Below are positions 1 through 64,000 of a stretch of DNA of 64,000 bases, in pieces. How positions within the stretch are numbered: position 1 is the stretch's first letter; each line of letters begins with the position of its first letter. Source of the stretch: a virus. Location of the stretch: IMG/VR virus record IMGVR_UViG_3300030419_003817, positions 1 to 64,000 of that record. One strand, 5' to 3'. The notes below the pieces were generated by a model. It had not been told where the DNA came from and ran no database searches. It saw nothing but the letters and a program-made list of their open reading frames with translations. The position numbers and the translations under genes are program-made.

Positions 1-1783
1 CACATACTTTGTCCACCAATAACCCAAGGCGAAGATACACACTATCTGTATCACTTGCGACAACATAATCATAGTCCTCCGTACCGACTGTCTTATTTAA
101 AAATTCATTCAGTTTATCTGCTATCCACCGAATACTCAACTGTCCCGACAATGTGATTGCTTCCGCCATGTCAACATTGAAGTAACGAAACCATTCATTA
201 CCAATCGCTCCATAAGCGGAGTTCAATTGAATCTTACGAACCAACTGAAAGTTGTTGTATTTTGCAATCTCTTTGTCCAATTTAGAATTCAATGCTCCCT
301 TACCCAGAGAAGGCATATTCATCTTTGGAATCTCTTGCTTTTTCTTCTGACACTCAATCATCTTCTTCTTATACATCTTGCGTTCTTTGTACAACTTCTC
401 CATGAGTGCGGGAAGAAACCCCTGATGCTCTTTTGTATAACAGGTTCCATTTGCAGCAACAGAATAATTATTATTGGTGTGTAAATCAAGTGATTGTTTT
501 ACCCTTTGCTGTGATCCGTGTCCTGTTAAAATACTGTTTGGTGTGATTATATAATCTTTCTGCTGATCAATCATAGTTTCTGGACTGATATTGTATTGCA
601 TAATCAAGTGGGGATACAGACTGTTCAGGTCGAATGATACAACCCAATCATGCATACCAGTGATTGGTTCTTTTACATAAGCACCTGCATATTGAGCATC
701 CTTCTTGCTTGTAGTTTTTGGAGGAATAATGATATTATGCTCCATTAGGTAGTGATAAATTATACAATCCCACATTCGAACTTGACCAAAAACATCCATC
801 AAATTAACTTTCGCAGCATAGGCGAGAGAAACTGCAAGTTCTAACAGTTTCATTTTATCTTCCAATTTATCAACAAGTTCTACATCGACTACATTATATT
901 CCATAAACTTTTGAAAATCTTTTTTATAAAAATCCGACATGGTATCATATTCTTCATATGAAAGTTTTCTCTCACCTAATTCAACATAACAAATATGATC
1001 TAGTTTGTATGACTCTTGGTTTACATATGTAAAGGTTTGATATAGTTCATAATAATCTAATGTTGCTACCCCAACAATTTCATAGACCAATTGAGTTCTT
1101 CCCATCTTTGTGACTTCTCTTGATTTCAATGTTCTCCACGGAGAAAGTTTTCTAGAAAAATCATCACCAAAGATAGAATTCATTCTATTAATCATGTAGG
1201 GAATATCAAAGAATCTAATATTCCAACCAGTAACTACATCGGGATCAAGAGTTTCCCACAATTCAACGAAAGAAATTAAAAGTTCCTCTTCGTTCGAGAA
1301 TTGAAAACAATTTGTTTTCTCTTCTGTTATTTCAAATTCACCAAGACCCAAAACATATTTAATTCCATTCATCTTAACAGTGATCGCAATTATTTTTTCT
1401 GATGGATTGTTTACGTCAGGAAACCCATCCTCGCAAGTAGTTTCTATATCAATTACTGCTACGTTCAATTGAGAAAAATCATAATCGACTTCACCTTCAT
1501 ATTCATTGCCTATAAATTGATAAGTATAATCTGTGTTACCGTATATTTCAAAACCACTGACGCTTTTATATTTGTTAATAAACGAACGACAATCGTTTAT
1601 TGAGCCTGGTTGTATAGGTTCAACAAAACGACCATCAAGTGTTCTGTAAGATGTTTTCTTATTCGAAGGAATGAAAAGAGTAGGATTGAATTCTATTTTT
1701 TCTTTTACTCTCTCACCATCTTTATACCCTCGTAGAAGAATATTGTTTCCTCTCATGGAAACATTGGTATAAAAATCAGTCAT
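1..1783 (-). CDS. g43: DNA polymerase family B (T4 gp43-like), 3' end runs off the window
   Basis: Not in the ORF track. Manual translation from ATG at 1783 gives MTDFYTNVSMRGNNILLRG... with motif A SFDLNSLYPHLI (~602-640), motif B KIQLNSAYGAIGNEWFRY (~182-235) and motif C ASDTDS (~41-58). Confidence 0.97.
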   Translation of the reverse strand, partial: MTDFYTNVSMRGNNILLRGYKDGERVKEKIEFNPTLFIPSNKKTSYRTLDGRFVEPIQPGSINDCRSFINKYKSVSGFEIYGNTDYTYQFIGNEYEGEVDYDFSQLNVAVIDIETTCEDGFPDVNNPSEKIIAITVKMNGIKYVLGLGEFEITEEKTNCFQFSNEEELLISFVELWETLDPDVVTGWNIRFFDIPYMINRMNSIFGDDFSRKLSPWRTLKSREVTKMGRTQLVYEIVGVATLDYYELYQTFTYVNQESYKLDHICYVELGERKLSYEEYDTMSDFYKKDFQKFMEYNVVDVELVDKLEDKMKLLELAVSLAYAAKVNLMDVFGQVRMWDCIIYHYLMEHNIIIPPKTTSKKDAQYAGAYVKEPITGMHDWVVSFDLNSLYPHLIMQYNISPETMIDQQKDYIITPNSILTGHGSQQRVKQSLDLHTNNNYSVAANGTCYTKEHQGFLPALMEKLYKERKMYKKKMIECQKKKQEIPKMNMPSLGKGALNSKLDKEIAKYNNFQLVRKIQLNSAYGAIGNEWFRYFNVDMAEAITLSGQLSIRWIADKLNEFLNKTVGTEDYDYVVASDTDSVYLRLGLLVDKVC

Positions 1784-2093
1784 GTTTGTCTTTCAAAAAC
1801 GCACTAAATAAAACCATATAATTAATTATATCTACAATCGCATCCTCATACCCCTCATTATCTACCTTCAATGTACCAGAGTCAGCAAAAGTAGATAGAC
1901 GAGAAACTTTATCTACAACACGAACAAGAAACCCCTGTTCGGTCGAACAAACACCCATTGCTTCACACCTCTCAAAATTTGCAAATGGTGTGTCGCCCCC
2001 TTCTCCTGCATAGTCATGATTTTTCTTCTTCATCAATTCTTTTGCTTGATTGCAAATTGTTCCATGATGTTTTAAAAGTTCTTCACGATTCAT
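1776..2093 (-). CDS. DUF1599 / nucleotide modification associated domain 1 (Nmad1)-like, MazG-type helical protein
   Basis: KKKNHDYAG...FANF...RVVDKVSRL...EDAIVDIINY pattern; start moved to MNREE (2093), just after the dUTPase stop. Confidence 0.7.
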   Translation of the reverse strand: MNREELLKHHGTICNQAKELMKKKNHDYAGEGGDTPFANFERCEAMGVCSTEQGFLVRVVDKVSRLSTFADSGTLKVDNEGYEDAIVDIINYMVLFSAFLKDKHD

Positions 2094-2094
2094 A

Positions 2095-2652
2095 TCAAAC
2101 TCCTGTGCTTCCAAAACCACCAACTCTTTCTGTGGTCTGTTCTGGTATGTTCCCTGTTTCCTCTAGTTCATAATCGTATGTTTTTATCAGTTCACCTTGA
2201 GCAATTCTATCGCCATGATAAATACGAACTTCATCAGCACTTGCATTATACAACATGACGTATGTTTGGTGGTAGTAATCAGAATCAATTATACCTTCTC
2301 CGTTAGGAATAATCAAACCCTTCTTTAAAGAAATACTCGATCTTGCATGAAGACGAACAGAATGACCCTCTGGAATATCAAAAATAAGTCCAGTGGGAAC
2401 AAGCACTCTTTCGCCTGGCCATAATGAGAATCCTGTCTTAAATTCAGATCCCTCTACAGCCCATGTGCTACATTCTCTCAATTCTTTTTTGTTGCCCATT
2501 GTATATATTGTCACAACTGGCGTAGGTAAATTTGTTGTAATCCTACCTCTCTCGCAAATATAACAAAAAATATCAAAACAGGCTGATCCTGATGTGGAAA
2601 AAACTGGATCTATTGCATCATTTTTCATCTTGTAATATTTTAAATTAGACAT
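2095..2652 (-). CDS. dut: dUTPase (trimeric)
   Basis: Motifs GSACFD, ARSS, GIIDSDY, GDRIAQG, RVGGFGSTG. Confidence 0.96.
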   Translation of the reverse strand: MSNLKYYKMKNDAIDPVFSTSGSACFDIFCYICERGRITTNLPTPVVTIYTMGNKKELRECSTWAVEGSEFKTGFSLWPGERVLVPTGLIFDIPEGHSVRLHARSSISLKKGLIIPNGEGIIDSDYYHQTYVMLYNASADEVRIYHGDRIAQGELIKTYDYELEETGNIPEQTTERVGGFGSTGV

Positions 2653-2690
2653 ACCAAAAACTCCTTAAGCATTGTAAAACTCACAGTTTA

Positions 2691-2718
2691 ATTATACCAC
2701 AATAATCAAATGCTACAA
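2691..2718 (-). promoter_or_regulatory. sigma70-like promoter upstream of dut-Nmad1-g43
   Basis: Minus strand TTGTAG-N16-TATAAT with extended -10 TGn; AAGGAG RBS before dut. Confidence 0.55.
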
Positions 2719-2729
2719 CATCAATATAT

Positions 2730-3860
2730 TTAAAAGATAGAAATATCTTCGTAGTGTGTATAGTTTCCATAGCCTGGATCAGCGGCGGTTATTCCCATAT
2801 ATTGGAAAGGAGAAGGAACTCCAGAACCAAGAGAAGGCCATTGTGATGATGGTGTAAAATTCAAATCTCCTGTTGCTCCGAGATATTCTGGATTATGTCC
2901 GCTTGCGCCTGGGGTATATCCCATTAATACAAGATAATCATCACCAGAACCAGAAGCATAATAATCACCTAGTCTGTTGCTATAAAAAGTAGAATTATAT
3001 ACTCTCGTTCCTTTTGCGGAACTTGATGGTGTTATTCCATAACCTTGATTTGCAGCCCAAACACAATTAGTTATAGTAGAAGCACCACTGCCTGTTATGG
3101 TTAGACCATCGCCTGTATTTCCATGAAAAATGCAGTTACCTAATGCAAGTCCTGCATTGTGTATTCTTGCCCCATCGTTTCCATTATTGTGAAAAACGCT
3201 ATTACTTATTCGAGCGGACAATCCAAGATTTGCACCATATTCTTCATTTGAATCAAAACAACATTCATGGATTTGAGCAAAAAATGTTGACGTTGCTTCA
3301 AGTCCAGACTCTCCATTATGATCGAACCTACATCGATGAAAGTTCCAATAGTTAGCGTTGCCATTTGTCTGAACCCCAGAATCTGTAAAATTAGTAAATC
3401 TCATATTCATAAATGACATATTGTGCATGTTTGCAACAGAGGCTTCTATTCCATGTTCAGCACCAGTTGTTCCAGTAGCATTACCATCAAGAATCAAATT
3501 TGCAAATTGTAAATAATCAATTGAACTATGATTTAATGTAATCATTGGACTTACATCATCCCCAGTCCATTTCAAAGTTTGACGAGTACCATCTACTAAA
3601 CCATTAGTGGGATTTGCCCCAGTTATTAGTGCTTCTATGGTACTTGTATGAGTTGATGCTATTGTTTCGGAAACCTCTTCAGTTGTCAATATTCTTATTT
3701 GATCACCATCATTAACTGTGCCATCAGCAATTTTTGAAAACGCATGTGCTAAAGTTTTCCAAGGGGAACCATAACTACCATCATCTGAGTCATCACCAGA
3801 ATCATAGTTGCAATAATATAATACTTGATCACTTGTGTCACCTAACTTTTCAACAGACAT
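2730..3860 (-). CDS. Right-handed beta-helix (pectate-lyase-like) protein, probably virion-associated
   Basis: N-terminal GDDSDDGSYGSPWKTLAHA (DUF1565-like) followed by repeated xCxFxxNxxxG beta-helix rungs. Confidence 0.75.
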   Translation of the reverse strand: MSVEKLGDTSDQVLYYCNYDSGDDSDDGSYGSPWKTLAHAFSKIADGTVNDGDQIRILTTEEVSETIASTHTSTIEALITGANPTNGLVDGTRQTLKWTGDDVSPMITLNHSSIDYLQFANLILDGNATGTTGAEHGIEASVANMHNMSFMNMRFTNFTDSGVQTNGNANYWNFHRCRFDHNGESGLEATSTFFAQIHECCFDSNEEYGANLGLSARISNSVFHNNGNDGARIHNAGLALGNCIFHGNTGDGLTITGSGASTITNCVWAANQGYGITPSSSAKGTRVYNSTFYSNRLGDYYASGSGDDYLVLMGYTPGASGHNPEYLGATGDLNFTPSSQWPSLGSGVPSPFQYMGITAADPGYGNYTHYEDISIF

Positions 3861-3872
3861 TTATTTCTCCTA

Positions 3873-5222
3873 CTAACCTCTTCTTATAATGTTAAGACAC
3901 AATGTACATGCTGTAAGACCAGAAACCGAATCAACATGAAATTCTAAAATATCACCCGCAGCAAAAGTTGTCTTTGTCCAGTTCACAGTTCCATCTCTCG
4001 CTGATGTTTGATTTGATAAAGATGGCAAACTAGATCCAGCAACACTTGTGAGGTTAGGCCACTGAGCATGTCCACCAGAATTTATATCAAATTGAATGCT
4101 ACCTTGCGATGGTGAATAGACTGTCCATGAATCAACTGAACATTTATAGGGTATTACTCTTATTCCCTTGTTTCCTGTTGTAAGGAAATTTTGATTTCCT
4201 GTTCTTAAAGAAATTCCTATAGTATCTTTTTGTGTTCCATCTAAAGTTGTTCCATCTGGAAACTCTATATAACTTCCAACATTGACGTTACCACCGAATG
4301 TTGCACCACCCTCTGCGGAAATACCACCATGAAAAAGAACTGTGCCAGTACCGTGAGTACCAGTTCCTTCAATTCGCATTCTCTTTGTACCATCAGTAGC
4401 GAAGTCTATTCCTACATCGTTGTCGGTATCAAAATATGGTGTGTCTTCCTGAAATTGTCCTATACCAATATCAAGAGCATGGTAATTATTATCTTGCGAG
4501 AGTCTAATTAATGGGTTGTCTGTTTCAGTCGCATTGTCTGTATCTGCAAGAATATAAAGTGCAACATCTCCTGCACTTCTAATTTGAACATCTCCACCGA
4601 ATGTTGCTCCGCGATCCGAGACAGACCCGAATGTTGCACCCCCTACAATAACCTGCGTTGGTGTCACATCAACCATCACATTTCCTGATTGTTGCAACTC
4701 TAATCCATCACTACCAGCACCATGTTTGTCGTTTACAAATTTAATTTGGGTGTCAGCATCACCAGCACTTCTTAATGCACTACCACCACCCGTTCCAAAA
4801 TCAATATTGGCTGCGAACATATCAATCGAAGATGAACCAGAACCCGCACCGTTGAACACAATCTTTTCTGTATCTCCACCAATCTTAACTTCGCCGTCTT
4901 CTGGTAATAGAAGATTACCACCCAGATTCAAGTCCCCTGACATTGTTATTCCGCCAGTAATTCCAAGAGTGCTACCAGAAAAATAAAGATTGTCGCTTGC
5001 ACTAAAACCACCATTGAACATGAAGTTCAATTGTCCGTCTTGTCCTGCGGGTTGTTCAGCAGAGGGACCAGCAAAGAGAGTAACGGTATTCCCACTTTCA
5101 TTGCCAACAAACACTCTTTGGTCAGCAATATTGATAGCAAGTTCACCGGCGGTAAGTCCTGTTGGAACAGAACCTACGGTTTCACTTCTTTTAATTTTAA
5201 TTAATGTGTCGCCAGTTGTCAT
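3873..5222 (-). CDS. Tail-fibre-like structural protein
   Basis: N-terminal IKIKRS...PTGLTAGELAIN.ADQRVFVG typical of phage fibre N-termini; Gly/Thr-rich; GATFG repeats; FATDGTKRMRI and IEFPDGT fibre motifs. Confidence 0.7.
   Translation of the reverse strand: MTTGDTLIKIKRSETVGSVPTGLTAGELAINIADQRVFVGNESGNTVTLFAGPSAEQPAGQDGQLNFMFNGGFSASDNLYFSGSTLGITGGITMSGDLNLGGNLLLPEDGEVKIGGDTEKIVFNGAGSGSSSIDMFAANIDFGTGGGSALRSAGDADTQIKFVNDKHGAGSDGLELQQSGNVMVDVTPTQVIVGGATFGSVSDRGATFGGDVQIRSAGDVALYILADTDNATETDNPLIRLSQDNNYHALDIGIGQFQEDTPYFDTDNDVGIDFATDGTKRMRIEGTGTHGTGTVLFHGGISAEGGATFGGNVNVGSYIEFPDGTTLDGTQKDTIGISLRTGNQNFLTTGNKGIRVIPYKCSVDSWTVYSPSQGSIQFDINSGGHAQWPNLTSVAGSSLPSLSNQTSARDGTVNWTKTTFAAGDILEFHVDSVSGLTACTLCLNIIRRG
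4291..4640 (-). repeat. Three near-identical 14-17 nt repeats encoding GATFG within the fibre gene
   Basis: ccgaatgttgc(a/t)cc at 4291-4307, 4594-4610 and 4627-4640. Confidence 0.6.
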
Positions 5223-5231
5223 ATCTTATCC

Positions 5232-5459
5232 CTACTTCAAAATCAAAGTAACAGAGTTTGTGTCTTGTTTCTTAAGTGCCAATTTATTATACTTTGTTAT
5301 GATGATGGACTTGGTTGTGGTGCTTTGTTTCTTTACAATTATCCCATCCTTAATCTTAACAATTTTGTTTTTTCTTTCACCCTCAATCAAAATCTTATTA
5401 AAATCATTATTTTTTGTTACTTTATTTTCTCTCTGTTCTTCTATAATAAGTTTTCTCAT
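5232..5459 (-). CDS. Small basic hypothetical protein
   Basis: 75 aa ORF, ATGA-coupled to the upstream gene, fills the gap. Confidence 0.55.
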   Translation of the reverse strand: MRKLIIEEQRENKVTKNNDFNKILIEGERKNKIVKIKDGIIVKKQSTTTKSIIITKYNKLALKKQDTNSVTLILK

Positions 5460-5923
5460 TTAGTAACTTCTCCATCGACATTGAACCTGCCCTGAAGAAT
5501 TCTAGTAATATTTTCTGTGGTAGAACCTGCTGTCCCTGTAGAAAGTTCTATGTCATAGACATGACTTCCTATTGGTAAGTCTTTAGTTGTGTATGAAGAA
5601 ACCTCAAAGAAGATACCACCAGTAACAGTTCCCGCAGTTCCTGTGTTCAACTTGATACCACCAGAACCACCAATTCCGTATGTTCCTCCGTTTGTAAGAC
5701 CTACAGGAACAGAGGTGAATTCACCAGTTACTCCACCTCCTGTAACACCGGCGGTTGTTAATTCCAATATTTTCTTTGTTGCCGTTTTACTACGGCGAAC
5801 CTGCATCCTTGCATCATTATAAACCGAAAGGTCAATAGATGCTCCAGTGCCTGTTTGATAATTCAGATAGAGACTAAAATTAGACCCTTGTTCTGTGTCT
5901 ATGTCGTAATTTCCTGCGGCCAA
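5456..5923 (-). CDS. Phage structural/fibre-adaptor-like protein
   Basis: TTG start with GAGGAG RBS; pattern YDI..EQGS.F...ARMQVR...YDIEL...RILQGRF.V..EVT common in phage tail adaptor proteins. Confidence 0.65.
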   Translation of the reverse strand: MAAGNYDIDTEQGSNFSLYLNYQTGTGASIDLSVYNDARMQVRRSKTATKKILELTTAGVTGGGVTGEFTSVPVGLTNGGTYGIGGSGGIKLNTGTAGTVTGGIFFEVSSYTTKDLPIGSHVYDIELSTGTAGSTTENITRILQGRFNVDGEVTK

Positions 5924-5963
5924 AACAATTCTCCTCTTTTATAGAACTACACTTATATGTATT

Positions 5964-7229
5964 CTATTTCTTCTTTCTCTTTTTATACCCCTTTTTTGGC
6001 TCTATTTTTCCCTTTTTCTTTTCTTTGTTTTTAGATTTCTTTTCTTCTTTCCTTTTTAGGATTTTAGTTTGCTCTTGTTGTAAGTTGTGAGTCTGAATGT
6101 CTGTAAGAACTCTCTTATAGGTATCCAAGTTTTTCTCAATTCTATCTCTGTCCTCTTGGGGGCAAAGATTCTTATCCAGAATATACCTACACGCGGCCGC
6201 ACCCTGCTCAAAATCATGACAATAAAAAGCAGTTGCACCAATTTCATCTACACACATCCACCTATAAACATCTTCAGAGATGAATAAGATATCCTGTTCT
6301 GGGATTTTGAGTTCTGCGGCATGTTTTGCATACAGGTATGCCTGACGAGGTTCGCCCCTACTTCTATGCAATCTTGCCAATTGGTGCAAAGGTTCTGCAC
6401 GAATTGGTCTGTATGCCCATGCTTGCAAATATCGTTCGGATTGTTCCTGCCAAGGTCTGTCAAGTATAGTCGATATAATTGCCATTCTGAACATTGAGTA
6501 GTAAACTTCTTCTTCCCATCCACCCAAATTTGCTCTGTCTAGATATGCTGTTTCTGCCTTCTCGAATTGCTGAGAATCAAAATATGATTGAGCAAGGTAG
6601 AACTGATACCTTGAGTTTTTTGGTTCATAGTTTGGAGAGTCTGGATTTGTAAGGGCATCAAGAAGCATATCTGCATCTTTCGTATATTTTTCAACAGCAG
6701 AAATGCCAACATTTCTGTTACCCATTGTCCGTGCTTCAATGTGATAATTACCATCAATTCTTGCTTGCTTCAATTCTTCTGGTTTCTTACCGTTACATGC
6801 GGCGTACTCGTGTAAAACACCCTCATAACCCCAATCAATTCCTGTCTTAAAAATTTGATTTCTCCACCAAGTGAAATCTCCTCTTTGTATTTTGAGAGAA
6901 TAACCATCTGCGTTCATTGGTTCTGGGAATTGAAAATCACCCTCCACATAATCGTCTGCATCAATCATCCATGCGTAATCTGCCTTACCGTCACACAATC
7001 CTAAAGCACGAGTTCTAGATTTACCAAAACCCTCCCAAGGAACTTCATGAAGTTCGCCTGGAATTCCCTTCTTCTCAAAGAAGTCTTTAATCATGTCTTG
7101 TGTTCCATCTGTAGAACCAGTATCACAAATTACCCAATAGTCGATATATTGAGACATACTTTCAAGGCAAGATTCGATGATGTGTGTTTCATCTTTTACA
7201 ATCATACACAATGTAATTTTTGGTTTCAT
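5964..7229 (-). CDS. GT2 glycosyltransferase with TPR-like C-terminus (SunS/peptide-glycosyltransferase-like architecture)
   Basis: ITLCMIVKDE, DTGSTDGT, WMIDADD (DxD), GVLHE; then helical repeats (FYLAQSYFD, RAEPLHQLA); Lys-rich tail. Confidence 0.9.
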   Translation of the reverse strand: MKPKITLCMIVKDETHIIESCLESMSQYIDYWVICDTGSTDGTQDMIKDFFEKKGIPGELHEVPWEGFGKSRTRALGLCDGKADYAWMIDADDYVEGDFQFPEPMNADGYSLKIQRGDFTWWRNQIFKTGIDWGYEGVLHEYAACNGKKPEELKQARIDGNYHIEARTMGNRNVGISAVEKYTKDADMLLDALTNPDSPNYEPKNSRYQFYLAQSYFDSQQFEKAETAYLDRANLGGWEEEVYYSMFRMAIISTILDRPWQEQSERYLQAWAYRPIRAEPLHQLARLHRSRGEPRQAYLYAKHAAELKIPEQDILFISEDVYRWMCVDEIGATAFYCHDFEQGAAACRYILDKNLCPQEDRDRIEKNLDTYKRVLTDIQTHNLQQEQTKILKRKEEKKSKNKEKKKGKIEPKKGYKKRKKK

Positions 7230-7230
7230 A

Positions 7231-8082
7231 TTATTCCTCTACAGAAAGAACTGCTGATTTACTAGTCGCCCAATCTCTATTCTTTCTTAATTCTAGATTT
7301 TGTTCCCACACTGCTTTAAGAACTTTGGGGTCGAGTCCACATTGTTCCATAGTCGTGATTAATGCATTTGTATCTTTGGGGAAGCATGTTCCACCAAAAC
7401 CATAATCCCCATCTGGTCCTGGCACATTCCAATGAGAGTCTGAAATTCTATAATCAGCAATGACTGCTTCGCATACAGTTTTATAATCTGTACCAAACTT
7501 TTCAGATAGCAACTTCATTTCGTTGAAGAACATTACCTTTGTTGCTAGAAAACAATTAGCATAATATTTCACAGACTCTGATTCATTTGAAGTCATTGTG
7601 TACACAGGTATACAAGGGAAACATTCTTGGTATAACTCTCGAACCTTTCCAAGAGAGATAAGATTTCTTCCACCAATCACTGTCCTGTCTGCGTTTACAA
7701 AGTCTTCCTCTGCATTTGCGGCAGTAAGAAACTCTGGATTATGCACTATATCCAACCATGAAAATTTATCCTGTAACATTTCTGTAGTTCCGATTGGAAC
7801 AGTTGACTTAACAATGAAGACAGGAAAATCTCCATCAAACTCATCTGGGTCTAATGAAGAGAAAAAGTTTTCAATGATAGAAAGATTACACTCTCCGCCA
7901 TTTTCATTTACCATAGGTGTTGGTAAACAAACAAAAACAAATTCTGTGTTAAGAGTTTCGTTTAGTGTGTGTGTACTGCGTTCTCTATCAACATCGTACA
8001 CACGAACATCTGCAAAATCACCAAATCCTGTTGCGACTGCATTCCCAACAAACCCATTACCAATAACGCCAATACTTCTCAT
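7231..8082 (-). CDS. UDP-glucose/GDP-mannose dehydrogenase family (short form)
   Basis: GNGFVG Rossmann motif, CLPTP, KSTVPIGT, NPEFL, catalytic GFGGTCFPKD. Confidence 0.93.
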   Translation of the reverse strand: MRSIGVIGNGFVGNAVATGFGDFADVRVYDVDRERSTHTLNETLNTEFVFVCLPTPMVNENGGECNLSIIENFFSSLDPDEFDGDFPVFIVKSTVPIGTTEMLQDKFSWLDIVHNPEFLTAANAEEDFVNADRTVIGGRNLISLGKVRELYQECFPCIPVYTMTSNESESVKYYANCFLATKVMFFNEMKLLSEKFGTDYKTVCEAVIADYRISDSHWNVPGPDGDYGFGGTCFPKDTNALITTMEQCGLDPKVLKAVWEQNLELRKNRDWATSKSAVLSVEE

Positions 8083-8101
8083 GATATAATCACTCCGTAA
8101 T

Positions 8102-9091
8102 TTATTTCCAAAAACTGTAGATTCCTTTGTCTACCTCATATGTATCAAATCTTTGTTGAACTCTTTCTGGTTGTTCTTTTGCCCACTCCCACATTTCAAT
8201 GAGGCCATCTTCTAAATTCATCGTCTCTGTATAGTCTAATACCTCCACAGACTTTTGATGTGTCGACCAAGCATGTTTAACTTCGTGTCTTTCCTCAAGA
8301 TGTTTAATTTCACCACCACCCATAACACCAATCAAAATATTTGCGGCATCAATAATTGAGTGTTCGTTTATTCCACCAAGATTTATAATTTCCTTTGAAG
8401 CACGACTGTCTGTTGCCGCTTTCCAGAATGGTTCAAGGCAATCATCAATATAACTAAATGCCCTTGTTTGACTTCCATCTCCATATATTGTGATAGGATT
8501 ACCGTTTAGGTGTTGGTACATCCAAATACCAAGTACATTTCGATATTTGTCCCAGATGTTTTGCTTTTTGCCATAAACATTGTGTGGCCTAATGATACAC
8601 CAATCCAACCCATGTTGCTCTCCCGCAATCTGAATGTCCTTTTCACATGCCGCCTTTGCGACACCATATGAGTCAATTGGGTTGCAGTTAAGTTCTTCCG
8701 CAAACGGGGGATTGTTTTCCCCATAAACTGCCATACTTGAAGTGAACACCAATCTCTTCACATCGTGGTTGATGCAATTGTTTACAATGTTTGCTGTCGC
8801 AACTAGATTGTTTGTATAGTTGAATGTTCGAATGAACGGACTCAACCCCTCTGCGGCATATGCGGCGAAGTGATAAACATAATCAATGTCGTGTTTGGAG
8901 AAAACTTCATTTAGTTCTTTTCCCTCTACTTTAATCGGATAAAAGATTACATCCTCGTGTATGTTTTCAACATAACCACCACTTAAATCGTCTACACCTA
9001 TTACCGTTGCATCTGGTTGATTTTCAACAATCCAGTCTGCTAAACGAGAACCGAGTAAACCTGCCACACCTGTAATTAAAATATTCATCAA
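8102..9091 (-). CDS. NAD-dependent nucleotide-sugar epimerase/dehydratase (extended SDR)
   Basis: ITGVAGLLG, SSMAVYG, YGVAK (YxxxK), RPHNVYG, GDGSQTRAF. Confidence 0.93.
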   Translation of the reverse strand: MMNILITGVAGLLGSRLADWIVENQPDATVIGVDDLSGGYVENIHEDVIFYPIKVEGKELNEVFSKHDIDYVYHFAAYAAEGLSPFIRTFNYTNNLVATANIVNNCINHDVKRLVFTSSMAVYGENNPPFAEELNCNPIDSYGVAKAACEKDIQIAGEQHGLDWCIIRPHNVYGKKQNIWDKYRNVLGIWMYQHLNGNPITIYGDGSQTRAFSYIDDCLEPFWKAATDSRASKEIINLGGINEHSIIDAANILIGVMGGGEIKHLEERHEVKHAWSTHQKSVEVLDYTETMNLEDGLIEMWEWAKEQPERVQQRFDTYEVDKGIYSFWK

Positions 9092-9747
9092 TAAGTGACC
9101 TTTTTCTTCTTATGCCTTATTTCAACTATATGTTCTTTATATGGTTTTATTTTATTATATGTAGTATCAGTTTTCCAACAAGCATAATTAAAACTTAATT
9201 GGTCACGATAACTATATTCATGAACCATTGACCACCACACATCATTTAACTTTTGTATTTTGTCTGTGTTCTTTCTTACTATTAAGTGACATGCTGACAA
9301 TCCATTCTTTTCTGGATATCCATCTTCTTGAATGTGTTTCATTTCGGCATCTACAATTTCTGGTTTTTCATATTTAAGAACATCTCTTATTTCTTTTGCT
9401 TCGTCATAAAGACATGAACGATATGGATTGTTATGCAGTGCAATATCTTTATCTTGTAAGAACTTTTCGATGTAAAATTCTGGTGATTTGTTTATAAACA
9501 TATTAGAATCAAAGTATATGGTGTAATCATAATCTGGAAGAACTATATGAGAATTGATTTTTGGATATCTAGAAGTCTTTCTTTCGTTCTCTACTATTTT
9601 GGGCAACTCTTTCATCTTCCATACGGAACTTTCAAAGGGGTTGTCAGTAAACATAAAAACATCAGCATCGCCCAAATATGAAGCATCATCTGGTTCTAAA
9701 GGTCTATCATAACCGCCTACATTTACAGAATATAATGCAATTTTCAT
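9088..9747 (-). CDS. DUF616 (TOD1/MUCI70-like) glycosyltransferase
   Basis: GGYD, MFTD, SRYPKI, IYFDSN, R.CLYDEA, RDQLSFNY; start at MKIAL overlaps the upstream stop. Confidence 0.8.
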   Translation of the reverse strand: MKIALYSVNVGGYDRPLEPDDASYLGDADVFMFTDNPFESSVWKMKELPKIVENERKTSRYPKINSHIVLPDYDYTIYFDSNMFINKSPEFYIEKFLQDKDIALHNNPYRSCLYDEAKEIRDVLKYEKPEIVDAEMKHIQEDGYPEKNGLSACHLIVRKNTDKIQKLNDVWWSMVHEYSYRDQLSFNYACWKTDTTYNKIKPYKEHIVEIRHKKKKVTY

Positions 9748-10436
9748 CAATACACCCTTTCCCAATCAAACCGTAAAAACTTATTTGACCAGTTGCCTGT
9801 TCTTTTCTTTTCTTCGAACAGTCTTGTGTTAACTTCTCTTCTGCTTCTGTCTATTGTTGGGGTTTCTCCTGTTGAGTCAATTACCATTTCAATGTCATAA
9901 CATTCCTTCACACCAACAACACCTCTTGCTCTCCAGAAAAATGCAGGGTCGTTTTGTCCGTAGTTTCCACAGAAGTCTTCGTCCCACCCCCCAATTTTCC
10001 AAAAATCTTTTACACGAATCATAAATTGGCCAGGTGCAATTTTATTTGGATTGCTTATTTTTGTTCCGTTGTGTCTGTAGAATTTAAAACATTCACCTGT
10101 CCTGTCTGTAAGTTCTATCATCTTTTTAACAGATTCTTCTGGTAACAAATGGTCCATGTCATGCTTAAACATCCAATCTGTTCCACACACCGTTGCACCC
10201 AAATTCACGGCGCCTGGTATATTACAATAAATGTCTTCCATTATTTTATAAACCACCAAATTGATATCTGGCGTGCCATCGATATAGTCTTTTGCTGATT
10301 GAGATGAACCATCATCTATAACCACAAACTGAATCTTCTCTTTAACTTCATTGCTGTATGACTGCCATAAGTCAATTTGTTTTTGTAGCATATCGCATTG
10401 GTTATAATAAGTTGTAATGAAGGACAAACTAGTCAT
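9747..10436 (-). CDS. GT-A fold glycosyltransferase (GT2/GT7C-like)
   Basis: VVIDDGS, HDMDH (DxD), FWKIGGWDEDF.GNYG. Confidence 0.85.
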   Translation of the reverse strand: MTSLSFITTYYNQCDMLQKQIDLWQSYSNEVKEKIQFVVIDDGSSQSAKDYIDGTPDINLVVYKIMEDIYCNIPGAVNLGATVCGTDWMFKHDMDHLLPEESVKKMIELTDRTGECFKFYRHNGTKISNPNKIAPGQFMIRVKDFWKIGGWDEDFCGNYGQNDPAFFWRARGVVGVKECYDIEMVIDSTGETPTIDRSRREVNTRLFEEKKRTGNWSNKFLRFDWERVY

Positions 10437-11476
10437 ACTAAAACTCTTAAGTCTGGACAAAAATAAATTGCTTTGTCTTTATACTTTTCAAAATTATTAA
10501 CTCTTACACCATTTTCATTTACTATGTCATCATCGGTGTCTACTATAAACACCTCATCTTTTTCATAATTTTCTAACACCAGATTAAGATATTCTTTGCA
10601 TCGATTAAAAGAACCATAGACAATTAAATCAAAGTATCTTTCTCTTATTTTATCTTCTATATTTTCCCTGTCAACAGAAATATCTGGTATGTTTCCAGAA
10701 TATGTCATCCCGCCGCCACGCAGTTCGGACACCTTTACTTTCTTTTTTACTAAACCATTCTTATCTTTTTCGGAAAGGTTTGGGTCATTGGGGTCAATCC
10801 AAACTCGGTCATCGTTTGTTCCCCTGTAGGTATATCCTTCTTTGATACCCTCATATACCCACCAAAGTTTGTTTGAGTCTATTACTCCTTCTCCAACCAC
10901 ATTTCTAAATCCCTGAAACAAGTAGTCATTTAATTGGTCTGCTCTATCTCCAAGTGTAATGTATAATACATTTTTAACATCGGTCTTACCTGTAACCTCT
11001 AATGCAAACCTTGCCATGGCATCGGTTGTTAAATTTTCTTTGCAATACTCCAACAACCACTTGCAATCTTTTTCATATTCTTCTTTTGAAAAATTCTTCT
11101 GATAATATTTATCTCGTAATTCTTGGTATTTATTTTTTGGGTGGTGCATCAAACAATGCTCTGGACATTTATCAATATCCATGAACAGAGGAACACAACC
11201 ATTCATAATTATTTCTTGATTTCTACCAGTGTCCCATTGACCCTTTTTCCAATTAAAACCAAAATAACTTTCCTGATAGTCTCTGTAATAATCATCAGCA
11301 GTTTTAAAAATATATGTTGACTCATCGCCTGGAATTACCGTTCCAAATAATTTTTTCTTTTCGGGAATTTTGTCCAAAACTAGTCTAGGAGGAACTACGA
11401 TATTCAAAGGGTAGACAACGCCTTTTCCTACTTTTCTTTCTATGTCATCAATTCTTTCTTTTATGATTTCATTCAT
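10433..11476 (-). CDS. Putative glycosyltransferase (GT-B-like, uncharacterised)
   Basis: YQESYFG...KKGQWDTGRNQEIIMNGCVPLF resembles the R..E....GC.P motif of GT-B/exostosin-like C-termini; cluster context. Confidence 0.55.
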   Translation of the reverse strand: MNEIIKERIDDIERKVGKGVVYPLNIVVPPRLVLDKIPEKKKLFGTVIPGDESTYIFKTADDYYRDYQESYFGFNWKKGQWDTGRNQEIIMNGCVPLFMDIDKCPEHCLMHHPKNKYQELRDKYYQKNFSKEEYEKDCKWLLEYCKENLTTDAMARFALEVTGKTDVKNVLYITLGDRADQLNDYLFQGFRNVVGEGVIDSNKLWWVYEGIKEGYTYRGTNDDRVWIDPNDPNLSEKDKNGLVKKKVKVSELRGGGMTYSGNIPDISVDRENIEDKIRERYFDLIVYGSFNRCKEYLNLVLENYEKDEVFIVDTDDDIVNENGVRVNNFEKYKDKAIYFCPDLRVLV

Positions 11477-12297
11477 GACCAACTTCTCCATCCTTCATAA
11501 TCTGTTTTCCCTAAATTTTTATTTCTAGAACCCTTGTTTGGTTTCCAAGGACCATAAACACAGACATCGCTTGCTTCACTTAATACAGATGCCCACCAAG
11601 AAAATGTACTATCTTTAAAAATTATCTTATCAAACGAACGAATAAAATTAAAATGGTCTATGAATGTATCCTTTAATGCTGATTCGTTTTTTATCATTCC
11701 TGCATTTTCTATGTGGCATATTGGGTCATATACTGACAATCCTTCTATAAGTTCATTCACATATTCAATTGCTTCTTTTTCGGGAACTAGGTTATGTCGT
11801 GGTTTAAATTTCCTATGAACATTAAAAGATTCTAACTCCTCATAGAGTTTAGAAACATCTTCTATGTTATGTGTCTCCCATTTATCAGCATCTGTTATTA
11901 TGTGGAGTCTGTCAAAATCAAAAGTATCAATGACACCCATATATTTTTTTGAGTCAACATGATTCATGTGGTGTGTTTGTTGAGCGATTCTGTTACCCAA
12001 TCTCAGATGTAATATCAAATCTTTGGTGTTGGTTTTCTCAACCTTTGGAAACCAAGACCTGACATCATCAATTCTGTCTTTGTATAAAGTATAATCTTCA
12101 AAATTATTTGAGATACCAAACACATTACGACTTTCTCCAACACTTCCGTCTTTTATGTTTTTAGGAATATTCAATTCGGGAATGGCATCATGTGATAGTT
12201 CATAACCATTTCTTTCTGCCAATATCCTAGAACCAGAATATTGAAACAGGTGATTACCAAACCCATCACTATATCGAACAGAAACAACTTTTTTCAT
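11473..12297 (-). CDS. GT11 alpha-1,2-fucosyltransferase-like
   Basis: GFGNHLFQY, LHLRLGN, IITD, STFSWWAS. Confidence 0.85.
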   Translation of the reverse strand: MKKVVSVRYSDGFGNHLFQYSGSRILAERNGYELSHDAIPELNIPKNIKDGSVGESRNVFGISNNFEDYTLYKDRIDDVRSWFPKVEKTNTKDLILHLRLGNRIAQQTHHMNHVDSKKYMGVIDTFDFDRLHIITDADKWETHNIEDVSKLYEELESFNVHRKFKPRHNLVPEKEAIEYVNELIEGLSVYDPICHIENAGMIKNESALKDTFIDHFNFIRSFDKIIFKDSTFSWWASVLSEASDVCVYGPWKPNKGSRNKNLGKTDYEGWRSWS

Positions 12298-13208
12298 ATC
12301 TCTATATTTACCTCACACTTTTCTTTTAACCAAGATTTAATTTTACTCAACCACACCTTTGAAAGTGGGTCTTCGTTATATTTTCTATATCTAGATTCTG
12401 ATAGGTGCGTAAGGATTACTTCGCCATTCATCTGTCCCTCGCATATTTTACCGTTGCCACCCTTTACTGGTGATTTTCGTCTTGCTTCATCAAGTTCAGA
12501 ATCTAAAAATTGTAGTTCTCCGTCTTTCTGAAACAGATGAACACTGTGTATACATTTTCCACTATAACCGTGTTCTTGAATGAGAGGTAACATTTCACCA
12601 CTGTCTAGATTTATGGTTGAACCTGCCTTAAGATTAAAGAATTTCGATTCTGTTTCTGAAACAGGAACATTTCTAACACCTCCCATATTTACGGTTGTGA
12701 AGGTCATGTTTAATTTTTTCATTACTTCGGTTTTAAACATACAGACCATTATCGTTGGAAAGTCTTCGTATCTGTTTCTGTTCTTTGGATATGTCAATCC
12801 TACGACTGAGCAGGTTTCGTTTAATTCATTTTTTAATTTTTCATCCCAGTTCTTGCACAGGAATGCGACATCGGCATCTACCCACATGCCATACTCAGTA
12901 TCAAAATGATTAAACAAAGTGTCAAGAACTTCTCCATGATTTAAGGAGTTGCTTGTGTGTTCTGTTCTGTGTGGAGCATCCCCTACTCTATCTTTTACTT
13001 CTTGCACAACATCAATAAATTTAATTTTATTATGGAGACTGTTCATTTTATCTATCTGAATGTTGTCTCCGTTTAACCCAATAATAAACTCTAAGTCTTC
13101 TGGATTCTTTGCGGTAAGTAACATACTATTCATAGCAAAAGTTATATAACTTTCGCAATCGCCTTCATAAGAAAAACACGGAATTCCAACTTGAATTTTA
13201 TCACTCAT
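12294..13208 (-). CDS. GT-A fold glycosyltransferase
   Basis: HGEVLD, MWVDADVAF (DxD), LDSG; cluster context. Confidence 0.7.
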   Translation of the reverse strand: MSDKIQVGIPCFSYEGDCESYITFAMNSMLLTAKNPEDLEFIIGLNGDNIQIDKMNSLHNKIKFIDVVQEVKDRVGDAPHRTEHTSNSLNHGEVLDTLFNHFDTEYGMWVDADVAFLCKNWDEKLKNELNETCSVVGLTYPKNRNRYEDFPTIMVCMFKTEVMKKLNMTFTTVNMGGVRNVPVSETESKFFNLKAGSTINLDSGEMLPLIQEHGYSGKCIHSVHLFQKDGELQFLDSELDEARRKSPVKGGNGKICEGQMNGEVILTHLSESRYRKYNEDPLSKVWLSKIKSWLKEKCEVNIEI

Positions 13209-13842
13209 TTTCAAACTCTACATTTCTAAAATATAATTTACCACTGTCATCTTCAACATATACATTTGGGTATGGGTCTTCTCTGCACCTAATATAGTTA
13301 TACAAATCTAAGACAGACATATTTTGCACATCTTTAATTGACAACTTACTACTATCAGGAGTCAGTCTTTTGTAGATATCCCCCTGTTCTTGTGTTTGTT
13401 TCGGTATATTCGGCCAGTCTAAAATAAATTTGGAAAACAATTCGATGGTTACTTTCGTCAAAGAATTAAATATATCTGGCATGTGACCCTCTAGGGACAT
13501 ATCCGTCTTATATAAGATAGGTCCTCCATCAATGTTTTCTGTTGCTTCAAATAATGTTGCTTTTGTTTTTGTTACGCCATCCACAATTTGATGTTGTATT
13601 GGACTTCCTCCTGCATATTGAGGTAAGTCTGATGGGTGCATTGCCGCTACAAATTTATTTTTCTTTAAAGTATCTGTATCAAATATCCAACTCCATCCTG
13701 CGGCCAGTATTATAGTATCTTCAACCCCATTTAAATTGTTGGGTTTTGTATAAACACCAAAAGAAACATCTGGAAATTTCTCAATCAACTTCCCAAAGGC
13801 AATCAACGCCCAACTTCTATAACCAACTAATGCTATTTTCAT
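13201..13842 (-). CDS. Formyltransferase (Fmt/ArnA-like sugar N-formyltransferase)
   Basis: HPSDLPQYAGGSP, IDGGPI, RCREDPYP. Confidence 0.88.
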   Translation of the reverse strand: MKIALVGYRSWALIAFGKLIEKFPDVSFGVYTKPNNLNGVEDTIILAAGWSWIFDTDTLKKNKFVAAMHPSDLPQYAGGSPIQHQIVDGVTKTKATLFEATENIDGGPILYKTDMSLEGHMPDIFNSLTKVTIELFSKFILDWPNIPKQTQEQGDIYKRLTPDSSKLSIKDVQNMSVLDLYNYIRCREDPYPNVYVEDDSGKLYFRNVEFENE

Positions 13843-13844
13843 TT

Positions 13845-14522
13845 CTATTCCTCAAAGGGATGCTTTTTATACCACCAATGATTATGAGTCATCATGTATA
13901 TTGATTTGTTTGTTGGAATTATGTCTTCTGGTTTATTGTTTCTCCAACAAAGGTGTGGGTTAAATCCTTCATTTACATAAACCGAAGCAGAAAAAATCTT
14001 TTCATTATATGCCTGATAATCAAACCCCATACCTTTGATTTCTTTCCAATTTTCTTCAATGTATGGTAAAGAGTTATATGCATAATTTAAATCTCGGTGT
14101 GGGGCAAGACCTTTGATATCAAAAATCTTGTTGAGGATATTATATTCTAATTCCAACACATTCATAGGATTTAATTTATTGATTGTTGCATACTCTAAAA
14201 AGTTGGTGTGAAGTCCAATTTCAAAACCATCCCTTTGTGCTTTTCTTAACATATTCAGAACAGGATAAGACAAAACATTATATTCGTTTGCAGTAACTCT
14301 TGCATAAATTGTAGACCGAACCCCACAGTTCTTTTCCACATCTAATTGGTTTTGTAAAGTCGAGGGTTGCCTGTCTAAATCATGCCTTAGTATAAAATGA
14401 TTCAGGTTGGGACAACCTAACTCTAAAAACTCTGCAACCGTGACAAATTTATATTTGCTGTCCAATGCATTGTTGATTATGTCTTCATAATATTTTATTG
14501 AAAATTCATTGTTGCTTTTCAT
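13845..14522 (-). CDS. Polysaccharide deacetylase-like (WbmS-like)
   Basis: ILRHDLD, FEIGLH, APHR, MTHNHWW metal-binding pattern. Confidence 0.75.
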   Translation of the reverse strand: MKSNNEFSIKYYEDIINNALDSKYKFVTVAEFLELGCPNLNHFILRHDLDRQPSTLQNQLDVEKNCGVRSTIYARVTANEYNVLSYPVLNMLRKAQRDGFEIGLHTNFLEYATINKLNPMNVLELEYNILNKIFDIKGLAPHRDLNYAYNSLPYIEENWKEIKGMGFDYQAYNEKIFSASVYVNEGFNPHLCWRNNKPEDIIPTNKSIYMMTHNHWWYKKHPFEE

Positions 14523-15246
14523 TCAAAACCCCAGAATCATAGTTCTCCATTTTCAGATATACTTTATTACCATCTATATTAACAAATGGTGCAGGGCAGT
14601 TTCCATAGGTGAGTGCTTTAATTTCTTGTAGCAATCCATCTGCATTATTCAAAAGAGACAGAGAAATTTCATGATTCAAGTCACTCCCCTTTGAGGAAAA
14701 ATAATCATCGGATGGTTGACTATATTCCATATCTTGTTGGTTGATTATATTATTAAAATTTTTCTTCAACAAATTCAAACCGATATCATTTGCTTTGAAA
14801 AAGATATCCTCGGCCACATCAGACTTTTGAACCTCAAAGAAGTCTGTGTCAATTATTTTACCAGAGTCTAATTCTTTATCAATGAAATGCATGGTGCTTC
14901 CATGTAATTTTTCATTTTTTCTAATTGCCCATGTGGCACTGTGCCTTCCTCTATACTTCAATCTATATGAGTGATGAAAATTAATTATTCCCATCGGAAC
15001 TTTTTCTATAGTTTCCTCATCAATTATATTCCAGTAACTAAGAGAAATTGCCAAGTCCGACTTTTCTATAACATCATCGAATGATTGAATTAATTGTGTT
15101 GGAATGTTATTCTGTTCTGCCCATTGTTTGTTGTTTGTATGCACTGCTACAATTTCATAACCCATCCCTTTTTGGTTATCAAACAACCAATTAACATAAG
15201 GCAAAAAATAATCTCTTTCGTTTAAAAGTATTCCAACTCTTTTCAT
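14506..15246 (-). CDS. Second sugar N-formyltransferase
   Basis: INFHHS...YRGRH, GSTMHFID.ELDSGKII. Confidence 0.88.
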   Translation of the reverse strand: MKRVGILLNERDYFLPYVNWLFDNQKGMGYEIVAVHTNNKQWAEQNNIPTQLIQSFDDVIEKSDLAISLSYWNIIDEETIEKVPMGIINFHHSYRLKYRGRHSATWAIRKNEKLHGSTMHFIDKELDSGKIIDTDFFEVQKSDVAEDIFFKANDIGLNLLKKNFNNIINQQDMEYSQPSDDYFSSKGSDLNHEISLSLLNNADGLLQEIKALTYGNCPAPFVNIDGNKVYLKMENYDSGVLNEKQQ

Positions 15247-16376
15247 AAAAGTTCCTCAAGAGACCGATAAATGTTACCTATGTCTTCTTCGTTTAACCAC
15301 CAACCGCATGGCAACGATAATTGATTTTCATAGAAGTAGTCCGTTTGTGGCAAGTCTTCAAAACTGTCTTTAAAGCAAGTATAATAATGACAAGGAACAT
15401 GAACCAAACCTGCACCGATACCCTGTTCATTTAAACTTCTAAGAATCTCATCTCGGTCTAGGGTTTCATCCAACAAAACCGTATAGACCCAATGAGAAGG
15501 ATTGGAGTTTGTTGGAAATGACAGAGGTGTTATTTTGTCATTTGTAGAAAACCTATTGAAATATGTTTTTGCGTTTTCCCTGTGTTTATCTATTATGGTT
15601 TGCATGTGTTCAATCTGAGACAAACCCAAAGCGGCAGAAACATTATTCATGTAGAATTTATGTCCTGCTTCATCTATATCAACATTCCATCTCTGACCTT
15701 TCCATTCTCCCTTTTCGTCTTTGCATCCGTCCCTATCGAACCCGAACCATTTTAATTTCTTTGCTTTATGGTAATCGCTTTCATCCGAACAAACCAACAA
15801 CCCACCATCACCACAGGTAATATGTTTTATTGCTTGAAAACTATAACAGGTAAAATCAGAGAAGTGACAGACATGCTTTCCCTCATAAGTGGCGCCAAAA
15901 GAGTGAGCGGCGTCTTGGATTAGTTTGATTCCATTTTTTCTACACAAATCGTGGAGTTCTTTTAACTCACAGGGTAGTCCTGCCCAATTTACACAGAGAA
16001 CTGCTTTTGTCTTTTTGTTTATCTTCTTCTTAATATCTTCTAGGTTGACATTTCCTGTTTCACTCTTTATGTCTGCCCACACCAATTTACCACCAACATC
16101 ATGAACAGGTGTAACCGATGCAACACATGTCATGGATGGTACTATGACTTCCAGACCCTCTTTGACTCCAGATAACCTTAGAGCGAGTGTTAAAGCACTG
16201 GTGCAACTATTGAGTGGCACAACTTTAGTATGGTCTAGATAGGTTTCCATCTCTGTTGTAAATCGTGCTACCTCTTTGCCTTCATTTAAGAATCCGCTTT
16301 CAAGAACTTGTCTAACATTTGTCAGTGCTGTTTCAACATCAACATGAACTTTAAAAATTGGGTAATTATATTTCAT
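15243..16376 (-). CDS. DegT/DnrJ/EryC1/StrS sugar aminotransferase
   Basis: NSCTSAL, QDAAHSFG, YSFQAIKHITCGDGG (PLP lysine), LSLP. Confidence 0.95.
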   Translation of the reverse strand: MKYNYPIFKVHVDVETALTNVRQVLESGFLNEGKEVARFTTEMETYLDHTKVVPLNSCTSALTLALRLSGVKEGLEVIVPSMTCVASVTPVHDVGGKLVWADIKSETGNVNLEDIKKKINKKTKAVLCVNWAGLPCELKELHDLCRKNGIKLIQDAAHSFGATYEGKHVCHFSDFTCYSFQAIKHITCGDGGLLVCSDESDYHKAKKLKWFGFDRDGCKDEKGEWKGQRWNVDIDEAGHKFYMNNVSAALGLSQIEHMQTIIDKHRENAKTYFNRFSTNDKITPLSFPTNSNPSHWVYTVLLDETLDRDEILRSLNEQGIGAGLVHVPCHYYTCFKDSFEDLPQTDYFYENQLSLPCGWWLNEEDIGNIYRSLEELL

Positions 16377-17393
16377 TTAACCTCTCTTATATTCTTTAAT
16401 GTTTCTGCCGATAAATTCTTCTGCATCCCTTTCAAGGAGGGACAACCCCATAAGATATTCTTTTAACTCTTCCTTCGTCATAACATCCTGTTCACTACTA
16501 TATTCAAATATGGTTTCACTAAGTTGTGTAGTATATGATGGTTTTAAAACATAGTGACTCTCAATATCTACTGCTCTTGATGATTCTGACTCCGAAACTA
16601 ATGCTTCGTGTAACTTTTCTCCTGGTCGTATTCCTGTATAGATTATCTTCTTATCATACATCTCTGCATATATTTCTGCCAAATCCATTATTCTCATAGA
16701 TTTTAGTTTTGGAATCCATGTTTCTCCGCTTTGTGATTTTTCTAGTGTAGTCACAATCAAATCAACACTGTCATCCAAAGTCATTAAAAACCTTGTCATA
16801 GACGGATGAGTTACGGTCAAAGAATCTCTTGTTTTCACCTGATGATTGAACAGAGGAATAATACTTCCTCTAGAGTCTAAAACATTTCCATAACGAACAG
16901 CAATAAACTTAACATTGTTATTGTGTTCACCCTTTGAACGAACGGTTACTAATCTTTCAGAGACAGACTTACACATTCCATAAACATTTACTGGGGAACA
17001 TGCTTTATCTGTACTTACCATCAAAACAGATTCCAAATCAGTGAGTCTGTTTATGTTCTCCTCTACCGCACTCACAATATTATGAATGCCAAGAATATTT
17101 GTTTGTACACTTTCAAAGGGAGACAATTCGCATGTGTCTACCTGCTTTAATGCAGATGCAATGATTACAATGTTTGGGTTAAACTGAAAAAGTATTTCCT
17201 TGACCCTATGAATGTCCCGAATGTCTCCGACACTGAAGGATAGGTTTTCAGAATTAAAATCGTTCTTGATTGTCCAGTGTTTTGCCTCATCTCTGGAAAA
17301 AACCAAAACATCATTTTCTCCGTGGAGTCTTTTAATTAGAGTCTGACCTAAAGAACCAGACCCCCCAAAAATTAAAATTTTCTTATTCTTCAT
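16377..17393 (-). CDS. UDP-GlcNAc 4,6-dehydratase (PseB/FlaA1/CapD family)
   Basis: GGSGSLG, SRDEAK, ALKQV, STDKA..PVNVYG, RYGNV..SRGS, MTRF, GIRPGEKLHE. Confidence 0.93.
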   Translation of the reverse strand: MKNKKILIFGGSGSLGQTLIKRLHGENDVLVFSRDEAKHWTIKNDFNSENLSFSVGDIRDIHRVKEILFQFNPNIVIIASALKQVDTCELSPFESVQTNILGIHNIVSAVEENINRLTDLESVLMVSTDKACSPVNVYGMCKSVSERLVTVRSKGEHNNNVKFIAVRYGNVLDSRGSIIPLFNHQVKTRDSLTVTHPSMTRFLMTLDDSVDLIVTTLEKSQSGETWIPKLKSMRIMDLAEIYAEMYDKKIIYTGIRPGEKLHEALVSESESSRAVDIESHYVLKPSYTTQLSETIFEYSSEQDVMTKEELKEYLMGLSLLERDAEEFIGRNIKEYKRG

Positions 17394-18492
17394 AATGAAA
17401 CAACTCTCCATATATGTTTTTCACTTGGTCTATCACTTCTTTAGTTTCTTTGATGATTATATTATATCCCATTTTCGCCAACCGCACAGCAAATTCTAGT
17501 TGTTGAGACTCTTCAATACTGGCACACCCCTTTTTAAAAGTAACATCTGTTATTGTAATTGGGGTTTCTATTGGACGATTGACTATGAAATTATCCAGTT
17601 GGTGTAGTAGGTGTTCTTTATTTGACTTATCACATGCTTTGTTCATGTGTGCATCAATTCCAACTGAGTCTGCACACCTGATAAAGGCACGATTGTCTCT
17701 TGGAAAACAAGGTCCACCATAACCAAATCCATACTTAAAATATTGATTACCAATTCTATCATCAGAACCTATCGCATTTAAAACTTTATCTGGGTTTGCT
17801 CCCAACCGAATGGCGACATCACCGATTGTGTTTGCCATGGAAATTTTTGCAGTCAGTGAACAATTAAGTCCAACCTTTGTAAGTTCTGCACTTGTTCTAT
17901 CCATTCTATGTAAACTATAAGTTGATTTACACATCTTAGAATAAATCGATGCAATTAAATCTCCTGCTTCAGAATTTTCCTCACCAATAATTACAATCTT
18001 GGGGTATAATTGGTCGTTAACTATCTGTCCTTGTGCTATTGTTTCTGGATTGAAACTTACGATGTAATTGTACTCTCTCAACCTTTCTGCCACGGTATCT
18101 GAATAACCTGGCTGAACATTACTGCATATAACTACATGCTTTGGGTGTTCCTGTTTTCCCAATTGTTTTAAGTCAAATATTAAACTTTCAATTTGACTGT
18201 GATTGTACTTTCCATCTTCATTGGATTCTGTTCTCAAAACTACGAAAAGCAAATCAGAATTCGATACCGTGTACTGTATAGAGTTTACTGCTTTAAAATT
18301 TTTGTAGTTTTGAATTAGTTCATTTACACCAACCTCTGATGATGTAAAAGACCTGTCATTAATTGAATCTATATATCCGTCATCCCTTATATCATAACCA
18401 ATTACATTAAATCCTGCTCTTTCTAAGTTTAGAGCAAAACACAACCCAATTCTACCGATTCCAATTACGGCAATATTTTGTTCAGAATTCAT
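17383..18492 (-). CDS. UDP-glucose/GDP-mannose 6-dehydrogenase family
   Basis: GIGRIG, FNPE, DDRIG, GYGGPCFPRD. Confidence 0.92.
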   Translation of the reverse strand: MNSEQNIAVIGIGRIGLCFALNLERAGFNVIGYDIRDDGYIDSINDRSFTSSEVGVNELIQNYKNFKAVNSIQYTVSNSDLLFVVLRTESNEDGKYNHSQIESLIFDLKQLGKQEHPKHVVICSNVQPGYSDTVAERLREYNYIVSFNPETIAQGQIVNDQLYPKIVIIGEENSEAGDLIASIYSKMCKSTYSLHRMDRTSAELTKVGLNCSLTAKISMANTIGDVAIRLGANPDKVLNAIGSDDRIGNQYFKYGFGYGGPCFPRDNRAFIRCADSVGIDAHMNKACDKSNKEHLLHQLDNFIVNRPIETPITITDVTFKKGCASIEESQQLEFAVRLAKMGYNIIIKETKEVIDQVKNIYGELFHYEE

Positions 18493-19228
18493 AATTAAAA
18501 CACTCCAAGTCCTCTTTATACATCGATTCTATAATTTCTATGGCTTCATCATCATAATATTCTCTATAATCAGATTTTCTTTTTGATGGGTTTTCATGAA
18601 TGCCTTTTAGGTTATTATCACATCCAATTGTATCACATATTTTTTGAAAGTCATCATTTAAATGTTCAAATTTACCCACAAAATCAACTAAAATTTTATC
18701 ATTTGAAGCATCTGATAAAAACCTCTTTTGTGTTTCAAAGGTTGCCCGCCAGTTAAACCTTGGGTCGTACCAACAACCCTCCGTCTTCAATGACTTAACC
18801 CAAGAGGAAAATCCTTTTTTGTTATTAGAAAATCTCTTAAATAAAAGGTCTTGTGGTGAATTTCTATCTTCTCTTTGGTGATATGAGAATCTAGAAACAC
18901 AAGCATCGAAAGGATTTCTTACGAAAGAAAATGAATAACATTCACTTAGGGGCGGCGAGTTTAAAACAGCAACCACATCGGCGTGGTGCTTCTTTCCTTT
19001 CCTTTTATATTTTTCTCGGAGTGACTCTGCATACTCCCAAAATCTCGGAGGTTGGTGTTTATTTGGCGAAACCTTAATAACCCATTCCTGTTTTGGAATG
19101 TCGAAGTATTTTACTAGTTTCCACCTGTATCCTACGCTCTCCAACGCAACCCTTATACTATGGCCTGCCGTCTTTTGTGTGTGAATAAATACTATTGGTT
19201 TTAAATCTTCATTGATTGATATTGGCAT
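18482..19228 (-). CDS. Sulfotransferase family 2 (carbohydrate sulfotransferase-like)
   Basis: FIHTQKTAGHS (5'-PSB loop), FVRNP...VS (3'-PB), VGKFE, Y.EDLECFNY. Confidence 0.88.
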   Translation of the reverse strand: MPISINEDLKPIVFIHTQKTAGHSIRVALESVGYRWKLVKYFDIPKQEWVIKVSPNKHQPPRFWEYAESLREKYKRKGKKHHADVVAVLNSPPLSECYSFSFVRNPFDACVSRFSYHQREDRNSPQDLLFKRFSNNKKGFSSWVKSLKTEGCWYDPRFNWRATFETQKRFLSDASNDKILVDFVGKFEHLNDDFQKICDTIGCDNNLKGIHENPSKRKSDYREYYDDEAIEIIESMYKEDLECFNYEF

Positions 19229-19231
19229 GAA

Positions 19232-19876
19232 CTATTTCCTTTTCCAAAATGTCCACTTCCACAAAGAATCTAAAACAACATCATGAGTTTTGTTTAGTTT
19301 TTCTTTGATTGCCTCGTATTTAACATATGCATCGGGAACAAAACTATGAAACTGAACATGAAGATTTTCTACCTTCTTAATATCTCCTGATTCAATTAAA
19401 GATGAAAGTATCTCATATTCAGAACCTTCTGTGTTTATTTTCATCAAATCTATCGAATCATATTTTTGCATTTCATCTACAACATTAACCATCTTAATGT
19501 TTGTCGTGGGCAAATCCTTTAAATCTTTACTTGGGTTTCCCTTGTGTGATGGATTATTGATTCTGTCATATTTTTCTAAAGTAGTTCCTTCACCACCCAC
19601 AACAATGGTTTCAGTTCCATCATTTTCACCAAGAGCAAAACGATTTACATGTATCTTTGGATTGTTTACACTATCTATTGCATCGCAAAATTCTTCAATG
19701 GGTTCGTATGCATACACATCACAATTATACTTTTCTTGAATTTTAAATGCAAACTCTCCTTTGTATGAACCCAAATCTAAAACACAACTATCTGAGGTTA
19801 GGTAATCACAAATATATCGTGAATTTTCATAATGAGAATTCCAAGGTCCTGCCTGTGGTATCGATGTTTCTGTCAT
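19232..19876 (-). CDS. FkbM-family methyltransferase
   Basis: VLDLGSYKG, AYEP, DLMKINTEGSE, VQFH. Confidence 0.88.
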   Translation of the reverse strand: MTETSIPQAGPWNSHYENSRYICDYLTSDSCVLDLGSYKGEFAFKIQEKYNCDVYAYEPIEEFCDAIDSVNNPKIHVNRFALGENDGTETIVVGGEGTTLEKYDRINNPSHKGNPSKDLKDLPTTNIKMVNVVDEMQKYDSIDLMKINTEGSEYEILSSLIESGDIKKVENLHVQFHSFVPDAYVKYEAIKEKLNKTHDVVLDSLWKWTFWKRK

Positions 19877-20682
19877 ACTATGACTACCTTTCCTTTGCAT
19901 TCATTTAACCACCAACCAACTTCTACAAAAGTACTTAAGTAAGAACCAAGTATTGTTGGATTCATTCCGAGTAGATACATTTCAATAATCGCATCCTGTG
20001 ATGCTTCAAGTGTTGACATGTATGATGTGCCGGGACTGTAGTTTCCATCTCCTCGTTTTGGATAATCGAAAACTCTGTGTGGATATCTTTCTTTAAGAAC
20101 ATCAATACAATGTTGATGGTCGGCACATACGAAAAATTTCTTATCAGTCATCTCATCCATGTATTTGAAGTAGTTGTTGAAGTCAAACAAGCACTGTCTT
20201 CTTGGGTCATCTGCCCAAGACCTCATGTGAACAGAAACTGTATTCTCATCAAAATTTTCAGAAGAAAACTCCTCAAGTTGGTTGCGAATGTATTCTGCGG
20301 GTACAAGTTTCTTTGCTTGTTGTATGTAAGATTCCCTAACCTTCTCTGGAATTCTTTCATATTCGTGGTCGATATTCTGACCATTATTAACTTCAATCTT
20401 CTTTCTTAGTTTACCATTTTCAAATTTCTTATCTGGATGTTCTTGTGCAAAACCTTCTGGTATACCATCTGATTCTAGAACTAATAGTCGTTCACTAAAG
20501 CGAGTGTCTGCTCCCTCTGGTACACTGTCAACTTCCCAGTCACCATCGAATAGTTGACTGAAATCACATGTGGTAAATCGATTTCTCGGCCATAACAACT
20601 TAACATCATCATCAAGTCTCATGCAACTCAAAAGACATTTAATACGATTACCAAGTCCAGAATCAATTGTGGATACTATCAT
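19873..20682 (-). CDS. Fucosyltransferase-fold glycosyltransferase (GT11/GT23/O-FucT-like)
   Basis: GLGNRI, VSVHMRSW, FVCAD, EMYLL, GSYLSTF. Confidence 0.75.
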   Translation of the reverse strand: MIVSTIDSGLGNRIKCLLSCMRLDDDVKLLWPRNRFTTCDFSQLFDGDWEVDSVPEGADTRFSERLLVLESDGIPEGFAQEHPDKKFENGKLRKKIEVNNGQNIDHEYERIPEKVRESYIQQAKKLVPAEYIRNQLEEFSSENFDENTVSVHMRSWADDPRRQCLFDFNNYFKYMDEMTDKKFFVCADHQHCIDVLKERYPHRVFDYPKRGDGNYSPGTSYMSTLEASQDAIIEMYLLGMNPTILGSYLSTFVEVGWWLNECKGKVVIV

Positions 20683-21402
20683 TTAACAACTCCTAAAATG
20701 TTGCCAGTCTTTTAGTTTCATGTGTTCAACAAAACATTGTTCTGCAATGAAACTTCTCATACCTAAAGGCCAACAACGGTCATGTATTTCTATTTCCTGC
20801 CCATTCCAAGAACACCACTGTTCAGGACTAAATAAATTTTCATCAATCCAAAACTTCTTTACCATCGTTCTTGTAAACCCATAAAAGAAACCATTCAACG
20901 CATATCCCTGTCTACCATCCCAAGGGTCGTTTGTGGTTTCTATTAGTTTCGTTCCTGCCTCATCTCTTCTTTGATGGTGTGTTGAAACACCTTCATCGTT
21001 AGATACAGGTCCATATATTGAAACATTCTTGTATTTGTGATTCCATATTGCACTTACGAAATCATTTATTGATTCATTAATAATCAAATCTTCGTTGGTG
21101 TTGAATATCACATCACATTTATGTTTTACTGCTTCTCGTATTCCAAGATTCCATGCATGTGTTAGTCCACCAATTGACTGGTCTTTTACATAATGATAAT
21201 GAAAGTTGGAAGGTAATTTACTTTCATCTAGCATGTTTTCGGATTGATTGTCTATAATAAAAACCTCAAATGGATACTTACAAGAATTCTGCACAGACAC
21301 CAAGTACTCCTTAAGAAGTTCTCTTCCATTTGGTCGTATTTTCTCACTGTAATGATTAGTTACAGAAAAACCAACTTTAACTTGTGGCAGAGTTTGTTCC
21401 AT
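20683..21402 (-). CDS. GT2-like glycosyltransferase
   Basis: FIIDNQS, HAWNLG, TNEDL, GPVSN, FVEH. Confidence 0.75.
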   Translation of the reverse strand: MEQTLPQVKVGFSVTNHYSEKIRPNGRELLKEYLVSVQNSCKYPFEVFIIDNQSENMLDESKLPSNFHYHYVKDQSIGGLTHAWNLGIREAVKHKCDVIFNTNEDLIINESINDFVSAIWNHKYKNVSIYGPVSNDEGVSTHHQRRDEAGTKLIETTNDPWDGRQGYALNGFFYGFTRTMVKKFWIDENLFSPEQWCSWNGQEIEIHDRCWPLGMRSFIAEQCFVEHMKLKDWQHFRSC

Positions 21403-22339
21403 ACTGAACGGTTTCCTGTGTTTCATGGTCAATTAAAGTCAAGCAATTCCGATTACCAGTTCTGTAGGAAGAAATTGCTCCACCAAGTTTTGCAAATTGT
21501 GTGTTTGATTGTCCTACGATATAATCACAGGATGCCAGAAGTTCTATAATTTTAATTCCTGTCATAGTTTCTTCTTTTCGAAGTTCTGGATTTTCAGAAA
21601 CCAATTTCCAATTTGCATTGTCATACCTTTTCTCTAAGTCATCCTGAATAAACTCAAAGTCTTTATACTTTTCTTGAAGTTCAAAGAAAGGTTCAGATGA
21701 ATCACTTGTGACAAAGACCTTTTTGATTCCAGTTTCGTCACTTATTCTCTGTACCTCTCTCATGTAACTCTCAAGTAAAACATATTGGTTTTGACCTGTT
21801 TCTATTCCTTTATCTCCTCTTCGAACATGAAGGCCAATGACGGGGTTTTGCCAATTCAAATCTTTCTTTACCAAGTCATATTTTTCAACATACTCAGAAA
21901 GCGGTTTGAATTGAGATAGTATCAATCCAGAAAAGTACAGATATCCATTCTCTTCATTTTCGTACAATGGGTCACACCAACACTGACACTCATCTTTTTG
22001 TGGTGAGTTCCAGTACTCATTAAAATCAAAATAACAAACTTTTGCCGATTGATTTAGATTGTATGAGAATCTATGCACATCTTGATATGTGTTTAAAATT
22101 TCTTTCAGTGTGTATTTACATGTTGGTTCATAGCATTCGTCATACAATGAACCCGCATCTCTGAAAAGAATGGTTCTATCATACTTCTGTCCAATTTGAT
22201 ATGCTAACTTTCTTCTTGCAACCATAGCACCAAACCCGCCAGGTTCAATATCTGCAATCAAAAACTTTGCATCTTTGTGGTGTGTTTCAAATTGTCTTTG
22301 GTGTATTTGTTCTTCAATCGTCAGTTGGGACACAGGCAT
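21377..22339 (-). CDS. GT23 alpha-1,6-fucosyltransferase (FUT8/NodZ)-like
   Basis: GGFGA, IGLHVRRGDK, FVTSD, LLASCDYIVG. Confidence 0.85.
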   Translation of the reverse strand: MPVSQLTIEEQIHQRQFETHHKDAKFLIADIEPGGFGAMVARRKLAYQIGQKYDRTILFRDAGSLYDECYEPTCKYTLKEILNTYQDVHRFSYNLNQSAKVCYFDFNEYWNSPQKDECQCWCDPLYENEENGYLYFSGLILSQFKPLSEYVEKYDLVKKDLNWQNPVIGLHVRRGDKGIETGQNQYVLLESYMREVQRISDETGIKKVFVTSDSSEPFFELQEKYKDFEFIQDDLEKRYDNANWKLVSENPELRKEETMTGIKIIELLASCDYIVGQSNTQFAKLGGAISSYRTGNRNCLTLIDHETQETVQYGTNSATS

Positions 22340-23222
22340 TAATTAAATCTCTCCAATATTTGAACCATAATTTATCCATATTATACACTTGATTGTTGTA
22401 ATTGTCCAACATCTCTTTGTATTTATTATCAATATTTTCTTTCGTAACTTCAGTCCAATCATCTACAAACCATATAGGCATATCGTAAAACTCTTCCATA
22501 GACTTATGCTTCTTTACTATTGGGAAAGATTTTAAGATGAGAGTTTGCCAAATTCTATGGCAATCATAACCTGTTCCAAATGGACAAACATTAAACTTAT
22601 GCTTTCTTATTTCTCTGTAGTAATTTTTCAGGAAGTCTGTATGTCTTCGGTCTTCGTTTGTGTAATGTCGATATGTTGAAAATTCTTGTTCTTTGAAATA
22701 TTCTAAACACGACATACGCTCTTTCTTGTTGGTGTGTGGTTGAAAACTTATCAACACATCAGAAGAACCTTCGTCTATTATTTCGATATTTACTACCTCA
22801 AAGTGACTAGGAATTGCTTGTGGATTATCATCGAATCTCCAATTTTTGTTGTCGATTCCTAATGGTATTGTTTGAATTCTTTCATCACCAGTTGTGTTAT
22901 TCACCGCAAACCATTTTATTAGATTGTCTGGTAGTCGTTCTTCATACCTTTGATTGATTGTAATATCACTTCTTCCAGAAATTAAGATATATGGGTTTTT
23001 AATTCTTGGCGCAAACTGTTCAAAGAATATGTCCAACAATTCACCAACCACATAAATTTTGTCTCCACTTTCAACTTGTTCTGGAAACAACCCACCCATT
23101 GCCTTAACATATTCGGTATCGTTAGGAAGCATTAGGGCATGTTGACACATTGTCCTAAATGTATAGGATGTTATATATGGGTCGCTTGATACTTTATCAC
23201 GAAGTGCTTTCACATAATTCAT
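22314..23222 (-). CDS. Putative glycosyltransferase (exostosin/GT47-like C-terminus)
   Basis: IPLG, FNVCPFGTGYDCHRIWQTL...PIV, VDDW. Confidence 0.65.
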   Translation of the reverse strand: MNYVKALRDKVSSDPYITSYTFRTMCQHALMLPNDTEYVKAMGGLFPEQVESGDKIYVVGELLDIFFEQFAPRIKNPYILISGRSDITINQRYEERLPDNLIKWFAVNNTTGDERIQTIPLGIDNKNWRFDDNPQAIPSHFEVVNIEIIDEGSSDVLISFQPHTNKKERMSCLEYFKEQEFSTYRHYTNEDRRHTDFLKNYYREIRKHKFNVCPFGTGYDCHRIWQTLILKSFPIVKKHKSMEEFYDMPIWFVDDWTEVTKENIDNKYKEMLDNYNNQVYNMDKLWFKYWRDLINACVPTDD

Positions 23223-24228
23223 CTTGTTGTATTGCCTTTTTTATATTCTTTGCAAATCCAAGAGGAGACAAATATTCTTTCCACAATTCTCTGTTTGCCT
23301 TTTGAATTTCTAATAAACTCTCTGTCGAATGGTTGTTGAAAAACCTTCTCACATAATGGTTAATTGAATTCCAGTTTTTGTGGGGAACTCGTACACAATG
23401 CTTATCCCAATCAATTACCGACTCAAAAGGTAAAACCATATCAGTGTCTACATGAATTGGTATTCTTCCCATTGAAAGAACTTCATTAAATCTCATAGAG
23501 AAGTTTCCAGAACCCCGTGTGCAAAGTGTGAATAAATTTCTTTCTATGTTATTGTAATGGTCACGGACGGCAACATCTTTTGGAACTCCATTTGCCCAAA
23601 AATACTTTCTAATAATATAGTCTGTCTCGATATTTTCATCTTCTTCTAAAACATAGAGAGTTGCTTGACGAATATTGTGTTCTTTTGTACCAAAGAAACC
23701 ACAAAAACCAACAGTTGGTTTTGCAGTTTTGTCCAGATATACATCATTAAATCTGTCACATCTAAATGGTGGGAGTGCGTATTCGTGTGGTTTTCTTTCA
23801 TTGCCATACATTGAAGTTCTTAAGATTATACCATCCTCTGGTTGAAGTGGAAGGTCGCCGGGATAATCATCTTCGAATAGTTGTAACACCTTTTTACCAT
23901 GTTGTCTGGCAAGGTCAATATATGGATTTCCTGCATCTATATCTTTCCACATATTAAAGGGGTCTGCTACAGTTGGCCAATGTGGCCACTTAAAGGGAAG
24001 ATAAACAAAATCACAGTCTTCAACTGAAGTAAGTTCAATGTAATCTTTACCTTTCTCTATCAACTCTTCAAACCGATTAACTTCGTGTGGTTGAAGAACT
24101 TCTTTCTTCAAACGAGATATGCCATGCTTCTCTTCTAAGAATGGAAATAGAAGCATGGTTTCGCTTTTGTTTCCCAACCACTTTGGGTCAAACTCGTCAA
24201 GGTTGCAGTATAGTTTTAATTTGCTCAT
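23197..24228 (-). CDS. Exostosin/GT47-family glycosyltransferase
   Basis: VGFCG, FTLCTRGSGNFSMRFNEVLSMGRIPI, LPFESVIDW. Confidence 0.82.
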   Translation of the reverse strand: MSKLKLYCNLDEFDPKWLGNKSETMLLFPFLEEKHGISRLKKEVLQPHEVNRFEELIEKGKDYIELTSVEDCDFVYLPFKWPHWPTVADPFNMWKDIDAGNPYIDLARQHGKKVLQLFEDDYPGDLPLQPEDGIILRTSMYGNERKPHEYALPPFRCDRFNDVYLDKTAKPTVGFCGFFGTKEHNIRQATLYVLEEDENIETDYIIRKYFWANGVPKDVAVRDHYNNIERNLFTLCTRGSGNFSMRFNEVLSMGRIPIHVDTDMVLPFESVIDWDKHCVRVPHKNWNSINHYVRRFFNNHSTESLLEIQKANRELWKEYLSPLGFAKNIKKAIQQDELCESTS

Positions 24229-25298
24229 TCTACTGTCGCATAGTTTGTAACGGGCATTTCTTTGGGTAGTTTTGGTGTGTGCATCACCAAACAAGAAATT
24301 GCTTCATATGGGTCGACATTTGCCGCCGGTCTTCTGTCTTCTAAATAACCTTTACCATTATTTACTACTGTTACTGGCACCCTGATTGATACGCTTCTAT
24401 CCATTTCACCCCAAGTAAAATCATCATAATGTGAAGTTTCGTGTTTACCTGTTAGTCTTCTTTCGTTTCCTTCCCCATAAACTTCCATGAAACTTCCATG
24501 TTCAACTTCAAGAGCATCAATTATTTCCTTAATATATTCTCCACCACCCACATCTCGTAGATATTCTGTTGAAAAGTTTATATGGGCACCAGAACCATTC
24601 CAATCACCATCAATTGGTTTTGGGTCATAAGATATAGAACATCCCAATCTTTCTGACAACCTTTGAATGATGAATCTAGAAATCCAAAGTTGGTCGCAAC
24701 AATCTAATGCGTGTAGAGGACCCAATTGATATTCCCACTGTCCCAACATAACCTCTGCGTTTGTTCCGCCGAGTGACAACCCTGCACGGTGGCATAGGGA
24801 TGTATGTTGTTCGACTAAAAGTCTTCCTGCGTTTACACCTCCACCAATACCACAATAGTATTTTCCTTGTGGGTTTGCCTCTTCATCTTTCGGCCATCCG
24901 ACTGGTTTTTTTGTGTCATTATCGATTATTGTGTATTCTTGTTCGATACCAAAAACCATATCGTTTCCACACTCAATTAAAGTTTCCCTGAGTTTTGCTC
25001 TAGTGTTTGTTTCGTGAATAGAACCATCAGAATTTAAAACCTCACAATATACCAAAAGAGAATTTCCTTGGTCGAATGGGTTTGTGTAAACAAAAACTGG
25101 ATTCAAAATACAATCGCTATTGTCGATTTCTGCTTGACTGGTACTAGAACCATCAAATGACCAAGGAGAACAAAGAGATAACAACTCCTCTTGAGAATAT
25201 GCTTGATTCTCACTCTCTTGTGGCCACTCTTCAAATTTGCACTTGCTTCTTAGATTTTTTGTGCTGTATCCATCTAACCAAATATATTCTAGTTTCAT
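24225..25298 (-). CDS. glnII: Glutamine synthetase type II
   Basis: LEYIWLDG, WSFDGSST, GIEQEY, NAEVMLGQWEYQLGP, PKP..GDWNGSGAH.NFST, RLTGKHET, YLEDRRPAAN.DPY. Confidence 0.96.
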   Translation of the reverse strand: MKLEYIWLDGYSTKNLRSKCKFEEWPQESENQAYSQEELLSLCSPWSFDGSSTSQAEIDNSDCILNPVFVYTNPFDQGNSLLVYCEVLNSDGSIHETNTRAKLRETLIECGNDMVFGIEQEYTIIDNDTKKPVGWPKDEEANPQGKYYCGIGGGVNAGRLLVEQHTSLCHRAGLSLGGTNAEVMLGQWEYQLGPLHALDCCDQLWISRFIIQRLSERLGCSISYDPKPIDGDWNGSGAHINFSTEYLRDVGGGEYIKEIIDALEVEHGSFMEVYGEGNERRLTGKHETSHYDDFTWGEMDRSVSIRVPVTVVNNGKGYLEDRRPAANVDPYEAISCLVMHTPKLPKEMPVTNYATVE

Positions 25299-26077
25299 TA
25301 ACATGTGACTTTTCTCCTCATGATTTTATTAAAGTCTTCGTTTTGTAAATTCCACATTCCATAATTTTTAAATCGTTGAATTTTAGAATCAACGCCACTT
25401 ATGTAATTGTTGTGTACAAGATATTTTTGCGACTCTCCAATTTTATTGTCGAAATACGCCTGTCCGTTCGGAAAATATTGCATGGGCAACACACCCACAT
25501 TTAAATCCTGTAAACCTTCGATTGAACCCCGTCTTCCATATATTTCATTAAACGATGCTTGGTCGCCGGTTGATTGTCCCTTCTCTATATTCTTTGCGTG
25601 TAGTTTCATACACTCATCATAAAACTTTAGAGTCTTTTCATTTGACCGAATGTAAACAACACCTGTACATAGACTTTTCCACCGACCCCCTAGGTCAGAA
25701 TCGTCTTGAATCATTATGTCAAACTTCTCTGAGTCTGGAACATTTGAAATAAACTCTAGTGGGTCTTTAAATATCACATTGTCTGTGTCTAAGTAAAACA
25801 CATTACTTGTTTGTAATGCATCTATGATTGATTTTATTTTATAATGAACAACTCTGTGAAACCCATTAGTATTCCAGTCTTGATAGTCCTCGTGTGTTTC
25901 TGCACCTATACAATTAACATCCAACCCATAGGATTCTAGTTTATCTTTTGATGCAGAGTCGGCAGCGTAGAGCAAAATTTGCTCATCTTCTATGCCCAGT
26001 TTTTTTAAACTGTACACACAATTTAAACACATATCTGAAGCACCATCGTTGGTGTATAACAAAAAACAATCTTTCAT
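25298..26077 (-). CDS. Nucleotide-diphospho-sugar transferase (GT77-like)
   Basis: FYLDTDNVIFKDP, CTGVVYIRS, DQASFN, FPNG, VHNNY...K. Confidence 0.82.
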   Translation of the reverse strand: MKDCFLLYTNDGASDMCLNCVYSLKKLGIEDEQILLYAADSASKDKLESYGLDVNCIGAETHEDYQDWNTNGFHRVVHYKIKSIIDALQTSNVFYLDTDNVIFKDPLEFISNVPDSEKFDIMIQDDSDLGGRWKSLCTGVVYIRSNEKTLKFYDECMKLHAKNIEKGQSTGDQASFNEIYGRRGSIEGLQDLNVGVLPMQYFPNGQAYFDNKIGESQKYLVHNNYISGVDSKIQRFKNYGMWNLQNEDFNKIMRRKVTC

Positions 26078-26086
26078 AATAAAACC

Positions 26087-26812
26087 TTAAACTTCTACGG
26101 GGTCAATACCAAAATTTTCAGACATCCTTCGTTCAAAGATTGCCCTGTCATAAGCATACATCTCTGGACTTTCTTGTTCGGCGTGCATTTCATCTGCATC
26201 TGGATGATTTCCTGGCAACCACTCATGACGGATGATGCACAAATCTAGATTAGTGAGTTTACCCAACAATCTACACACCGTAGTTTGTTCATCGTCTGCG
26301 TATACGGATTTGTATTCTGGGTTATAAATGTGTCCCATTGATTCATATATCGGGCGACTTAGAATAGCGAGAGTCATAATCCTCGGCCAGTCAGGTCGAA
26401 GACCATCATTGAAGTTTAATGCACCATCACAGTCTGGATAGTGATGTTCCATATTCTGGACAATGATGTCATCATAATTTTCAATTTGAGGAATCATGTC
26501 ATCGGAGAAAAGAAGAAGTATGTCAAACTCTTCTCCTTCCATGTCGTTGTTCACCGCTTCAATTTTAGATTTGGAGTTTCCGAATTTGTACTCCATTTCA
26601 TAATAACCTGCCTTTTTACCCTCTTCGTTTTTCTCATCCATCCACTTTCGCATTTCTTCGTTGTTCATGGTTTCATCATCTAAATCAACCGTTACCAATA
26701 TACGAACATAATGCTTCCCTGATAGGAAGTTGATATACTTGGATATGACCTCTTTGAATTTTTCTGGGCGACTTCGGGTGGGTGCTTTAATTAGCAGTTT
26801 TGGTTTTTTCAT
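26087..26812 (-). CDS. GT2-like glycosyltransferase
   Basis: PTRSRP, VDLDD, KIEAVN, FSDDMIP, YADDE, IRHEW. Confidence 0.75.
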   Translation of the reverse strand: MKKPKLLIKAPTRSRPEKFKEVISKYINFLSGKHYVRILVTVDLDDETMNNEEMRKWMDEKNEEGKKAGYYEMEYKFGNSKSKIEAVNNDMEGEEFDILLLFSDDMIPQIENYDDIIVQNMEHHYPDCDGALNFNDGLRPDWPRIMTLAILSRPIYESMGHIYNPEYKSVYADDEQTTVCRLLGKLTNLDLCIIRHEWLPGNHPDADEMHAEQESPEMYAYDRAIFERRMSENFGIDPVEV

Positions 26813-26828
26813 AATATAAATCTCACTT

Positions 26829-27239
26829 TTATTTTGATTTCCCTATATGGTATTTAGGACACAATTCCCAGTCATCTTTGTCTTTGTACGATAATATCTT
26901 AATTTGACTTAATGGTGTTATTGGTTCTTGACAACTATCGTAGTCTACAATTTCCAATAGTCCCCACTCTTCCAGAAGACCGGCAATTGCATTTCTTCTG
27001 CCTATGTCACTTTCTGATATATCTGTCTTTAGTCCATCTAAGGCAAACAATTCCTTAAAATGAACAATGTAGTACTTTCCTCTTTTGTGTAGAATGTGGC
27101 AAGACTGAAATAGTTTCTTTTCTTTTCTTGAAGATACACCAATTCTTGTGAGTGTCTCTCTAACCTTCAAGAAATCATCGTCTTTCTCCAAAGTCACTTC
27201 AACCAAATCTTCAACATTTATTTGTTTATATTCTTTCAT
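26829..27239 (-). CDS. regA: RegA translational repressor
   Basis: DDFLKVRETLTRIGV, LFQSCHILHKRGKYYIVHFKELFALDG. Confidence 0.97.
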   Translation of the reverse strand: MKEYKQINVEDLVEVTLEKDDDFLKVRETLTRIGVSSRKEKKLFQSCHILHKRGKYYIVHFKELFALDGLKTDISESDIGRRNAIAGLLEEWGLLEIVDYDSCQEPITPLSQIKILSYKDKDDWELCPKYHIGKSK

Positions 27240-27262
27240 TATAATTACACCTTATTTGTAAC

Positions 27263-27270
27263 TATTTAGT
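27263..27270 (-). promoter_or_regulatory. T4-type late promoter-like box upstream of regA and the glycan island
   Basis: ACTAAATA on the minus strand in the 43-bp gap. Confidence 0.5.
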
Positions 27271-27282
27271 AAAAATGAAGAT

Positions 27283-28212
27283 TTAGTTTTTCATATACCA
27301 ATCAGCAGTCCTCTTTAGACCTTCCCAAATATCTACCTTTGGTGTGTAATCTAAATGACTTTTTGCTTTTTCAACCGAACCATGTGTTATATCAACATCA
27401 CCAATTCTTCTTGGAAGTTTCTTAGACTTAACATCATACTCTCTTAAAAACCAAAGCATAATTTCATTGACAGATGTGGTCTCTCCGCACGATATATTAT
27501 ATGCCTCTCCTAGAAATTCTCCTTCATATAGGGATGCTTTTAAAAGGGCATCGGTCACATTGTCAATGTAACAAAAGTCTCTAGATTGTGAACCATCACC
27601 ATAAAGAATCAATTCATTTCCCTGCTTGACGGCATCTAACCAAGAACATATGACTGTTGCGTATGGGTTGTCTCCAGTTTGGAGAGGACCAAACACCGTG
27701 AATAAACGAAGACATACCGTATCCAAGTCATACAACTTTGCATATAATCTACAAAATTCTTCTGCTGTTTTCTTTTGGAGTGCATATGGAGATATGGGAT
27801 TCAAATCAAAATCTTCCTCCACAGGCAGAACTTCTGAATTACCATATACAGAAGAGGATGATGCAAAAACAAATCTCTTAACCTTCCCCCTTACACAGGC
27901 ATCTAACAACTCAACCACCTTTACGATATTTTCGTTTGTAGTTTCTACTGGATGTTCGATTGAGTATGGAACTCTTGGAACTGCCGCTAAGTGAACGACC
28001 ACATCATAAACACCTTGTGCTACATCTTCGAGAATTTCTGAGGTGTCTGCACACATAGACTGCATATTGGCATAATTTAGTAAAAGGTTTCTTAGGTCAC
28101 AAACAGAATTGACATCTCTATCGACTACATTGAAGTTGATATTCTCCCCTGCACAACGCAAAGCAAAATTCTTTCCAATGAATCCCGCACCACCTGTAAT
28201 CAATATTTTCAT
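27283..28212 (-). CDS. NAD-dependent epimerase (WbpP/GalE-like)
   Basis: ITGGAGFIG, HLAA, ASSSSVYG, SPYALQK, GDGSQSRDF. Confidence 0.93.
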   Translation of the reverse strand: MKILITGGAGFIGKNFALRCAGENINFNVVDRDVNSVCDLRNLLLNYANMQSMCADTSEILEDVAQGVYDVVVHLAAVPRVPYSIEHPVETTNENIVKVVELLDACVRGKVKRFVFASSSSVYGNSEVLPVEEDFDLNPISPYALQKKTAEEFCRLYAKLYDLDTVCLRLFTVFGPLQTGDNPYATVICSWLDAVKQGNELILYGDGSQSRDFCYIDNVTDALLKASLYEGEFLGEAYNISCGETTSVNEIMLWFLREYDVKSKKLPRRIGDVDITHGSVEKAKSHLDYTPKVDIWEGLKRTADWYMKN

Positions 28213-28586
28213 AACATATCCTTGTATAGAGATTTTATTTCTTCAATCTCTGCTTTACTTAGAAGTGGGAGAACTTCCTTTGCTCTCTTGTATGAATAGT
28301 TATAGTGTTTTTTAACAACCTCTATCTCATCTATCTTTTCGGTCTTCAACCACTTACTGAATCGTTTTCTTTTGCGAAGACTATTAACCAAATAATCAAA
28401 ATGAAATTTTTTGTCTATGTTCGACATCGCATTCATTTCGTTCACATGAAAAATCGTATCTGTAAAATAAGACAAACACCTGTTAATTACATAAGGTGTG
28501 TATCCCTTTTCTACGAACTCATCATCCGTATCTAGTAGGGGTTCTTTTGTGTGGTTTATCGCATTTAAATAATTAGTTAGTTTCAT
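28209..28586 (-). CDS. g62: Clamp loader small subunit gp62
   Basis: YLNAIN, Y.PYVINRCLSYF.DTI, RKRKRFSKW, YNYS. Confidence 0.9.
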   Translation of the reverse strand: MKLTNYLNAINHTKEPLLDTDDEFVEKGYTPYVINRCLSYFTDTIFHVNEMNAMSNIDKKFHFDYLVNSLRKRKRFSKWLKTEKIDEIEVVKKHYNYSYKRAKEVLPLLSKAEIEEIKSLYKDML

Positions 28587-28899
28587 AATAACCAGTCGGT
28601 AAGGCCGCTTCATCATTCACGATAGCAACAATATGGTCTGATGAAATATAAGACATACCATTCATCATAGCACATTTATTTTTGTCGTAAAGAACTGTGT
28701 CTCCCTTTTTTACTGGTGGTGTCTGAAACTTACCATTGTTCATCTCTATGCCATTTCCTGCACTAACCACCTTACCTACAGCAAATGGTTCACGGTTTAC
28801 CTGATTTTCAATAATAATTCCAGATTTAGTTTTGGTTTGCTTTTCTCTTTCTATGAGAATTACAATCTTATTAACTGCTTGTAGTGGGTCTTTTTCCAT
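28573..28899 (-). CDS. groES: Co-chaperonin GroES (Cpn10)
   Basis: KTKSGIII mobile loop, GKVVSAGNG, VKKGDTVLY. Confidence 0.88.
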   Translation of the reverse strand: MEKDPLQAVNKIVILIEREKQTKTKSGIIIENQVNREPFAVGKVVSAGNGIEMNNGKFQTPPVKKGDTVLYDKNKCAMMNGMSYISSDHIVAIVNDEAALPTGYYETN

Positions 28900-28908
28900 T
28901 TTAATCTC

Positions 28909-29853
28909 CTACTTGATTTCACAATGCATCATTAATTCTGTTAAACATGCAGTCATGTTAATTTCATGGTCTGCAACAAACGCCGCCTTGTATTGATATT
29001 CTGCTAATACCAACACTGCTTGTGGGATTGATTGTTTTGTTAGATGAGAATAAACACCATCATACAACTTTCTAAAAAGTTGAGTTTGGTCATTGTCAAT
29101 ATTATCAACCACCCATTTTCTAACCTTGGTGAATTCCTTTTCTTTCATTGCAGATATTAGACTCTTTAGATTAATATCTCCAATCTGCGAAAGTATTCCA
29201 ACATCGATAGTTCCTGCAACAGAGTACCTTTGTAACTCATTGATGATTCTACGAAAATCTGGAAAGTGCTTCATGACTAGTTCAGCAAGCACCTTCTCTT
29301 CATACTTCACATTTTCATTATCAAGAATCATTTTAATTCTATCGAGAATGCCAGATGCTAGTTTTGGTTTTTCGCTGTTTGGGATTTTAAAATCTATGCA
29401 AGTACATCGAGAGTGGATTGGCGATATAATCCGATTCTTGTAATTACAAGTTAGTATAAATCTACAGTTGTTTGAAAACTCCTCGATGAATCCACGCAAT
29501 GCGGGTTGCGTAGATTGTGCGTTTGAATAATCAAACTCATCGAGGATAACTACCTTTTTGTTCCCTGCCAAAGAAACGGTGCTTGCAAAATTACGAATCT
29601 TCGTTCGGAGTGTGTCAATATTTCCATCTTCCGAACAGTTAATCATAATCCAATCTGTCTCTAATTCATTGCACAATGCCTTTGCAAGGGTGGTTTTACC
29701 ACACCCCGCACCACCAGACAAAAGAAGATTCTGAGACTCACCTGAATCAATTATGTCATGGAATGTTTGTTTAATGTGGGTTGGTAAAATACAATCATCA
29801 ATTTTTTGTGGACGGTATTTTTCCACCCACAGGTATTCTTTCACTTGAACCAT
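28909..29853 (-). CDS. g44: Clamp loader large subunit gp44
   Basis: LWVEKYRP, GAGCGKTT Walker A, ILDEFD, SRC, FPDFRR. Confidence 0.97.
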   Translation of the reverse strand: MVQVKEYLWVEKYRPQKIDDCILPTHIKQTFHDIIDSGESQNLLLSGGAGCGKTTLAKALCNELETDWIMINCSEDGNIDTLRTKIRNFASTVSLAGNKKVVILDEFDYSNAQSTQPALRGFIEEFSNNCRFILTCNYKNRIISPIHSRCTCIDFKIPNSEKPKLASGILDRIKMILDNENVKYEEKVLAELVMKHFPDFRRIINELQRYSVAGTIDVGILSQIGDINLKSLISAMKEKEFTKVRKWVVDNIDNDQTQLFRKLYDGVYSHLTKQSIPQAVLVLAEYQYKAAFVADHEINMTACLTELMMHCEIK

Positions 29854-29867
29854 TATATAATATATCC

Positions 29868-30944
29868 TTAATGTTGTGAAGTATAAAGCACTCGGTCACG
29901 CATATCCAAATCAGCAACACTTATTCCATCACAATGCCAATGTCTGGCGTTGTCTGCTTTGATTTCAACTCGTACCCCTTCTTCACGCAGTTTCACTTGT
30001 TCAGAAATCCACTCGTAGGTTTTCTCCATTCCCTCTTGGAGAGACATCGAATAATCCCATCCAAGTTTTTCACGAATCAAATTGTTGTCGGAGTTTCTCC
30101 CACGAACGCCTTCTGGTCCTTCAATATTGTTAATTGTAAGTGATTTTCCAGAAATGTCAATTGCCATCTGAGCAAAATCATTAATTGCAATCATTTCTTC
30201 CGAACCAATGTTTACAGGTCCGTGGAAGTCTGACTCCATTAATTTAAGCATGGCATCTACACACTCATCGACATATAAGAATGAACGAGTCTGCTTTCCA
30301 TCACCCCAAACTTCAATTGATGTGCCATCTTCTGCAAGTGATGCTTTTCTGCACATTGCGGCGGGTGCTTTTTCTCTTCCACCATCCCAAGTCCCCTCTG
30401 GACCAAAGATATTATGAAACCTTGCAACCCTAACATCTAGATTGTAGTTCCGCATGTATGCAAGAAAAACTCTTTCGCTAAATAACTTTTCCCAACCATA
30501 TTCGCTGTCAGGATTCGCGGGGTACGCAGAATCTTCAGAACACATTGGGTTATCTGGGTCAAGTTGGTTGTGTTCGGGATACATGCAAGCAGATGAGGAG
30601 TAAAATACTTTCCCGACATCGTGCTTTACTGCTCTCTCAACAATGTTAAGATTAATTAGTGCCGAGTTATGCATGATGTCTGCATCATTTTCTCCAGTGA
30701 AAACAAAACCCGCACCGCCCATGTCTGCGGCGAGTTGATAAACTTCATCAATTCTAGTATCAAACAATGCATCACAAACGAGTTGGTCACGCAAGTCTCC
30801 GATAACAAAATCATCGGCAGGTGACTCACCATACTCTGTGTATTTTAAATCACACACACGAACCCAATGTCCTTGTTCTTTTAGTCTTTTGACTAAGTGA
30901 CTTCCAATAAATCCTCCACCACCACAAACTAGTATATTTTTCAT
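29868..30944 (-). CDS. GDP-mannose 3',5'-epimerase-like SDR
   Basis: GGGGFIGSH, LAADMGGAGF, YSSSACMYP, YGWEK, RFHNIFGP.GTW.GGREKAPAA.CRK, GVRGRNSDN. Confidence 0.9.
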   Translation of the reverse strand: MKNILVCGGGGFIGSHLVKRLKEQGHWVRVCDLKYTEYGESPADDFVIGDLRDQLVCDALFDTRIDEVYQLAADMGGAGFVFTGENDADIMHNSALINLNIVERAVKHDVGKVFYSSSACMYPEHNQLDPDNPMCSEDSAYPANPDSEYGWEKLFSERVFLAYMRNYNLDVRVARFHNIFGPEGTWDGGREKAPAAMCRKASLAEDGTSIEVWGDGKQTRSFLYVDECVDAMLKLMESDFHGPVNIGSEEMIAINDFAQMAIDISGKSLTINNIEGPEGVRGRNSDNNLIREKLGWDYSMSLQEGMEKTYEWISEQVKLREEGVRVEIKADNARHWHCDGISVADLDMRDRVLYTSQH

Positions 30945-30947
30945 AAT

Positions 30948-31640
30948 TTATCCTTTGTATGTTGAATCGGATTCAAGTGCAATCCAATATGTTACATTCT
31001 TGTTTTTGTTTACAAACCGACTCACAACCTTGTCTGTGATGGAAACATCATAATCACCAGACATCATTTTAAGATTCTCCACTTTGAAGTTAAACTTAAA
31101 ATCATCATCAGGAGTTGGCAAAGAACCAAGGTCGATTGAATAACTGTTTGAGGTCACATCGTCCTTATCGTGAATTAGCATAACCATTGAATCTCCGTCA
31201 GTTCGAACAGAGAGGTCTGGTAGTTGAAGAACTGAACCTGCTCTAAGAAGTTCAGTATAGTCTGATTCATCTAACTCAAACTCAACTACTGGTTCTGGCA
31301 TATTAATTTTCTTATTTACCGTTGTGAGTAGTTGTGGTTCACTATAGAAATACTTAACAGAAGAACCATTCTCGCCACTGATAATAACATAGTTATCGTG
31401 GAACTCAAACTCTGGTTCTGTGAAAAGACTTACAGTTGAAAGAAACTTATTCAAGTCCCAAATACCAAACTGCGTATCAAATGTTTCTGATACTTCTGCC
31501 TCTGCTAAAACATTCTTTACTGGTGAAACTGTTCTTATAGTATTGCCTGGTTCTACTAAAATGTTGGAATTAATTCCTGCAAAGTTTTTTAGAATGTCCA
31601 GTGTTTCTTGTGAAAGTTTCATCGCTGTCGCTGTACTCAT
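30948..31640 (-). CDS. g45: Sliding clamp gp45
   Basis: MKLS.ETL.ILKNFA.IN, FGIWDLNKFL, YWIALE. Confidence 0.95.
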   Translation of the reverse strand: MSTATAMKLSQETLDILKNFAGINSNILVEPGNTIRTVSPVKNVLAEAEVSETFDTQFGIWDLNKFLSTVSLFTEPEFEFHDNYVIISGENGSSVKYFYSEPQLLTTVNKKINMPEPVVEFELDESDYTELLRAGSVLQLPDLSVRTDGDSMVMLIHDKDDVTSNSYSIDLGSLPTPDDDFKFNFKVENLKMMSGDYDVSITDKVVSRFVNKNKNVTYWIALESDSTYKG

Positions 31641-31658
31641 AATATTCTCCATGTTAAA

Positions 31659-31844
31659 TTACCATTGACCATCACTGTAGTCTTCATATGTATCAGGGTC
31701 AATTTCGCCCCGAACAACATCTTTTAGATATTTCTTGTTTTTATTTCTTCTAGAACGCCGGTCTTCTCTTTTGAGTGCCTTCTTATAATTATAGTGGTCG
31801 TCATCCCAATGTTCTTTGTTGGGTTGATTTTTCTTCCGTGCCAT
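31659..31844 (-). CDS. Small hypothetical protein
   Basis: 61 aa ORF filling the rnh-g45 gap. Confidence 0.6.
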   Translation of the reverse strand: MARKKNQPNKEHWDDDHYNYKKALKREDRRSRRNKNKKYLKDVVRGEIDPDTYEDYSDGQW

Positions 31845-31848
31845 CTCT

Positions 31849-32688
31849 TTAAAACTCTCCTATATGTTCCATAAGATTTTTTAGTTTCTTGTCTATAAAG
31901 TAGTTCAAAAGTTTATCTCGCTTATTTGTAGTTGAGGTATTATACGCCTCTAGAGTTTGTTCTTGGTATGTATCAGGAATGCAAGATAAATCCACGAGAT
32001 TTTTATTCCTGTTCCAATGTTCTCTTTCTTTAATTGTACCATCTTTTACTTCTTCGTAAAGACCTTCTATTGTCTTTTTTGTCAATCTTTTTTGTCTCTT
32101 GTCTGCATCAAGGTAAACATCATCATCGGACAAAATGTTTGGAATGCCGTCTGATGTGTCTCCACGAAGAATATGGTCTAGTAAAAATTGTTTCGGGTTT
32201 TCACACACCAAAAACTTTTTAGTTGTTGGACTATATTGTTTTATATTTGGATAAATCTGTAATTGTTGAAAGTCTTTGTCGCTTGAGACAATCAAAATCT
32301 TTTCCTCTGTGTGATAGTTTTTACAGATTGTGGCAATCAAATCATCTGCCTCTGTTCTCGGAATTTGAATGTTCTTGTAGGGGAAGACATCTCTTATCTC
32401 ACCTCTAATTTTATCCATGGCAGAATGTATTTCTTTCCAATCAAAAGGCGACTTGTCTTGTTGTTTCTTTCTGTTCTGCTTGTATTGTGGGAAGAAATCT
32501 TTTCTCCAACAATTTCCAGAATCATGACAAATCACTAGTTCCCCATATGTATTAGAAAATTTATTTCTATACATTCTGTATGTGTTCAAAACCAAATGAC
32601 GGATAAAATCTTCATTAAGTTCATTTGAGTATTTCATAGATTGAAATAGACTTGCTAGTATAATTTGATTATTGTCCAACAGTATCAT
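31849..32688 (-). CDS. rnh: T4 RNase H-like 5'-3' exonuclease
   Basis: MILLD.NQI, WRKDFFPQYK, EADD, SSDKDFQQL, GD.SDGIPN. Confidence 0.95.
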   Translation of the reverse strand: MILLDNNQIILASLFQSMKYSNELNEDFIRHLVLNTYRMYRNKFSNTYGELVICHDSGNCWRKDFFPQYKQNRKKQQDKSPFDWKEIHSAMDKIRGEIRDVFPYKNIQIPRTEADDLIATICKNYHTEEKILIVSSDKDFQQLQIYPNIKQYSPTTKKFLVCENPKQFLLDHILRGDTSDGIPNILSDDDVYLDADKRQKRLTKKTIEGLYEEVKDGTIKEREHWNRNKNLVDLSCIPDTYQEQTLEAYNTSTTNKRDKLLNYFIDKKLKNLMEHIGEF

Positions 32689-33794
32689 TTGTATGCCTTT
32701 AGTATAATTGTGTTTTTGTTTAGTCTTCCGTTTGGCGTTTTCTCTTTTGCTTTAATAGACTTCCATACATTATTGAAGAGGCGAATCCCTGTCATCTTCT
32801 GTGATAGAATATCTTTTGGTTTTCTTAGAGTTTTTGTTTTGGAAGAGTCCTTGCTGAAGTTTGCAATCGTTGTTCCTTTAATATGGAATCCAGAAGGGTC
32901 AAGTGTGCTGTATATGGTTAGTTGTCTATATTTTGTATTGAATACCACCAACTTACTTGCACCCAAAATTTCTGTTGGGTTGATACTCTCAATTCCATAT
33001 TCTTTATTTTCTTTTTCATAGTTTACTTTTGCTACCTGTTGCTCTGGACTCTTTACCTTCTTCCTACGCTTTTTTCGGGTAGATGTGTTTGCAACTTCCA
33101 TGCAACCGTTTACGATTGATTGAAGAAACTTATAATACTTTTTCTTCTGTGGTTTTGTGAGAAACCCATATGCTTCGTTTAATTGGTCACACGAACCTTC
33201 GATTGCCTCTACAACTTCTGGTAGTCTCTGCTCATACCACTTTGCAACCATTCTTGCTTGTACGGATTTAACTTGATTTCTTTTCAACCAAGACTCTATT
33301 GTAAATGTGTTCTTATTCTTGTTAATAATATCTTCGAGAAACTGGTCTACATATGTACCCAAATCATCGATGTAACCACTGACTTGTTCCGCCATTCGTT
33401 CTTGGATGGATGGAGCAGAAACGCTTTCCTCTTGCTTTTCTTTCCTCGAAGAAAGTTTTTGCATACTCTTTCTTTTGATTGAGTCTAGATGCTTTTGTAC
33501 AGTTTTTGAAACTCCAATGGGAACTTTAAAATCCTTTGGTAGTTTGGATAGTATACGGCAGTAAGAAGAAATGAAGTAGTAGTCATTGCTGTCTGCATAT
33601 GAATAAGACTTTACTTCATTCTTTCCCTCTATATGCTTTACATAATCTAAAACCCACTGCTTTTCTTGTTTTCGTGATGCGGGATTGCATCGATACCAAC
33701 TAACACACTTATGAATATCCCAATCCAAATCGGAGGACTCTATAAGGTGGTCTATTGCCGGTTCTGTGTTTTTGATTGTTTTTCTTTTTGCCAT
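32685..33794 (-). CDS. Hypothetical protein of T4-like phages
   Basis: 369 aa ORF with its own promoter; C-terminal FNTKYR.L...IKGTT...KTLRKP...NGR.N pattern. Confidence 0.75.
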   Translation of the reverse strand: MAKRKTIKNTEPAIDHLIESSDLDWDIHKCVSWYRCNPASRKQEKQWVLDYVKHIEGKNEVKSYSYADSNDYYFISSYCRILSKLPKDFKVPIGVSKTVQKHLDSIKRKSMQKLSSRKEKQEESVSAPSIQERMAEQVSGYIDDLGTYVDQFLEDIINKNKNTFTIESWLKRNQVKSVQARMVAKWYEQRLPEVVEAIEGSCDQLNEAYGFLTKPQKKKYYKFLQSIVNGCMEVANTSTRKKRRKKVKSPEQQVAKVNYEKENKEYGIESINPTEILGASKLVVFNTKYRQLTIYSTLDPSGFHIKGTTIANFSKDSSKTKTLRKPKDILSQKMTGIRLFNNVWKSIKAKEKTPNGRLNKNTIILKAYK

Positions 33795-33800
33795 GGGTGT

Positions 33801-33829
33801 ATTATATATTAGTATACATCAATTGTCAA
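33801..33829 (-). promoter_or_regulatory. Perfect sigma70 consensus early promoter
   Basis: Minus strand TTGACA-N17-TATAAT, 6 nt upstream of the ATG at 33794. Confidence 0.85.
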
Positions 33830-33836
33830 GGTTGTT

Positions 33837-35426
33837 TTATGGTTTGTAAAATACAAAAACAGGTTCATATTTTAAATATTTGCCGTTCACCATGCAGTAA
33901 TTTTTGCATTTAGGAACTCCGTTCTCATCAAGTCTGTTTTGCCCCGGCATTAATTCTAGACCCATTTTAAGAACATACTTGTATTCCATTCCCAATCCCT
34001 CTAGGATATCAATTGAGTCTTGCTCAAGAGGCAGGTAATCACCACTCACCAAAAGGTCTGCTATGTTCCATAGCATGTATCTGTCAGACTTCAACCAATG
34101 ATAGCAAGTCTCCAGTGTTGGTCTTAGGAATCCGTCTCTCCATGATTCGTATGTGTTGCCATATTTTTTATACGACTGATTTTCATCTTCACTGTACGCC
34201 TCTCTGTTGAAGTATGGAGGGGAGGTGAAGATGAGGTCGAGGTTTCCTTTGTATTGTTGGAAGTCTGGATGGTACTGTATTTCTTCTGACCCTTCCATAA
34301 ACTGGTGGTAAGTATTTGTTTCGGAAAAGAATGGATTTCCCCTATAAGTTTGGGTATTGTAGAAATCAGCGAGAGATTCATACTTACTACCACCTTCACT
34401 CCCATAAAAATTATCAGGATTTGGGTCAGTACCAACATAATGAATGCTACGGTCATCCCTACAGGCCATAGCACCAAGTATGCGACCACCCCACCCACTT
34501 GATGGGTCATAGATGTTAATAACCTCTTGGTCTTTGATATCATCTGTAAACCTTTCATACAAATACTTTGCTGTCATTGGAGGGTAGTTAACTGCCACCT
34601 GAATATAACCTATTCTGAATGATGCAAAACACTTCGGAAAAATCTTCTTTCCTTTTTGGTATACACGAATAGCATATACTTTATCGTCTGGCATATCATC
34701 AATATCAAAGGTAGAGTGGTGTCTATATTCCAACCAATCACAGTCTTTAAATTTTTGAACTTGTTCTTTTGTTAATTGAAGAATCTTTGATTGTTCTATC
34801 TGAAAATAACCTGTGTTCAGTCCATCACGAATCTTCACTTGCTCTAATATAAAATCGTAACCTTTAAAGATTTTTGAATTGTTAAAGAATGCTTCAATCC
34901 ACTCCTCACCGCTATCAACAGAAACTACAGAGTACTTTGCATCGTTTTTAATTGCCGACAATGCAAAGTTATAGAAAGAGTCTCTACGAATATGTCTCAT
35001 CGCTCCCCTTACCACACGGGGTAAAAACTTATCGTCTGCAAACAAATCATATATTGAGTGACCGTTATCCTTTGCTGTGTAGTTGATTCTGGTTTTCATC
35101 ATATTTGAAAACCACTGGTCTGCTTCAACACCCAATCTTGATTTGTTTATAATGACATCATCCTCAACATCAGATAATTCATCCGTATGAGTAAAAAGAT
35201 GAACAGGATATTCTGCCATCTTGTTGAACTGCTCTACAATGTCTTTCTCGTTTTTCCCTGTTCGTGGTGGACAACCGTATTTGTCCCAAGACTTGACAAT
35301 CTCTTTTCTCATGCGAACTACCCAGTCTTCAAACTCTTCTGGTGTCATTGCAACGACATCCTCGTAATTAACATTAATGTCTGAGTTAATTACACTTTCA
35401 TTTCTTTCGTAAAAAGTTTTATTCAT
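33837..35426 (-). CDS. SAM-dependent DNA amino-methyltransferase-like (N6-A/N4-C)
   Basis: Motif I YDPSSGWGGR, GTDPN, motif IV FTSPPYF. Confidence 0.8.
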   Translation of the reverse strand: MNKTFYERNESVINSDINVNYEDVVAMTPEEFEDWVVRMRKEIVKSWDKYGCPPRTGKNEKDIVEQFNKMAEYPVHLFTHTDELSDVEDDVIINKSRLGVEADQWFSNMMKTRINYTAKDNGHSIYDLFADDKFLPRVVRGAMRHIRRDSFYNFALSAIKNDAKYSVVSVDSGEEWIEAFFNNSKIFKGYDFILEQVKIRDGLNTGYFQIEQSKILQLTKEQVQKFKDCDWLEYRHHSTFDIDDMPDDKVYAIRVYQKGKKIFPKCFASFRIGYIQVAVNYPPMTAKYLYERFTDDIKDQEVINIYDPSSGWGGRILGAMACRDDRSIHYVGTDPNPDNFYGSEGGSKYESLADFYNTQTYRGNPFFSETNTYHQFMEGSEEIQYHPDFQQYKGNLDLIFTSPPYFNREAYSEDENQSYKKYGNTYESWRDGFLRPTLETCYHWLKSDRYMLWNIADLLVSGDYLPLEQDSIDILEGLGMEYKYVLKMGLELMPGQNRLDENGVPKCKNYCMVNGKYLKYEPVFVFYKP

Positions 35427-36187
35427 GACCCTACATTCCAAAACAATGCTCCTTCACTTGCATACTCCCTTACAAATTTCCACGCCTTCGCATCATATGT
35501 TGGAACGGAGGGAAATGGTGGAGCATCTTTTGCTTTTACTGATTGGTTAAATTTTAATTCAGAGCGATAAACTTTTGCTCTTCCATAATCACCTTTGTGT
35601 CCCACAGACACACAATGAAATTCTGCGTTCGGCCATGCTTGTTGTAAACCTCTTGTTAAAGTTCCACTCGAACCAACCGTCCAAACTTCTTTTGGGTTTA
35701 CTTCCATAGATTCAGCAACCCTAGCAATGGAAGCGACAGCAGAAGGATGGTCAAACCCAATAGGAAGCAGTCTACGACTTTCTGAATTTTCTCCAACATA
35801 ATCCTTCGCTCTTTTTTGTGTCACTGTTAACATGCCATTAGGTACGAACCTCATGTCCGCACCCTCCATTATAGCACTCTTTTGATATTTTGTCAATTTA
35901 TCTTTTGCTCTATCCGCCATGAATATTACGGCACTCTTGTTGTATCTGTTACACAAAACACTCAAAGCAATTTGGGCATACCCGTTAGCAGGACTGCTCC
36001 CGTATACCCATTCTCTGACCTCTGGATTGTTTCGTATTAGATAATCCCCTGCTCTTTGTTTCGTTCCTCCCACCAACAAATCATCACGAACAACCAAAAC
36101 CCCTTCATGTTCCTCAATCACAGGAGTTGGAGATGGGTCTTGCCATTCACCAATATCAAATAACTCTGGTTCAAATAGAGAGGGCAT
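35423..36187 (-). CDS. PLP-dependent enzyme, fold type II (ACC deaminase/cysteine synthase-like)
   Basis: VVRDDLLVGGTKQR (PLP lysine), GSSGTL phosphate loop, YDAKAW, LFWNVG. Confidence 0.78.
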   Translation of the reverse strand: MPSLFEPELFDIGEWQDPSPTPVIEEHEGVLVVRDDLLVGGTKQRAGDYLIRNNPEVREWVYGSSPANGYAQIALSVLCNRYNKSAVIFMADRAKDKLTKYQKSAIMEGADMRFVPNGMLTVTQKRAKDYVGENSESRRLLPIGFDHPSAVASIARVAESMEVNPKEVWTVGSSGTLTRGLQQAWPNAEFHCVSVGHKGDYGRAKVYRSELKFNQSVKAKDAPPFPSVPTYDAKAWKFVREYASEGALFWNVGS

Positions 36188-36515
36188 GTCCTAAGTATTC
36201 CTGTAGTTTGTCTCCAAACCTATTCACTGTATTTTCATATCCACCAAGAATCTTGTTACAAGGGTCACACAAAAGACCTCGAACTCTTCCTGTTTTATGG
36301 CAATGGTCATGACACAAGTATCCTTCCTTTGTATCCTTTTCGTGAATGTCACAAAGGGCACATCTGCAATTTTGCTTTTTCAATAGGAACTCATATCCCG
36401 CCTGACCATCAACACCAAATTGTTCCATCATCGATTCACCATACTTGTCTCTAAGATGACGGTTTCTATCATTTGCTTTCTTTTTTTCTGGGTTGTTTTT
36501 ATTCCAGTCTGCCAT
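36171..36515 (-). CDS. Endonuclease VII-family (His-Me finger) nuclease
   Basis: Q.CRCALC...CHDHCHKTGRVRGLLCDPCNKILG. Confidence 0.88.
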   Translation of the reverse strand: MADWNKNNPEKKKANDRNRHLRDKYGESMMEQFGVDGQAGYEFLLKKQNCRCALCDIHEKDTKEGYLCHDHCHKTGRVRGLLCDPCNKILGGYENTVNRFGDKLQEYLGHALSI

Positions 36516-38227
36516 TATTTTATCCTACTGAAGTTGTTCTTCTTTTCAAAGACGATATGATTCTGGAACTTGTCCGTCATCGTATCAGACTTATGACTAA
36601 TTACAAATATATTAGCACGACTTCCGAAAGTTGTCAAGAGTTTTAAGAACTCTTCAGTGCCTACCGCATCAAGACTTGAATCAAAGACTTCATCGAGAAT
36701 CAACAGGTTACAGTTTACACTATTCTTCAGTCGTGCAATCTCACGCCATGCAAGAAGCAAGGATAGGTCGATACGCAATCGTTCACCTTCACTAAAACTG
36801 TGATAAGTAAACTCATCACGATGCCGACTCTTGATTGTTTCGTTGAAGTTTTCGTCAAGATTAAACTGACAGAAAAAATCCATGTCCGAAAGATACTTGT
36901 TGATTAACTTATTCATGATTGGCAAGTAGTGCTTGATAATCTTTGCCTTGATTCCGCTATCTTTTAAAAGAGTAGAAGCAATGCTAAGATAATGTTTATC
37001 TTCAACAAGTTCTTTTCTTCTCGTGACATGAGTAGTTCCCTCTCCTATCAATCTGTTCATTTCTTCTTTTGCAGTTTCTACTTCTGTCCCCTCCGTGAGA
37101 ACTGATTCTATATTTGCCTGAAGTTTATCGATGTATTGAAGTGACACACTCACCTGATTTTTCTTTTCTGTTATGTGTTTATCTAATACAGAAACATCTT
37201 CAAGAATAGAATTGATTTCGCTCATTCTCTTTTCGTTTGATGATATGTGTTTTCCTATATCCTCTATGGCAGTTTCTACTGCTTTCTGTTGTTTGCTACT
37301 ATCGTTTAGAATACAATTCTTATGATGTTCCTCGATGTTTTGGTTGCAGGAGGGACATATATCATTTTCCTCGTAGAACTTTATATTTTTTTGAATTGTC
37401 TTTATCTTGTTTTTTAGTTGTTGCTCTGTTGACTCTGCCTGTATCAAATCTTTTGGTATAGTATCCTTATCCCCAATAGATTTTAGTAGAGTGGAGACTT
37501 CCTCTTGCTTTTTGGCAATTTCTTTTTCGAATTCTTCTATTTGCGTTTTTGATTCTTTTATTTCGTCTCTATACTTTTCTACAGAGTCACTTGACTTCTT
37601 CTCAAGAGTATTGATTAGTTTTTGCTTTTCATCCACTTTACTTTTTGCAATCTCTACTTTGTGGTCTATGTCCTTGATGTCTTCTTTTGCAACTTGTAGT
37701 CTTGCACGGACAAGAGTGTTCATTGTTGAGAACACATCAATATCAAGAAGGTTCTCAACAACCAGTCTTCTGTCTGCGGCACTTAGTTGCATGAATGGAA
37801 CATAGTTGGACGAACCAAGAATCACAACTTGACAAAATGACTTATATGACATCTTCAGAATCTGCTCTTCAAGAATCTTTTGGTAGTCTCTTGCTTTCGC
37901 ATCTTGGTCTAGCATTTCACCGTTTTTGTGTATTTCAAACTTCTTTGGTTTCATGCACCTAACAACCTTATAGGAGTCTGTTCCGATTGTAAAGGCAATC
38001 TCTACTTCACAGTCTTTTTCGTTGATTGAGTTTGGGAGTTGAGTTAGATTGATACCACGGAATGATTTTCCAAATAAAGCAAATGTTAATGCATCAAGCA
38101 TTGTTGACTTACCCGCACCATTCTCACCAGAGATGAGTGTGTTGTTGTGTTGTGTAAGGTCAACTTTAGTTTTGTAATTGCCTGTAGAAAGAAAGTTCTT
38201 CCAACTTAGTGTTTGGAATATTATCAT
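36515..38227 (-). CDS. g46: Recombination ATPase gp46 (Rad50/SbcC-like)
   Basis: WKNFLSTGN, GENGAGKST, CPSC zinc hook, FSEGE, LILDEVFD. Confidence 0.97.
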   Translation of the reverse strand: MIIFQTLSWKNFLSTGNYKTKVDLTQHNNTLISGENGAGKSTMLDALTFALFGKSFRGINLTQLPNSINEKDCEVEIAFTIGTDSYKVVRCMKPKKFEIHKNGEMLDQDAKARDYQKILEEQILKMSYKSFCQVVILGSSNYVPFMQLSAADRRLVVENLLDIDVFSTMNTLVRARLQVAKEDIKDIDHKVEIAKSKVDEKQKLINTLEKKSSDSVEKYRDEIKESKTQIEEFEKEIAKKQEEVSTLLKSIGDKDTIPKDLIQAESTEQQLKNKIKTIQKNIKFYEENDICPSCNQNIEEHHKNCILNDSSKQQKAVETAIEDIGKHISSNEKRMSEINSILEDVSVLDKHITEKKNQVSVSLQYIDKLQANIESVLTEGTEVETAKEEMNRLIGEGTTHVTRRKELVEDKHYLSIASTLLKDSGIKAKIIKHYLPIMNKLINKYLSDMDFFCQFNLDENFNETIKSRHRDEFTYHSFSEGERLRIDLSLLLAWREIARLKNSVNCNLLILDEVFDSSLDAVGTEEFLKLLTTFGSRANIFVISHKSDTMTDKFQNHIVFEKKNNFSRIK

Positions 38228-39270
38228 AATGAAATACTCTCCATGTATAAATCTTTAATCAACTTTTTCATTCTTGCTTTATCTTGGACTTCTTCAATCG
38301 CATCGATTTCGTTGTTGATGAGTGTAACTGTATCTTGTGCCAAATCTACAATTTCTTCTTTTGTCCATTCTGAGTCGATGATATCCTCAACTATGGTAAT
38401 TTTAGCAACACCACAATCATAAAGTTTATCCATGAACCTTTCAAAAGAGTATGGATGTTTCTTATTCTCAACATAAAGTTTAATATAAGAATCCTGAAGA
38501 CACGAACAATCATAAGAGTCCACATCCATAGGACCATCTTTGTCATCGTATGTAACAGAATGAAACATCTTATATGGGTTTGGAATAAATTCTATCTCTC
38601 TTGTCTCTGTATCAAAAACATGAAACCCTTTGTTTTCATTTAAGTCTGCAAATGTAATTTGATATTGTGTTCCCATGTAGTAAACATTACCATGTTCCTG
38701 CCTACAATGAAAGTGACCCGTAAAGACCTTTTCATATCTTTTAAACATTTCTGGATTCATGCCCTCGTCATATTTAACTCCACGGATAACATCGTATCCT
38801 TGAAGTTCTAAGTGACCGACAAGAATCGGAGCAGAGGCATTTTTTATAAACTCAACAGACTCATCAAAGTTTTCACTGTTTACCCAAGGTAGAAGTGCAA
38901 TGTCAAGTCCACCAAAATTGACAACTTCGGGATTCTCGTAAAGATACAAATCATCACCAAACAATTCTCTTATTGAATTTATTTTGTTTGTGTTTCTGTA
39001 GTAGACATCATGATTTCCAAGAATGCAATGCATCTGGACATCTTTTGCTCTCAGTCTATCCATGAATCTGGTTCTTACTTGATTCAATATATTAAAATTG
39101 ACAAACTTGCGTCTGTCCATTAAGTCGCCAGCATGAATGATTGTTTTTATGTTTTCTTCTTCGATGTATGGAAAGAATACATTATCAAAAAATTTCATAA
39201 AGTAATCAAAAAATAATTGTGAGTCGCCTCTCGCCCCAAAGTGGGTATCATTAATAATGGCAATTTTCAT
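38224..39270 (-). CDS. g47: Recombination nuclease gp47 (Mre11/SbcD-like)
   Basis: DTHFG, GDLMD, GNHD, GHLE, GHFH. Confidence 0.97.
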   Translation of the reverse strand: MKIAIINDTHFGARGDSQLFFDYFMKFFDNVFFPYIEEENIKTIIHAGDLMDRRKFVNFNILNQVRTRFMDRLRAKDVQMHCILGNHDVYYRNTNKINSIRELFGDDLYLYENPEVVNFGGLDIALLPWVNSENFDESVEFIKNASAPILVGHLELQGYDVIRGVKYDEGMNPEMFKRYEKVFTGHFHCRQEHGNVYYMGTQYQITFADLNENKGFHVFDTETREIEFIPNPYKMFHSVTYDDKDGPMDVDSYDCSCLQDSYIKLYVENKKHPYSFERFMDKLYDCGVAKITIVEDIIDSEWTKEEIVDLAQDTVTLINNEIDAIEEVQDKARMKKLIKDLYMESISL

Positions 39271-39271
39271 T

Positions 39272-39871
39272 CTATTCCTCTAAAAATTCATCAAGGTCTG
39301 TGGTCTTCTTTTTGTTTTTAGTTTTCTTTTTAGTTTTCTTTTTAGTTTTCTTTTTCTTCTTTGGTGTAAACTTTTCAATATCTGCTTTAGACAAACTAAA
39401 ATACTTCGCATATACATCTACTGTTTCAGACTCTCCCTCTTCCTCGGTTGTTGAATTTACCCATCTAGGAAATTCATTGTAGATGTCGGCCGCTTCGACT
39501 GCTTTGTATTTAATGTATGCCTGTTTCTTCTCTTTCTGTATTCTTCTGAGAAATGCATAGTAAATTATTTGAGTAAAATACGAAAATGGATTTGTGGATT
39601 TGTCTGGGTCGAAGTTACTTGCATACATGATACAGTTTTCGATGCCGTCACCAATCATCTCTTCTCTGTATGGGTAGTTGATGAAATTTGGTTTATATGA
39701 AAGGTGTTCCGCAATATCTAAGAAACACTTACCAATATAATCTGTGACTGGAGGTTTTTTCTCGCCGGCATTTTCTGCATCAATCACTGTTTTTTTCCAC
39801 TCAATCATATGTTGATAAAATTCTTTATTATCAATATAATGATTTGCCGCCTTCTTTTTGGGTTCGTCCAT
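39272..39871 (-). CDS. g55: Late-transcription sigma factor gp55
   Basis: HYIDNKEF, PNFINY.YREEMI.DGIENC, NPFSYFTQI.YYAFLRRI.KEKKQ. Confidence 0.96.
   Translation of the reverse strand: MDEPKKKAANHYIDNKEFYQHMIEWKKTVIDAENAGEKKPPVTDYIGKCFLDIAEHLSYKPNFINYPYREEMIGDGIENCIMYASNFDPDKSTNPFSYFTQIIYYAFLRRIQKEKKQAYIKYKAVEAADIYNEFPRWVNSTTEEEGESETVDVYAKYFSLSKADIEKFTPKKKKKTKKKTKKKTKNKKKTTDLDEFLEE
39315..39350 (-). repeat. 3 x 12-bp perfect tandem repeat encoding KKKT units in the gp55 tail
   Basis: tttttagttttc three times. Confidence 0.85.
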
Positions 39872-39879
39872 TATGTATC

Positions 39880-40515
39880 CTATGTGTAATCGTTTGGATT
39901 ATCTGACCAATCTCTCCATCTATTTCCGTGGCCTTTATCATCATCCTCATCATCATCTAATCTCTCGTGACTTCCGTTAAAATCTTCTTCTGCTATATCC
40001 CCAAACAAAGCATCAAACAAATCGGAGGTAGGACCTTCAGATTCTAGTCCTTGCTGAAGCAAACCATTTGCCAGTATTGATAAAAATACTTTTGGTGGTA
40101 TTGCAAAGGAAGCAATGACACTGTTTGGGTCAATAGGAAGTTTCTCCATTATACTACTTTTTTCTTCTTGTGCAAGTTCTTCTTCGATTTTTTCTTTAAA
40201 TGCTATTTCTCTCTCCTCAGGTCCAGAGGCAATTCTTTTCTTCTCTAATTCATATAATCGAATAACATCGTTATCTGGTTGTAGAAAAACTGCTATCCAG
40301 TCTCTTGGGATTGCTATTTGGTCTTTATCGGTATATTCTAACCAGTCCTTCATACAAAGAACATTTTTTCTATCTCTGCCGTCTGGAGACACAAAGGACG
40401 CAACTTTCATTGCCATCGGTTTGTCGATAGTTAAATTCTTCTTGTCACCACCTACAATCTTGGTGATTACATCTTCCCCACTTCTTAGTTTAAGTATTCT
40501 ATAGTTGTGTTTCAT
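39880..40515 (-). CDS. Hypothetical protein (Sm-like N-terminal domain) between uvsW and g55
   Basis: ILKLRSGEDVI start typical of this position in T4-like marine phages; acidic C-terminus. Confidence 0.7.
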   Translation of the reverse strand: MKHNYRILKLRSGEDVITKIVGGDKKNLTIDKPMAMKVASFVSPDGRDRKNVLCMKDWLEYTDKDQIAIPRDWIAVFLQPDNDVIRLYELEKKRIASGPEEREIAFKEKIEEELAQEEKSSIMEKLPIDPNSVIASFAIPPKVFLSILANGLLQQGLESEGPTSDLFDALFGDIAEEDFNGSHERLDDDEDDDKGHGNRWRDWSDNPNDYT

Positions 40516-40529
40516 CTGTCCTCCTCTGC

Positions 40530-42017
40530 TTATATGCGTATCATGACAGAAGCAAAATCAAACTTTTCCGATTCATATATTTTAATTCGCTCTAAAAAGT
40601 GCCTTAGTGTATGATTCTTCCATGACTTCCAACTTAGGTCGTCTCCGATGTCGTATAATCTTGCGACATCCTTGTGTTCCGATTTTCTTAATTGTCTTCC
40701 TATAGACTGTAACACTCTCACCCTAGATTTTGAAGGACTTGCAAAAATAATGTTGTGTAATCTGCGTATGGAGATACCTGTGGAAAAAGTTCCGTAAGAT
40801 GCAACGATGATTGCATCCTCTTCCTTTTCTGTAATCTGACGAACTTTTTCTCTAGTCTCGACATCAGTTCCACCGTGAACAAAAAACACCTTTCTGTCTT
40901 TTGCTTTCTCCTCTATAATACTATGTATGACTTTGCCGTGCTTCTCAACATACTGAAATAAAACTAATGTGTTCCCCTTCAGATTTATAGTCATATCTGA
41001 TATAAAATCATTTCTTCCTTTGTGTTTAACTAACCAATCCATCTCATCTTGGTATTTTGCTCTTTTTATTTCTTTCTTATCTTCATCACTGTATTTAAGT
41101 AATATTGTATCAATTTTTAATTTAGAAAGCAAATCTTTATTCATCAATTCTTTTGTTGATGTTACATCAAACACTGGACCAAACAACCCCTCAATAACCA
41201 ACTTGTGTGTCTGAGTTCCGTCCAATGTCCCAGTAGTTCCTACTCTATACGGACAATCTTTTAATTTTGTCATTATACTTGTGAGGGATTTTGCTTTGAA
41301 TAGGTGACACTCATCACCAAACACAGCACCAAACTTGTCAAAGTATGGTTTTCTCATTTTGTAAATTGATTGCCATGTCGATATAATCACTCTCTTTCTT
41401 GGATAGTCTTTATCCTTTCCTGCCATAACAGCATGACAGTTTTGTTTTGCACCCCAACTATCCTTCTTGGAATAATCCTCGAAGTCAGAAAGCATTTGGG
41501 TAACTAGAGATGTAGTTGGTACAATAATTAACACCTTTTTGTCTTCTGGTAGAATATTTAAGTAATGTCTCATTAGACAATAGATTATTAAACTTTTACC
41601 AGAACCAGTTGGAGATAACAACAAGCATCTATCATTGTGCATCACATAATTAATTGCAGTCTTTTGATGTTCGTATGGTTCTATTTCTTTTCCTGAAACT
41701 GAAAGTTTCATTAGGGATAGAAACGCATCTAGGTTTATCTTTTTCTTTTCTTCTTTTAGTTCTTTGTCTACTTCTATAGAATAGTTTCTATCTTCTGCAA
41801 AACGAATAACATAGTCTAAAAGACCTGCATACAGAGTTTGTGCATAGATGTTGTATAGTTTTATTTGACCATCCCACATCTTATTTTTATAAGATGGCAT
41901 ATACTGATGGCCGGGAACTTTAAAGGTAAAATAATCAGAGAGTTCCTTTGCAATACCCCTCTCACATTCTACCTTTATGTCAACGCTGTCCTCATATTTT
42001 ACTGAAAGGTCACTCAT
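40530..42017 (-). CDS. uvsW: UvsW SF2 helicase
   Basis: SPTGSGKS, GDECH, GTTGT, QSIGR.LR. Confidence 0.96.
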   Translation of the reverse strand: MSDLSVKYEDSVDIKVECERGIAKELSDYFTFKVPGHQYMPSYKNKMWDGQIKLYNIYAQTLYAGLLDYVIRFAEDRNYSIEVDKELKEEKKKINLDAFLSLMKLSVSGKEIEPYEHQKTAINYVMHNDRCLLLSPTGSGKSLIIYCLMRHYLNILPEDKKVLIIVPTTSLVTQMLSDFEDYSKKDSWGAKQNCHAVMAGKDKDYPRKRVIISTWQSIYKMRKPYFDKFGAVFGDECHLFKAKSLTSIMTKLKDCPYRVGTTGTLDGTQTHKLVIEGLFGPVFDVTSTKELMNKDLLSKLKIDTILLKYSDEDKKEIKRAKYQDEMDWLVKHKGRNDFISDMTINLKGNTLVLFQYVEKHGKVIHSIIEEKAKDRKVFFVHGGTDVETREKVRQITEKEEDAIIVASYGTFSTGISIRRLHNIIFASPSKSRVRVLQSIGRQLRKSEHKDVARLYDIGDDLSWKSWKNHTLRHFLERIKIYESEKFDFASVMIRI

Positions 42018-42022
42018 ATTAC

Positions 42023-42030
42023 TATTTATG
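42023..42030 (-). promoter_or_regulatory. Late promoter-like box upstream of uvsW
   Basis: CATAAATA 5 nt before the ATG. Confidence 0.55.
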
Positions 42031-42544
42031 GTGAAAAATCTTTACCGTCAACCTTTATCGTTACTCTTTTATCGCAAACATCTCCATCCCAAAGAACACA
42101 CATAATCCCTGCTTCTTGCATCATATCAATTCCAATCTTACATGGTTCTCTCCACCTATCATTTGCAAGATTAAAGAACTGTCTATGTCCCACAACTTTT
42201 GATATTCCTGCTTGTATAATTGCTCTTGCACAATCTGGACAGGAGAAAAAAGGAACAAACATAAAAAGTCCATGTGTTGCAATTCCTTTTTGTGCCGCTT
42301 TGTATATTACATTTCTCTCTGCATGTTCTATGTAATTATACTTTTGTGGTCTTTCCCACCTTTCTGGTTTATCTTCAACTCGGTTTGGTAAAGAGTTTGC
42401 GGCGCCTAAAATAACTCCACCCTTTGGGTGGACTAGGACTGCCCCATTTTGCGTTGATGGGTCGTTACTATATTTCGCCGCATGTAAATATGCCTGCTTC
42501 AGGTATACCCTGTTCATTTCATCTTTTTGAGCGTCATACACCAC
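42026..42544 (-). CDS. cd: dCMP deaminase
   Basis: S.DPSTQNGA, HAERN, CPDCARAIIQAGI. Confidence 0.93.
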   Translation of the reverse strand: MVYDAQKDEMNRVYLKQAYLHAAKYSNDPSTQNGAVLVHPKGGVILGAANSLPNRVEDKPERWERPQKYNYIEHAERNVIYKAAQKGIATHGLFMFVPFFSCPDCARAIIQAGISKVVGHRQFFNLANDRWREPCKIGIDMMQEAGIMCVLWDGDVCDKRVTIKVDGKDFSP

Positions 42545-42968
42545 TGATAAACTTTCTCCAGTCTATTGCTCCGCGAATGTTCCACTGTCTGTTGGTTATG
42601 CTTTTCAAAACAGATTCAAGATATGTAACTTTTTCTTTTTGGTATATAATTTTGTTTTCGATAAATGTCAAATCAGAATCTGCATCCAAATACATTTGAA
42701 TATCATTCTTAAGAATCTTTAGAGGAAATGGCTCCCATCCATATTCCTCTAATGTTTCTTCATCTAACTTACCTGTATAGTATTCCCACTTAGTCTTTAA
42801 AAGAGTTTTGTGGTCTATTTCGAGTTTACGCAAAACAAGTCTTTCATCATGAAAGATGTTAAGGTATTTGTTGTGTAACTGAGGAGTCTTGAGCGATTCC
42901 AAGTCAAGTTCAGTATCATCTATAGGCATATCTTTGTATGCCATCTTTTTAATTTTGCTTAGTTCCAT
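42534..42968 (-). CDS. uvsY: UvsY recombination mediator
   Basis: TPQLHNKYL, KWEYYTGK, YLDAD, R.WNIR.AIDWRKF. Confidence 0.92.
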   Translation of the reverse strand: MELSKIKKMAYKDMPIDDTELDLESLKTPQLHNKYLNIFHDERLVLRKLEIDHKTLLKTKWEYYTGKLDEETLEEYGWEPFPLKILKNDIQMYLDADSDLTFIENKIIYQKEKVTYLESVLKSITNRQWNIRGAIDWRKFISGV

Positions 42969-42974
42969 ACGAGT

Positions 42975-43002
42975 ATTATATAACCCATTTCAAAAAAATC
43001 AA
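42975..43002 (-). promoter_or_regulatory. sigma70-like promoter of uvsY
   Basis: Minus strand TTGATT-N16-TATAAT, 6 nt upstream of the ATG at 42968. Confidence 0.65.
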
Positions 43003-43009
43003 ATCAAAA

Positions 43010-43546
43010 TTAACTAAGTTTTTCAATATCAAAACTTGTATAGGCAAACGAAGCAGTTACAAGTATTGGTTCTGTATCATCTGCGGTAGAACTAAAATCT
43101 ATGCCACTTATAGATGTTGGAAATATATCTTTGAAATTTATAGTCAGATTTGGTTTCATCGCACTGTTCAATATAGTAATACTTCCATCAGAAAAATGCT
43201 CCGAAGTCTTTTCCAAGTAGTCTGAATGGTCTTCAACATTTCCGAGACTTTTCATCCAGTTAAATATTTCTAGGTAGTTTACCATATCTTCATCCACCAA
43301 AAACCCTATAGTTAAATCACCAAAATTATATCCTCGGCCGGGATGTTTTGCTGGAATGAATCTAGTAGGTTGCTCAATCTGGGCGAATTGAAAATCGGGT
43401 AAATTACAAGACTGGCAGAAATATGTTAAAGATGGTGTTCTTTGTAAAACGAATCTAAAACCAGTAGACAATAAGAAGTTGGTGTTTGTTGGTTGTCTTC
43501 GGTTGATGTTTGGTTCATAGTTTGCTGATATGTTAACTTCGGACAT
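43010..43546 (-). CDS. g3: Tail completion / tube terminator gp3
   Basis: NFL...GFRF, YFCQ..NLP, FLVDEDM.NY.EI.NW, FP.S.SG..F; GGAGG RBS. Confidence 0.88.
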   Translation of the reverse strand: MSEVNISANYEPNINRRQPTNTNFLLSTGFRFVLQRTPSLTYFCQSCNLPDFQFAQIEQPTRFIPAKHPGRGYNFGDLTIGFLVDEDMVNYLEIFNWMKSLGNVEDHSDYLEKTSEHFSDGSITILNSAMKPNLTINFKDIFPTSISGIDFSSTADDTEPILVTASFAYTSFDIEKLS

Positions 43547-43573
43547 TAAATGCACCTCCAATACTATGTATGT

Positions 43574-43604
43574 AAAAAAAGAGAGCCACCCGAAGGTGGC
43601 TCTC
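43574..43604 (-). terminator. Rho-independent terminator after g23, C(UUCG)G tetraloop
   Basis: GAGAGCCACC-TTCG-GGTGGCTCTC-T7. Confidence 0.93.
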
Positions 43605-43633
43605 CAAACTTCTACAGGGGGAAAGAAGTTTAA

Positions 43634-45109
43634 TTAGTTACCATGAATATTATCGATTCTAAAGATTCGATAGTATTGGTTGTCTCTAGTAGACGCCGCA
43701 TTGTGTGGGTCTGAAGTGTTTGTCGAAACGAATGGGTTGTTTACCATTCCGTAACGAGTCTTAAACCCGATTTTTGGTTGGAAGGTGTTTTCACCAACGG
43801 CGCGTACCATTTGTAGCGGTACATATGGACAGTAGAACAGTCCTGCATCGTAAGGTGAAGTACCTTTGTAACCTACACATGCGTAGTTTCTTGCTTTAAC
43901 ATTGTTACCTGCACCAGTGTATGGGTCGATGTAAACTTTCATCTTACCGTTGAGTACACCAGCAAAAGTGTTACCTGTGTCATCAACATTTAGATTTGTT
44001 GATAGAGCAGGTGAGATGTTAAGGAAACCACTCATTGCGAGGGCGGAAGCGACATCTGCTGTGCAGATGACGAAGTTACCTTTTCCTCTACGAGTTTCTT
44101 TAGCAATAACATTTGCTTCTCGTTCGAGTTGGTATCCAAGACCACGCCAGTTTTCAGCACTCCATCTACCGTCTGCATCGGAGGCGACATCATAGACACC
44201 ACCAACACCACGACCTTGTGATGCTTCGTTACCACTTGGGTCGAACGCGGGTGACTCAAGAATTAGGTCACCAGAAGTTGCACCTGTGATACCAGATGTG
44301 CTGTTAACTGCACGACCAGCAAGGTCCATGTGTTGTGCGCCAAGTTTAGCATTCTTGTAGATTACACGAATAACTTCTCGGTTGATTTCTGCAAGAATTT
44401 CAGTGCTAAGAATGTTAGCAAGTTCAGTTTCTGCATCAAGTCCGTGGACTGCTTTGAGGTCTTGAGCGAGTTCTGTGGTGTACTCTGCTTTGAGGGCACG
44501 AGTCTTTGCTTCCACAGCAGTTCGTTCAATGCTGAATGCCATTTCTTGGAATGAGTTATCAGCACCCAAGTTTTCTGCGGCACTTCTTGTCATACCACCA
44601 GTTACATCGTAGTCACCACCAGCAGTGCCACCTTCATCTGCGAAGAGTGGGTCGCTGTTACCGCCATCTGCGGCGAATGCGGCGGATGCACCTGCGGCAA
44701 ACTGAGTGGATGCCTCATTAAAGAGTGCTTCAGTACCACCTTGTGACTTGTACTTGGAACGCATTGCAAAGATAAGTCCTGTAGGACCTGTCATTGGTTG
44801 AACACCTGCAACATCGTATGCCATTAGGTTGGGCATAGCACGGCGAACGAGCGAGATTAGAATTGGGTCATAACCTTGCATGTTGCTGTTGTTGTTAGCA
44901 GTTGCGAGACCAAGGCCATCGCCGACGGCGTTGGCGCCTGCGCCTGCTTCGTGAAGATTTTGCTCTCGTAGTGCTTTTTCTTGGTTTTCCAAGAGAATAG
45001 CAGTGACGGAAGCACGATAATTGTCCTGAATGTCTTCCATTTCAGGGTGGTTTAATACGGGATTCCACTTTTCCTTAAGTTGTTCCGCATTGGCCATTTG
45101 AGTATCCAT
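43634..45109 (-). CDS. g23: Major capsid protein gp23
   Basis: LVRRAMPNL.AYD..GVQPMTGPTGLIFAMR, RALKAEYT.ELAQDLKAVHGLDAE, FYCPYVPL, FQPKIGFKTRYG. Confidence 0.99.
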   Translation of the reverse strand: MDTQMANAEQLKEKWNPVLNHPEMEDIQDNYRASVTAILLENQEKALREQNLHEAGAGANAVGDGLGLATANNNSNMQGYDPILISLVRRAMPNLMAYDVAGVQPMTGPTGLIFAMRSKYKSQGGTEALFNEASTQFAAGASAAFAADGGNSDPLFADEGGTAGGDYDVTGGMTRSAAENLGADNSFQEMAFSIERTAVEAKTRALKAEYTTELAQDLKAVHGLDAETELANILSTEILAEINREVIRVIYKNAKLGAQHMDLAGRAVNSTSGITGATSGDLILESPAFDPSGNEASQGRGVGGVYDVASDADGRWSAENWRGLGYQLEREANVIAKETRRGKGNFVICTADVASALAMSGFLNISPALSTNLNVDDTGNTFAGVLNGKMKVYIDPYTGAGNNVKARNYACVGYKGTSPYDAGLFYCPYVPLQMVRAVGENTFQPKIGFKTRYGMVNNPFVSTNTSDPHNAASTRDNQYYRIFRIDNIHGN

Positions 45110-45158
45110 CTGAAATTTCTCCTTTGATTCTGATTAATCAGTCTGGTTTTAAATTAAT

Positions 45159-46358
45159 TTACTTACCTTTTGCTTGTCTGCTGATAGCATTTGCATAATG
45201 ACTCATAACACTGTTATCAGTTCGTGATGCTTCTGTGCCTTCATTGACAATACCTGTCTCTACATAGTCAGTTGAAGACTCAGATGCATCTTTATCTCCA
45301 AAATAACTTTCCTTAAGAACATTGAGTTTGTCTCGATACTGCTCTTCTGTTTCAAACTCTAACCCTTCGGATAGGGAACGAAGTTTTTCTACTTGAGTAT
45401 CAACAAGACCCTCTGCTACCTCTACGAATACTTCAGTGCAACGATGCTCTAAAATTTCTTTTCGTAGTGAGATGTTGTTATTAAGACCTTCGTTTACTTG
45501 CTCTTCAAGTTCTTCAATCTTAGTTGCCATACCATCGATAAGGTCATACTTTTCGTTTGGTACATCAACATAGCAACTTTCGAATAGACCCTTGAGTCCA
45601 TGAATGAAGTTTTCAGCAATGTCGCCTCGGATGCCCTTCTCGACTGCTAATTCATTTTCCTTCATCCACTCTTCGACAACATAACCCAAGTAATCGTCAA
45701 GTCTCTCTGTGAGTTCTGCACGAAGAGTTTCTACATGCTCTGTAATAACTTTGTCATGGTCTTCTCTTAGTTCAGTCTCGATTTCGTTAACTCTGTCAGC
45801 AACAGCGGCCTCGAAGATTGTGGATGCTCTATCCTTAAAATCTTCGCTTAGTTCTTCACCACCGAACAAGGCATCCATATGCTCTTGCATCTTTGGTGTG
45901 TCTATTTTACCAGAGGCATCAGAAGGTTTCATCTTTGGTTCTGGTTGCTTCTTCTTACCTTTTTCTGGTTTAGTTGCTTTCTTACCATCAGCAGATTGAT
46001 TATCTTCTACATCGAGAATAGTCTCTGCTTCATCGAGTTCTTCGTCATCGTCATCGTCACCCTTCTTCTTAACATTCTTCATGAATTGGGGTGGGACTTT
46101 ACCTTTTTTAGCGGCATTCATTTTACCGTAGGCCTCGTCCATTTCTTCTTCGTCTTCGTCTTCTTCATCATCGTCTTCCTCTTCATTCTTCTTAGAGTGC
46201 TTTGCCTCTTCGAGGTCAGAATCAGATGATTCATCGTCAAAGTCGAAGGTATCTTCCTCGATAACTTCTTCTTCGTTGGTTAACTCTTCTTCAAGACTCT
46301 TTTGATATTCGCCTTCAAGAATTGCTTTTGCTGTTGCAATGGGGTCTTTATAGTCCAT
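45159..46358 (-). CDS. g22: Prohead core scaffold gp22
   Basis: LSEDFK..A.TIFEAAV, YL.YVVEEWMKEN..A; acidic N-terminal extension. Confidence 0.93.
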   Translation of the reverse strand: MDYKDPIATAKAILEGEYQKSLEEELTNEEEVIEEDTFDFDDESSDSDLEEAKHSKKNEEEDDDEEDEDEEEMDEAYGKMNAAKKGKVPPQFMKNVKKKGDDDDDEELDEAETILDVEDNQSADGKKATKPEKGKKKQPEPKMKPSDASGKIDTPKMQEHMDALFGGEELSEDFKDRASTIFEAAVADRVNEIETELREDHDKVITEHVETLRAELTERLDDYLGYVVEEWMKENELAVEKGIRGDIAENFIHGLKGLFESCYVDVPNEKYDLIDGMATKIEELEEQVNEGLNNNISLRKEILEHRCTEVFVEVAEGLVDTQVEKLRSLSEGLEFETEEQYRDKLNVLKESYFGDKDASESSTDYVETGIVNEGTEASRTDNSVMSHYANAISRQAKGK

Positions 46359-46404
46359 TTTTAGATTACTCCTTGTTGTCGTATTTGAGTACTAGTAGTC
46401 TCTT

Positions 46405-46412
46405 TATTTATA
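46405..46412 (-). promoter_or_regulatory. T4 late promoter upstream of g22-g23
   Basis: Exact TATAAATA. Confidence 0.8.
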
Positions 46413-46416
46413 TTTT

Positions 46417-47070
46417 TTATAATTTTGACATAAACCTTTTGAAGACATCTAACTTAGTTTCTTCTAATTCTTTTATAGATGCCTTTTCAACTAACTTCCT
46501 GTATGAGTCTATTTCTCTGGAACGAATAATCCCATTGTCCCATACCCACTCTCTACCTTCCATGATACCATTTACAAAGGCATCTGGTGCGGATGGGTCT
46601 GCAACAATATCAACTGCGGCAAGCATGAAGTCTTCCTTCACGACATTGACTCCGTTTTTCTGTTCCAGTGAACCCATTCCTCGTGAAGATACTCCTAATT
46701 TTGCACCTTCCTCCATGAGATTCTTTACAATTTTACCATATGGTGTATCTAGAATTTTTGCTTTCCCGATTATATCATTTCCATGTGGTTTCAATTCTTT
46801 AATTATATGAGAGACTCTCTCAAGGTTTACCGTAGGACCATCTGGATGACCTAGTTCACCCATTGCTCTGTTTGCCTTGACATAGGTCTTATCGTATCTT
46901 TTTACTTCTTTCATTAAGACATCGTTGGGATATACTCGACCATTTCGATTCTTTTTCTCAGATTGCATAAAGATACCTTCGATGAAGTATTCTTTTACTC
47001 CGTCTTCGTTTGCTTCGGTGATGTAGTTTACATCCTCAACATGTTCTGTAAATAAAAGCATACCTGCCAT
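46417..47070 (-). CDS. g21: Prohead protease gp21
   Basis: IEGIFMQ, NRNGRVYP, GELGHP, GVSSRGMGS, DIVADPSAPDA. Confidence 0.97.
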   Translation of the reverse strand: MAGMLLFTEHVEDVNYITEANEDGVKEYFIEGIFMQSEKKNRNGRVYPNDVLMKEVKRYDKTYVKANRAMGELGHPDGPTVNLERVSHIIKELKPHGNDIIGKAKILDTPYGKIVKNLMEEGAKLGVSSRGMGSLEQKNGVNVVKEDFMLAAVDIVADPSAPDAFVNGIMEGREWVWDNGIIRSREIDSYRKLVEKASIKELEETKLDVFKRFMSKL

Positions 47071-47072
47071 GT

Positions 47073-47996
47073 TTAAGTCCTTTCTGCTGTTTCTCTATCA
47101 TGTCTTAGTTCTCGTTTCTTACGGTCCATGGCCATCTTTTCTCTGTCTAAAGCATCACGCCTTTTTGCAATTGTTTCTTTCTTTCTTTCTTTCTCTTTTG
47201 CTTTTCGTTCTTTTTGCTTTTTGAGAACTTCACCTGCTCTTTTATCTGCTAGACGGTCTGAGGTGTCGCCTCTCTCATCTCTTTTTACCCTCATGTCAAA
47301 AGACCGCTTACTGGTTTTTTTACCGCTAGGACTCTTATAAGCACGGTCGGAGTCATAACCCGTTTTCTTCATTTTTCCAGTTCCATATTCATAGTTACCC
47401 ATTCTGCGAGTTTGTGCTTTTCTTGCGGCAGAACTTTCTTCAATATCATGGTCGTGGTCTTCGTGCATTTCACTTGCAGTTACCTTGAGTTCTGTAATTG
47501 GAACACCCTTCTCGATACCATGCTCAAACATTACATCATACCATGCAATATTTCCATCTTCGTCTGGAGCGGCGTGTTGTGAATGAACGCATGTACCTTC
47601 ACCAAACTGTTCGTGATTTACATGAGTGGCACAATCGTGCTTACCCCGCTCCTTAAAGCGTGGGTCATTTTTCTTCTTTTCTTCTTTGACTGCTTTGCTT
47701 ATTGCTTTTCTTCGTTTATGGAGGTACTTATCCGATGAATCGACATCTCCATCATTATCGATGTCTTTGTCTTCTCTATCTTTGTGCTTTCCCTTTAGTG
47801 CTTTCTTATCTACAGGGTCAAGTGCTTCATCACAATCCTTACCTTCGCAGGTTTGATTGTATGTTTCATCAGTAATCTCTAATGTTCTTTCTTCAAGTGC
47901 ATTGTTTAGTTTATCATATAGAACAGCGTGAAGATTATTTTTAGCATCTAATAAGTTTTCGCTCAAAATTGCATCAAAGATTTTAGAAGAATTCAT
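47073..47996 (-). CDS. Putative prohead core/internal head protein (gp68 position)
   Basis: Between g20/g67 and g21; DIDNDGDVDSSDKYL motif; highly basic C-terminus. Confidence 0.65.
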   Translation of the reverse strand: MNSSKIFDAILSENLLDAKNNLHAVLYDKLNNALEERTLEITDETYNQTCEGKDCDEALDPVDKKALKGKHKDREDKDIDNDGDVDSSDKYLHKRRKAISKAVKEEKKKNDPRFKERGKHDCATHVNHEQFGEGTCVHSQHAAPDEDGNIAWYDVMFEHGIEKGVPITELKVTASEMHEDHDHDIEESSAARKAQTRRMGNYEYGTGKMKKTGYDSDRAYKSPSGKKTSKRSFDMRVKRDERGDTSDRLADKRAGEVLKKQKERKAKEKERKKETIAKRRDALDREKMAMDRKKRELRHDRETAERT

Positions 47997-48035
47997 GGGA
48001 TTATCCTTTATATGTGTCTTGAAATTTACTACTTT

Positions 48036-48043
48036 TATTTAGT
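48036..48043 (-). promoter_or_regulatory. Late promoter-like box
   Basis: ACTAAATA in the intergenic gap upstream of 47996. Confidence 0.5.
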
Positions 48044-48078
48044 TATTTTCATAGTTTCGTAGGGTATTATGCCTGTAT

Positions 48079-48258
48079 TTAGGCATCTTCTTTTGGTGAT
48101 TCTGCTGATGTTACTATATCTTTTGATATATTATTAGTTTTATTATCAATCGCTGTGCTTATCTTTTCTATTGTGGCCGCATCGAATGCATCTTTAAATC
48201 CGATTGCATCTTTTTCCAAAGCGGCAGAAACCATTTTGTTTAAATTTGAATTAGTCAT
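48079..48258 (-). CDS. Small prohead core protein (gp67-like), 59 aa, missing from the ORF track
   Basis: MTNSNLNKMVSAALEKDAIGFKDAFDAATIEKISTAID...; TAATG overlap with the g20 stop, AGGAG RBS, gp67 position. Confidence 0.7.
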   Translation of the reverse strand: MTNSNLNKMVSAALEKDAIGFKDAFDAATIEKISTAIDNKTNNISKDIVTSAESPKEDA

Positions 48259-49793
48259 TAAAAGTCTCCTTCTTGTTCCTCATCGCCATGTAATCCTGCT
48301 TCCTGTTCTGCTTTGATTTGAGAATCTATCAATTTAATATCATCCTCACTTTGCCGTAAAACATGCTTCTTTACATACTCTAAAGAATAATACTTTCCAA
48401 TATAGTCATCAATTTGACTCAACATATCTAATCTTTCTTTTAGAATCTCACCCTCTTTTAACTCGCTGAAGTAAGAATCTTTCAACCACCTAAACGCCAT
48501 ATTTTCGCTAATCGCTGGCCAGTCATCCTCTGTTATGATTCCTTTTAGAATTAACTGAATTCTTAATAACTGACTAAACAAATCAGAAAATCGGTTTCTT
48601 AAACGGTCAATAAACTTAAAGAATTTTAATTCATCACGAGTAATTTCCGCAGAACGACCCATATTAAATCCATTGTCGGCCTCCAGTCTACTACTCGGAA
48701 CATTTAATGCTTGATATAATCTCTTCTTGAAATATTCGACATCATCCATTTCACCAAGATTTTGTCCGCCATCGAGAGTAGAAATTTCAGTTCCTCTACC
48801 ACCCTCTCTTCTTGGCAACCAATAATCCTCTAGCATAGACATATGCCTTCTATCGTCTCTCATTTCGCCTGTGCTTGCATCATATACAAGTTTGTTTCGA
48901 TAACGATTCATAATATCACGAAGATATTGTTCTGCTTTATTCTTTGGTAGATTACCAACATCAATGTAGAAAATTCTTCGTTCGGGGGCACGAGAGATGC
49001 GATAAATCACAACCGCGTCTTCAATCATTCTTAGTTGATTAAGAGGTTTGATTGCTTTTTGAAGATAACCAAACACTCTGCTTTTTGTTGCATCAAACAA
49101 TCCTGAATGAACATAACAGATAGAGTCTGGTGCAACTTTAATGCCTTCGGATAGTGTTGGGTTTTTGTCTAATTCACTGTAAACATAAAACTCTTCAACA
49201 TTATCGATAATATTAAATCTCTCTACACCGTTTCCCTTTGGTTTCTTTTGTACCTTTTTGACTTTTCTTATCTTTGTTGGGTCGATTGGTCTCAGTTCTT
49301 GAATTCCTTTTTTTGGAGAACTGTCATCAATCATGATATGAAAATATAAACGACTCTCGATATACCATCTTCGAAACACATCATACCCCTTCACTTTAAA
49401 TTTAAGAAGTCTGAGTATTTCTTCAAATTCATTTTGAATTTTGTTTTTAATTGACTCTGATAAATCAACATCATCCAATATTAAATCACATGGATTCTGT
49501 TTATCATCATAAACTATTGCTTCATTTATAATATCATCAACAGCAATTTCAATTTCTGGGTGTAATGACATATCCCGATATTTGTTTATCAGGTCTATGT
49601 CATTTTTAATTGAACCATTAAAGTCAATATAAGAACCATAGAAACCCCCTGCTTCAACAAGTGCGGCGCCGTCATCAGTCTCTGGTGGGGCAAAAGACTT
49701 TAATCTTGACTGGTCACCGAGGGAGGTTTCTTGTGGTTTTGCAGGGACTTTGCCCTTTCTTCCTATGGAGAATCCAAATAAATCGATTGGCAT
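48258..49793 (-). CDS. g20: Portal protein gp20
   Basis: LFGFSI, NQLRMIEDAVVIYRISRAPERRIFYIDVGNLPK.KAEQY, EDYWLPRREGGRGTEI. Confidence 0.98.
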   Translation of the reverse strand: MPIDLFGFSIGRKGKVPAKPQETSLGDQSRLKSFAPPETDDGAALVEAGGFYGSYIDFNGSIKNDIDLINKYRDMSLHPEIEIAVDDIINEAIVYDDKQNPCDLILDDVDLSESIKNKIQNEFEEILRLLKFKVKGYDVFRRWYIESRLYFHIMIDDSSPKKGIQELRPIDPTKIRKVKKVQKKPKGNGVERFNIIDNVEEFYVYSELDKNPTLSEGIKVAPDSICYVHSGLFDATKSRVFGYLQKAIKPLNQLRMIEDAVVIYRISRAPERRIFYIDVGNLPKNKAEQYLRDIMNRYRNKLVYDASTGEMRDDRRHMSMLEDYWLPRREGGRGTEISTLDGGQNLGEMDDVEYFKKRLYQALNVPSSRLEADNGFNMGRSAEITRDELKFFKFIDRLRNRFSDLFSQLLRIQLILKGIITEDDWPAISENMAFRWLKDSYFSELKEGEILKERLDMLSQIDDYIGKYYSLEYVKKHVLRQSEDDIKLIDSQIKAEQEAGLHGDEEQEGDF

Positions 49794-49824
49794 AAAACCA
49801 TTCCTTCATAATAAAAATTTCAAA

Positions 49825-50427
49825 TTAAGTGTTAGTGAACTTCTGTCCTGACGGTTGGTCACCATCTGTTACTGACCCACCGAACGAACTCTTCTTACCG
49901 AGTGCAGTCCAATAACTGTATTGTAGTGTCACTGTGAATTCGTGAATTGAATCTGTGGTTTCATAAGAAACATCCATTGCAGATACTTCGGTTGGGAAGC
50001 AATGCATCAATTTATATGATTTTAACACACCACCATCTCTTGCTAATTGGTTAATTTCCCAATCTGCATAAACTGGTCCACCAGACTGACCTGGTCTGTG
50101 TGCGGCATCACTTGAAACATTACCTGCGTGTGAATTAATTCTGCTCATCCAATCTTCAAATCCATCACGAAGTTCGAAGTTACCATCAGCAATAACAGTG
50201 ATTGTCCATTCTGCAAAAGTTCTATCGCCTGGAATCTTAATCTTTCTACCACGATAAGGGACTTCAATCATACCCACTGTAGAAGCAGGAAGTTGAGCGG
50301 CCTTTACCATGAAGGGTATAAGTCTTTCTTGTTGAGGGGTACTACCACCAAGCGAACCAGTTACTTCAAACAAATGGGGACGAACGCCGCCACCGATTAG
50401 TTTTGATGAAAAGTCATTTACATTCAT
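49825..50427 (-). CDS. g19: Tail tube protein gp19
   Basis: GGVRP.LFEV, KAAQLPAS, GDRTFAEWT.T, FP, EFTVT.QY.YW. Confidence 0.95.
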   Translation of the reverse strand: MNVNDFSSKLIGGGVRPHLFEVTGSLGGSTPQQERLIPFMVKAAQLPASTVGMIEVPYRGRKIKIPGDRTFAEWTITVIADGNFELRDGFEDWMSRINSHAGNVSSDAAHRPGQSGGPVYADWEINQLARDGGVLKSYKLMHCFPTEVSAMDVSYETTDSIHEFTVTLQYSYWTALGKKSSFGGSVTDGDQPSGQKFTNT

Positions 50428-50466
50428 TTGTTTTTAACTCCTTAAAAGTTTTCTCTGTATTATATA

Positions 50467-50490
50467 GGTGACGCCTCGAAAGGCGCCACC
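50467..50490 (-). terminator. UUCG hairpin between g18 and g19 (terminator or RNA-stability element)
   Basis: GGTGGCGCCT-TTCG-AGGCGTCACC; no U-tract, followed by TATATAAT. Confidence 0.6.
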
Positions 50491-50504
50491 CATAAATTGC
50501 CTTT

Positions 50505-52499
50505 TTATCCACCTACTTCTGTGAAGTCAACACCTGTTGGGGTTGCAATGAAGTTAAGAGTGATGAAGTTAATTGCTCTCGCAGGTTTAATGTAAATATC
50601 TGCAACAAACTCGTTTCTATCAATTACACTGCCAGGGTTGTTGCTTTCGTCACATACAACCTTGAAGTCAAAGATACCTCTTCGTGCTTGTACATCTCGT
50701 AAGAAAGGCACAACCAAGTTTCTAAACTGCGAACGAGTAAACTCGTCATTGAACTCAAAGAGTTGGAACTTCGCGGCGGTTGCAATTGCTTTCTCAAGAA
50801 CAATGAAGAGTCTTCTTACATTAATTCTGTCGAATGCACTTGGTTTGCTTTGTAGTGTCTTATCTCCGAAGAGTACTACACCTTCGCCTGGGAAGGAAAC
50901 CACTGGGTTTACTTGGTCAACATAAAGGTCATCTCTGTGTGCTTTCTTTGGATTGAATGCAAGTTTTACAACACCTTGAATCTGTCCACGGTTGAATCCC
51001 GCAGGGGAGAACCATGCTTCGTTATCAACTTCAGCACGGGAACAAAGACCAGCAATGTCACCGTTTAGTGGGACATATCTGTAAACATCATTATAGCGGT
51101 CGTACTGATACTTGAATCCACTATCCATTACTGCATATGAACTACTCTTGTTGAGTGTTTCATTTCTGAAAGTTAGAATATTTTCAAGTGCTTGTGATGG
51201 TGTCTTATCCTTAACAAGATTTGCACGACCAGCACCTGTTGCACCTGCTGTTGGAGACAAGAATGCAATACAATCTTTACGATTATCGCACATATCAATG
51301 AGCAATCGTTGTATTGTTGCAGAAGAATCTCCACCAAGAACGAGTGAAACATCTACACTTTCTGCATCTTCAAACTCTGCATAACCCTTGGTGTAAATAT
51401 CACCGTCTGATGGCCAGTTGCCATCATCTCCACCAGAAAGACTATACTTTCTTGAAGCAGAGCGATGAACACCAAATGTTGCACCTGCATCAGAAGAAAT
51501 ATCGGCAAATGTTGTACCCGATTTGGTAGCAGTAGTAATATTGTCTAGGTCTTCGTCTGCCCAGATGTATAATGATTCGTTGTTGATAACATCCTTATAG
51601 AAGTTACCAGAACCATCAAATTTAATTGCATCAGATGCTTTTGAAACTCCCTCGAATGTTTCGAGAATTGTTCCTTTTGTTCCTGTCCATTCACCATCTT
51701 CGTCTACAATAACGATGTTAAGTGCATCGTTTGTACCGCCCGCGTTTGCAACATCTTCTGTTGTGGTTGGTTCTGTAAGGAATACATCTGAATATCTTCG
51801 GATAATACCGAAAGTTGTTCCGGCAGGAACACTGTTTCGGAATGGTGCTGAAACAACGATATCGGCCGATACACCAGAAACAGCATTTTCTAATGATACA
51901 ACTGTTCTTCCGCTTCCGCTTCCATTTGCATAGAATACAATTCTGTCTCCTTGGTTAGCAGTAAGTGTGTCGCCAGTTCCAGTGAGTCCGAAACTTAAAT
52001 CACCAACAGAAATTGCGTTGGCGGTGACTCCATCGCCTCGTGCATCCAGAACTAGATTACCCGTTGTTCCCTTTTGTCCATCATCATCAAACACATGAAC
52101 TGCAAGACTGTTTCCGAGTGTGCCTGGATATTTTGCAAAGAACTTATTATCACTATTGGAATCCTTTACGGTGTTCCAGTGTTCCTCATTCTTTACAAGT
52201 ACACCCGTTCCACTGTCAGTTGAGTTGACTGCCGTATCTGTATCTACAACACGAACTACCTGAAGGTTGTTCGAATATCCTAGATAGTTTGCACATGTGA
52301 AAAATGAATTGTAGTAGTTGTTGTCTGGTTTCCAGAATGTATTTACGAGGTCATTCTCAGAAACAACATTTGTTCGAACCTCTACTGGTCCCCATTTAAA
52401 AGGACCTGCGAATGCGGCCTGTGTGGTCTGCACTGCGGGAACGATTGTTGTTAGGTCAATCTCTTTTACATTTACGCCTGGACTTACTTGAAAACCCAT
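50505..52499 (-). CDS. g18: Tail sheath protein gp18
   Basis: SPGV.VKEIDLT, F.WGP, WFSPAG.NRG, AFDRINVRRLF, KPARAINFI.LNF. Confidence 0.98.
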   Translation of the reverse strand: MGFQVSPGVNVKEIDLTTIVPAVQTTQAAFAGPFKWGPVEVRTNVVSENDLVNTFWKPDNNYYNSFFTCANYLGYSNNLQVVRVVDTDTAVNSTDSGTGVLVKNEEHWNTVKDSNSDNKFFAKYPGTLGNSLAVHVFDDDGQKGTTGNLVLDARGDGVTANAISVGDLSFGLTGTGDTLTANQGDRIVFYANGSGSGRTVVSLENAVSGVSADIVVSAPFRNSVPAGTTFGIIRRYSDVFLTEPTTTEDVANAGGTNDALNIVIVDEDGEWTGTKGTILETFEGVSKASDAIKFDGSGNFYKDVINNESLYIWADEDLDNITTATKSGTTFADISSDAGATFGVHRSASRKYSLSGGDDGNWPSDGDIYTKGYAEFEDAESVDVSLVLGGDSSATIQRLLIDMCDNRKDCIAFLSPTAGATGAGRANLVKDKTPSQALENILTFRNETLNKSSSYAVMDSGFKYQYDRYNDVYRYVPLNGDIAGLCSRAEVDNEAWFSPAGFNRGQIQGVVKLAFNPKKAHRDDLYVDQVNPVVSFPGEGVVLFGDKTLQSKPSAFDRINVRRLFIVLEKAIATAAKFQLFEFNDEFTRSQFRNLVVPFLRDVQARRGIFDFKVVCDESNNPGSVIDRNEFVADIYIKPARAINFITLNFIATPTGVDFTEVGG

Positions 52500-52573
52500 T
52501 ATTATTCTCCTTGTCCGTTTATTGGTGGTTTATCGATACTTTATCGAGGTCTTTATGGTATTATGTCTTGAGA

Positions 52574-52581
52574 TATTTATA
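52574..52581 (-). promoter_or_regulatory. T4 late promoter upstream of g18
   Basis: Exact TATAAATA. Confidence 0.8.
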
Positions 52582-52585
52582 ATTT

Positions 52586-54725
<2,140 letters not shown>

Positions 54726-54738
54726 TTAACACCCCAAT

Positions 54739-55614
54739 CTAAACAGTATTACCACGAATATCTATACCAGGACCTCCTGTTACTCCCGCAGTATAACCAA
54801 ACACGAATAAATCATGAGCAAAGTCTGTGGTGTATCCGCCTATTCCGACCCCTGCACCAGTAGGTCCTGCATCTGGACCTGTAGCAGAAACATCCACACG
54901 AGAGAATGCGCCCGTTGCTCCAGTTGCTCCATGAATACCATGGTCAGAATCAAGGTCATCATAATTGAAGAATGTAGTTTGAACTGTTCGAACAACGCCT
55001 TGTTCTCGAATGGCGCCATAGACATAAGACTTTACCGTAAAGTTTAAAGTGAATGTTATACTTCTTCGGGTGTCAAAATCACCCTCATAGTCCTCTTCGG
55101 TTGTGATGTTGTTTAATACAACGGGCACATCAATTTTTTGTGCGATGTCAGTTTCTAAATTAAGTGTGACATTAAATTCTGGTGTAAAGTATGGAACAAT
55201 CTGCTCCATTATTTGTAAACCATCATCCATATTACGAGTCATGATATAAAGGTTAAATTCAAAATTATAAGGGACTTCCGAAAAAGTTCTTTTTACTTTG
55301 TAATTGTTGTCACTGTTTGCAACAAACCTTTTTTGCATTGTGTTTCTTTTTCGTGCGTTGTCGTATGTTATGTTGGAAATATCAAATCCCATTCTTGGTA
55401 AAGCATACCGTGCCTTTATGTCGTCACTTAGTGAACTTGCTTGCATTGCTCTCACTAAGAATTTTTCTTTTGGTCCATACGATAACGGAATTCTAATCTC
55501 TTCTTTTGTCGAACCATCTGAATTCGAGCGAATAATTCTAACATCATTAAACAACGAACCAAAGGCAACAACCAACTTTCGAATAGAACTGTGATAGAAA
55601 GGACTTCCAAACAT
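54739..55614 (-). CDS. g15: Tail sheath stabiliser/terminator gp15 with Gly/Thr-rich C-terminal extension
   Basis: FYH..IRK.VVAFG.LFN, PLSYGPKEKF, LPRM.F, QI.PYF.P, YEGDF. Confidence 0.93.
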   Translation of the reverse strand: MFGSPFYHSSIRKLVVAFGSLFNDVRIIRSNSDGSTKEEIRIPLSYGPKEKFLVRAMQASSLSDDIKARYALPRMGFDISNITYDNARKRNTMQKRFVANSDNNYKVKRTFSEVPYNFEFNLYIMTRNMDDGLQIMEQIVPYFTPEFNVTLNLETDIAQKIDVPVVLNNITTEEDYEGDFDTRRSITFTLNFTVKSYVYGAIREQGVVRTVQTTFFNYDDLDSDHGIHGATGATGAFSRVDVSATGPDAGPTGAGVGIGGYTTDFAHDLFVFGYTAGVTGGPGIDIRGNTV

Positions 55615-56507
55615 TATGAGTATCCACCTTCAGAGAATGGGTCTGTGTCAGTGAAGTCAAATATACTGCTTGCATCTGCCTCGAATTCAATAAAGGCGTT
55701 GTCTCCTGCATCACCAGATATTCCTTGTGGTATTATAATTGTAGTGGACGATGATGTAGTAATATCATAATCTGCTGTTGATGTAGAACCTACTACCTTT
55801 CCAGATGTGTCGAAAGTTCCAGAAACAGGGGAAATTGTAAGTTCCTTTGTATCGCCTGTCCATCCCGTTGCTGTTGCAATTGCTGTGGCATCTGCTAAAT
55901 TAGTTCCCTGATAAACTGTTTCGCCGATAAAGTAGTCTGATGCACTGCTGTTTTGCGTTCCTAGTGTAAGAAGAACGGCAAACTGATTCGTATTGTCTTC
56001 AAGAACATCAACATCGTCATAACCCGTATTGATTTCCTCGTGACTGTAAACGAAGAGTTCACATGAGAGTTTATATGTGTATAATTTACCCAATTGATAA
56101 AATGGGTTTTCGTGTTCTACAAATTTAATTTCAAACATGCCCTTTGAGAGTGGGAAATATATTAAATCTCCCTCTCTGGGTCTTGTGATGTTTTCATCAT
56201 GTTCAAAGACCTTTTCAAATCTCTTTTTAGCAACAACCAAATCTATACTATCTCGAATCTCAAGGCCAAACTTTGATATGAAATCACCCTCGCCTTGAAA
56301 TCCATCTACCGTATCAATATACATTTCGATTGTATTTGCTTCAGTAAATTTAGAAAGAACATCTTCCCCAAAAAGTGTGTCTCTATCAACAGTTACACGG
56401 GGGATATAAACCATATCTTGGCCGTGAATCTGAATAGTTTCAACCGTCAAGTCCTCTATCAGTGCCTGCTCTGATGCTTTATGTTTGAAGTAAGAATTCT
56501 TTGCCAT
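55614..56507 (-). CDS. g14: Neck protein gp14
   Basis: G.D..YIPR, FGED..SKF, SKFG, RPREGDLIYFP, PFYQLGK. Confidence 0.94.
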   Translation of the reverse strand: MAKNSYFKHKASEQALIEDLTVETIQIHGQDMVYIPRVTVDRDTLFGEDVLSKFTEANTIEMYIDTVDGFQGEGDFISKFGLEIRDSIDLVVAKKRFEKVFEHDENITRPREGDLIYFPLSKGMFEIKFVEHENPFYQLGKLYTYKLSCELFVYSHEEINTGYDDVDVLEDNTNQFAVLLTLGTQNSSASDYFIGETVYQGTNLADATAIATATGWTGDTKELTISPVSGTFDTSGKVVGSTSTADYDITTSSSTTIIIPQGISGDAGDNAFIEFEADASSIFDFTDTDPFSEGGYS

Positions 56508-56539
56508 TAAAATCTCTTTATTAATTTACACTTTTTTAC

Positions 56540-56568
56540 TTGACTCAATTTACCATTGTACTTATAAT
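56540..56568 (+). promoter_or_regulatory. sigma70-like promoter on the antisense (+) strand between g13 and g14
   Basis: TTGACT-N17-TATAAT. Confidence 0.55.
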
Positions 56569-56595
56569 CACTTTGTGGCCGAGAGAAGAGTAATA

Positions 56596-57381
56596 TTAAC
56601 CTACTGTAAAATCTACTGGTAATTCATAACGGAGTTGAACTTCTTCTTCTATCTTTTCAATTTCAGTTTGTGCCTGGTCAAAAAGTTGTGTTCCGTTAAA
56701 CTGGACTCCACCCGGCAATTGAATACCTTCAAATTTAGAAAGATTTTGTCCCCATTGCCTTTTTATATTTGCTGTGTAATATTTTTTCAAAAGAATATCA
56801 TTGTATATTTCTGTATAAACTTCTGGGTCAATTGTTGAATAGCATTCAAAAACTAGAAAATCTCCTGCTTCAATATCTTCATCCCAGTTCATATCAACAT
56901 GAAGACGATTTTTGACTCGACTAAAACGAATCATTTTTTCTGGGTCTAACATCTGTTGTATTAAAGAGAGATGTCTTTTTGTTATATCATAATTTGAAAG
57001 ATTTCCCATCCCTGTTCGAATACCATAGAAATCATTTAATGCCATTTGGTAACGAACATCAAACATATTTACCGTGGATTCTGAAAATTGAAATAATCGA
57101 GTAACACTTATAATGTTTGGGTCTATACCATCAAGTGAGATATAACCTGCGTTTAAGTGGTCGTCTGCATCTTTTTTATTTGCATCAATATCTGACTGAG
57201 TTACTTCATATTTGTAGTATCGTCTATCGACACCATCAAAATGATACTCTGCAAAAAATTGTAAAGCATCGTCTAATCGGTCTTCCATTTGAGAATCATC
57301 CACATTGATATCAATGACAGGTGACCCCAATCTCCTTAGAGCGTATTCTTTAAGTTGTTCCCTCGATGCTGGTTTCGACAT
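56596..57381 (-). CDS. g13: Neck protein gp13
   Basis: SREQLKEY.LRRLG.PVI.INV, EYHFDG, QWGQNL.KF.G.QLPGGV. Confidence 0.95.
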   Translation of the reverse strand: MSKPASREQLKEYALRRLGSPVIDINVDDSQMEDRLDDALQFFAEYHFDGVDRRYYKYEVTQSDIDANKKDADDHLNAGYISLDGIDPNIISVTRLFQFSESTVNMFDVRYQMALNDFYGIRTGMGNLSNYDITKRHLSLIQQMLDPEKMIRFSRVKNRLHVDMNWDEDIEAGDFLVFECYSTIDPEVYTEIYNDILLKKYYTANIKRQWGQNLSKFEGIQLPGGVQFNGTQLFDQAQTEIEKIEEEVQLRYELPVDFTVG

Positions 57382-57476
57382 CTGTTATGCTCCTATTTCG
57401 TTTATGTTTCCTCTTATATGTATAACTTCTGGAGCATTTTCTAATTTTTGTGCCTTTTGGTTTTTGCTTTTTACCC

Positions 57477-57857
57477 CTAGTTTTGATTATTTTTTTCATT
57501 TCTGAAGTATTTTTTTAAGTCCTTTTCTACTTTTCTTTTTTTTGCTTGTATATCAGAGGTTTGCTTCATCTTTTCGACTTTTTCTTTTCTAATATTATTT
57601 TCTAGGATTGAATCTTCTATCAATATTTTTAAGTCATTAATTCTGTTAATATATCTGTCTCCATCCATCCACTTTGGAACTTCGTTCACTTGATAATTAT
57701 CTTTCATTATATAATATTTTCTATCACCCGGTCTATAAACCACCCCAACTGCACCATCTGGAAGAGAATAGTTTGGTTCAATTTTTATAAAATCTTTCAA
57801 ATCAAAACTTTCTCCATTTATTGTAACCGTATCATGTAATTGGGAAAAAAATTCCAT
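57477..57857 (-). CDS. Hypothetical protein
   Basis: 126 aa ORF with GGAG RBS. Confidence 0.6.
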   Translation of the reverse strand: MEFFSQLHDTVTINGESFDLKDFIKIEPNYSLPDGAVGVVYRPGDRKYYIMKDNYQVNEVPKWMDGDRYINRINDLKILIEDSILENNIRKEKVEKMKQTSDIQAKKRKVEKDLKKYFRNEKNNQN

Positions 57858-57874
57858 AATCAAAACTCCATAAT

Positions 57875-59917
57875 TTATTTACCAGTATATACATTACTAT
57901 ATGGACTACTTACTGATGTTCCTTTAGATTTTTCTGACTGAACTGCTTTATATGAGACTGATGATGATAGGTTTTTCTTAGATACTATCTTACTTCCACC
58001 CTTTCCTCCAGTGTCTGCCAATTCTTTAAAATCTGTTATAGAATTAATATTCGCCTCTGCTTCTTGTTGTGACGCTTTCTTTTGTAGATAATACTCAGAG
58101 ACATCCTTATACAAGTCAGTAATATCAATTGGTCTTAGTTCTCTCGAAGTAGTGCCGTCTAAATCAACTAATACAACTCCTTGGGTTAGTCCCGACTCTA
58201 CCGCGGCCGCATATGAACCAAGAGTTTCATAAGTCTTTGGTGTGAGTTTGAAGTTAAAGATATCAAAATATCCTCCAGACACTCCCGCACCACTTACACC
58301 GGCCGCTCCTGAACCTACTCGTAAAGCAGTGTTACCCATTAAGTGTATTAGGTTATTTGGATTTGCTGTAGAACCACTTACACCAAGAGAAAAGTCCTGA
58401 TTCATTGCGTCATTTGATGCTGAGATTGATATCAATCTACTATTTGTAATACCAATTATATCTTCAAACGGAATTGATGAAATTGCCCATGTTGCAAAAC
58501 TTCCAGTAAGTCCTTGAGTTCCACCTGCACCTGCACCCGTTACACCCCCAGTTCCTCCCGTACCAGAAAATCCATATAAAAATCCTCTATCCGCACTGAA
58601 TCCTTCCATTGCACCAGTGACACCGATATTTGAAAGATGAAGAATATTTCCTGTATCACCCGCAGTTGAACCACTAAGTCCACCTAAAACCAAAGAGGTT
58701 GCTTTTGCTGATACAATATTAAATCCTCTTTCAACAAATTTATTACAACCACAAATTCCATGCATAGGAACTAATAGTTTGGTATATACCTGGTCTCCAG
58801 TTCCAACTTCAGCAGGAGTTGAAATTCCTGCCCCGGTCGCCATCGTTCCACCCGATGGTCCATCAATTATTCTTTGCCAATCTGTACCCGTAATATCACC
58901 AGCAACATAATGAAAATCAGACATATATCCCTTGAATGGTTTTGTTCCATCTGATTCTGCTCCAATAGAGAAGGAGTTTGTATCACTTGTCCAGTTATTT
59001 GAGTTTGTAACTTCGGTTTGGTCTTTCAATACTCCGTCAATGAATATTCTTAATTGGTCGTTGGAGCGTTCTACCTGACAATGATGCCATCCCACTGTAA
59101 TACCAGTAGGAAGTTCTGCCTCAACAGATTTATTGAACGAGGCGCCTGTATTTCCTAAAGATGCTTTAAACTGAAACTTATTTGTTCCTGCGTCATAGTC
59201 CATATAGAAAGGACCACCAGTCGTACCCGCAGGATTTTTCTTTCCAAAAAGAACAGCACCATCTGGTGGGTGGACACCATCTAAATGAAACCAAAATTGA
59301 ATCTTTACTGCTTGATGGCCATCAAGAGTTATTCCTTGAGTAAATGGATGGTCCGTTGTACTTCCAGAAATTTCAAGATATGTACCAGTTCCTCCGGCCG
59401 CATTATCCGCACTTCCTCCAAAATACCCACAAGTCCATGCGTATTTTATAGGTTCTTGGTTTACTCCAACAGTTTTTGCGTGAACAACTTTTCCGTAGTA
59501 TCCACTCGAACCTGTTCTTCCCCTTGTTTCGATTTTATGAATACTTTGTTCGACTTCCTCATTTGCAATAAACTCACCACAACCACCATCGTCCAAATAC
59601 AAATACTGGTTTGAAAATGTTTTAAATGCTGGTAAAATGGGTGTAAGAGATGCTTCATTTTCAGGGAACGAATTATTATGATTTGTTCTATCTCTGTTTA
59701 TTAAAGGTCTATGAACATTTTCAAGAGTTGGTGGTTCTATACCAACAGGAATTGTTAAAACTTCATGTGCGTCTTGTAAACCAGATAATTCTTTAACTTT
59801 TGAAATATCTGTACCAACATCAATACCCGTAGAAGATTTATCAAGAACAGCCAATACGATATTCTGTTCGTTTAATATTACTATTTGTTCAGATAATTTA
59901 TCATTAATTGATGGCAT
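57875..59917 (-). CDS. Virion protein with LamG/concanavalin-A-like domain, Gly/Thr-rich
   Basis: IQFWF...WHH..V.R....LRIFIDG...IGA....FKGYMSDF LamG pattern. Confidence 0.75.
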   Translation of the reverse strand: MPSINDKLSEQIVILNEQNIVLAVLDKSSTGIDVGTDISKVKELSGLQDAHEVLTIPVGIEPPTLENVHRPLINRDRTNHNNSFPENEASLTPILPAFKTFSNQYLYLDDGGCGEFIANEEVEQSIHKIETRGRTGSSGYYGKVVHAKTVGVNQEPIKYAWTCGYFGGSADNAAGGTGTYLEISGSTTDHPFTQGITLDGHQAVKIQFWFHLDGVHPPDGAVLFGKKNPAGTTGGPFYMDYDAGTNKFQFKASLGNTGASFNKSVEAELPTGITVGWHHCQVERSNDQLRIFIDGVLKDQTEVTNSNNWTSDTNSFSIGAESDGTKPFKGYMSDFHYVAGDITGTDWQRIIDGPSGGTMATGAGISTPAEVGTGDQVYTKLLVPMHGICGCNKFVERGFNIVSAKATSLVLGGLSGSTAGDTGNILHLSNIGVTGAMEGFSADRGFLYGFSGTGGTGGVTGAGAGGTQGLTGSFATWAISSIPFEDIIGITNSRLISISASNDAMNQDFSLGVSGSTANPNNLIHLMGNTALRVGSGAAGVSGAGVSGGYFDIFNFKLTPKTYETLGSYAAAVESGLTQGVVLVDLDGTTSRELRPIDITDLYKDVSEYYLQKKASQQEAEANINSITDFKELADTGGKGGSKIVSKKNLSSSVSYKAVQSEKSKGTSVSSPYSNVYTGK

Positions 59918-59934
59918 AGTTTTTTCCTGTTATA

Positions 59935-62424
59935 TTATGGGTCGATACCACTGTCTGCTTCGTATGGTTCTCCCCCCGACCAAGAGAGTATGGTTGGACC
60001 GTATACTGTAATTGCAGTCCCTTCGTTTCCGTAGTTTGCTTGAGTGTCACCATACAAATTTGAGTTGAGTTGAACTGTAGGTCCATGCATAAGTATGGCA
60101 TTAGAGTTTCTTATGTACGACCCTGCCGCACTGTCTTGTCCTTCTTGTCCGTTACTTTTATAAACTTTCCATACCCATGCAGTGGCACTGTCAGCATCTA
60201 TTATACCACCATAATAATTTACGAGGGGATAGTGGTTAAAGGTATTATATAAAATAATCGCACCTTTAAGATGTGTCATTCCATGCGAATTGGCGATACC
60301 ATCACCAGCGTTATTATTTTGAATTCCAGAACCACTTATTAGAATATCTTTTATATAACTGAATCCTTGGTCGTGAGTATGTATTGCGAGGCCGCCGGGT
60401 TTTATTATTGCATCAAATTCACTGTCTAACTTTCCATTTCTTCGATTATACAAAGTTTGCATCCATGACTCTTGATAGGTGTTATATTTAGACACAAAAT
60501 CTGCGCCACTGTTATAAATCGTACCCAATCTATGGAATAGATTTCTTTTGAACCTAACACTACCCGAAGTCATTTCAACCGCAGTACCTGAAGTTTCACT
60601 TGTATTGTATTGTTCTCCATATAACATGGCAGAATCATTCATCATTGTTTCTGAATTTTCGTTTTGGAGTCTGTTATTCCCAAGTATTATTGAGCGATTT
60701 ATTGCTAATGAAGAATTACTAGTTGCTAAGTTAACCTTGCAGTTTGTTACTGTTGTATTATTTAATAAAAGTTTACCGCCGGTATCCAACCTCCATGCAC
60801 CATTAGAAGTTGAAAAACATGTGCCCATACTTTTAACAGTTCCCCCTGCAATATGAAGACTTTCATTTGTAAAATCTGTAAATGCTATATTAGGACCAAG
60901 ATTGTAGATGGTTGAATTTTCCCACACAACAAGTCCACCAAGAGAGACTCTATTGTTGGTTTTAGGATTTTTATATCCATAATCCTCCCCATTTGCAATC
61001 TTAGAATCATGTGTTGGTCTGAAGACAATATTATCTAATCTATGGAGTCCTGAATTTTTTGAAATTTGCATTCCAAAACCGCCTGTACTTTCCTCTCGAA
61101 GAGACCCGGTCTGTACAGGTGATACTTCAATATTTGGGTCAAACAAAAATACAGTTCGGAGTCCAGTTACGGTGAACTTACCGTGTGTTCTTCGTTCTCT
61201 TGCTCTTGTCGTTGGTGTAAAGAGTGCGCCGCCAGAATCTTCATCTTCCCAACCCACTGCTGGTCGAATAGTATTATCGGGTGGTTCTGGCATATATCCA
61301 ATCTTATCGTGTTGTTGCGTTGACGAGGGGGCATTGTGAAGATATGAATATTCGTTTCCATTTCCTGCTCCACTTTCTGTTACCTCTGAAGAGTTTTGAG
61401 AACATGGAGTTGGTCTATCATAATCATAGAGACCTGCTACTGGTGTATCGTCATAGTATACTCCTTCACCAGCAGTGTTTCGACCAGCACTATTGACTGC
61501 TTTATCGTAAGGATTTCTATTTGTGTTTTTATTTTCAAGTGTGATGCGACCAAATGTGTTACCAGTTGCTCCATCTAGACCTGGAACATTAGAACCAACA
61601 CCAATAACTTTATGACATCCTATTGCAAAAAATCTTTGTAACCAATTTTCTGGCTCTGCAAATCTTGGATATCTTAAATTGTGTAGTCTGTTTATTGGTC
61701 TACTTTGACTTGGTCTGTTCCATGTGTTGTTCTCTCCGGCCTTTGCAACTGAAGTATCTGTCATAGTTAATGCAGGATATGCTCCAGAATTACCTTCTCC
61801 GAAACTAGTGTCTGCATCGATATTAAAATCTGATTCATATGCACCAGAAAATCCTCTAACCAAAACATAATCATCAACTCCTAATGCACCAGTTGAACCT
61901 GCAACAGTACAAACCATTGCAAATCTTTCACCATATGCCTCTCCACCCGCAACACCATCGGCGTATAAAATATCCTCTACAGTAGTTCCAAGTCGATTTG
62001 ATGTTCTTCTCACACCAACAAACCCAGTGACAAGACCACCCTCAGTTGCACTTCCAAATTCTACAGTATCCCCCGTATAACCCGTTGTATCAACATAATC
62101 ATCTACACTTTCAAGGGTCATTTCTAGGGGAGTGGCGCCAACAATTGCAATTCTATTACCGCAAGCATGGTTTACAACAATTTGTTTTTCTATAGTATAC
62201 ACACCGGCCGCACAAGAGATTGTAACAATTGCATTTTCTGTGATGTAAATATCAGAGAGATAACTGAGTGCTTTGTGTACTGTTTTCCACGGAGAATCAA
62301 CAGACAAACCTGAATTTCGGTCATCATCCCCTTGCGGAGAAACATACAAAGTAAAGTCTTCGTCAATTGTTCTAACGAAACCTTTTACTGAGTTTAAATT
62401 GATTGCACTATATTCTATTGCCAT
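59935..62424 (-). CDS. Tail fibre/tailspike-like protein with C-terminal beta-helix
   Basis: LYVSPQGDD..SG....PWKT..KAL..L...I.....TI..AAGVY N-terminus; beta-helix-like C-terminal half. Confidence 0.7.
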   Translation of the reverse strand: MAIEYSAINLNSVKGFVRTIDEDFTLYVSPQGDDDRNSGLSVDSPWKTVHKALSYLSDIYITENAIVTISCAAGVYTIEKQIVVNHACGNRIAIVGATPLEMTLESVDDYVDTTGYTGDTVEFGSATEGGLVTGFVGVRRTSNRLGTTVEDILYADGVAGGEAYGERFAMVCTVAGSTGALGVDDYVLVRGFSGAYESDFNIDADTSFGEGNSGAYPALTMTDTSVAKAGENNTWNRPSQSRPINRLHNLRYPRFAEPENWLQRFFAIGCHKVIGVGSNVPGLDGATGNTFGRITLENKNTNRNPYDKAVNSAGRNTAGEGVYYDDTPVAGLYDYDRPTPCSQNSSEVTESGAGNGNEYSYLHNAPSSTQQHDKIGYMPEPPDNTIRPAVGWEDEDSGGALFTPTTRARERRTHGKFTVTGLRTVFLFDPNIEVSPVQTGSLREESTGGFGMQISKNSGLHRLDNIVFRPTHDSKIANGEDYGYKNPKTNNRVSLGGLVVWENSTIYNLGPNIAFTDFTNESLHIAGGTVKSMGTCFSTSNGAWRLDTGGKLLLNNTTVTNCKVNLATSNSSLAINRSIILGNNRLQNENSETMMNDSAMLYGEQYNTSETSGTAVEMTSGSVRFKRNLFHRLGTIYNSGADFVSKYNTYQESWMQTLYNRRNGKLDSEFDAIIKPGGLAIHTHDQGFSYIKDILISGSGIQNNNAGDGIANSHGMTHLKGAIILYNTFNHYPLVNYYGGIIDADSATAWVWKVYKSNGQEGQDSAAGSYIRNSNAILMHGPTVQLNSNLYGDTQANYGNEGTAITVYGPTILSWSGGEPYEADSGIDP

Positions 62425-62440
62425 TTGCGTCCTCTTGGAA

Positions 62441-62448
62441 TATTTATA
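62441..62448 (-). promoter_or_regulatory. T4 late promoter
   Basis: Exact TATAAATA 16 nt upstream of the ATG at 62424. Confidence 0.8.
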
Positions 62449-62781
62449 TTATGGTCTTGATGGCCATACAACATTTTCTGGTTTATTAAAGGTCTTTGTT
62501 ATATCTCGTACCTGTTGACGATATGCTCTCCATGCTGATTGGTCTCTAGCAGAGAGATTGTTGTCTGGAAGTTGTGTCCAATCTGAGTTTTTGAGAATTA
62601 ACCTAACTTGTGATTTAATTGTTGCCCATTCATCATCTTCTATAACTTCAACCTCTACAAGTCCTTGTTTTTGGAGATTTAAAAATTCTCTATAGTGTCT
62701 ATTTTCTGTATCGGTAGAAAATGTCATACCACTAGATTTACATGTGATACTTCCGTCTGAAAATTGTTTATATTTTTTCAT
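62449..62781 (-). CDS. Phage tail-fibre assembly chaperone
   Basis: NRHYREF, L..SDWTQLPD, WRAYRQ..RDI, WP.RP. Confidence 0.85.
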   Translation of the reverse strand: MKKYKQFSDGSITCKSSGMTFSTDTENRHYREFLNLQKQGLVEVEVIEDDEWATIKSQVRLILKNSDWTQLPDNNLSARDQSAWRAYRQQVRDITKTFNKPENVVWPSRP

Positions 62782-62791
62782 ATCTTATCTC

Positions 62792-64000
62792 CTATCCTAT
62801 CTCTGCATCTGCTTCAAAGTGATAAACAATTAAAGTGTCACCTTGTGTATAATTGCCAAGAGACACAGACGACTGAATAGTACCAAAACCAGATTCACTA
62901 CGATTACCTGCTGATGCAGTTACGAATTGACTTTGATAGTTTTCAGCATGTTGTACATAGATTCCACCCTCTTCACCATCCTTACCATACAAAGTAACTG
63001 TGGGTGCTACTCTTTTTCTTACTTCAAAAAGAGTTGGTTGGTGACATGTGTTATTTATTTGTGGGTCGGTAGCACCACGAAGACCACCACCATAACCTGT
63101 TGTGCTAGTTCCCGGCGAAACATCAACATCATAAGTTTTTTCATAATATCTTTGACACATTGCGAGTTCTACTTGTGTGTGTCGTTTTTCGAATGGAGAT
63201 GAGTCGTCACCTATTTCAAGTTGAATTTGTGCAAAGTCGATAGCACCAGTCAGTCCTGTCAACCCCAACATATCTGTAAGTTTTCCGTTTGATTTATTTT
63301 CTTCTGGTCCTGATGGTCCATGTGCTAACATGAAGATTGCATGTACCGTGTCAACAGTTCCAAGAGTACAACCCTCGAATGATGGGAATTTAAATTTTCT
63401 TTTAAATTTTTGCCAAGAAGGAGTAATTTCAATATCATCTCCAAGAATTCTAATTCGTTCTCTAAATCCATTACCAAGATTTGCAGTTGCACCTGTTGTC
63501 TCTGGAACAACATGCTCGTCTCCCACAGAACCATTTTGGTCTGGGTCGTATGCAACTCTACAACCAATTGTTGGATTTGTGATGTTGCCATGAGATTTTG
63601 CAAGAAAGGTTAGGTAACAAGTCGAGTCACTAAACTCAACTGTATTTGTATCAACTGCTTGACCAAAAATCAAGAAACCGTTTCCCATATCCATTGAGCA
63701 ACCAGTCACACCATCAATAGAATCACCATCAGAGGCGCCTACCGTAACTCTACAAAAATAATCACTAGGTTTTACACCCGATACCTCTGCTTGTGGATAT
63801 CCTAAAGTGAATCCTTCTCTAGTAACTTTAACTCTTGGCACAGTTGAATCCGTTCCAACTTCAAATGAACCATTACCCACAGTAAATCCAAGTCCAGTGG
63901 TAGCACGAACATAAAAACGGTCAGCACCATATGTTTCGCTAAATGCTTCAGAGAAACCACCAGATGTTGGTCCTGCTGTAGTTTTAAGTCCTCTTTGGAA
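62792..64000 (-). CDS. Tail-fibre-associated protein, 5' end outside the window
   Basis: Frame stays open to 64000 (FQRG...YGADRF); C-terminal QIQLEIG...PFE.R....ELAMCQRYYEK motif of phage fibre proteins. Confidence 0.78.
   Translation of the reverse strand, partial: FQRGLKTTAGPTSGGFSEAFSETYGADRFYVRATTGLGFTVGNGSFEVGTDSTVPRVKVTREGFTLGYPQAEVSGVKPSDYFCRVTVGASDGDSIDGVTGCSMDMGNGFLIFGQAVDTNTVEFSDSTCYLTFLAKSHGNITNPTIGCRVAYDPDQNGSVGDEHVVPETTGATANLGNGFRERIRILGDDIEITPSWQKFKRKFKFPSFEGCTLGTVDTVHAIFMLAHGPSGPEENKSNGKLTDMLGLTGLTGAIDFAQIQLEIGDDSSPFEKRHTQVELAMCQRYYEKTYDVDVSPGTSTTGYGGGLRGATDPQINNTCHQPTLFEVRKRVAPTVTLYGKDGEEGGIYVQHAENYQSQFVTASAGNRSESGFGTIQSSVSLGNYTQGDTLIVYHFEADAEIG

Follow-up and report, generated by a model that had tools for sequence, protein, structure and literature searches.

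Does this phage glycosylate its own virion at a defined acceptor motif? We know of no description of a virion sugar coating at a defined motif for T4-like phages, so the candidate system, if true, would be new for this group. The system was proposed from the DNA alone, in a sequence-only reading that took G-x-T-G to be an acceptor sequon and a nearby island of sugar genes to be the source of a complex glycan. The source is a T4-like contig of 90.9 kb (IMG/VR record IMGVR_UViG_3300030419_003817); the window that we analyzed is positions 1 to 64,000. It shows T4-like core synteny (gp13-gp23, gp3, gp5, gp6, gp25, gp43-46, gp62, regA, UvsW, and UvsY). Given tblastn comparisons to HTVC008M, Pfam matches, and a tree of four genes, the phage is a marine T4-like myovirus from a group near Kyanoviridae. 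The features of interest are listed in Table 1.

Table 1. Sugar genes and motif-bearing virion genes in the window. 
Feature	Position	Strand	Evidence or sites
376-aa right-handed beta-helix protein (fibre tip or depolymerase-like)	2730..3860	-	Pfam Beta_helix, E 3e-16
449-aa fibre-like virion protein	3873..5222	-	3 G-x-T-[GA] vs 1.55 expected; singly not significant
p155, putative Ig-like adaptor (BppU-N / T5 p132 collar fold)	5456..5923	-	inserted Gly/Thr-rich loop, GVTGGGVTGE
GT2-TPR, candidate protein glycosyltransferase, 421 aa	5964..7229	-	N-terminal GT-A domain, C-terminal TPR array, Lys-rich tail
Glycan island, ~24 soluble ORFs	7231..26812	-	Pfam and NCBIfam
NAD-dependent sugar epimerase/dehydratase	27283..28212	-	among replication genes; Pfam Epimerase, E 2e-52
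Second scattered sugar epimerase/dehydratase	29868..30944	-	Pfam Epimerase, E 1e-46
gp23 major capsid protein	43634..45109	-	GITG273 (STSGITGATSG) in insertion; lineage-specific
gp18 tail sheath	50505..52499	-	GTTG144, GVTA157, GLTG171, GATG419; 4 vs 0.8 expected
gp15 neck/tail terminator	54739..55614	-	5 sites in C-terminal tail; 5 vs 0.34 expected
gp14 neck protein	55614..56507	-	GWTG215
680-aa Laminin_G_3 (ConA-like) virion protein	57875..59917	-	Pfam Laminin_G_3, E 8e-13
829-aa fibre-like protein	59935..62424	-	3 sites vs 1.45 expected; singly not significant
430-aa fibre-like protein	62792..64000 (to 64084 of contig)	-	4 sites vs 1.07 expected

G-x-T-G is over-represented in virion proteins

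All of the motif examples quoted in the sequence-only reading are present in the translated ORFs, and the enrichment that it noticed by eye holds up when counted against shuffled controls. The 29 virion ORFs contain 50 instances of G-[AVILSTYN]-T-[GA], while 9.8 are expected from per-protein shuffles and 14.4 from shuffles inside 10-residue windows; 50 was reached in 0 of 500 shuffles. Non-virion ORFs have 3 occurrences (1.9 expected), which bears out the near-absence of the motif from replication enzymes. The exception that had been named, GTTG260 of UvsW, is conserved in all relatives, as is GPTG108 of gp23, and both lie outside the phenomenon.

The residues allowed in that pattern had been chosen post hoc, which a scan of every a-x-b-c pattern (~8000 gapped tripeptides) avoids. 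G-x-T-G ranked at the top (48 vs 11.7 expected, z = 10.6), and G-x-T-x-G was the top-ranked pattern of its own shape. At the DNA level, the corresponding pattern is found 50 times in the coding frame, compared with 2-3 times in the other frames and never on the opposite strand. Because the excess survives both the shuffles and the scan of all patterns, composition is not its cause; nor are repeats, since collagen-like runs total just 30 residues of the proteome. The motif has the features of a sequon, being short, over-represented in virion ORFs beyond composition, and specific to a hydroxyl residue.

The signal is carried by the Laminin_G_3 protein (12 G-x-T-[GA] vs 1.55 expected), gp15, gp18, the beta-helix protein (4 vs 0.83 expected), and the 430-aa fibre. 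Taken singly, the 449-aa, 829-aa, and 155-aa proteins do not have significant counts.

The adjacent enzyme resembles protein glycosyltransferases

The sequence-only reading likened the architecture of GT2-TPR to that of peptide/protein glycosyltransferases, and structural comparison agrees. With the AF2 model (pLDDT 91.7) as the query, the best Foldseek matches are SunS/ThuS, which align across the full length and both domains (~400 columns; 7msn_A, E 6e-15, 403 columns, TM 0.56; 7msk_A, E 2e-14). By sequence, the best match in the PDB is GmaR (E 3e-10, only residues 1-96). Residues 7-98 match Pfam Glycos_transf_2 (PF00535; 36.9 bits vs a gathering threshold of 23.3), and there are weak matches to TPR_14/ANAPC3. 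Two motifs, DTGS.D.T and D-A-D-D, are invariant in an alignment of 32 homologues (D36-T37-G38-S39 and D90-A91-D92-D93). By these features, GT2-TPR belongs to glycosyltransferase family 2, with a GT-A fold. It is not a member of the SunS family (TIGR04195), because the NCBIfam model scores just 27.6 bits (cut-off 350); the structural model suggests that it works like that family without being a member. The gene combines an SgtA-type layout (GT-A plus C-terminal TPRs) with an adjoining cassette of p155 and fibre genes.

The motif excess follows GT2-TPR across genomes

We compared twenty genomes, with collagen runs masked: 12 contigs classed as carriers of GT2-TPR and 8 relatives without the gene, including T4 and two cyanophages with large sugar islands. 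For ten carriers, the G-x-T-G ratios were 3.4, 2.1, 3.1, 3.3, 3.2, 2.5, 2.3, 3.2, 2.4, and 2.7. The eleventh carrier, a jumbo phage in which GT2-TPR is solitary, had a ratio of 2.5, and the motif was top-ranked; the twelfth, a fragment without virion genes, had a ratio of 1.06. Among the genomes without GT2-TPR, the ratios were 1.3, 0.9, 0.8, 1.2, 0.9, 0.6, 1.0, and 1.5. In other words, there was an excess in 11 of 12 contigs with the gene and in 0 of 8 without, from about two independent lineages and with one counter-example. (Carriers differ from non-carriers at P = 6e-5, Mann-Whitney test, which again reflects only about two independent lineages.) The counter-example, the soil jumbo phage Tunturi_5, encodes a homologue (39% identical) and has no excess (28 vs 41.5 expected). 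The sequence-only reading had linked the motif to the glycosyltransferase genes of the island. What the excess tracks is the GT2-TPR gene and not the sugar island as such: S-SCSM1 and S-SSM7 have sugar islands but lack both GT2-TPR and the excess, while the excess is present in the jumbo phage, whose GT2-TPR stands alone.

The excess is specific for threonine. Within G-x-X-G in GT2-TPR genomes, Thr is found at 2.9 times expectation (345 vs 119), Ser at 1.5 times, and all other residues at 0.6-1.4 times; in genomes without GT2-TPR, Thr is at 1.0 times. Similarly, orthologues of the virion ORFs have 71 motifs in carriers (15.9 expected) and 37 in non-carriers (32.1 expected). The sheaths of 9 T4-like carriers have 2-7 sites each, spread over about 26 alignment columns, while 7 of 8 non-carrier sheaths have no site. 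This scatter fits repeated gain rather than the inheritance of one site. In an independent lineage of jumbo phages, GT2-TPR is present in 7 of 7 near-complete genomes, and 80 sheaths have 422 sites (48 expected). In the four-gene tree, T4-like carriers form one grade beside the non-carriers, so there are few independent contrasts, and within T4-like phages the link between gene and motif could rest on a single evolutionary event.

Sites lie in parts that are probably exposed

The expectation that sites would lie in exposed loops fared well, as conserved cores are free of them and they lie instead in insertions, in tails at the C-terminus, and in one loop modelled with low confidence. Sites are in the sheath, the neck, capsid insertions, and fibres, at positions that differ between lineages. 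For instance, gp23 is 54% identical to the major capsid protein of HTVC008M, and its insertion with GITG273 is missing from 8 of 8 orthologues in phages without GT2-TPR. In gp18, sites 144-171 align with residues ~124-146 of T4 gp18, and site 419 is in a 7-residue insertion that is missing from 8 of 8 orthologues without the gene. The cluster in gp15 (GATG229, GATG232, GPTG250, GYTA273, and GVTG277) is preserved in the nearest relatives (L004 and L005), and at alignment column 280, 6 carriers and 0 of 8 non-carriers have G-x-T-G. At residue 205 of gp14, five other carriers have G-x-T-G. Zero sites were counted in orthologues of the portal, tube, terminase, gp44, and gp46, in carriers and non-carriers alike. 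These patterns support exposure of the sites, as judged from alignments and what we take to be the domain borders of the T4 proteins, rather than from a model of the assembled particle.

Neighbours of GT2-TPR in viruses and bacteria

We searched near GT2-TPR genes for ORFs with at least 8 G-x-T-G. These were found at 27 of 80 loci of bacterial homologues, from several phyla, and at 19 of 47 T4-like viral loci, but at just 2 of 80 control loci centred on the sheath. The bacterial homologues adjoin (G-x-T)n collagen-like genes. Because the bacterial relatives are linked to such triplets, and SgtA glycosylates them, the motif is best seen as a minimal Gly-X-Thr collagen triplet.

Of 11 GT2-TPR contigs, 9 encode a p155 homologue, compared with 0 of 8 others, and p155 is immediately downstream of the glycosyltransferase at about 26 of 47 loci of the T4-like type. 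The AF2 model (pLDDT 86.5 overall; loop at 48-71) matches 8hqz_Q and 7qg9_J in Foldseek, and hhalign gives 98.5% to HTVC008M gp061 (112 aa), which does not have the loops. One G-x-T-G-G-I of p155 is probably structural, because it sits in a confidently modelled strand and is nearly invariant. Beyond p155, the 449-aa protein has PHROG matches to a virion structural protein and, at its N-terminus, to the distal subunit of a long tail fibre.

The island encodes soluble sugar enzymes

Pfam confirms that the glycan island is real, although its glycosyltransferases are fewer than the ~13 originally counted: nine ORFs have family support, and several further ORFs have no family match. The families in the island are GT2 (three ORFs), TOD1/MUCI70, FUT8-like, RXYLT1_C, GT47, and Nucleotid_trans. 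The island also has two genes of the UDP-glucose dehydrogenase type, together with an epimerase, a PseB-like 4,6-dehydratase, and a DegT aminotransferase; the transferases further include two formyltransferases, one sulfotransferase, and one FkbM methyltransferase, and there is a GlnII-like ligase. No island ORF has a TM-like segment, and none encodes a membrane protein, flippase, polymerase, lipid-carrier transferase, Wzx, or Wzy. Since membrane and lipid-carrier genes are missing, the island fits the stepwise glycosylation of a soluble acceptor in the cytoplasm. Other GT2-TPR contigs have almost none of its genes. As the island is not conserved with GT2-TPR, its products may be directed to something other than the GT2-TPR glycan.

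Glycosylation of the virion is the likely explanation

We think it likely that GT2-TPR glycosylates the Thr of G-x-T-G in virion proteins, that the island extends the glycan, and that selection has placed the motif in exposed proteins of the virion. Computation thus supports the acceptor-sequon reading, with the excess tied to GT2-TPR instead of the island. GT2-TPR would work in the cytoplasm as a soluble protein O-glycosyltransferase (SunS / GmaR / SgtA type), and would prime G-x-T-G-[A/G/S] with a sugar at Thr or, less often, at Ser. The acceptors would be motifs in exposed and flexible parts of the virion: sheath domains, the tails of gp14 and gp15, the capsid insertion, the Laminin_G_3 protein, fibres, and the loop in neighbouring p155. 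Site turnover would maintain the motif in these proteins. The ~24 enzymes of the island would make unusual nucleotide sugars and then extend and decorate the glycan (with an N-formylated amino-deoxy sugar, uronic acid, sulfate, or methyl), so that a complex glycan would be attached, rather than a single priming sugar. The island part is hypervariable between phages and might set the serotype of the virion. That the transfer takes place, which sugar it uses, that the island extends the glycan, and whether the coat serves for shielding, adhesion, or mimicry are all inferred.

Alternatively, the motif might be a lineage-specific habit of surface loops, structural or compositional (a Gly-flanked turn or a collagen-derived module), that travels with GT2-TPR through shared ancestry only, while the enzyme and the island modify something else. 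The single grade of T4-like carriers, the Tunturi_5 homologue without an excess, and the nearly invariant G-x-T-G-G-I in a strand of p155 are what this would predict. We consider it unlikely, because the same excess is seen in a gene-carrying jumbo lineage that is only very distantly related, sites turn over between lineages within the same protein, the excess is specific for Thr and then Ser, and the enzyme's bacterial homologues show linkage to (G-x-T)n genes.

Two other explanations would make the motif unrelated and so leave it unexplained. During infection, the island and GT2-TPR might alter the LPS or capsule of the host's envelope, for instance as a barrier to superinfection. The literature usually interprets the sugar genes of S-SCSM2R, S-SCSM1, and P-SSM2 in this way (PMC12801897), and the gene content is like that of O-antigen clusters. 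It seems improbable here, given the island's lack of membrane segments and of Wzx, Wzy, ligase, or lipid-carrier transferase genes; also, the sole conserved enzyme folds like peptide/protein glycosyltransferases, and island-bearing cyanophages without GT2-TPR have no motif excess. Or the glycosyltransferases might hypermodify the phage's DNA, as with the glucosyl-hmC of T4 and the glycan-modified bases of other phages. Nearby are genes for a dCMP deaminase and a dUTPase/dCTP-deaminase-like protein, along with a weak match to DUF1599 (a nucleotide-modification domain), and some viral glycosyltransferases are known to act on DNA (as cited in PMC12619734). Still, the TPR substrate-binding domain and the relationship to SunS/GmaR indicate protein acceptors; sulfo-, formyl-, and methyl-transferases plus nine glycosyltransferases far exceed the needs of known DNA systems; and the bacterial linkage to (G-x-T)n would go unexplained as well, so we give this explanation very little weight.

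Comparison with known systems

Sugar ("LPS / cell-wall") islands of the marine cyanomyoviruses S-SCSM2R, S-SCSM1, and P-SSM2 have been read as modifiers of the host's surface; they too are hypervariable regions of T4-like marine phages with many glycosyltransferases and epimerases (PMC12801897). Unlike our phage, S-SCSM1 and S-SSM7 have neither GT2-TPR nor the motif excess. Virions of mycobacteriophages are glycosylated by phage-encoded glycosyltransferases (Freeman et al. 2023, as cited in PMC12619734 and PMC12801897). According to PMC12619734, those glycans are at the C-termini of siphovirus capsid and tail-tube subunits, and, unlike for our phage, the accounts available to us report no dispersed sequon, GT2-TPR, or large nucleotide-sugar island.

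GmaR of Listeria monocytogenes is a flagellin O-GlcNAc transferase with TPRs, and it doubles as an anti-repressor (PMC9638930, PMC3150276). As in our proposal, it is a cytoplasmic O-glycosyltransferase that acts on a structural protein that is assembled later, outside the cytoplasm; its sequence similarity to GT2-TPR is confined to the nucleotide-binding part. We know of no G-x-T-G rule for flagellin. SunS, ThuS, and PalS are glycocin S/O-glycosyltransferases (PDB 7msn, 7msk) whose acceptor residue directly precedes Gly-Gly/Ser within a flexible loop, and ThuS O-glycosylates Ser as well (PMC6405829). They are the best structural match to GT2-TPR, across both domains, but their substrates are small bacteriocin peptides, modified mainly at Cys.

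SgtA of Clostridioides difficile adds O-GlcNAc to Thr in the Gly-Pro-Thr collagen-like repeats of BclA3; it also accepts Ser, the priming sugar is then extended by other enzymes, and its gene is directly upstream of its substrate genes, with BclA3 encoded alongside (PMC7157674). In contrast, the phage's acceptors would mostly be single dispersed motifs in non-collagen virion proteins, and the phage carries a 21-kb elaboration island. The similarity noted here is in layout and context: both are soluble GT-A enzymes with C-terminal TPRs, and the acceptor Thr is (or would be) in a G-x-T-G context. The weaker excess of Ser in the phages also matches the acceptance of Ser by SgtA.

Motif excess in the virion proteins

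Inspection of the sequence by eye had suggested that a short motif, G-[AVILSTYN]-T-[GA], recurs in the virion proteins of the window's phage and is nearly absent from its replication enzymes. Both observations hold up. The 29 virion ORFs contain 50 matches, while 9.8 are expected from per-protein shuffles; the other ORFs contain 3, and 1.9 are expected. By protein, the Laminin_G_3 protein has 12 matches (1.55 expected), gp15 has 5 (0.34), and gp18 has 4 (0.8), and the beta-helix protein and the 430-aa fibre also contribute. Three of the examples that had been picked out by eye are not significant on their own. Two universal matches, GPTG108 in gp23 and GTTG in UvsW, have nothing to do with this phenomenon.

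We considered several trivial causes of the excess. Composition alone is ruled out, as the excess survives both global shuffles and local shuffles (within 50, 20, or 10 residues); even with 10-residue windows, just 14.4 matches are expected in the virion ORFs. Also, the residue set had been chosen after viewing the proteins, so we scanned every a-x-b-c pattern. G-x-T-G was the top pattern (48 observed vs. 11.7 expected, z = 10.6), which rules out a post hoc definition as the cause, and its longer consensus reads G-[A/I/V/L]-T-G-[A>S,G]. A DNA-level signal is ruled out as well: the coding frame has 50 matches, the other frames have 2-3, and the opposite strand has none, and glycine codons at the motif match the background. 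(Threonine codons at the motif show a mild preference for ACT, which is also present in phages that lack the enzyme discussed below.) Collagen-like repeats are not the cause in this contig, where masking them removes 30 residues in all.

Motif excess and the GT2-TPR gene

The window encodes a candidate protein glycosyltransferase of 421 amino acids, GT2-TPR, with a GT-A domain and a C-terminal TPR array. We compared whole contigs with a homologue of this gene (carriers), including one jumbo phage and one fragment without virion genes, to non-carriers: two near-complete T4-like contigs from IMG/VR, Pelagibacter phage HTVC008M, Mosig, Melnitz, S-SCSM1, S-SSM7, and T4. The high raw counts of L060, L071/G006, and G001 are due to collagen-like repeats, so these runs were masked before computing observed/expected ratios for G-x-T-G. 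The ratios were 3.4, 2.1, 3.1, 3.3, 3.2, 2.5, 2.3, 3.2, 2.4, and 2.7 with the gene, 2.5 in the jumbo phage, and 1.06 in the fragment, versus 1.3, 0.9, 0.8, 1.2, 0.9, 0.6, 1.0, and 1.5 without it (P = 6 · 10−5, Mann-Whitney test). In this set of contigs, carriers with virion genes have the excess, and non-carriers, including HTVC008M, do not. In five carriers, G-x-T-G ranks first or second among all patterns. Among G-x-X-G patterns, only Thr (2.9-fold) and Ser (1.5-fold) are raised in carriers, and nothing is raised in non-carriers. A sugar island is not enough, as S-SCSM1 and S-SSM7 have many sugar genes, lack GT2-TPR, and show no excess.

A four-gene tree places the T4-like carriers in one grade adjacent to the non-carriers, so the link between gene and motif rests on few independent contrasts. 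Site turnover and the jumbo lineage mitigate this limit but do not abolish it. Across 80 sheaths of the jumbo lineage, there are 422 sites vs. 48 expected, and the gene is present in each of the 7 near-complete genomes; the few sheaths that hold 0-2 sites come from short contigs. None of the cultured T4-like phages carries the gene. Tunturiibacter phage Tunturi_5 (W06 / L305-L321), a jumbo phage from soil that has been cultured, encodes a homologue with 39% identity (annotated as beta-1,4-glycosyltransferase), yet it has no excess of G-x-T-G (28 observed vs. 41.5 expected). Its G-x-S-G is mildly raised (61 vs. 40.5).

T4-like contigs without GT2-TPR (L060 and L071/G006) can encode long collagen-like Gly-X-Thr fibre proteins (in G006, two ORFs have 57 and 27 G-x-T-G), so such fibres do not need GT2-TPR. 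Another pattern, G-[A/S]-C-C, is repeated in giant fibre-like ORFs (1000-2000 aa, 5-13% Cys) of the relatives G004 (L191-L197), G005 (L198-L205), G001 (L172-L176), and G003 (L183-L190). G004 has 65 vs. 10 expected and the window's contig has none. This is possibly a disulfide-rich repeat module.

Locations of the sites

Across orthologues of the virion ORFs, carriers have 71 sites vs. 15.9 expected, while non-carriers have 37 vs. 32.1 expected. In the sheath orthologues of nine T4-like carriers, there are 2-7 G-x-T-[GA] each, in about 26 different alignment columns; sites are absent from 7 of 8 non-carrier sheaths. A similar pattern, with one shared column each, is seen for gp15 and gp14. In both carriers and non-carriers, no site occurs in the orthologues of portal, tube, terminase, gp44, or gp46.

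In the window's phage, site 419 of gp18 and site 273 of gp23 lie in insertions that are missing from all 8 non-carrier orthologues, and the sites of gp15 are in its C-terminal tail. Sites 144-171 of gp18 align with T4 residues ~124-146; we take T4 residues 98-188 to be the outermost domain of the sheath.

The contig and its sugar island

The window covers the first 64 kb of a viral contig of 90,940 bp, in which every gene is on the minus strand. The contig is from a marine T4-like myovirus. Its gp23 is 54% identical to capsid proteins of HTVC008M and cyanomyoviruses, and we found the usual T4 core (gp3, gp13-gp23, gp5, gp6, gp25, gp43, gp44, gp45, gp46, gp47, gp55, gp62, regA, UvsW, UvsY, and RNase H). 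Between regA and gp43 lie a 21-kb sugar island, a fibre cassette, and a dUTPase/dCTP-deaminase-like gene.

Selected features of the window, with the family databases that support the island's gene calls
Feature	Position	Strand	Support
gp43	2-1783	-	
dUTPase/dCTP-deaminase-like, DUF1599 (nucleotide-modification associated, weak), and dCMP deaminase genes	1776-2652 and 42026-42544		
Fibre cassette	2730-5923		
p155 (Ig-like adaptor, 155 aa)	5456-5923	-	
Sugar island	5964-26812		
GT2 enzyme with TPRs (GT2-TPR)	5964-7229	-	Pfam/NCBIfam
Two UDP-glucose/GDP-mannose dehydrogenase-like genes	7231-8082 and 17383-18492	-	Pfam/NCBIfam
Epimerase	island	-	Pfam/NCBIfam
PseB-like 4,6-dehydratase	island	-	Pfam/NCBIfam
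DegT aminotransferase	island	-	Pfam/NCBIfam
Formyltransferases (2)	island	-	Pfam/NCBIfam
Sulfotransferase	island	-	Pfam/NCBIfam
FkbM methyltransferase	island	-	Pfam/NCBIfam
GlnII-like ligase, inside the glycosyltransferase run	24225-25304	-	NCBIfam GlnII, E = 1e-105, below equivalog cut-off
Eight more glycosyltransferase-family ORFs: GT2 (3, one weak), TOD1/MUCI70, FUT8-like, RXYLT1_C, GT47, Nucleotid_trans	island	-	Pfam/NCBIfam
regA	26829-27239	-	
GroES-like Cpn10, between gp44 and gp62	28573-28899		
ORFs without family match, beside the 534-aa ORF	32685-33794 and 35423-36187		
534-aa ORF	33837-35441		Weak N6_N4 DNA methylase match, C-terminal part only

About 13 glycosyltransferase-like genes had been proposed from the sequence, but Pfam and NCBIfam support nine ORFs. 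At 283 aa, the first dehydrogenase-like gene is short, and its match covers the central domain but just part of the N-terminal one. The glutamine synthetase-like gene (GlnII-type) may serve to supply glutamine or to amidate a sugar acid. Membrane-like segments are absent from all 32 ORFs between 5.4 and 31 kb, and searches of the island found no flippase, polymerase, ligase, or lipid-carrier transferase families. The island's products may be placed at the G-x-T-G sites. Unconnected with the glycan system, the dUTPase/dCTP-deaminase-like, DUF1599, and dCMP deaminase genes suggest that nucleotide metabolism is altered.

Among all island genes, only GT2-TPR and p155, which lies just downstream, are common to carriers and absent from non-carriers (p155: 9 of 11 carriers vs. 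0 of 8 non-carriers). The two genes adjoin in about 26 of 47 loci. The predicted structure of p155 (pLDDT 86.5) has the Ig-like fold of BppU-N and the T5 collar protein p132. p155 is homologous to the 112-aa gp061 of HTVC008M, but has ~40 extra residues, in Gly/Thr-rich loops that contain the motif and are modeled with low confidence. The related contig G005 has the same layout with different sugar genes (NeuB, UDP-GlcNAc 2-epimerase, and GT11) and a collagen-like fibre after p155, while the jumbo phage has GT2-TPR alone amid replication genes. Therefore, GT2-TPR is constant and the island varies.

No T4-type late promoters (TATAAATA) were found near GT2-TPR or p155, and only four matches occur along the coding strand of the entire contig. 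An ATACATA box is present in the leaders of p155 (5924-5963), gp23 (43562-43633), and the gene at 57477-57863 (57382-57476). This phage may use the box as a late-type promoter element, but its being common to the GT2-TPR/p155 region and the gp23 leader is too weak to time expression.

Interpretation

Overall, O-glycosylation of the virion, as proposed in the sequence-only reading, is the best-supported explanation, and a probable one, with two refinements: GT2-TPR is the determinant, and G-x-T-G is the minimal Gly-X-Thr acceptor. No paper that describes such a sequon in phages turned up in a literature search. More tentatively, marine T4-like myoviruses (a large and abundant group) and an aquatic jumbo lineage might coat the whole particle (capsid, neck, sheath, and fibres) with strain-specific complex glycans, with one conserved GT2-TPR reading G-x-T-G and hypervariable islands setting the virion "serotype." We find this conceivable but somewhat doubtful.

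If true, phage surface diversity would have a hidden layer, with a bearing on host range and on how particles stick, decay, and are grazed in the sea. Virion protein glycosylation would be widespread among oceanic T4-like and jumbo phages as a genetically encoded, predictable trait whose sites are readable from sequence, and not a mere curiosity of actinobacteriophages and giant viruses. It would account for hypervariable islands beside one conserved enzyme, and "LPS / cell-wall" islands, in part of the marine myoviruses at least, would be reassigned from host remodelling to virion decoration. The GT-A-TPR enzyme and its four-residue tag would also be a simple, portable pair for glyco-engineering of proteins and phage particles.

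Comparison with known glycosyltransferases

Across 32 GT2-TPR homologues, DTGS.D.T and D-A-D-D are invariant. The predicted structure of GT2-TPR (pLDDT 91.7) matches the glycosyltransferases SunS and ThuS over both domains (E = 6e-15). GT2-TPR falls outside the SunS equivalog family, and among solved proteins GmaR is the closest in sequence. Members of the GT2-TPR family abound in metagenomes (at least 6367 protein clusters). Bacterial genomes, including chromosomes of Streptomyces, Mycolicibacterium, and many others, hold homologues with 36-44% identity (loci L402-L481).

An ORF with at least 8 G-x-T-G is near the gene in 19 of 47 T4-like viral loci vs. 2 of 80 sheath-centred control loci. 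Similarly, 27 of 80 bacterial loci have such an ORF within 5 kb of the homologue (in Streptomyces, Mycolicibacterium, Acidovorax, Methylobacter, Pyrinomonadaceae, Fimbriimonadaceae, and others). Where these bacterial neighbours have collagen-like runs, Thr occupies 51% of the Y positions. About a third of the bacterial homologues adjoin collagen-like genes of the form (G-A/P-T)n.

A characterized enzyme with a GT-A domain and TPRs is SgtA from C. difficile, whose gene is just upstream of bclA3 (PMC7157674). SgtA adds O-GlcNAc to Thr, and also to Ser, of Gly-Pro-Thr repeats (PMC7157674). In these substrate repeats, each Thr is in a G-x-T-G context.
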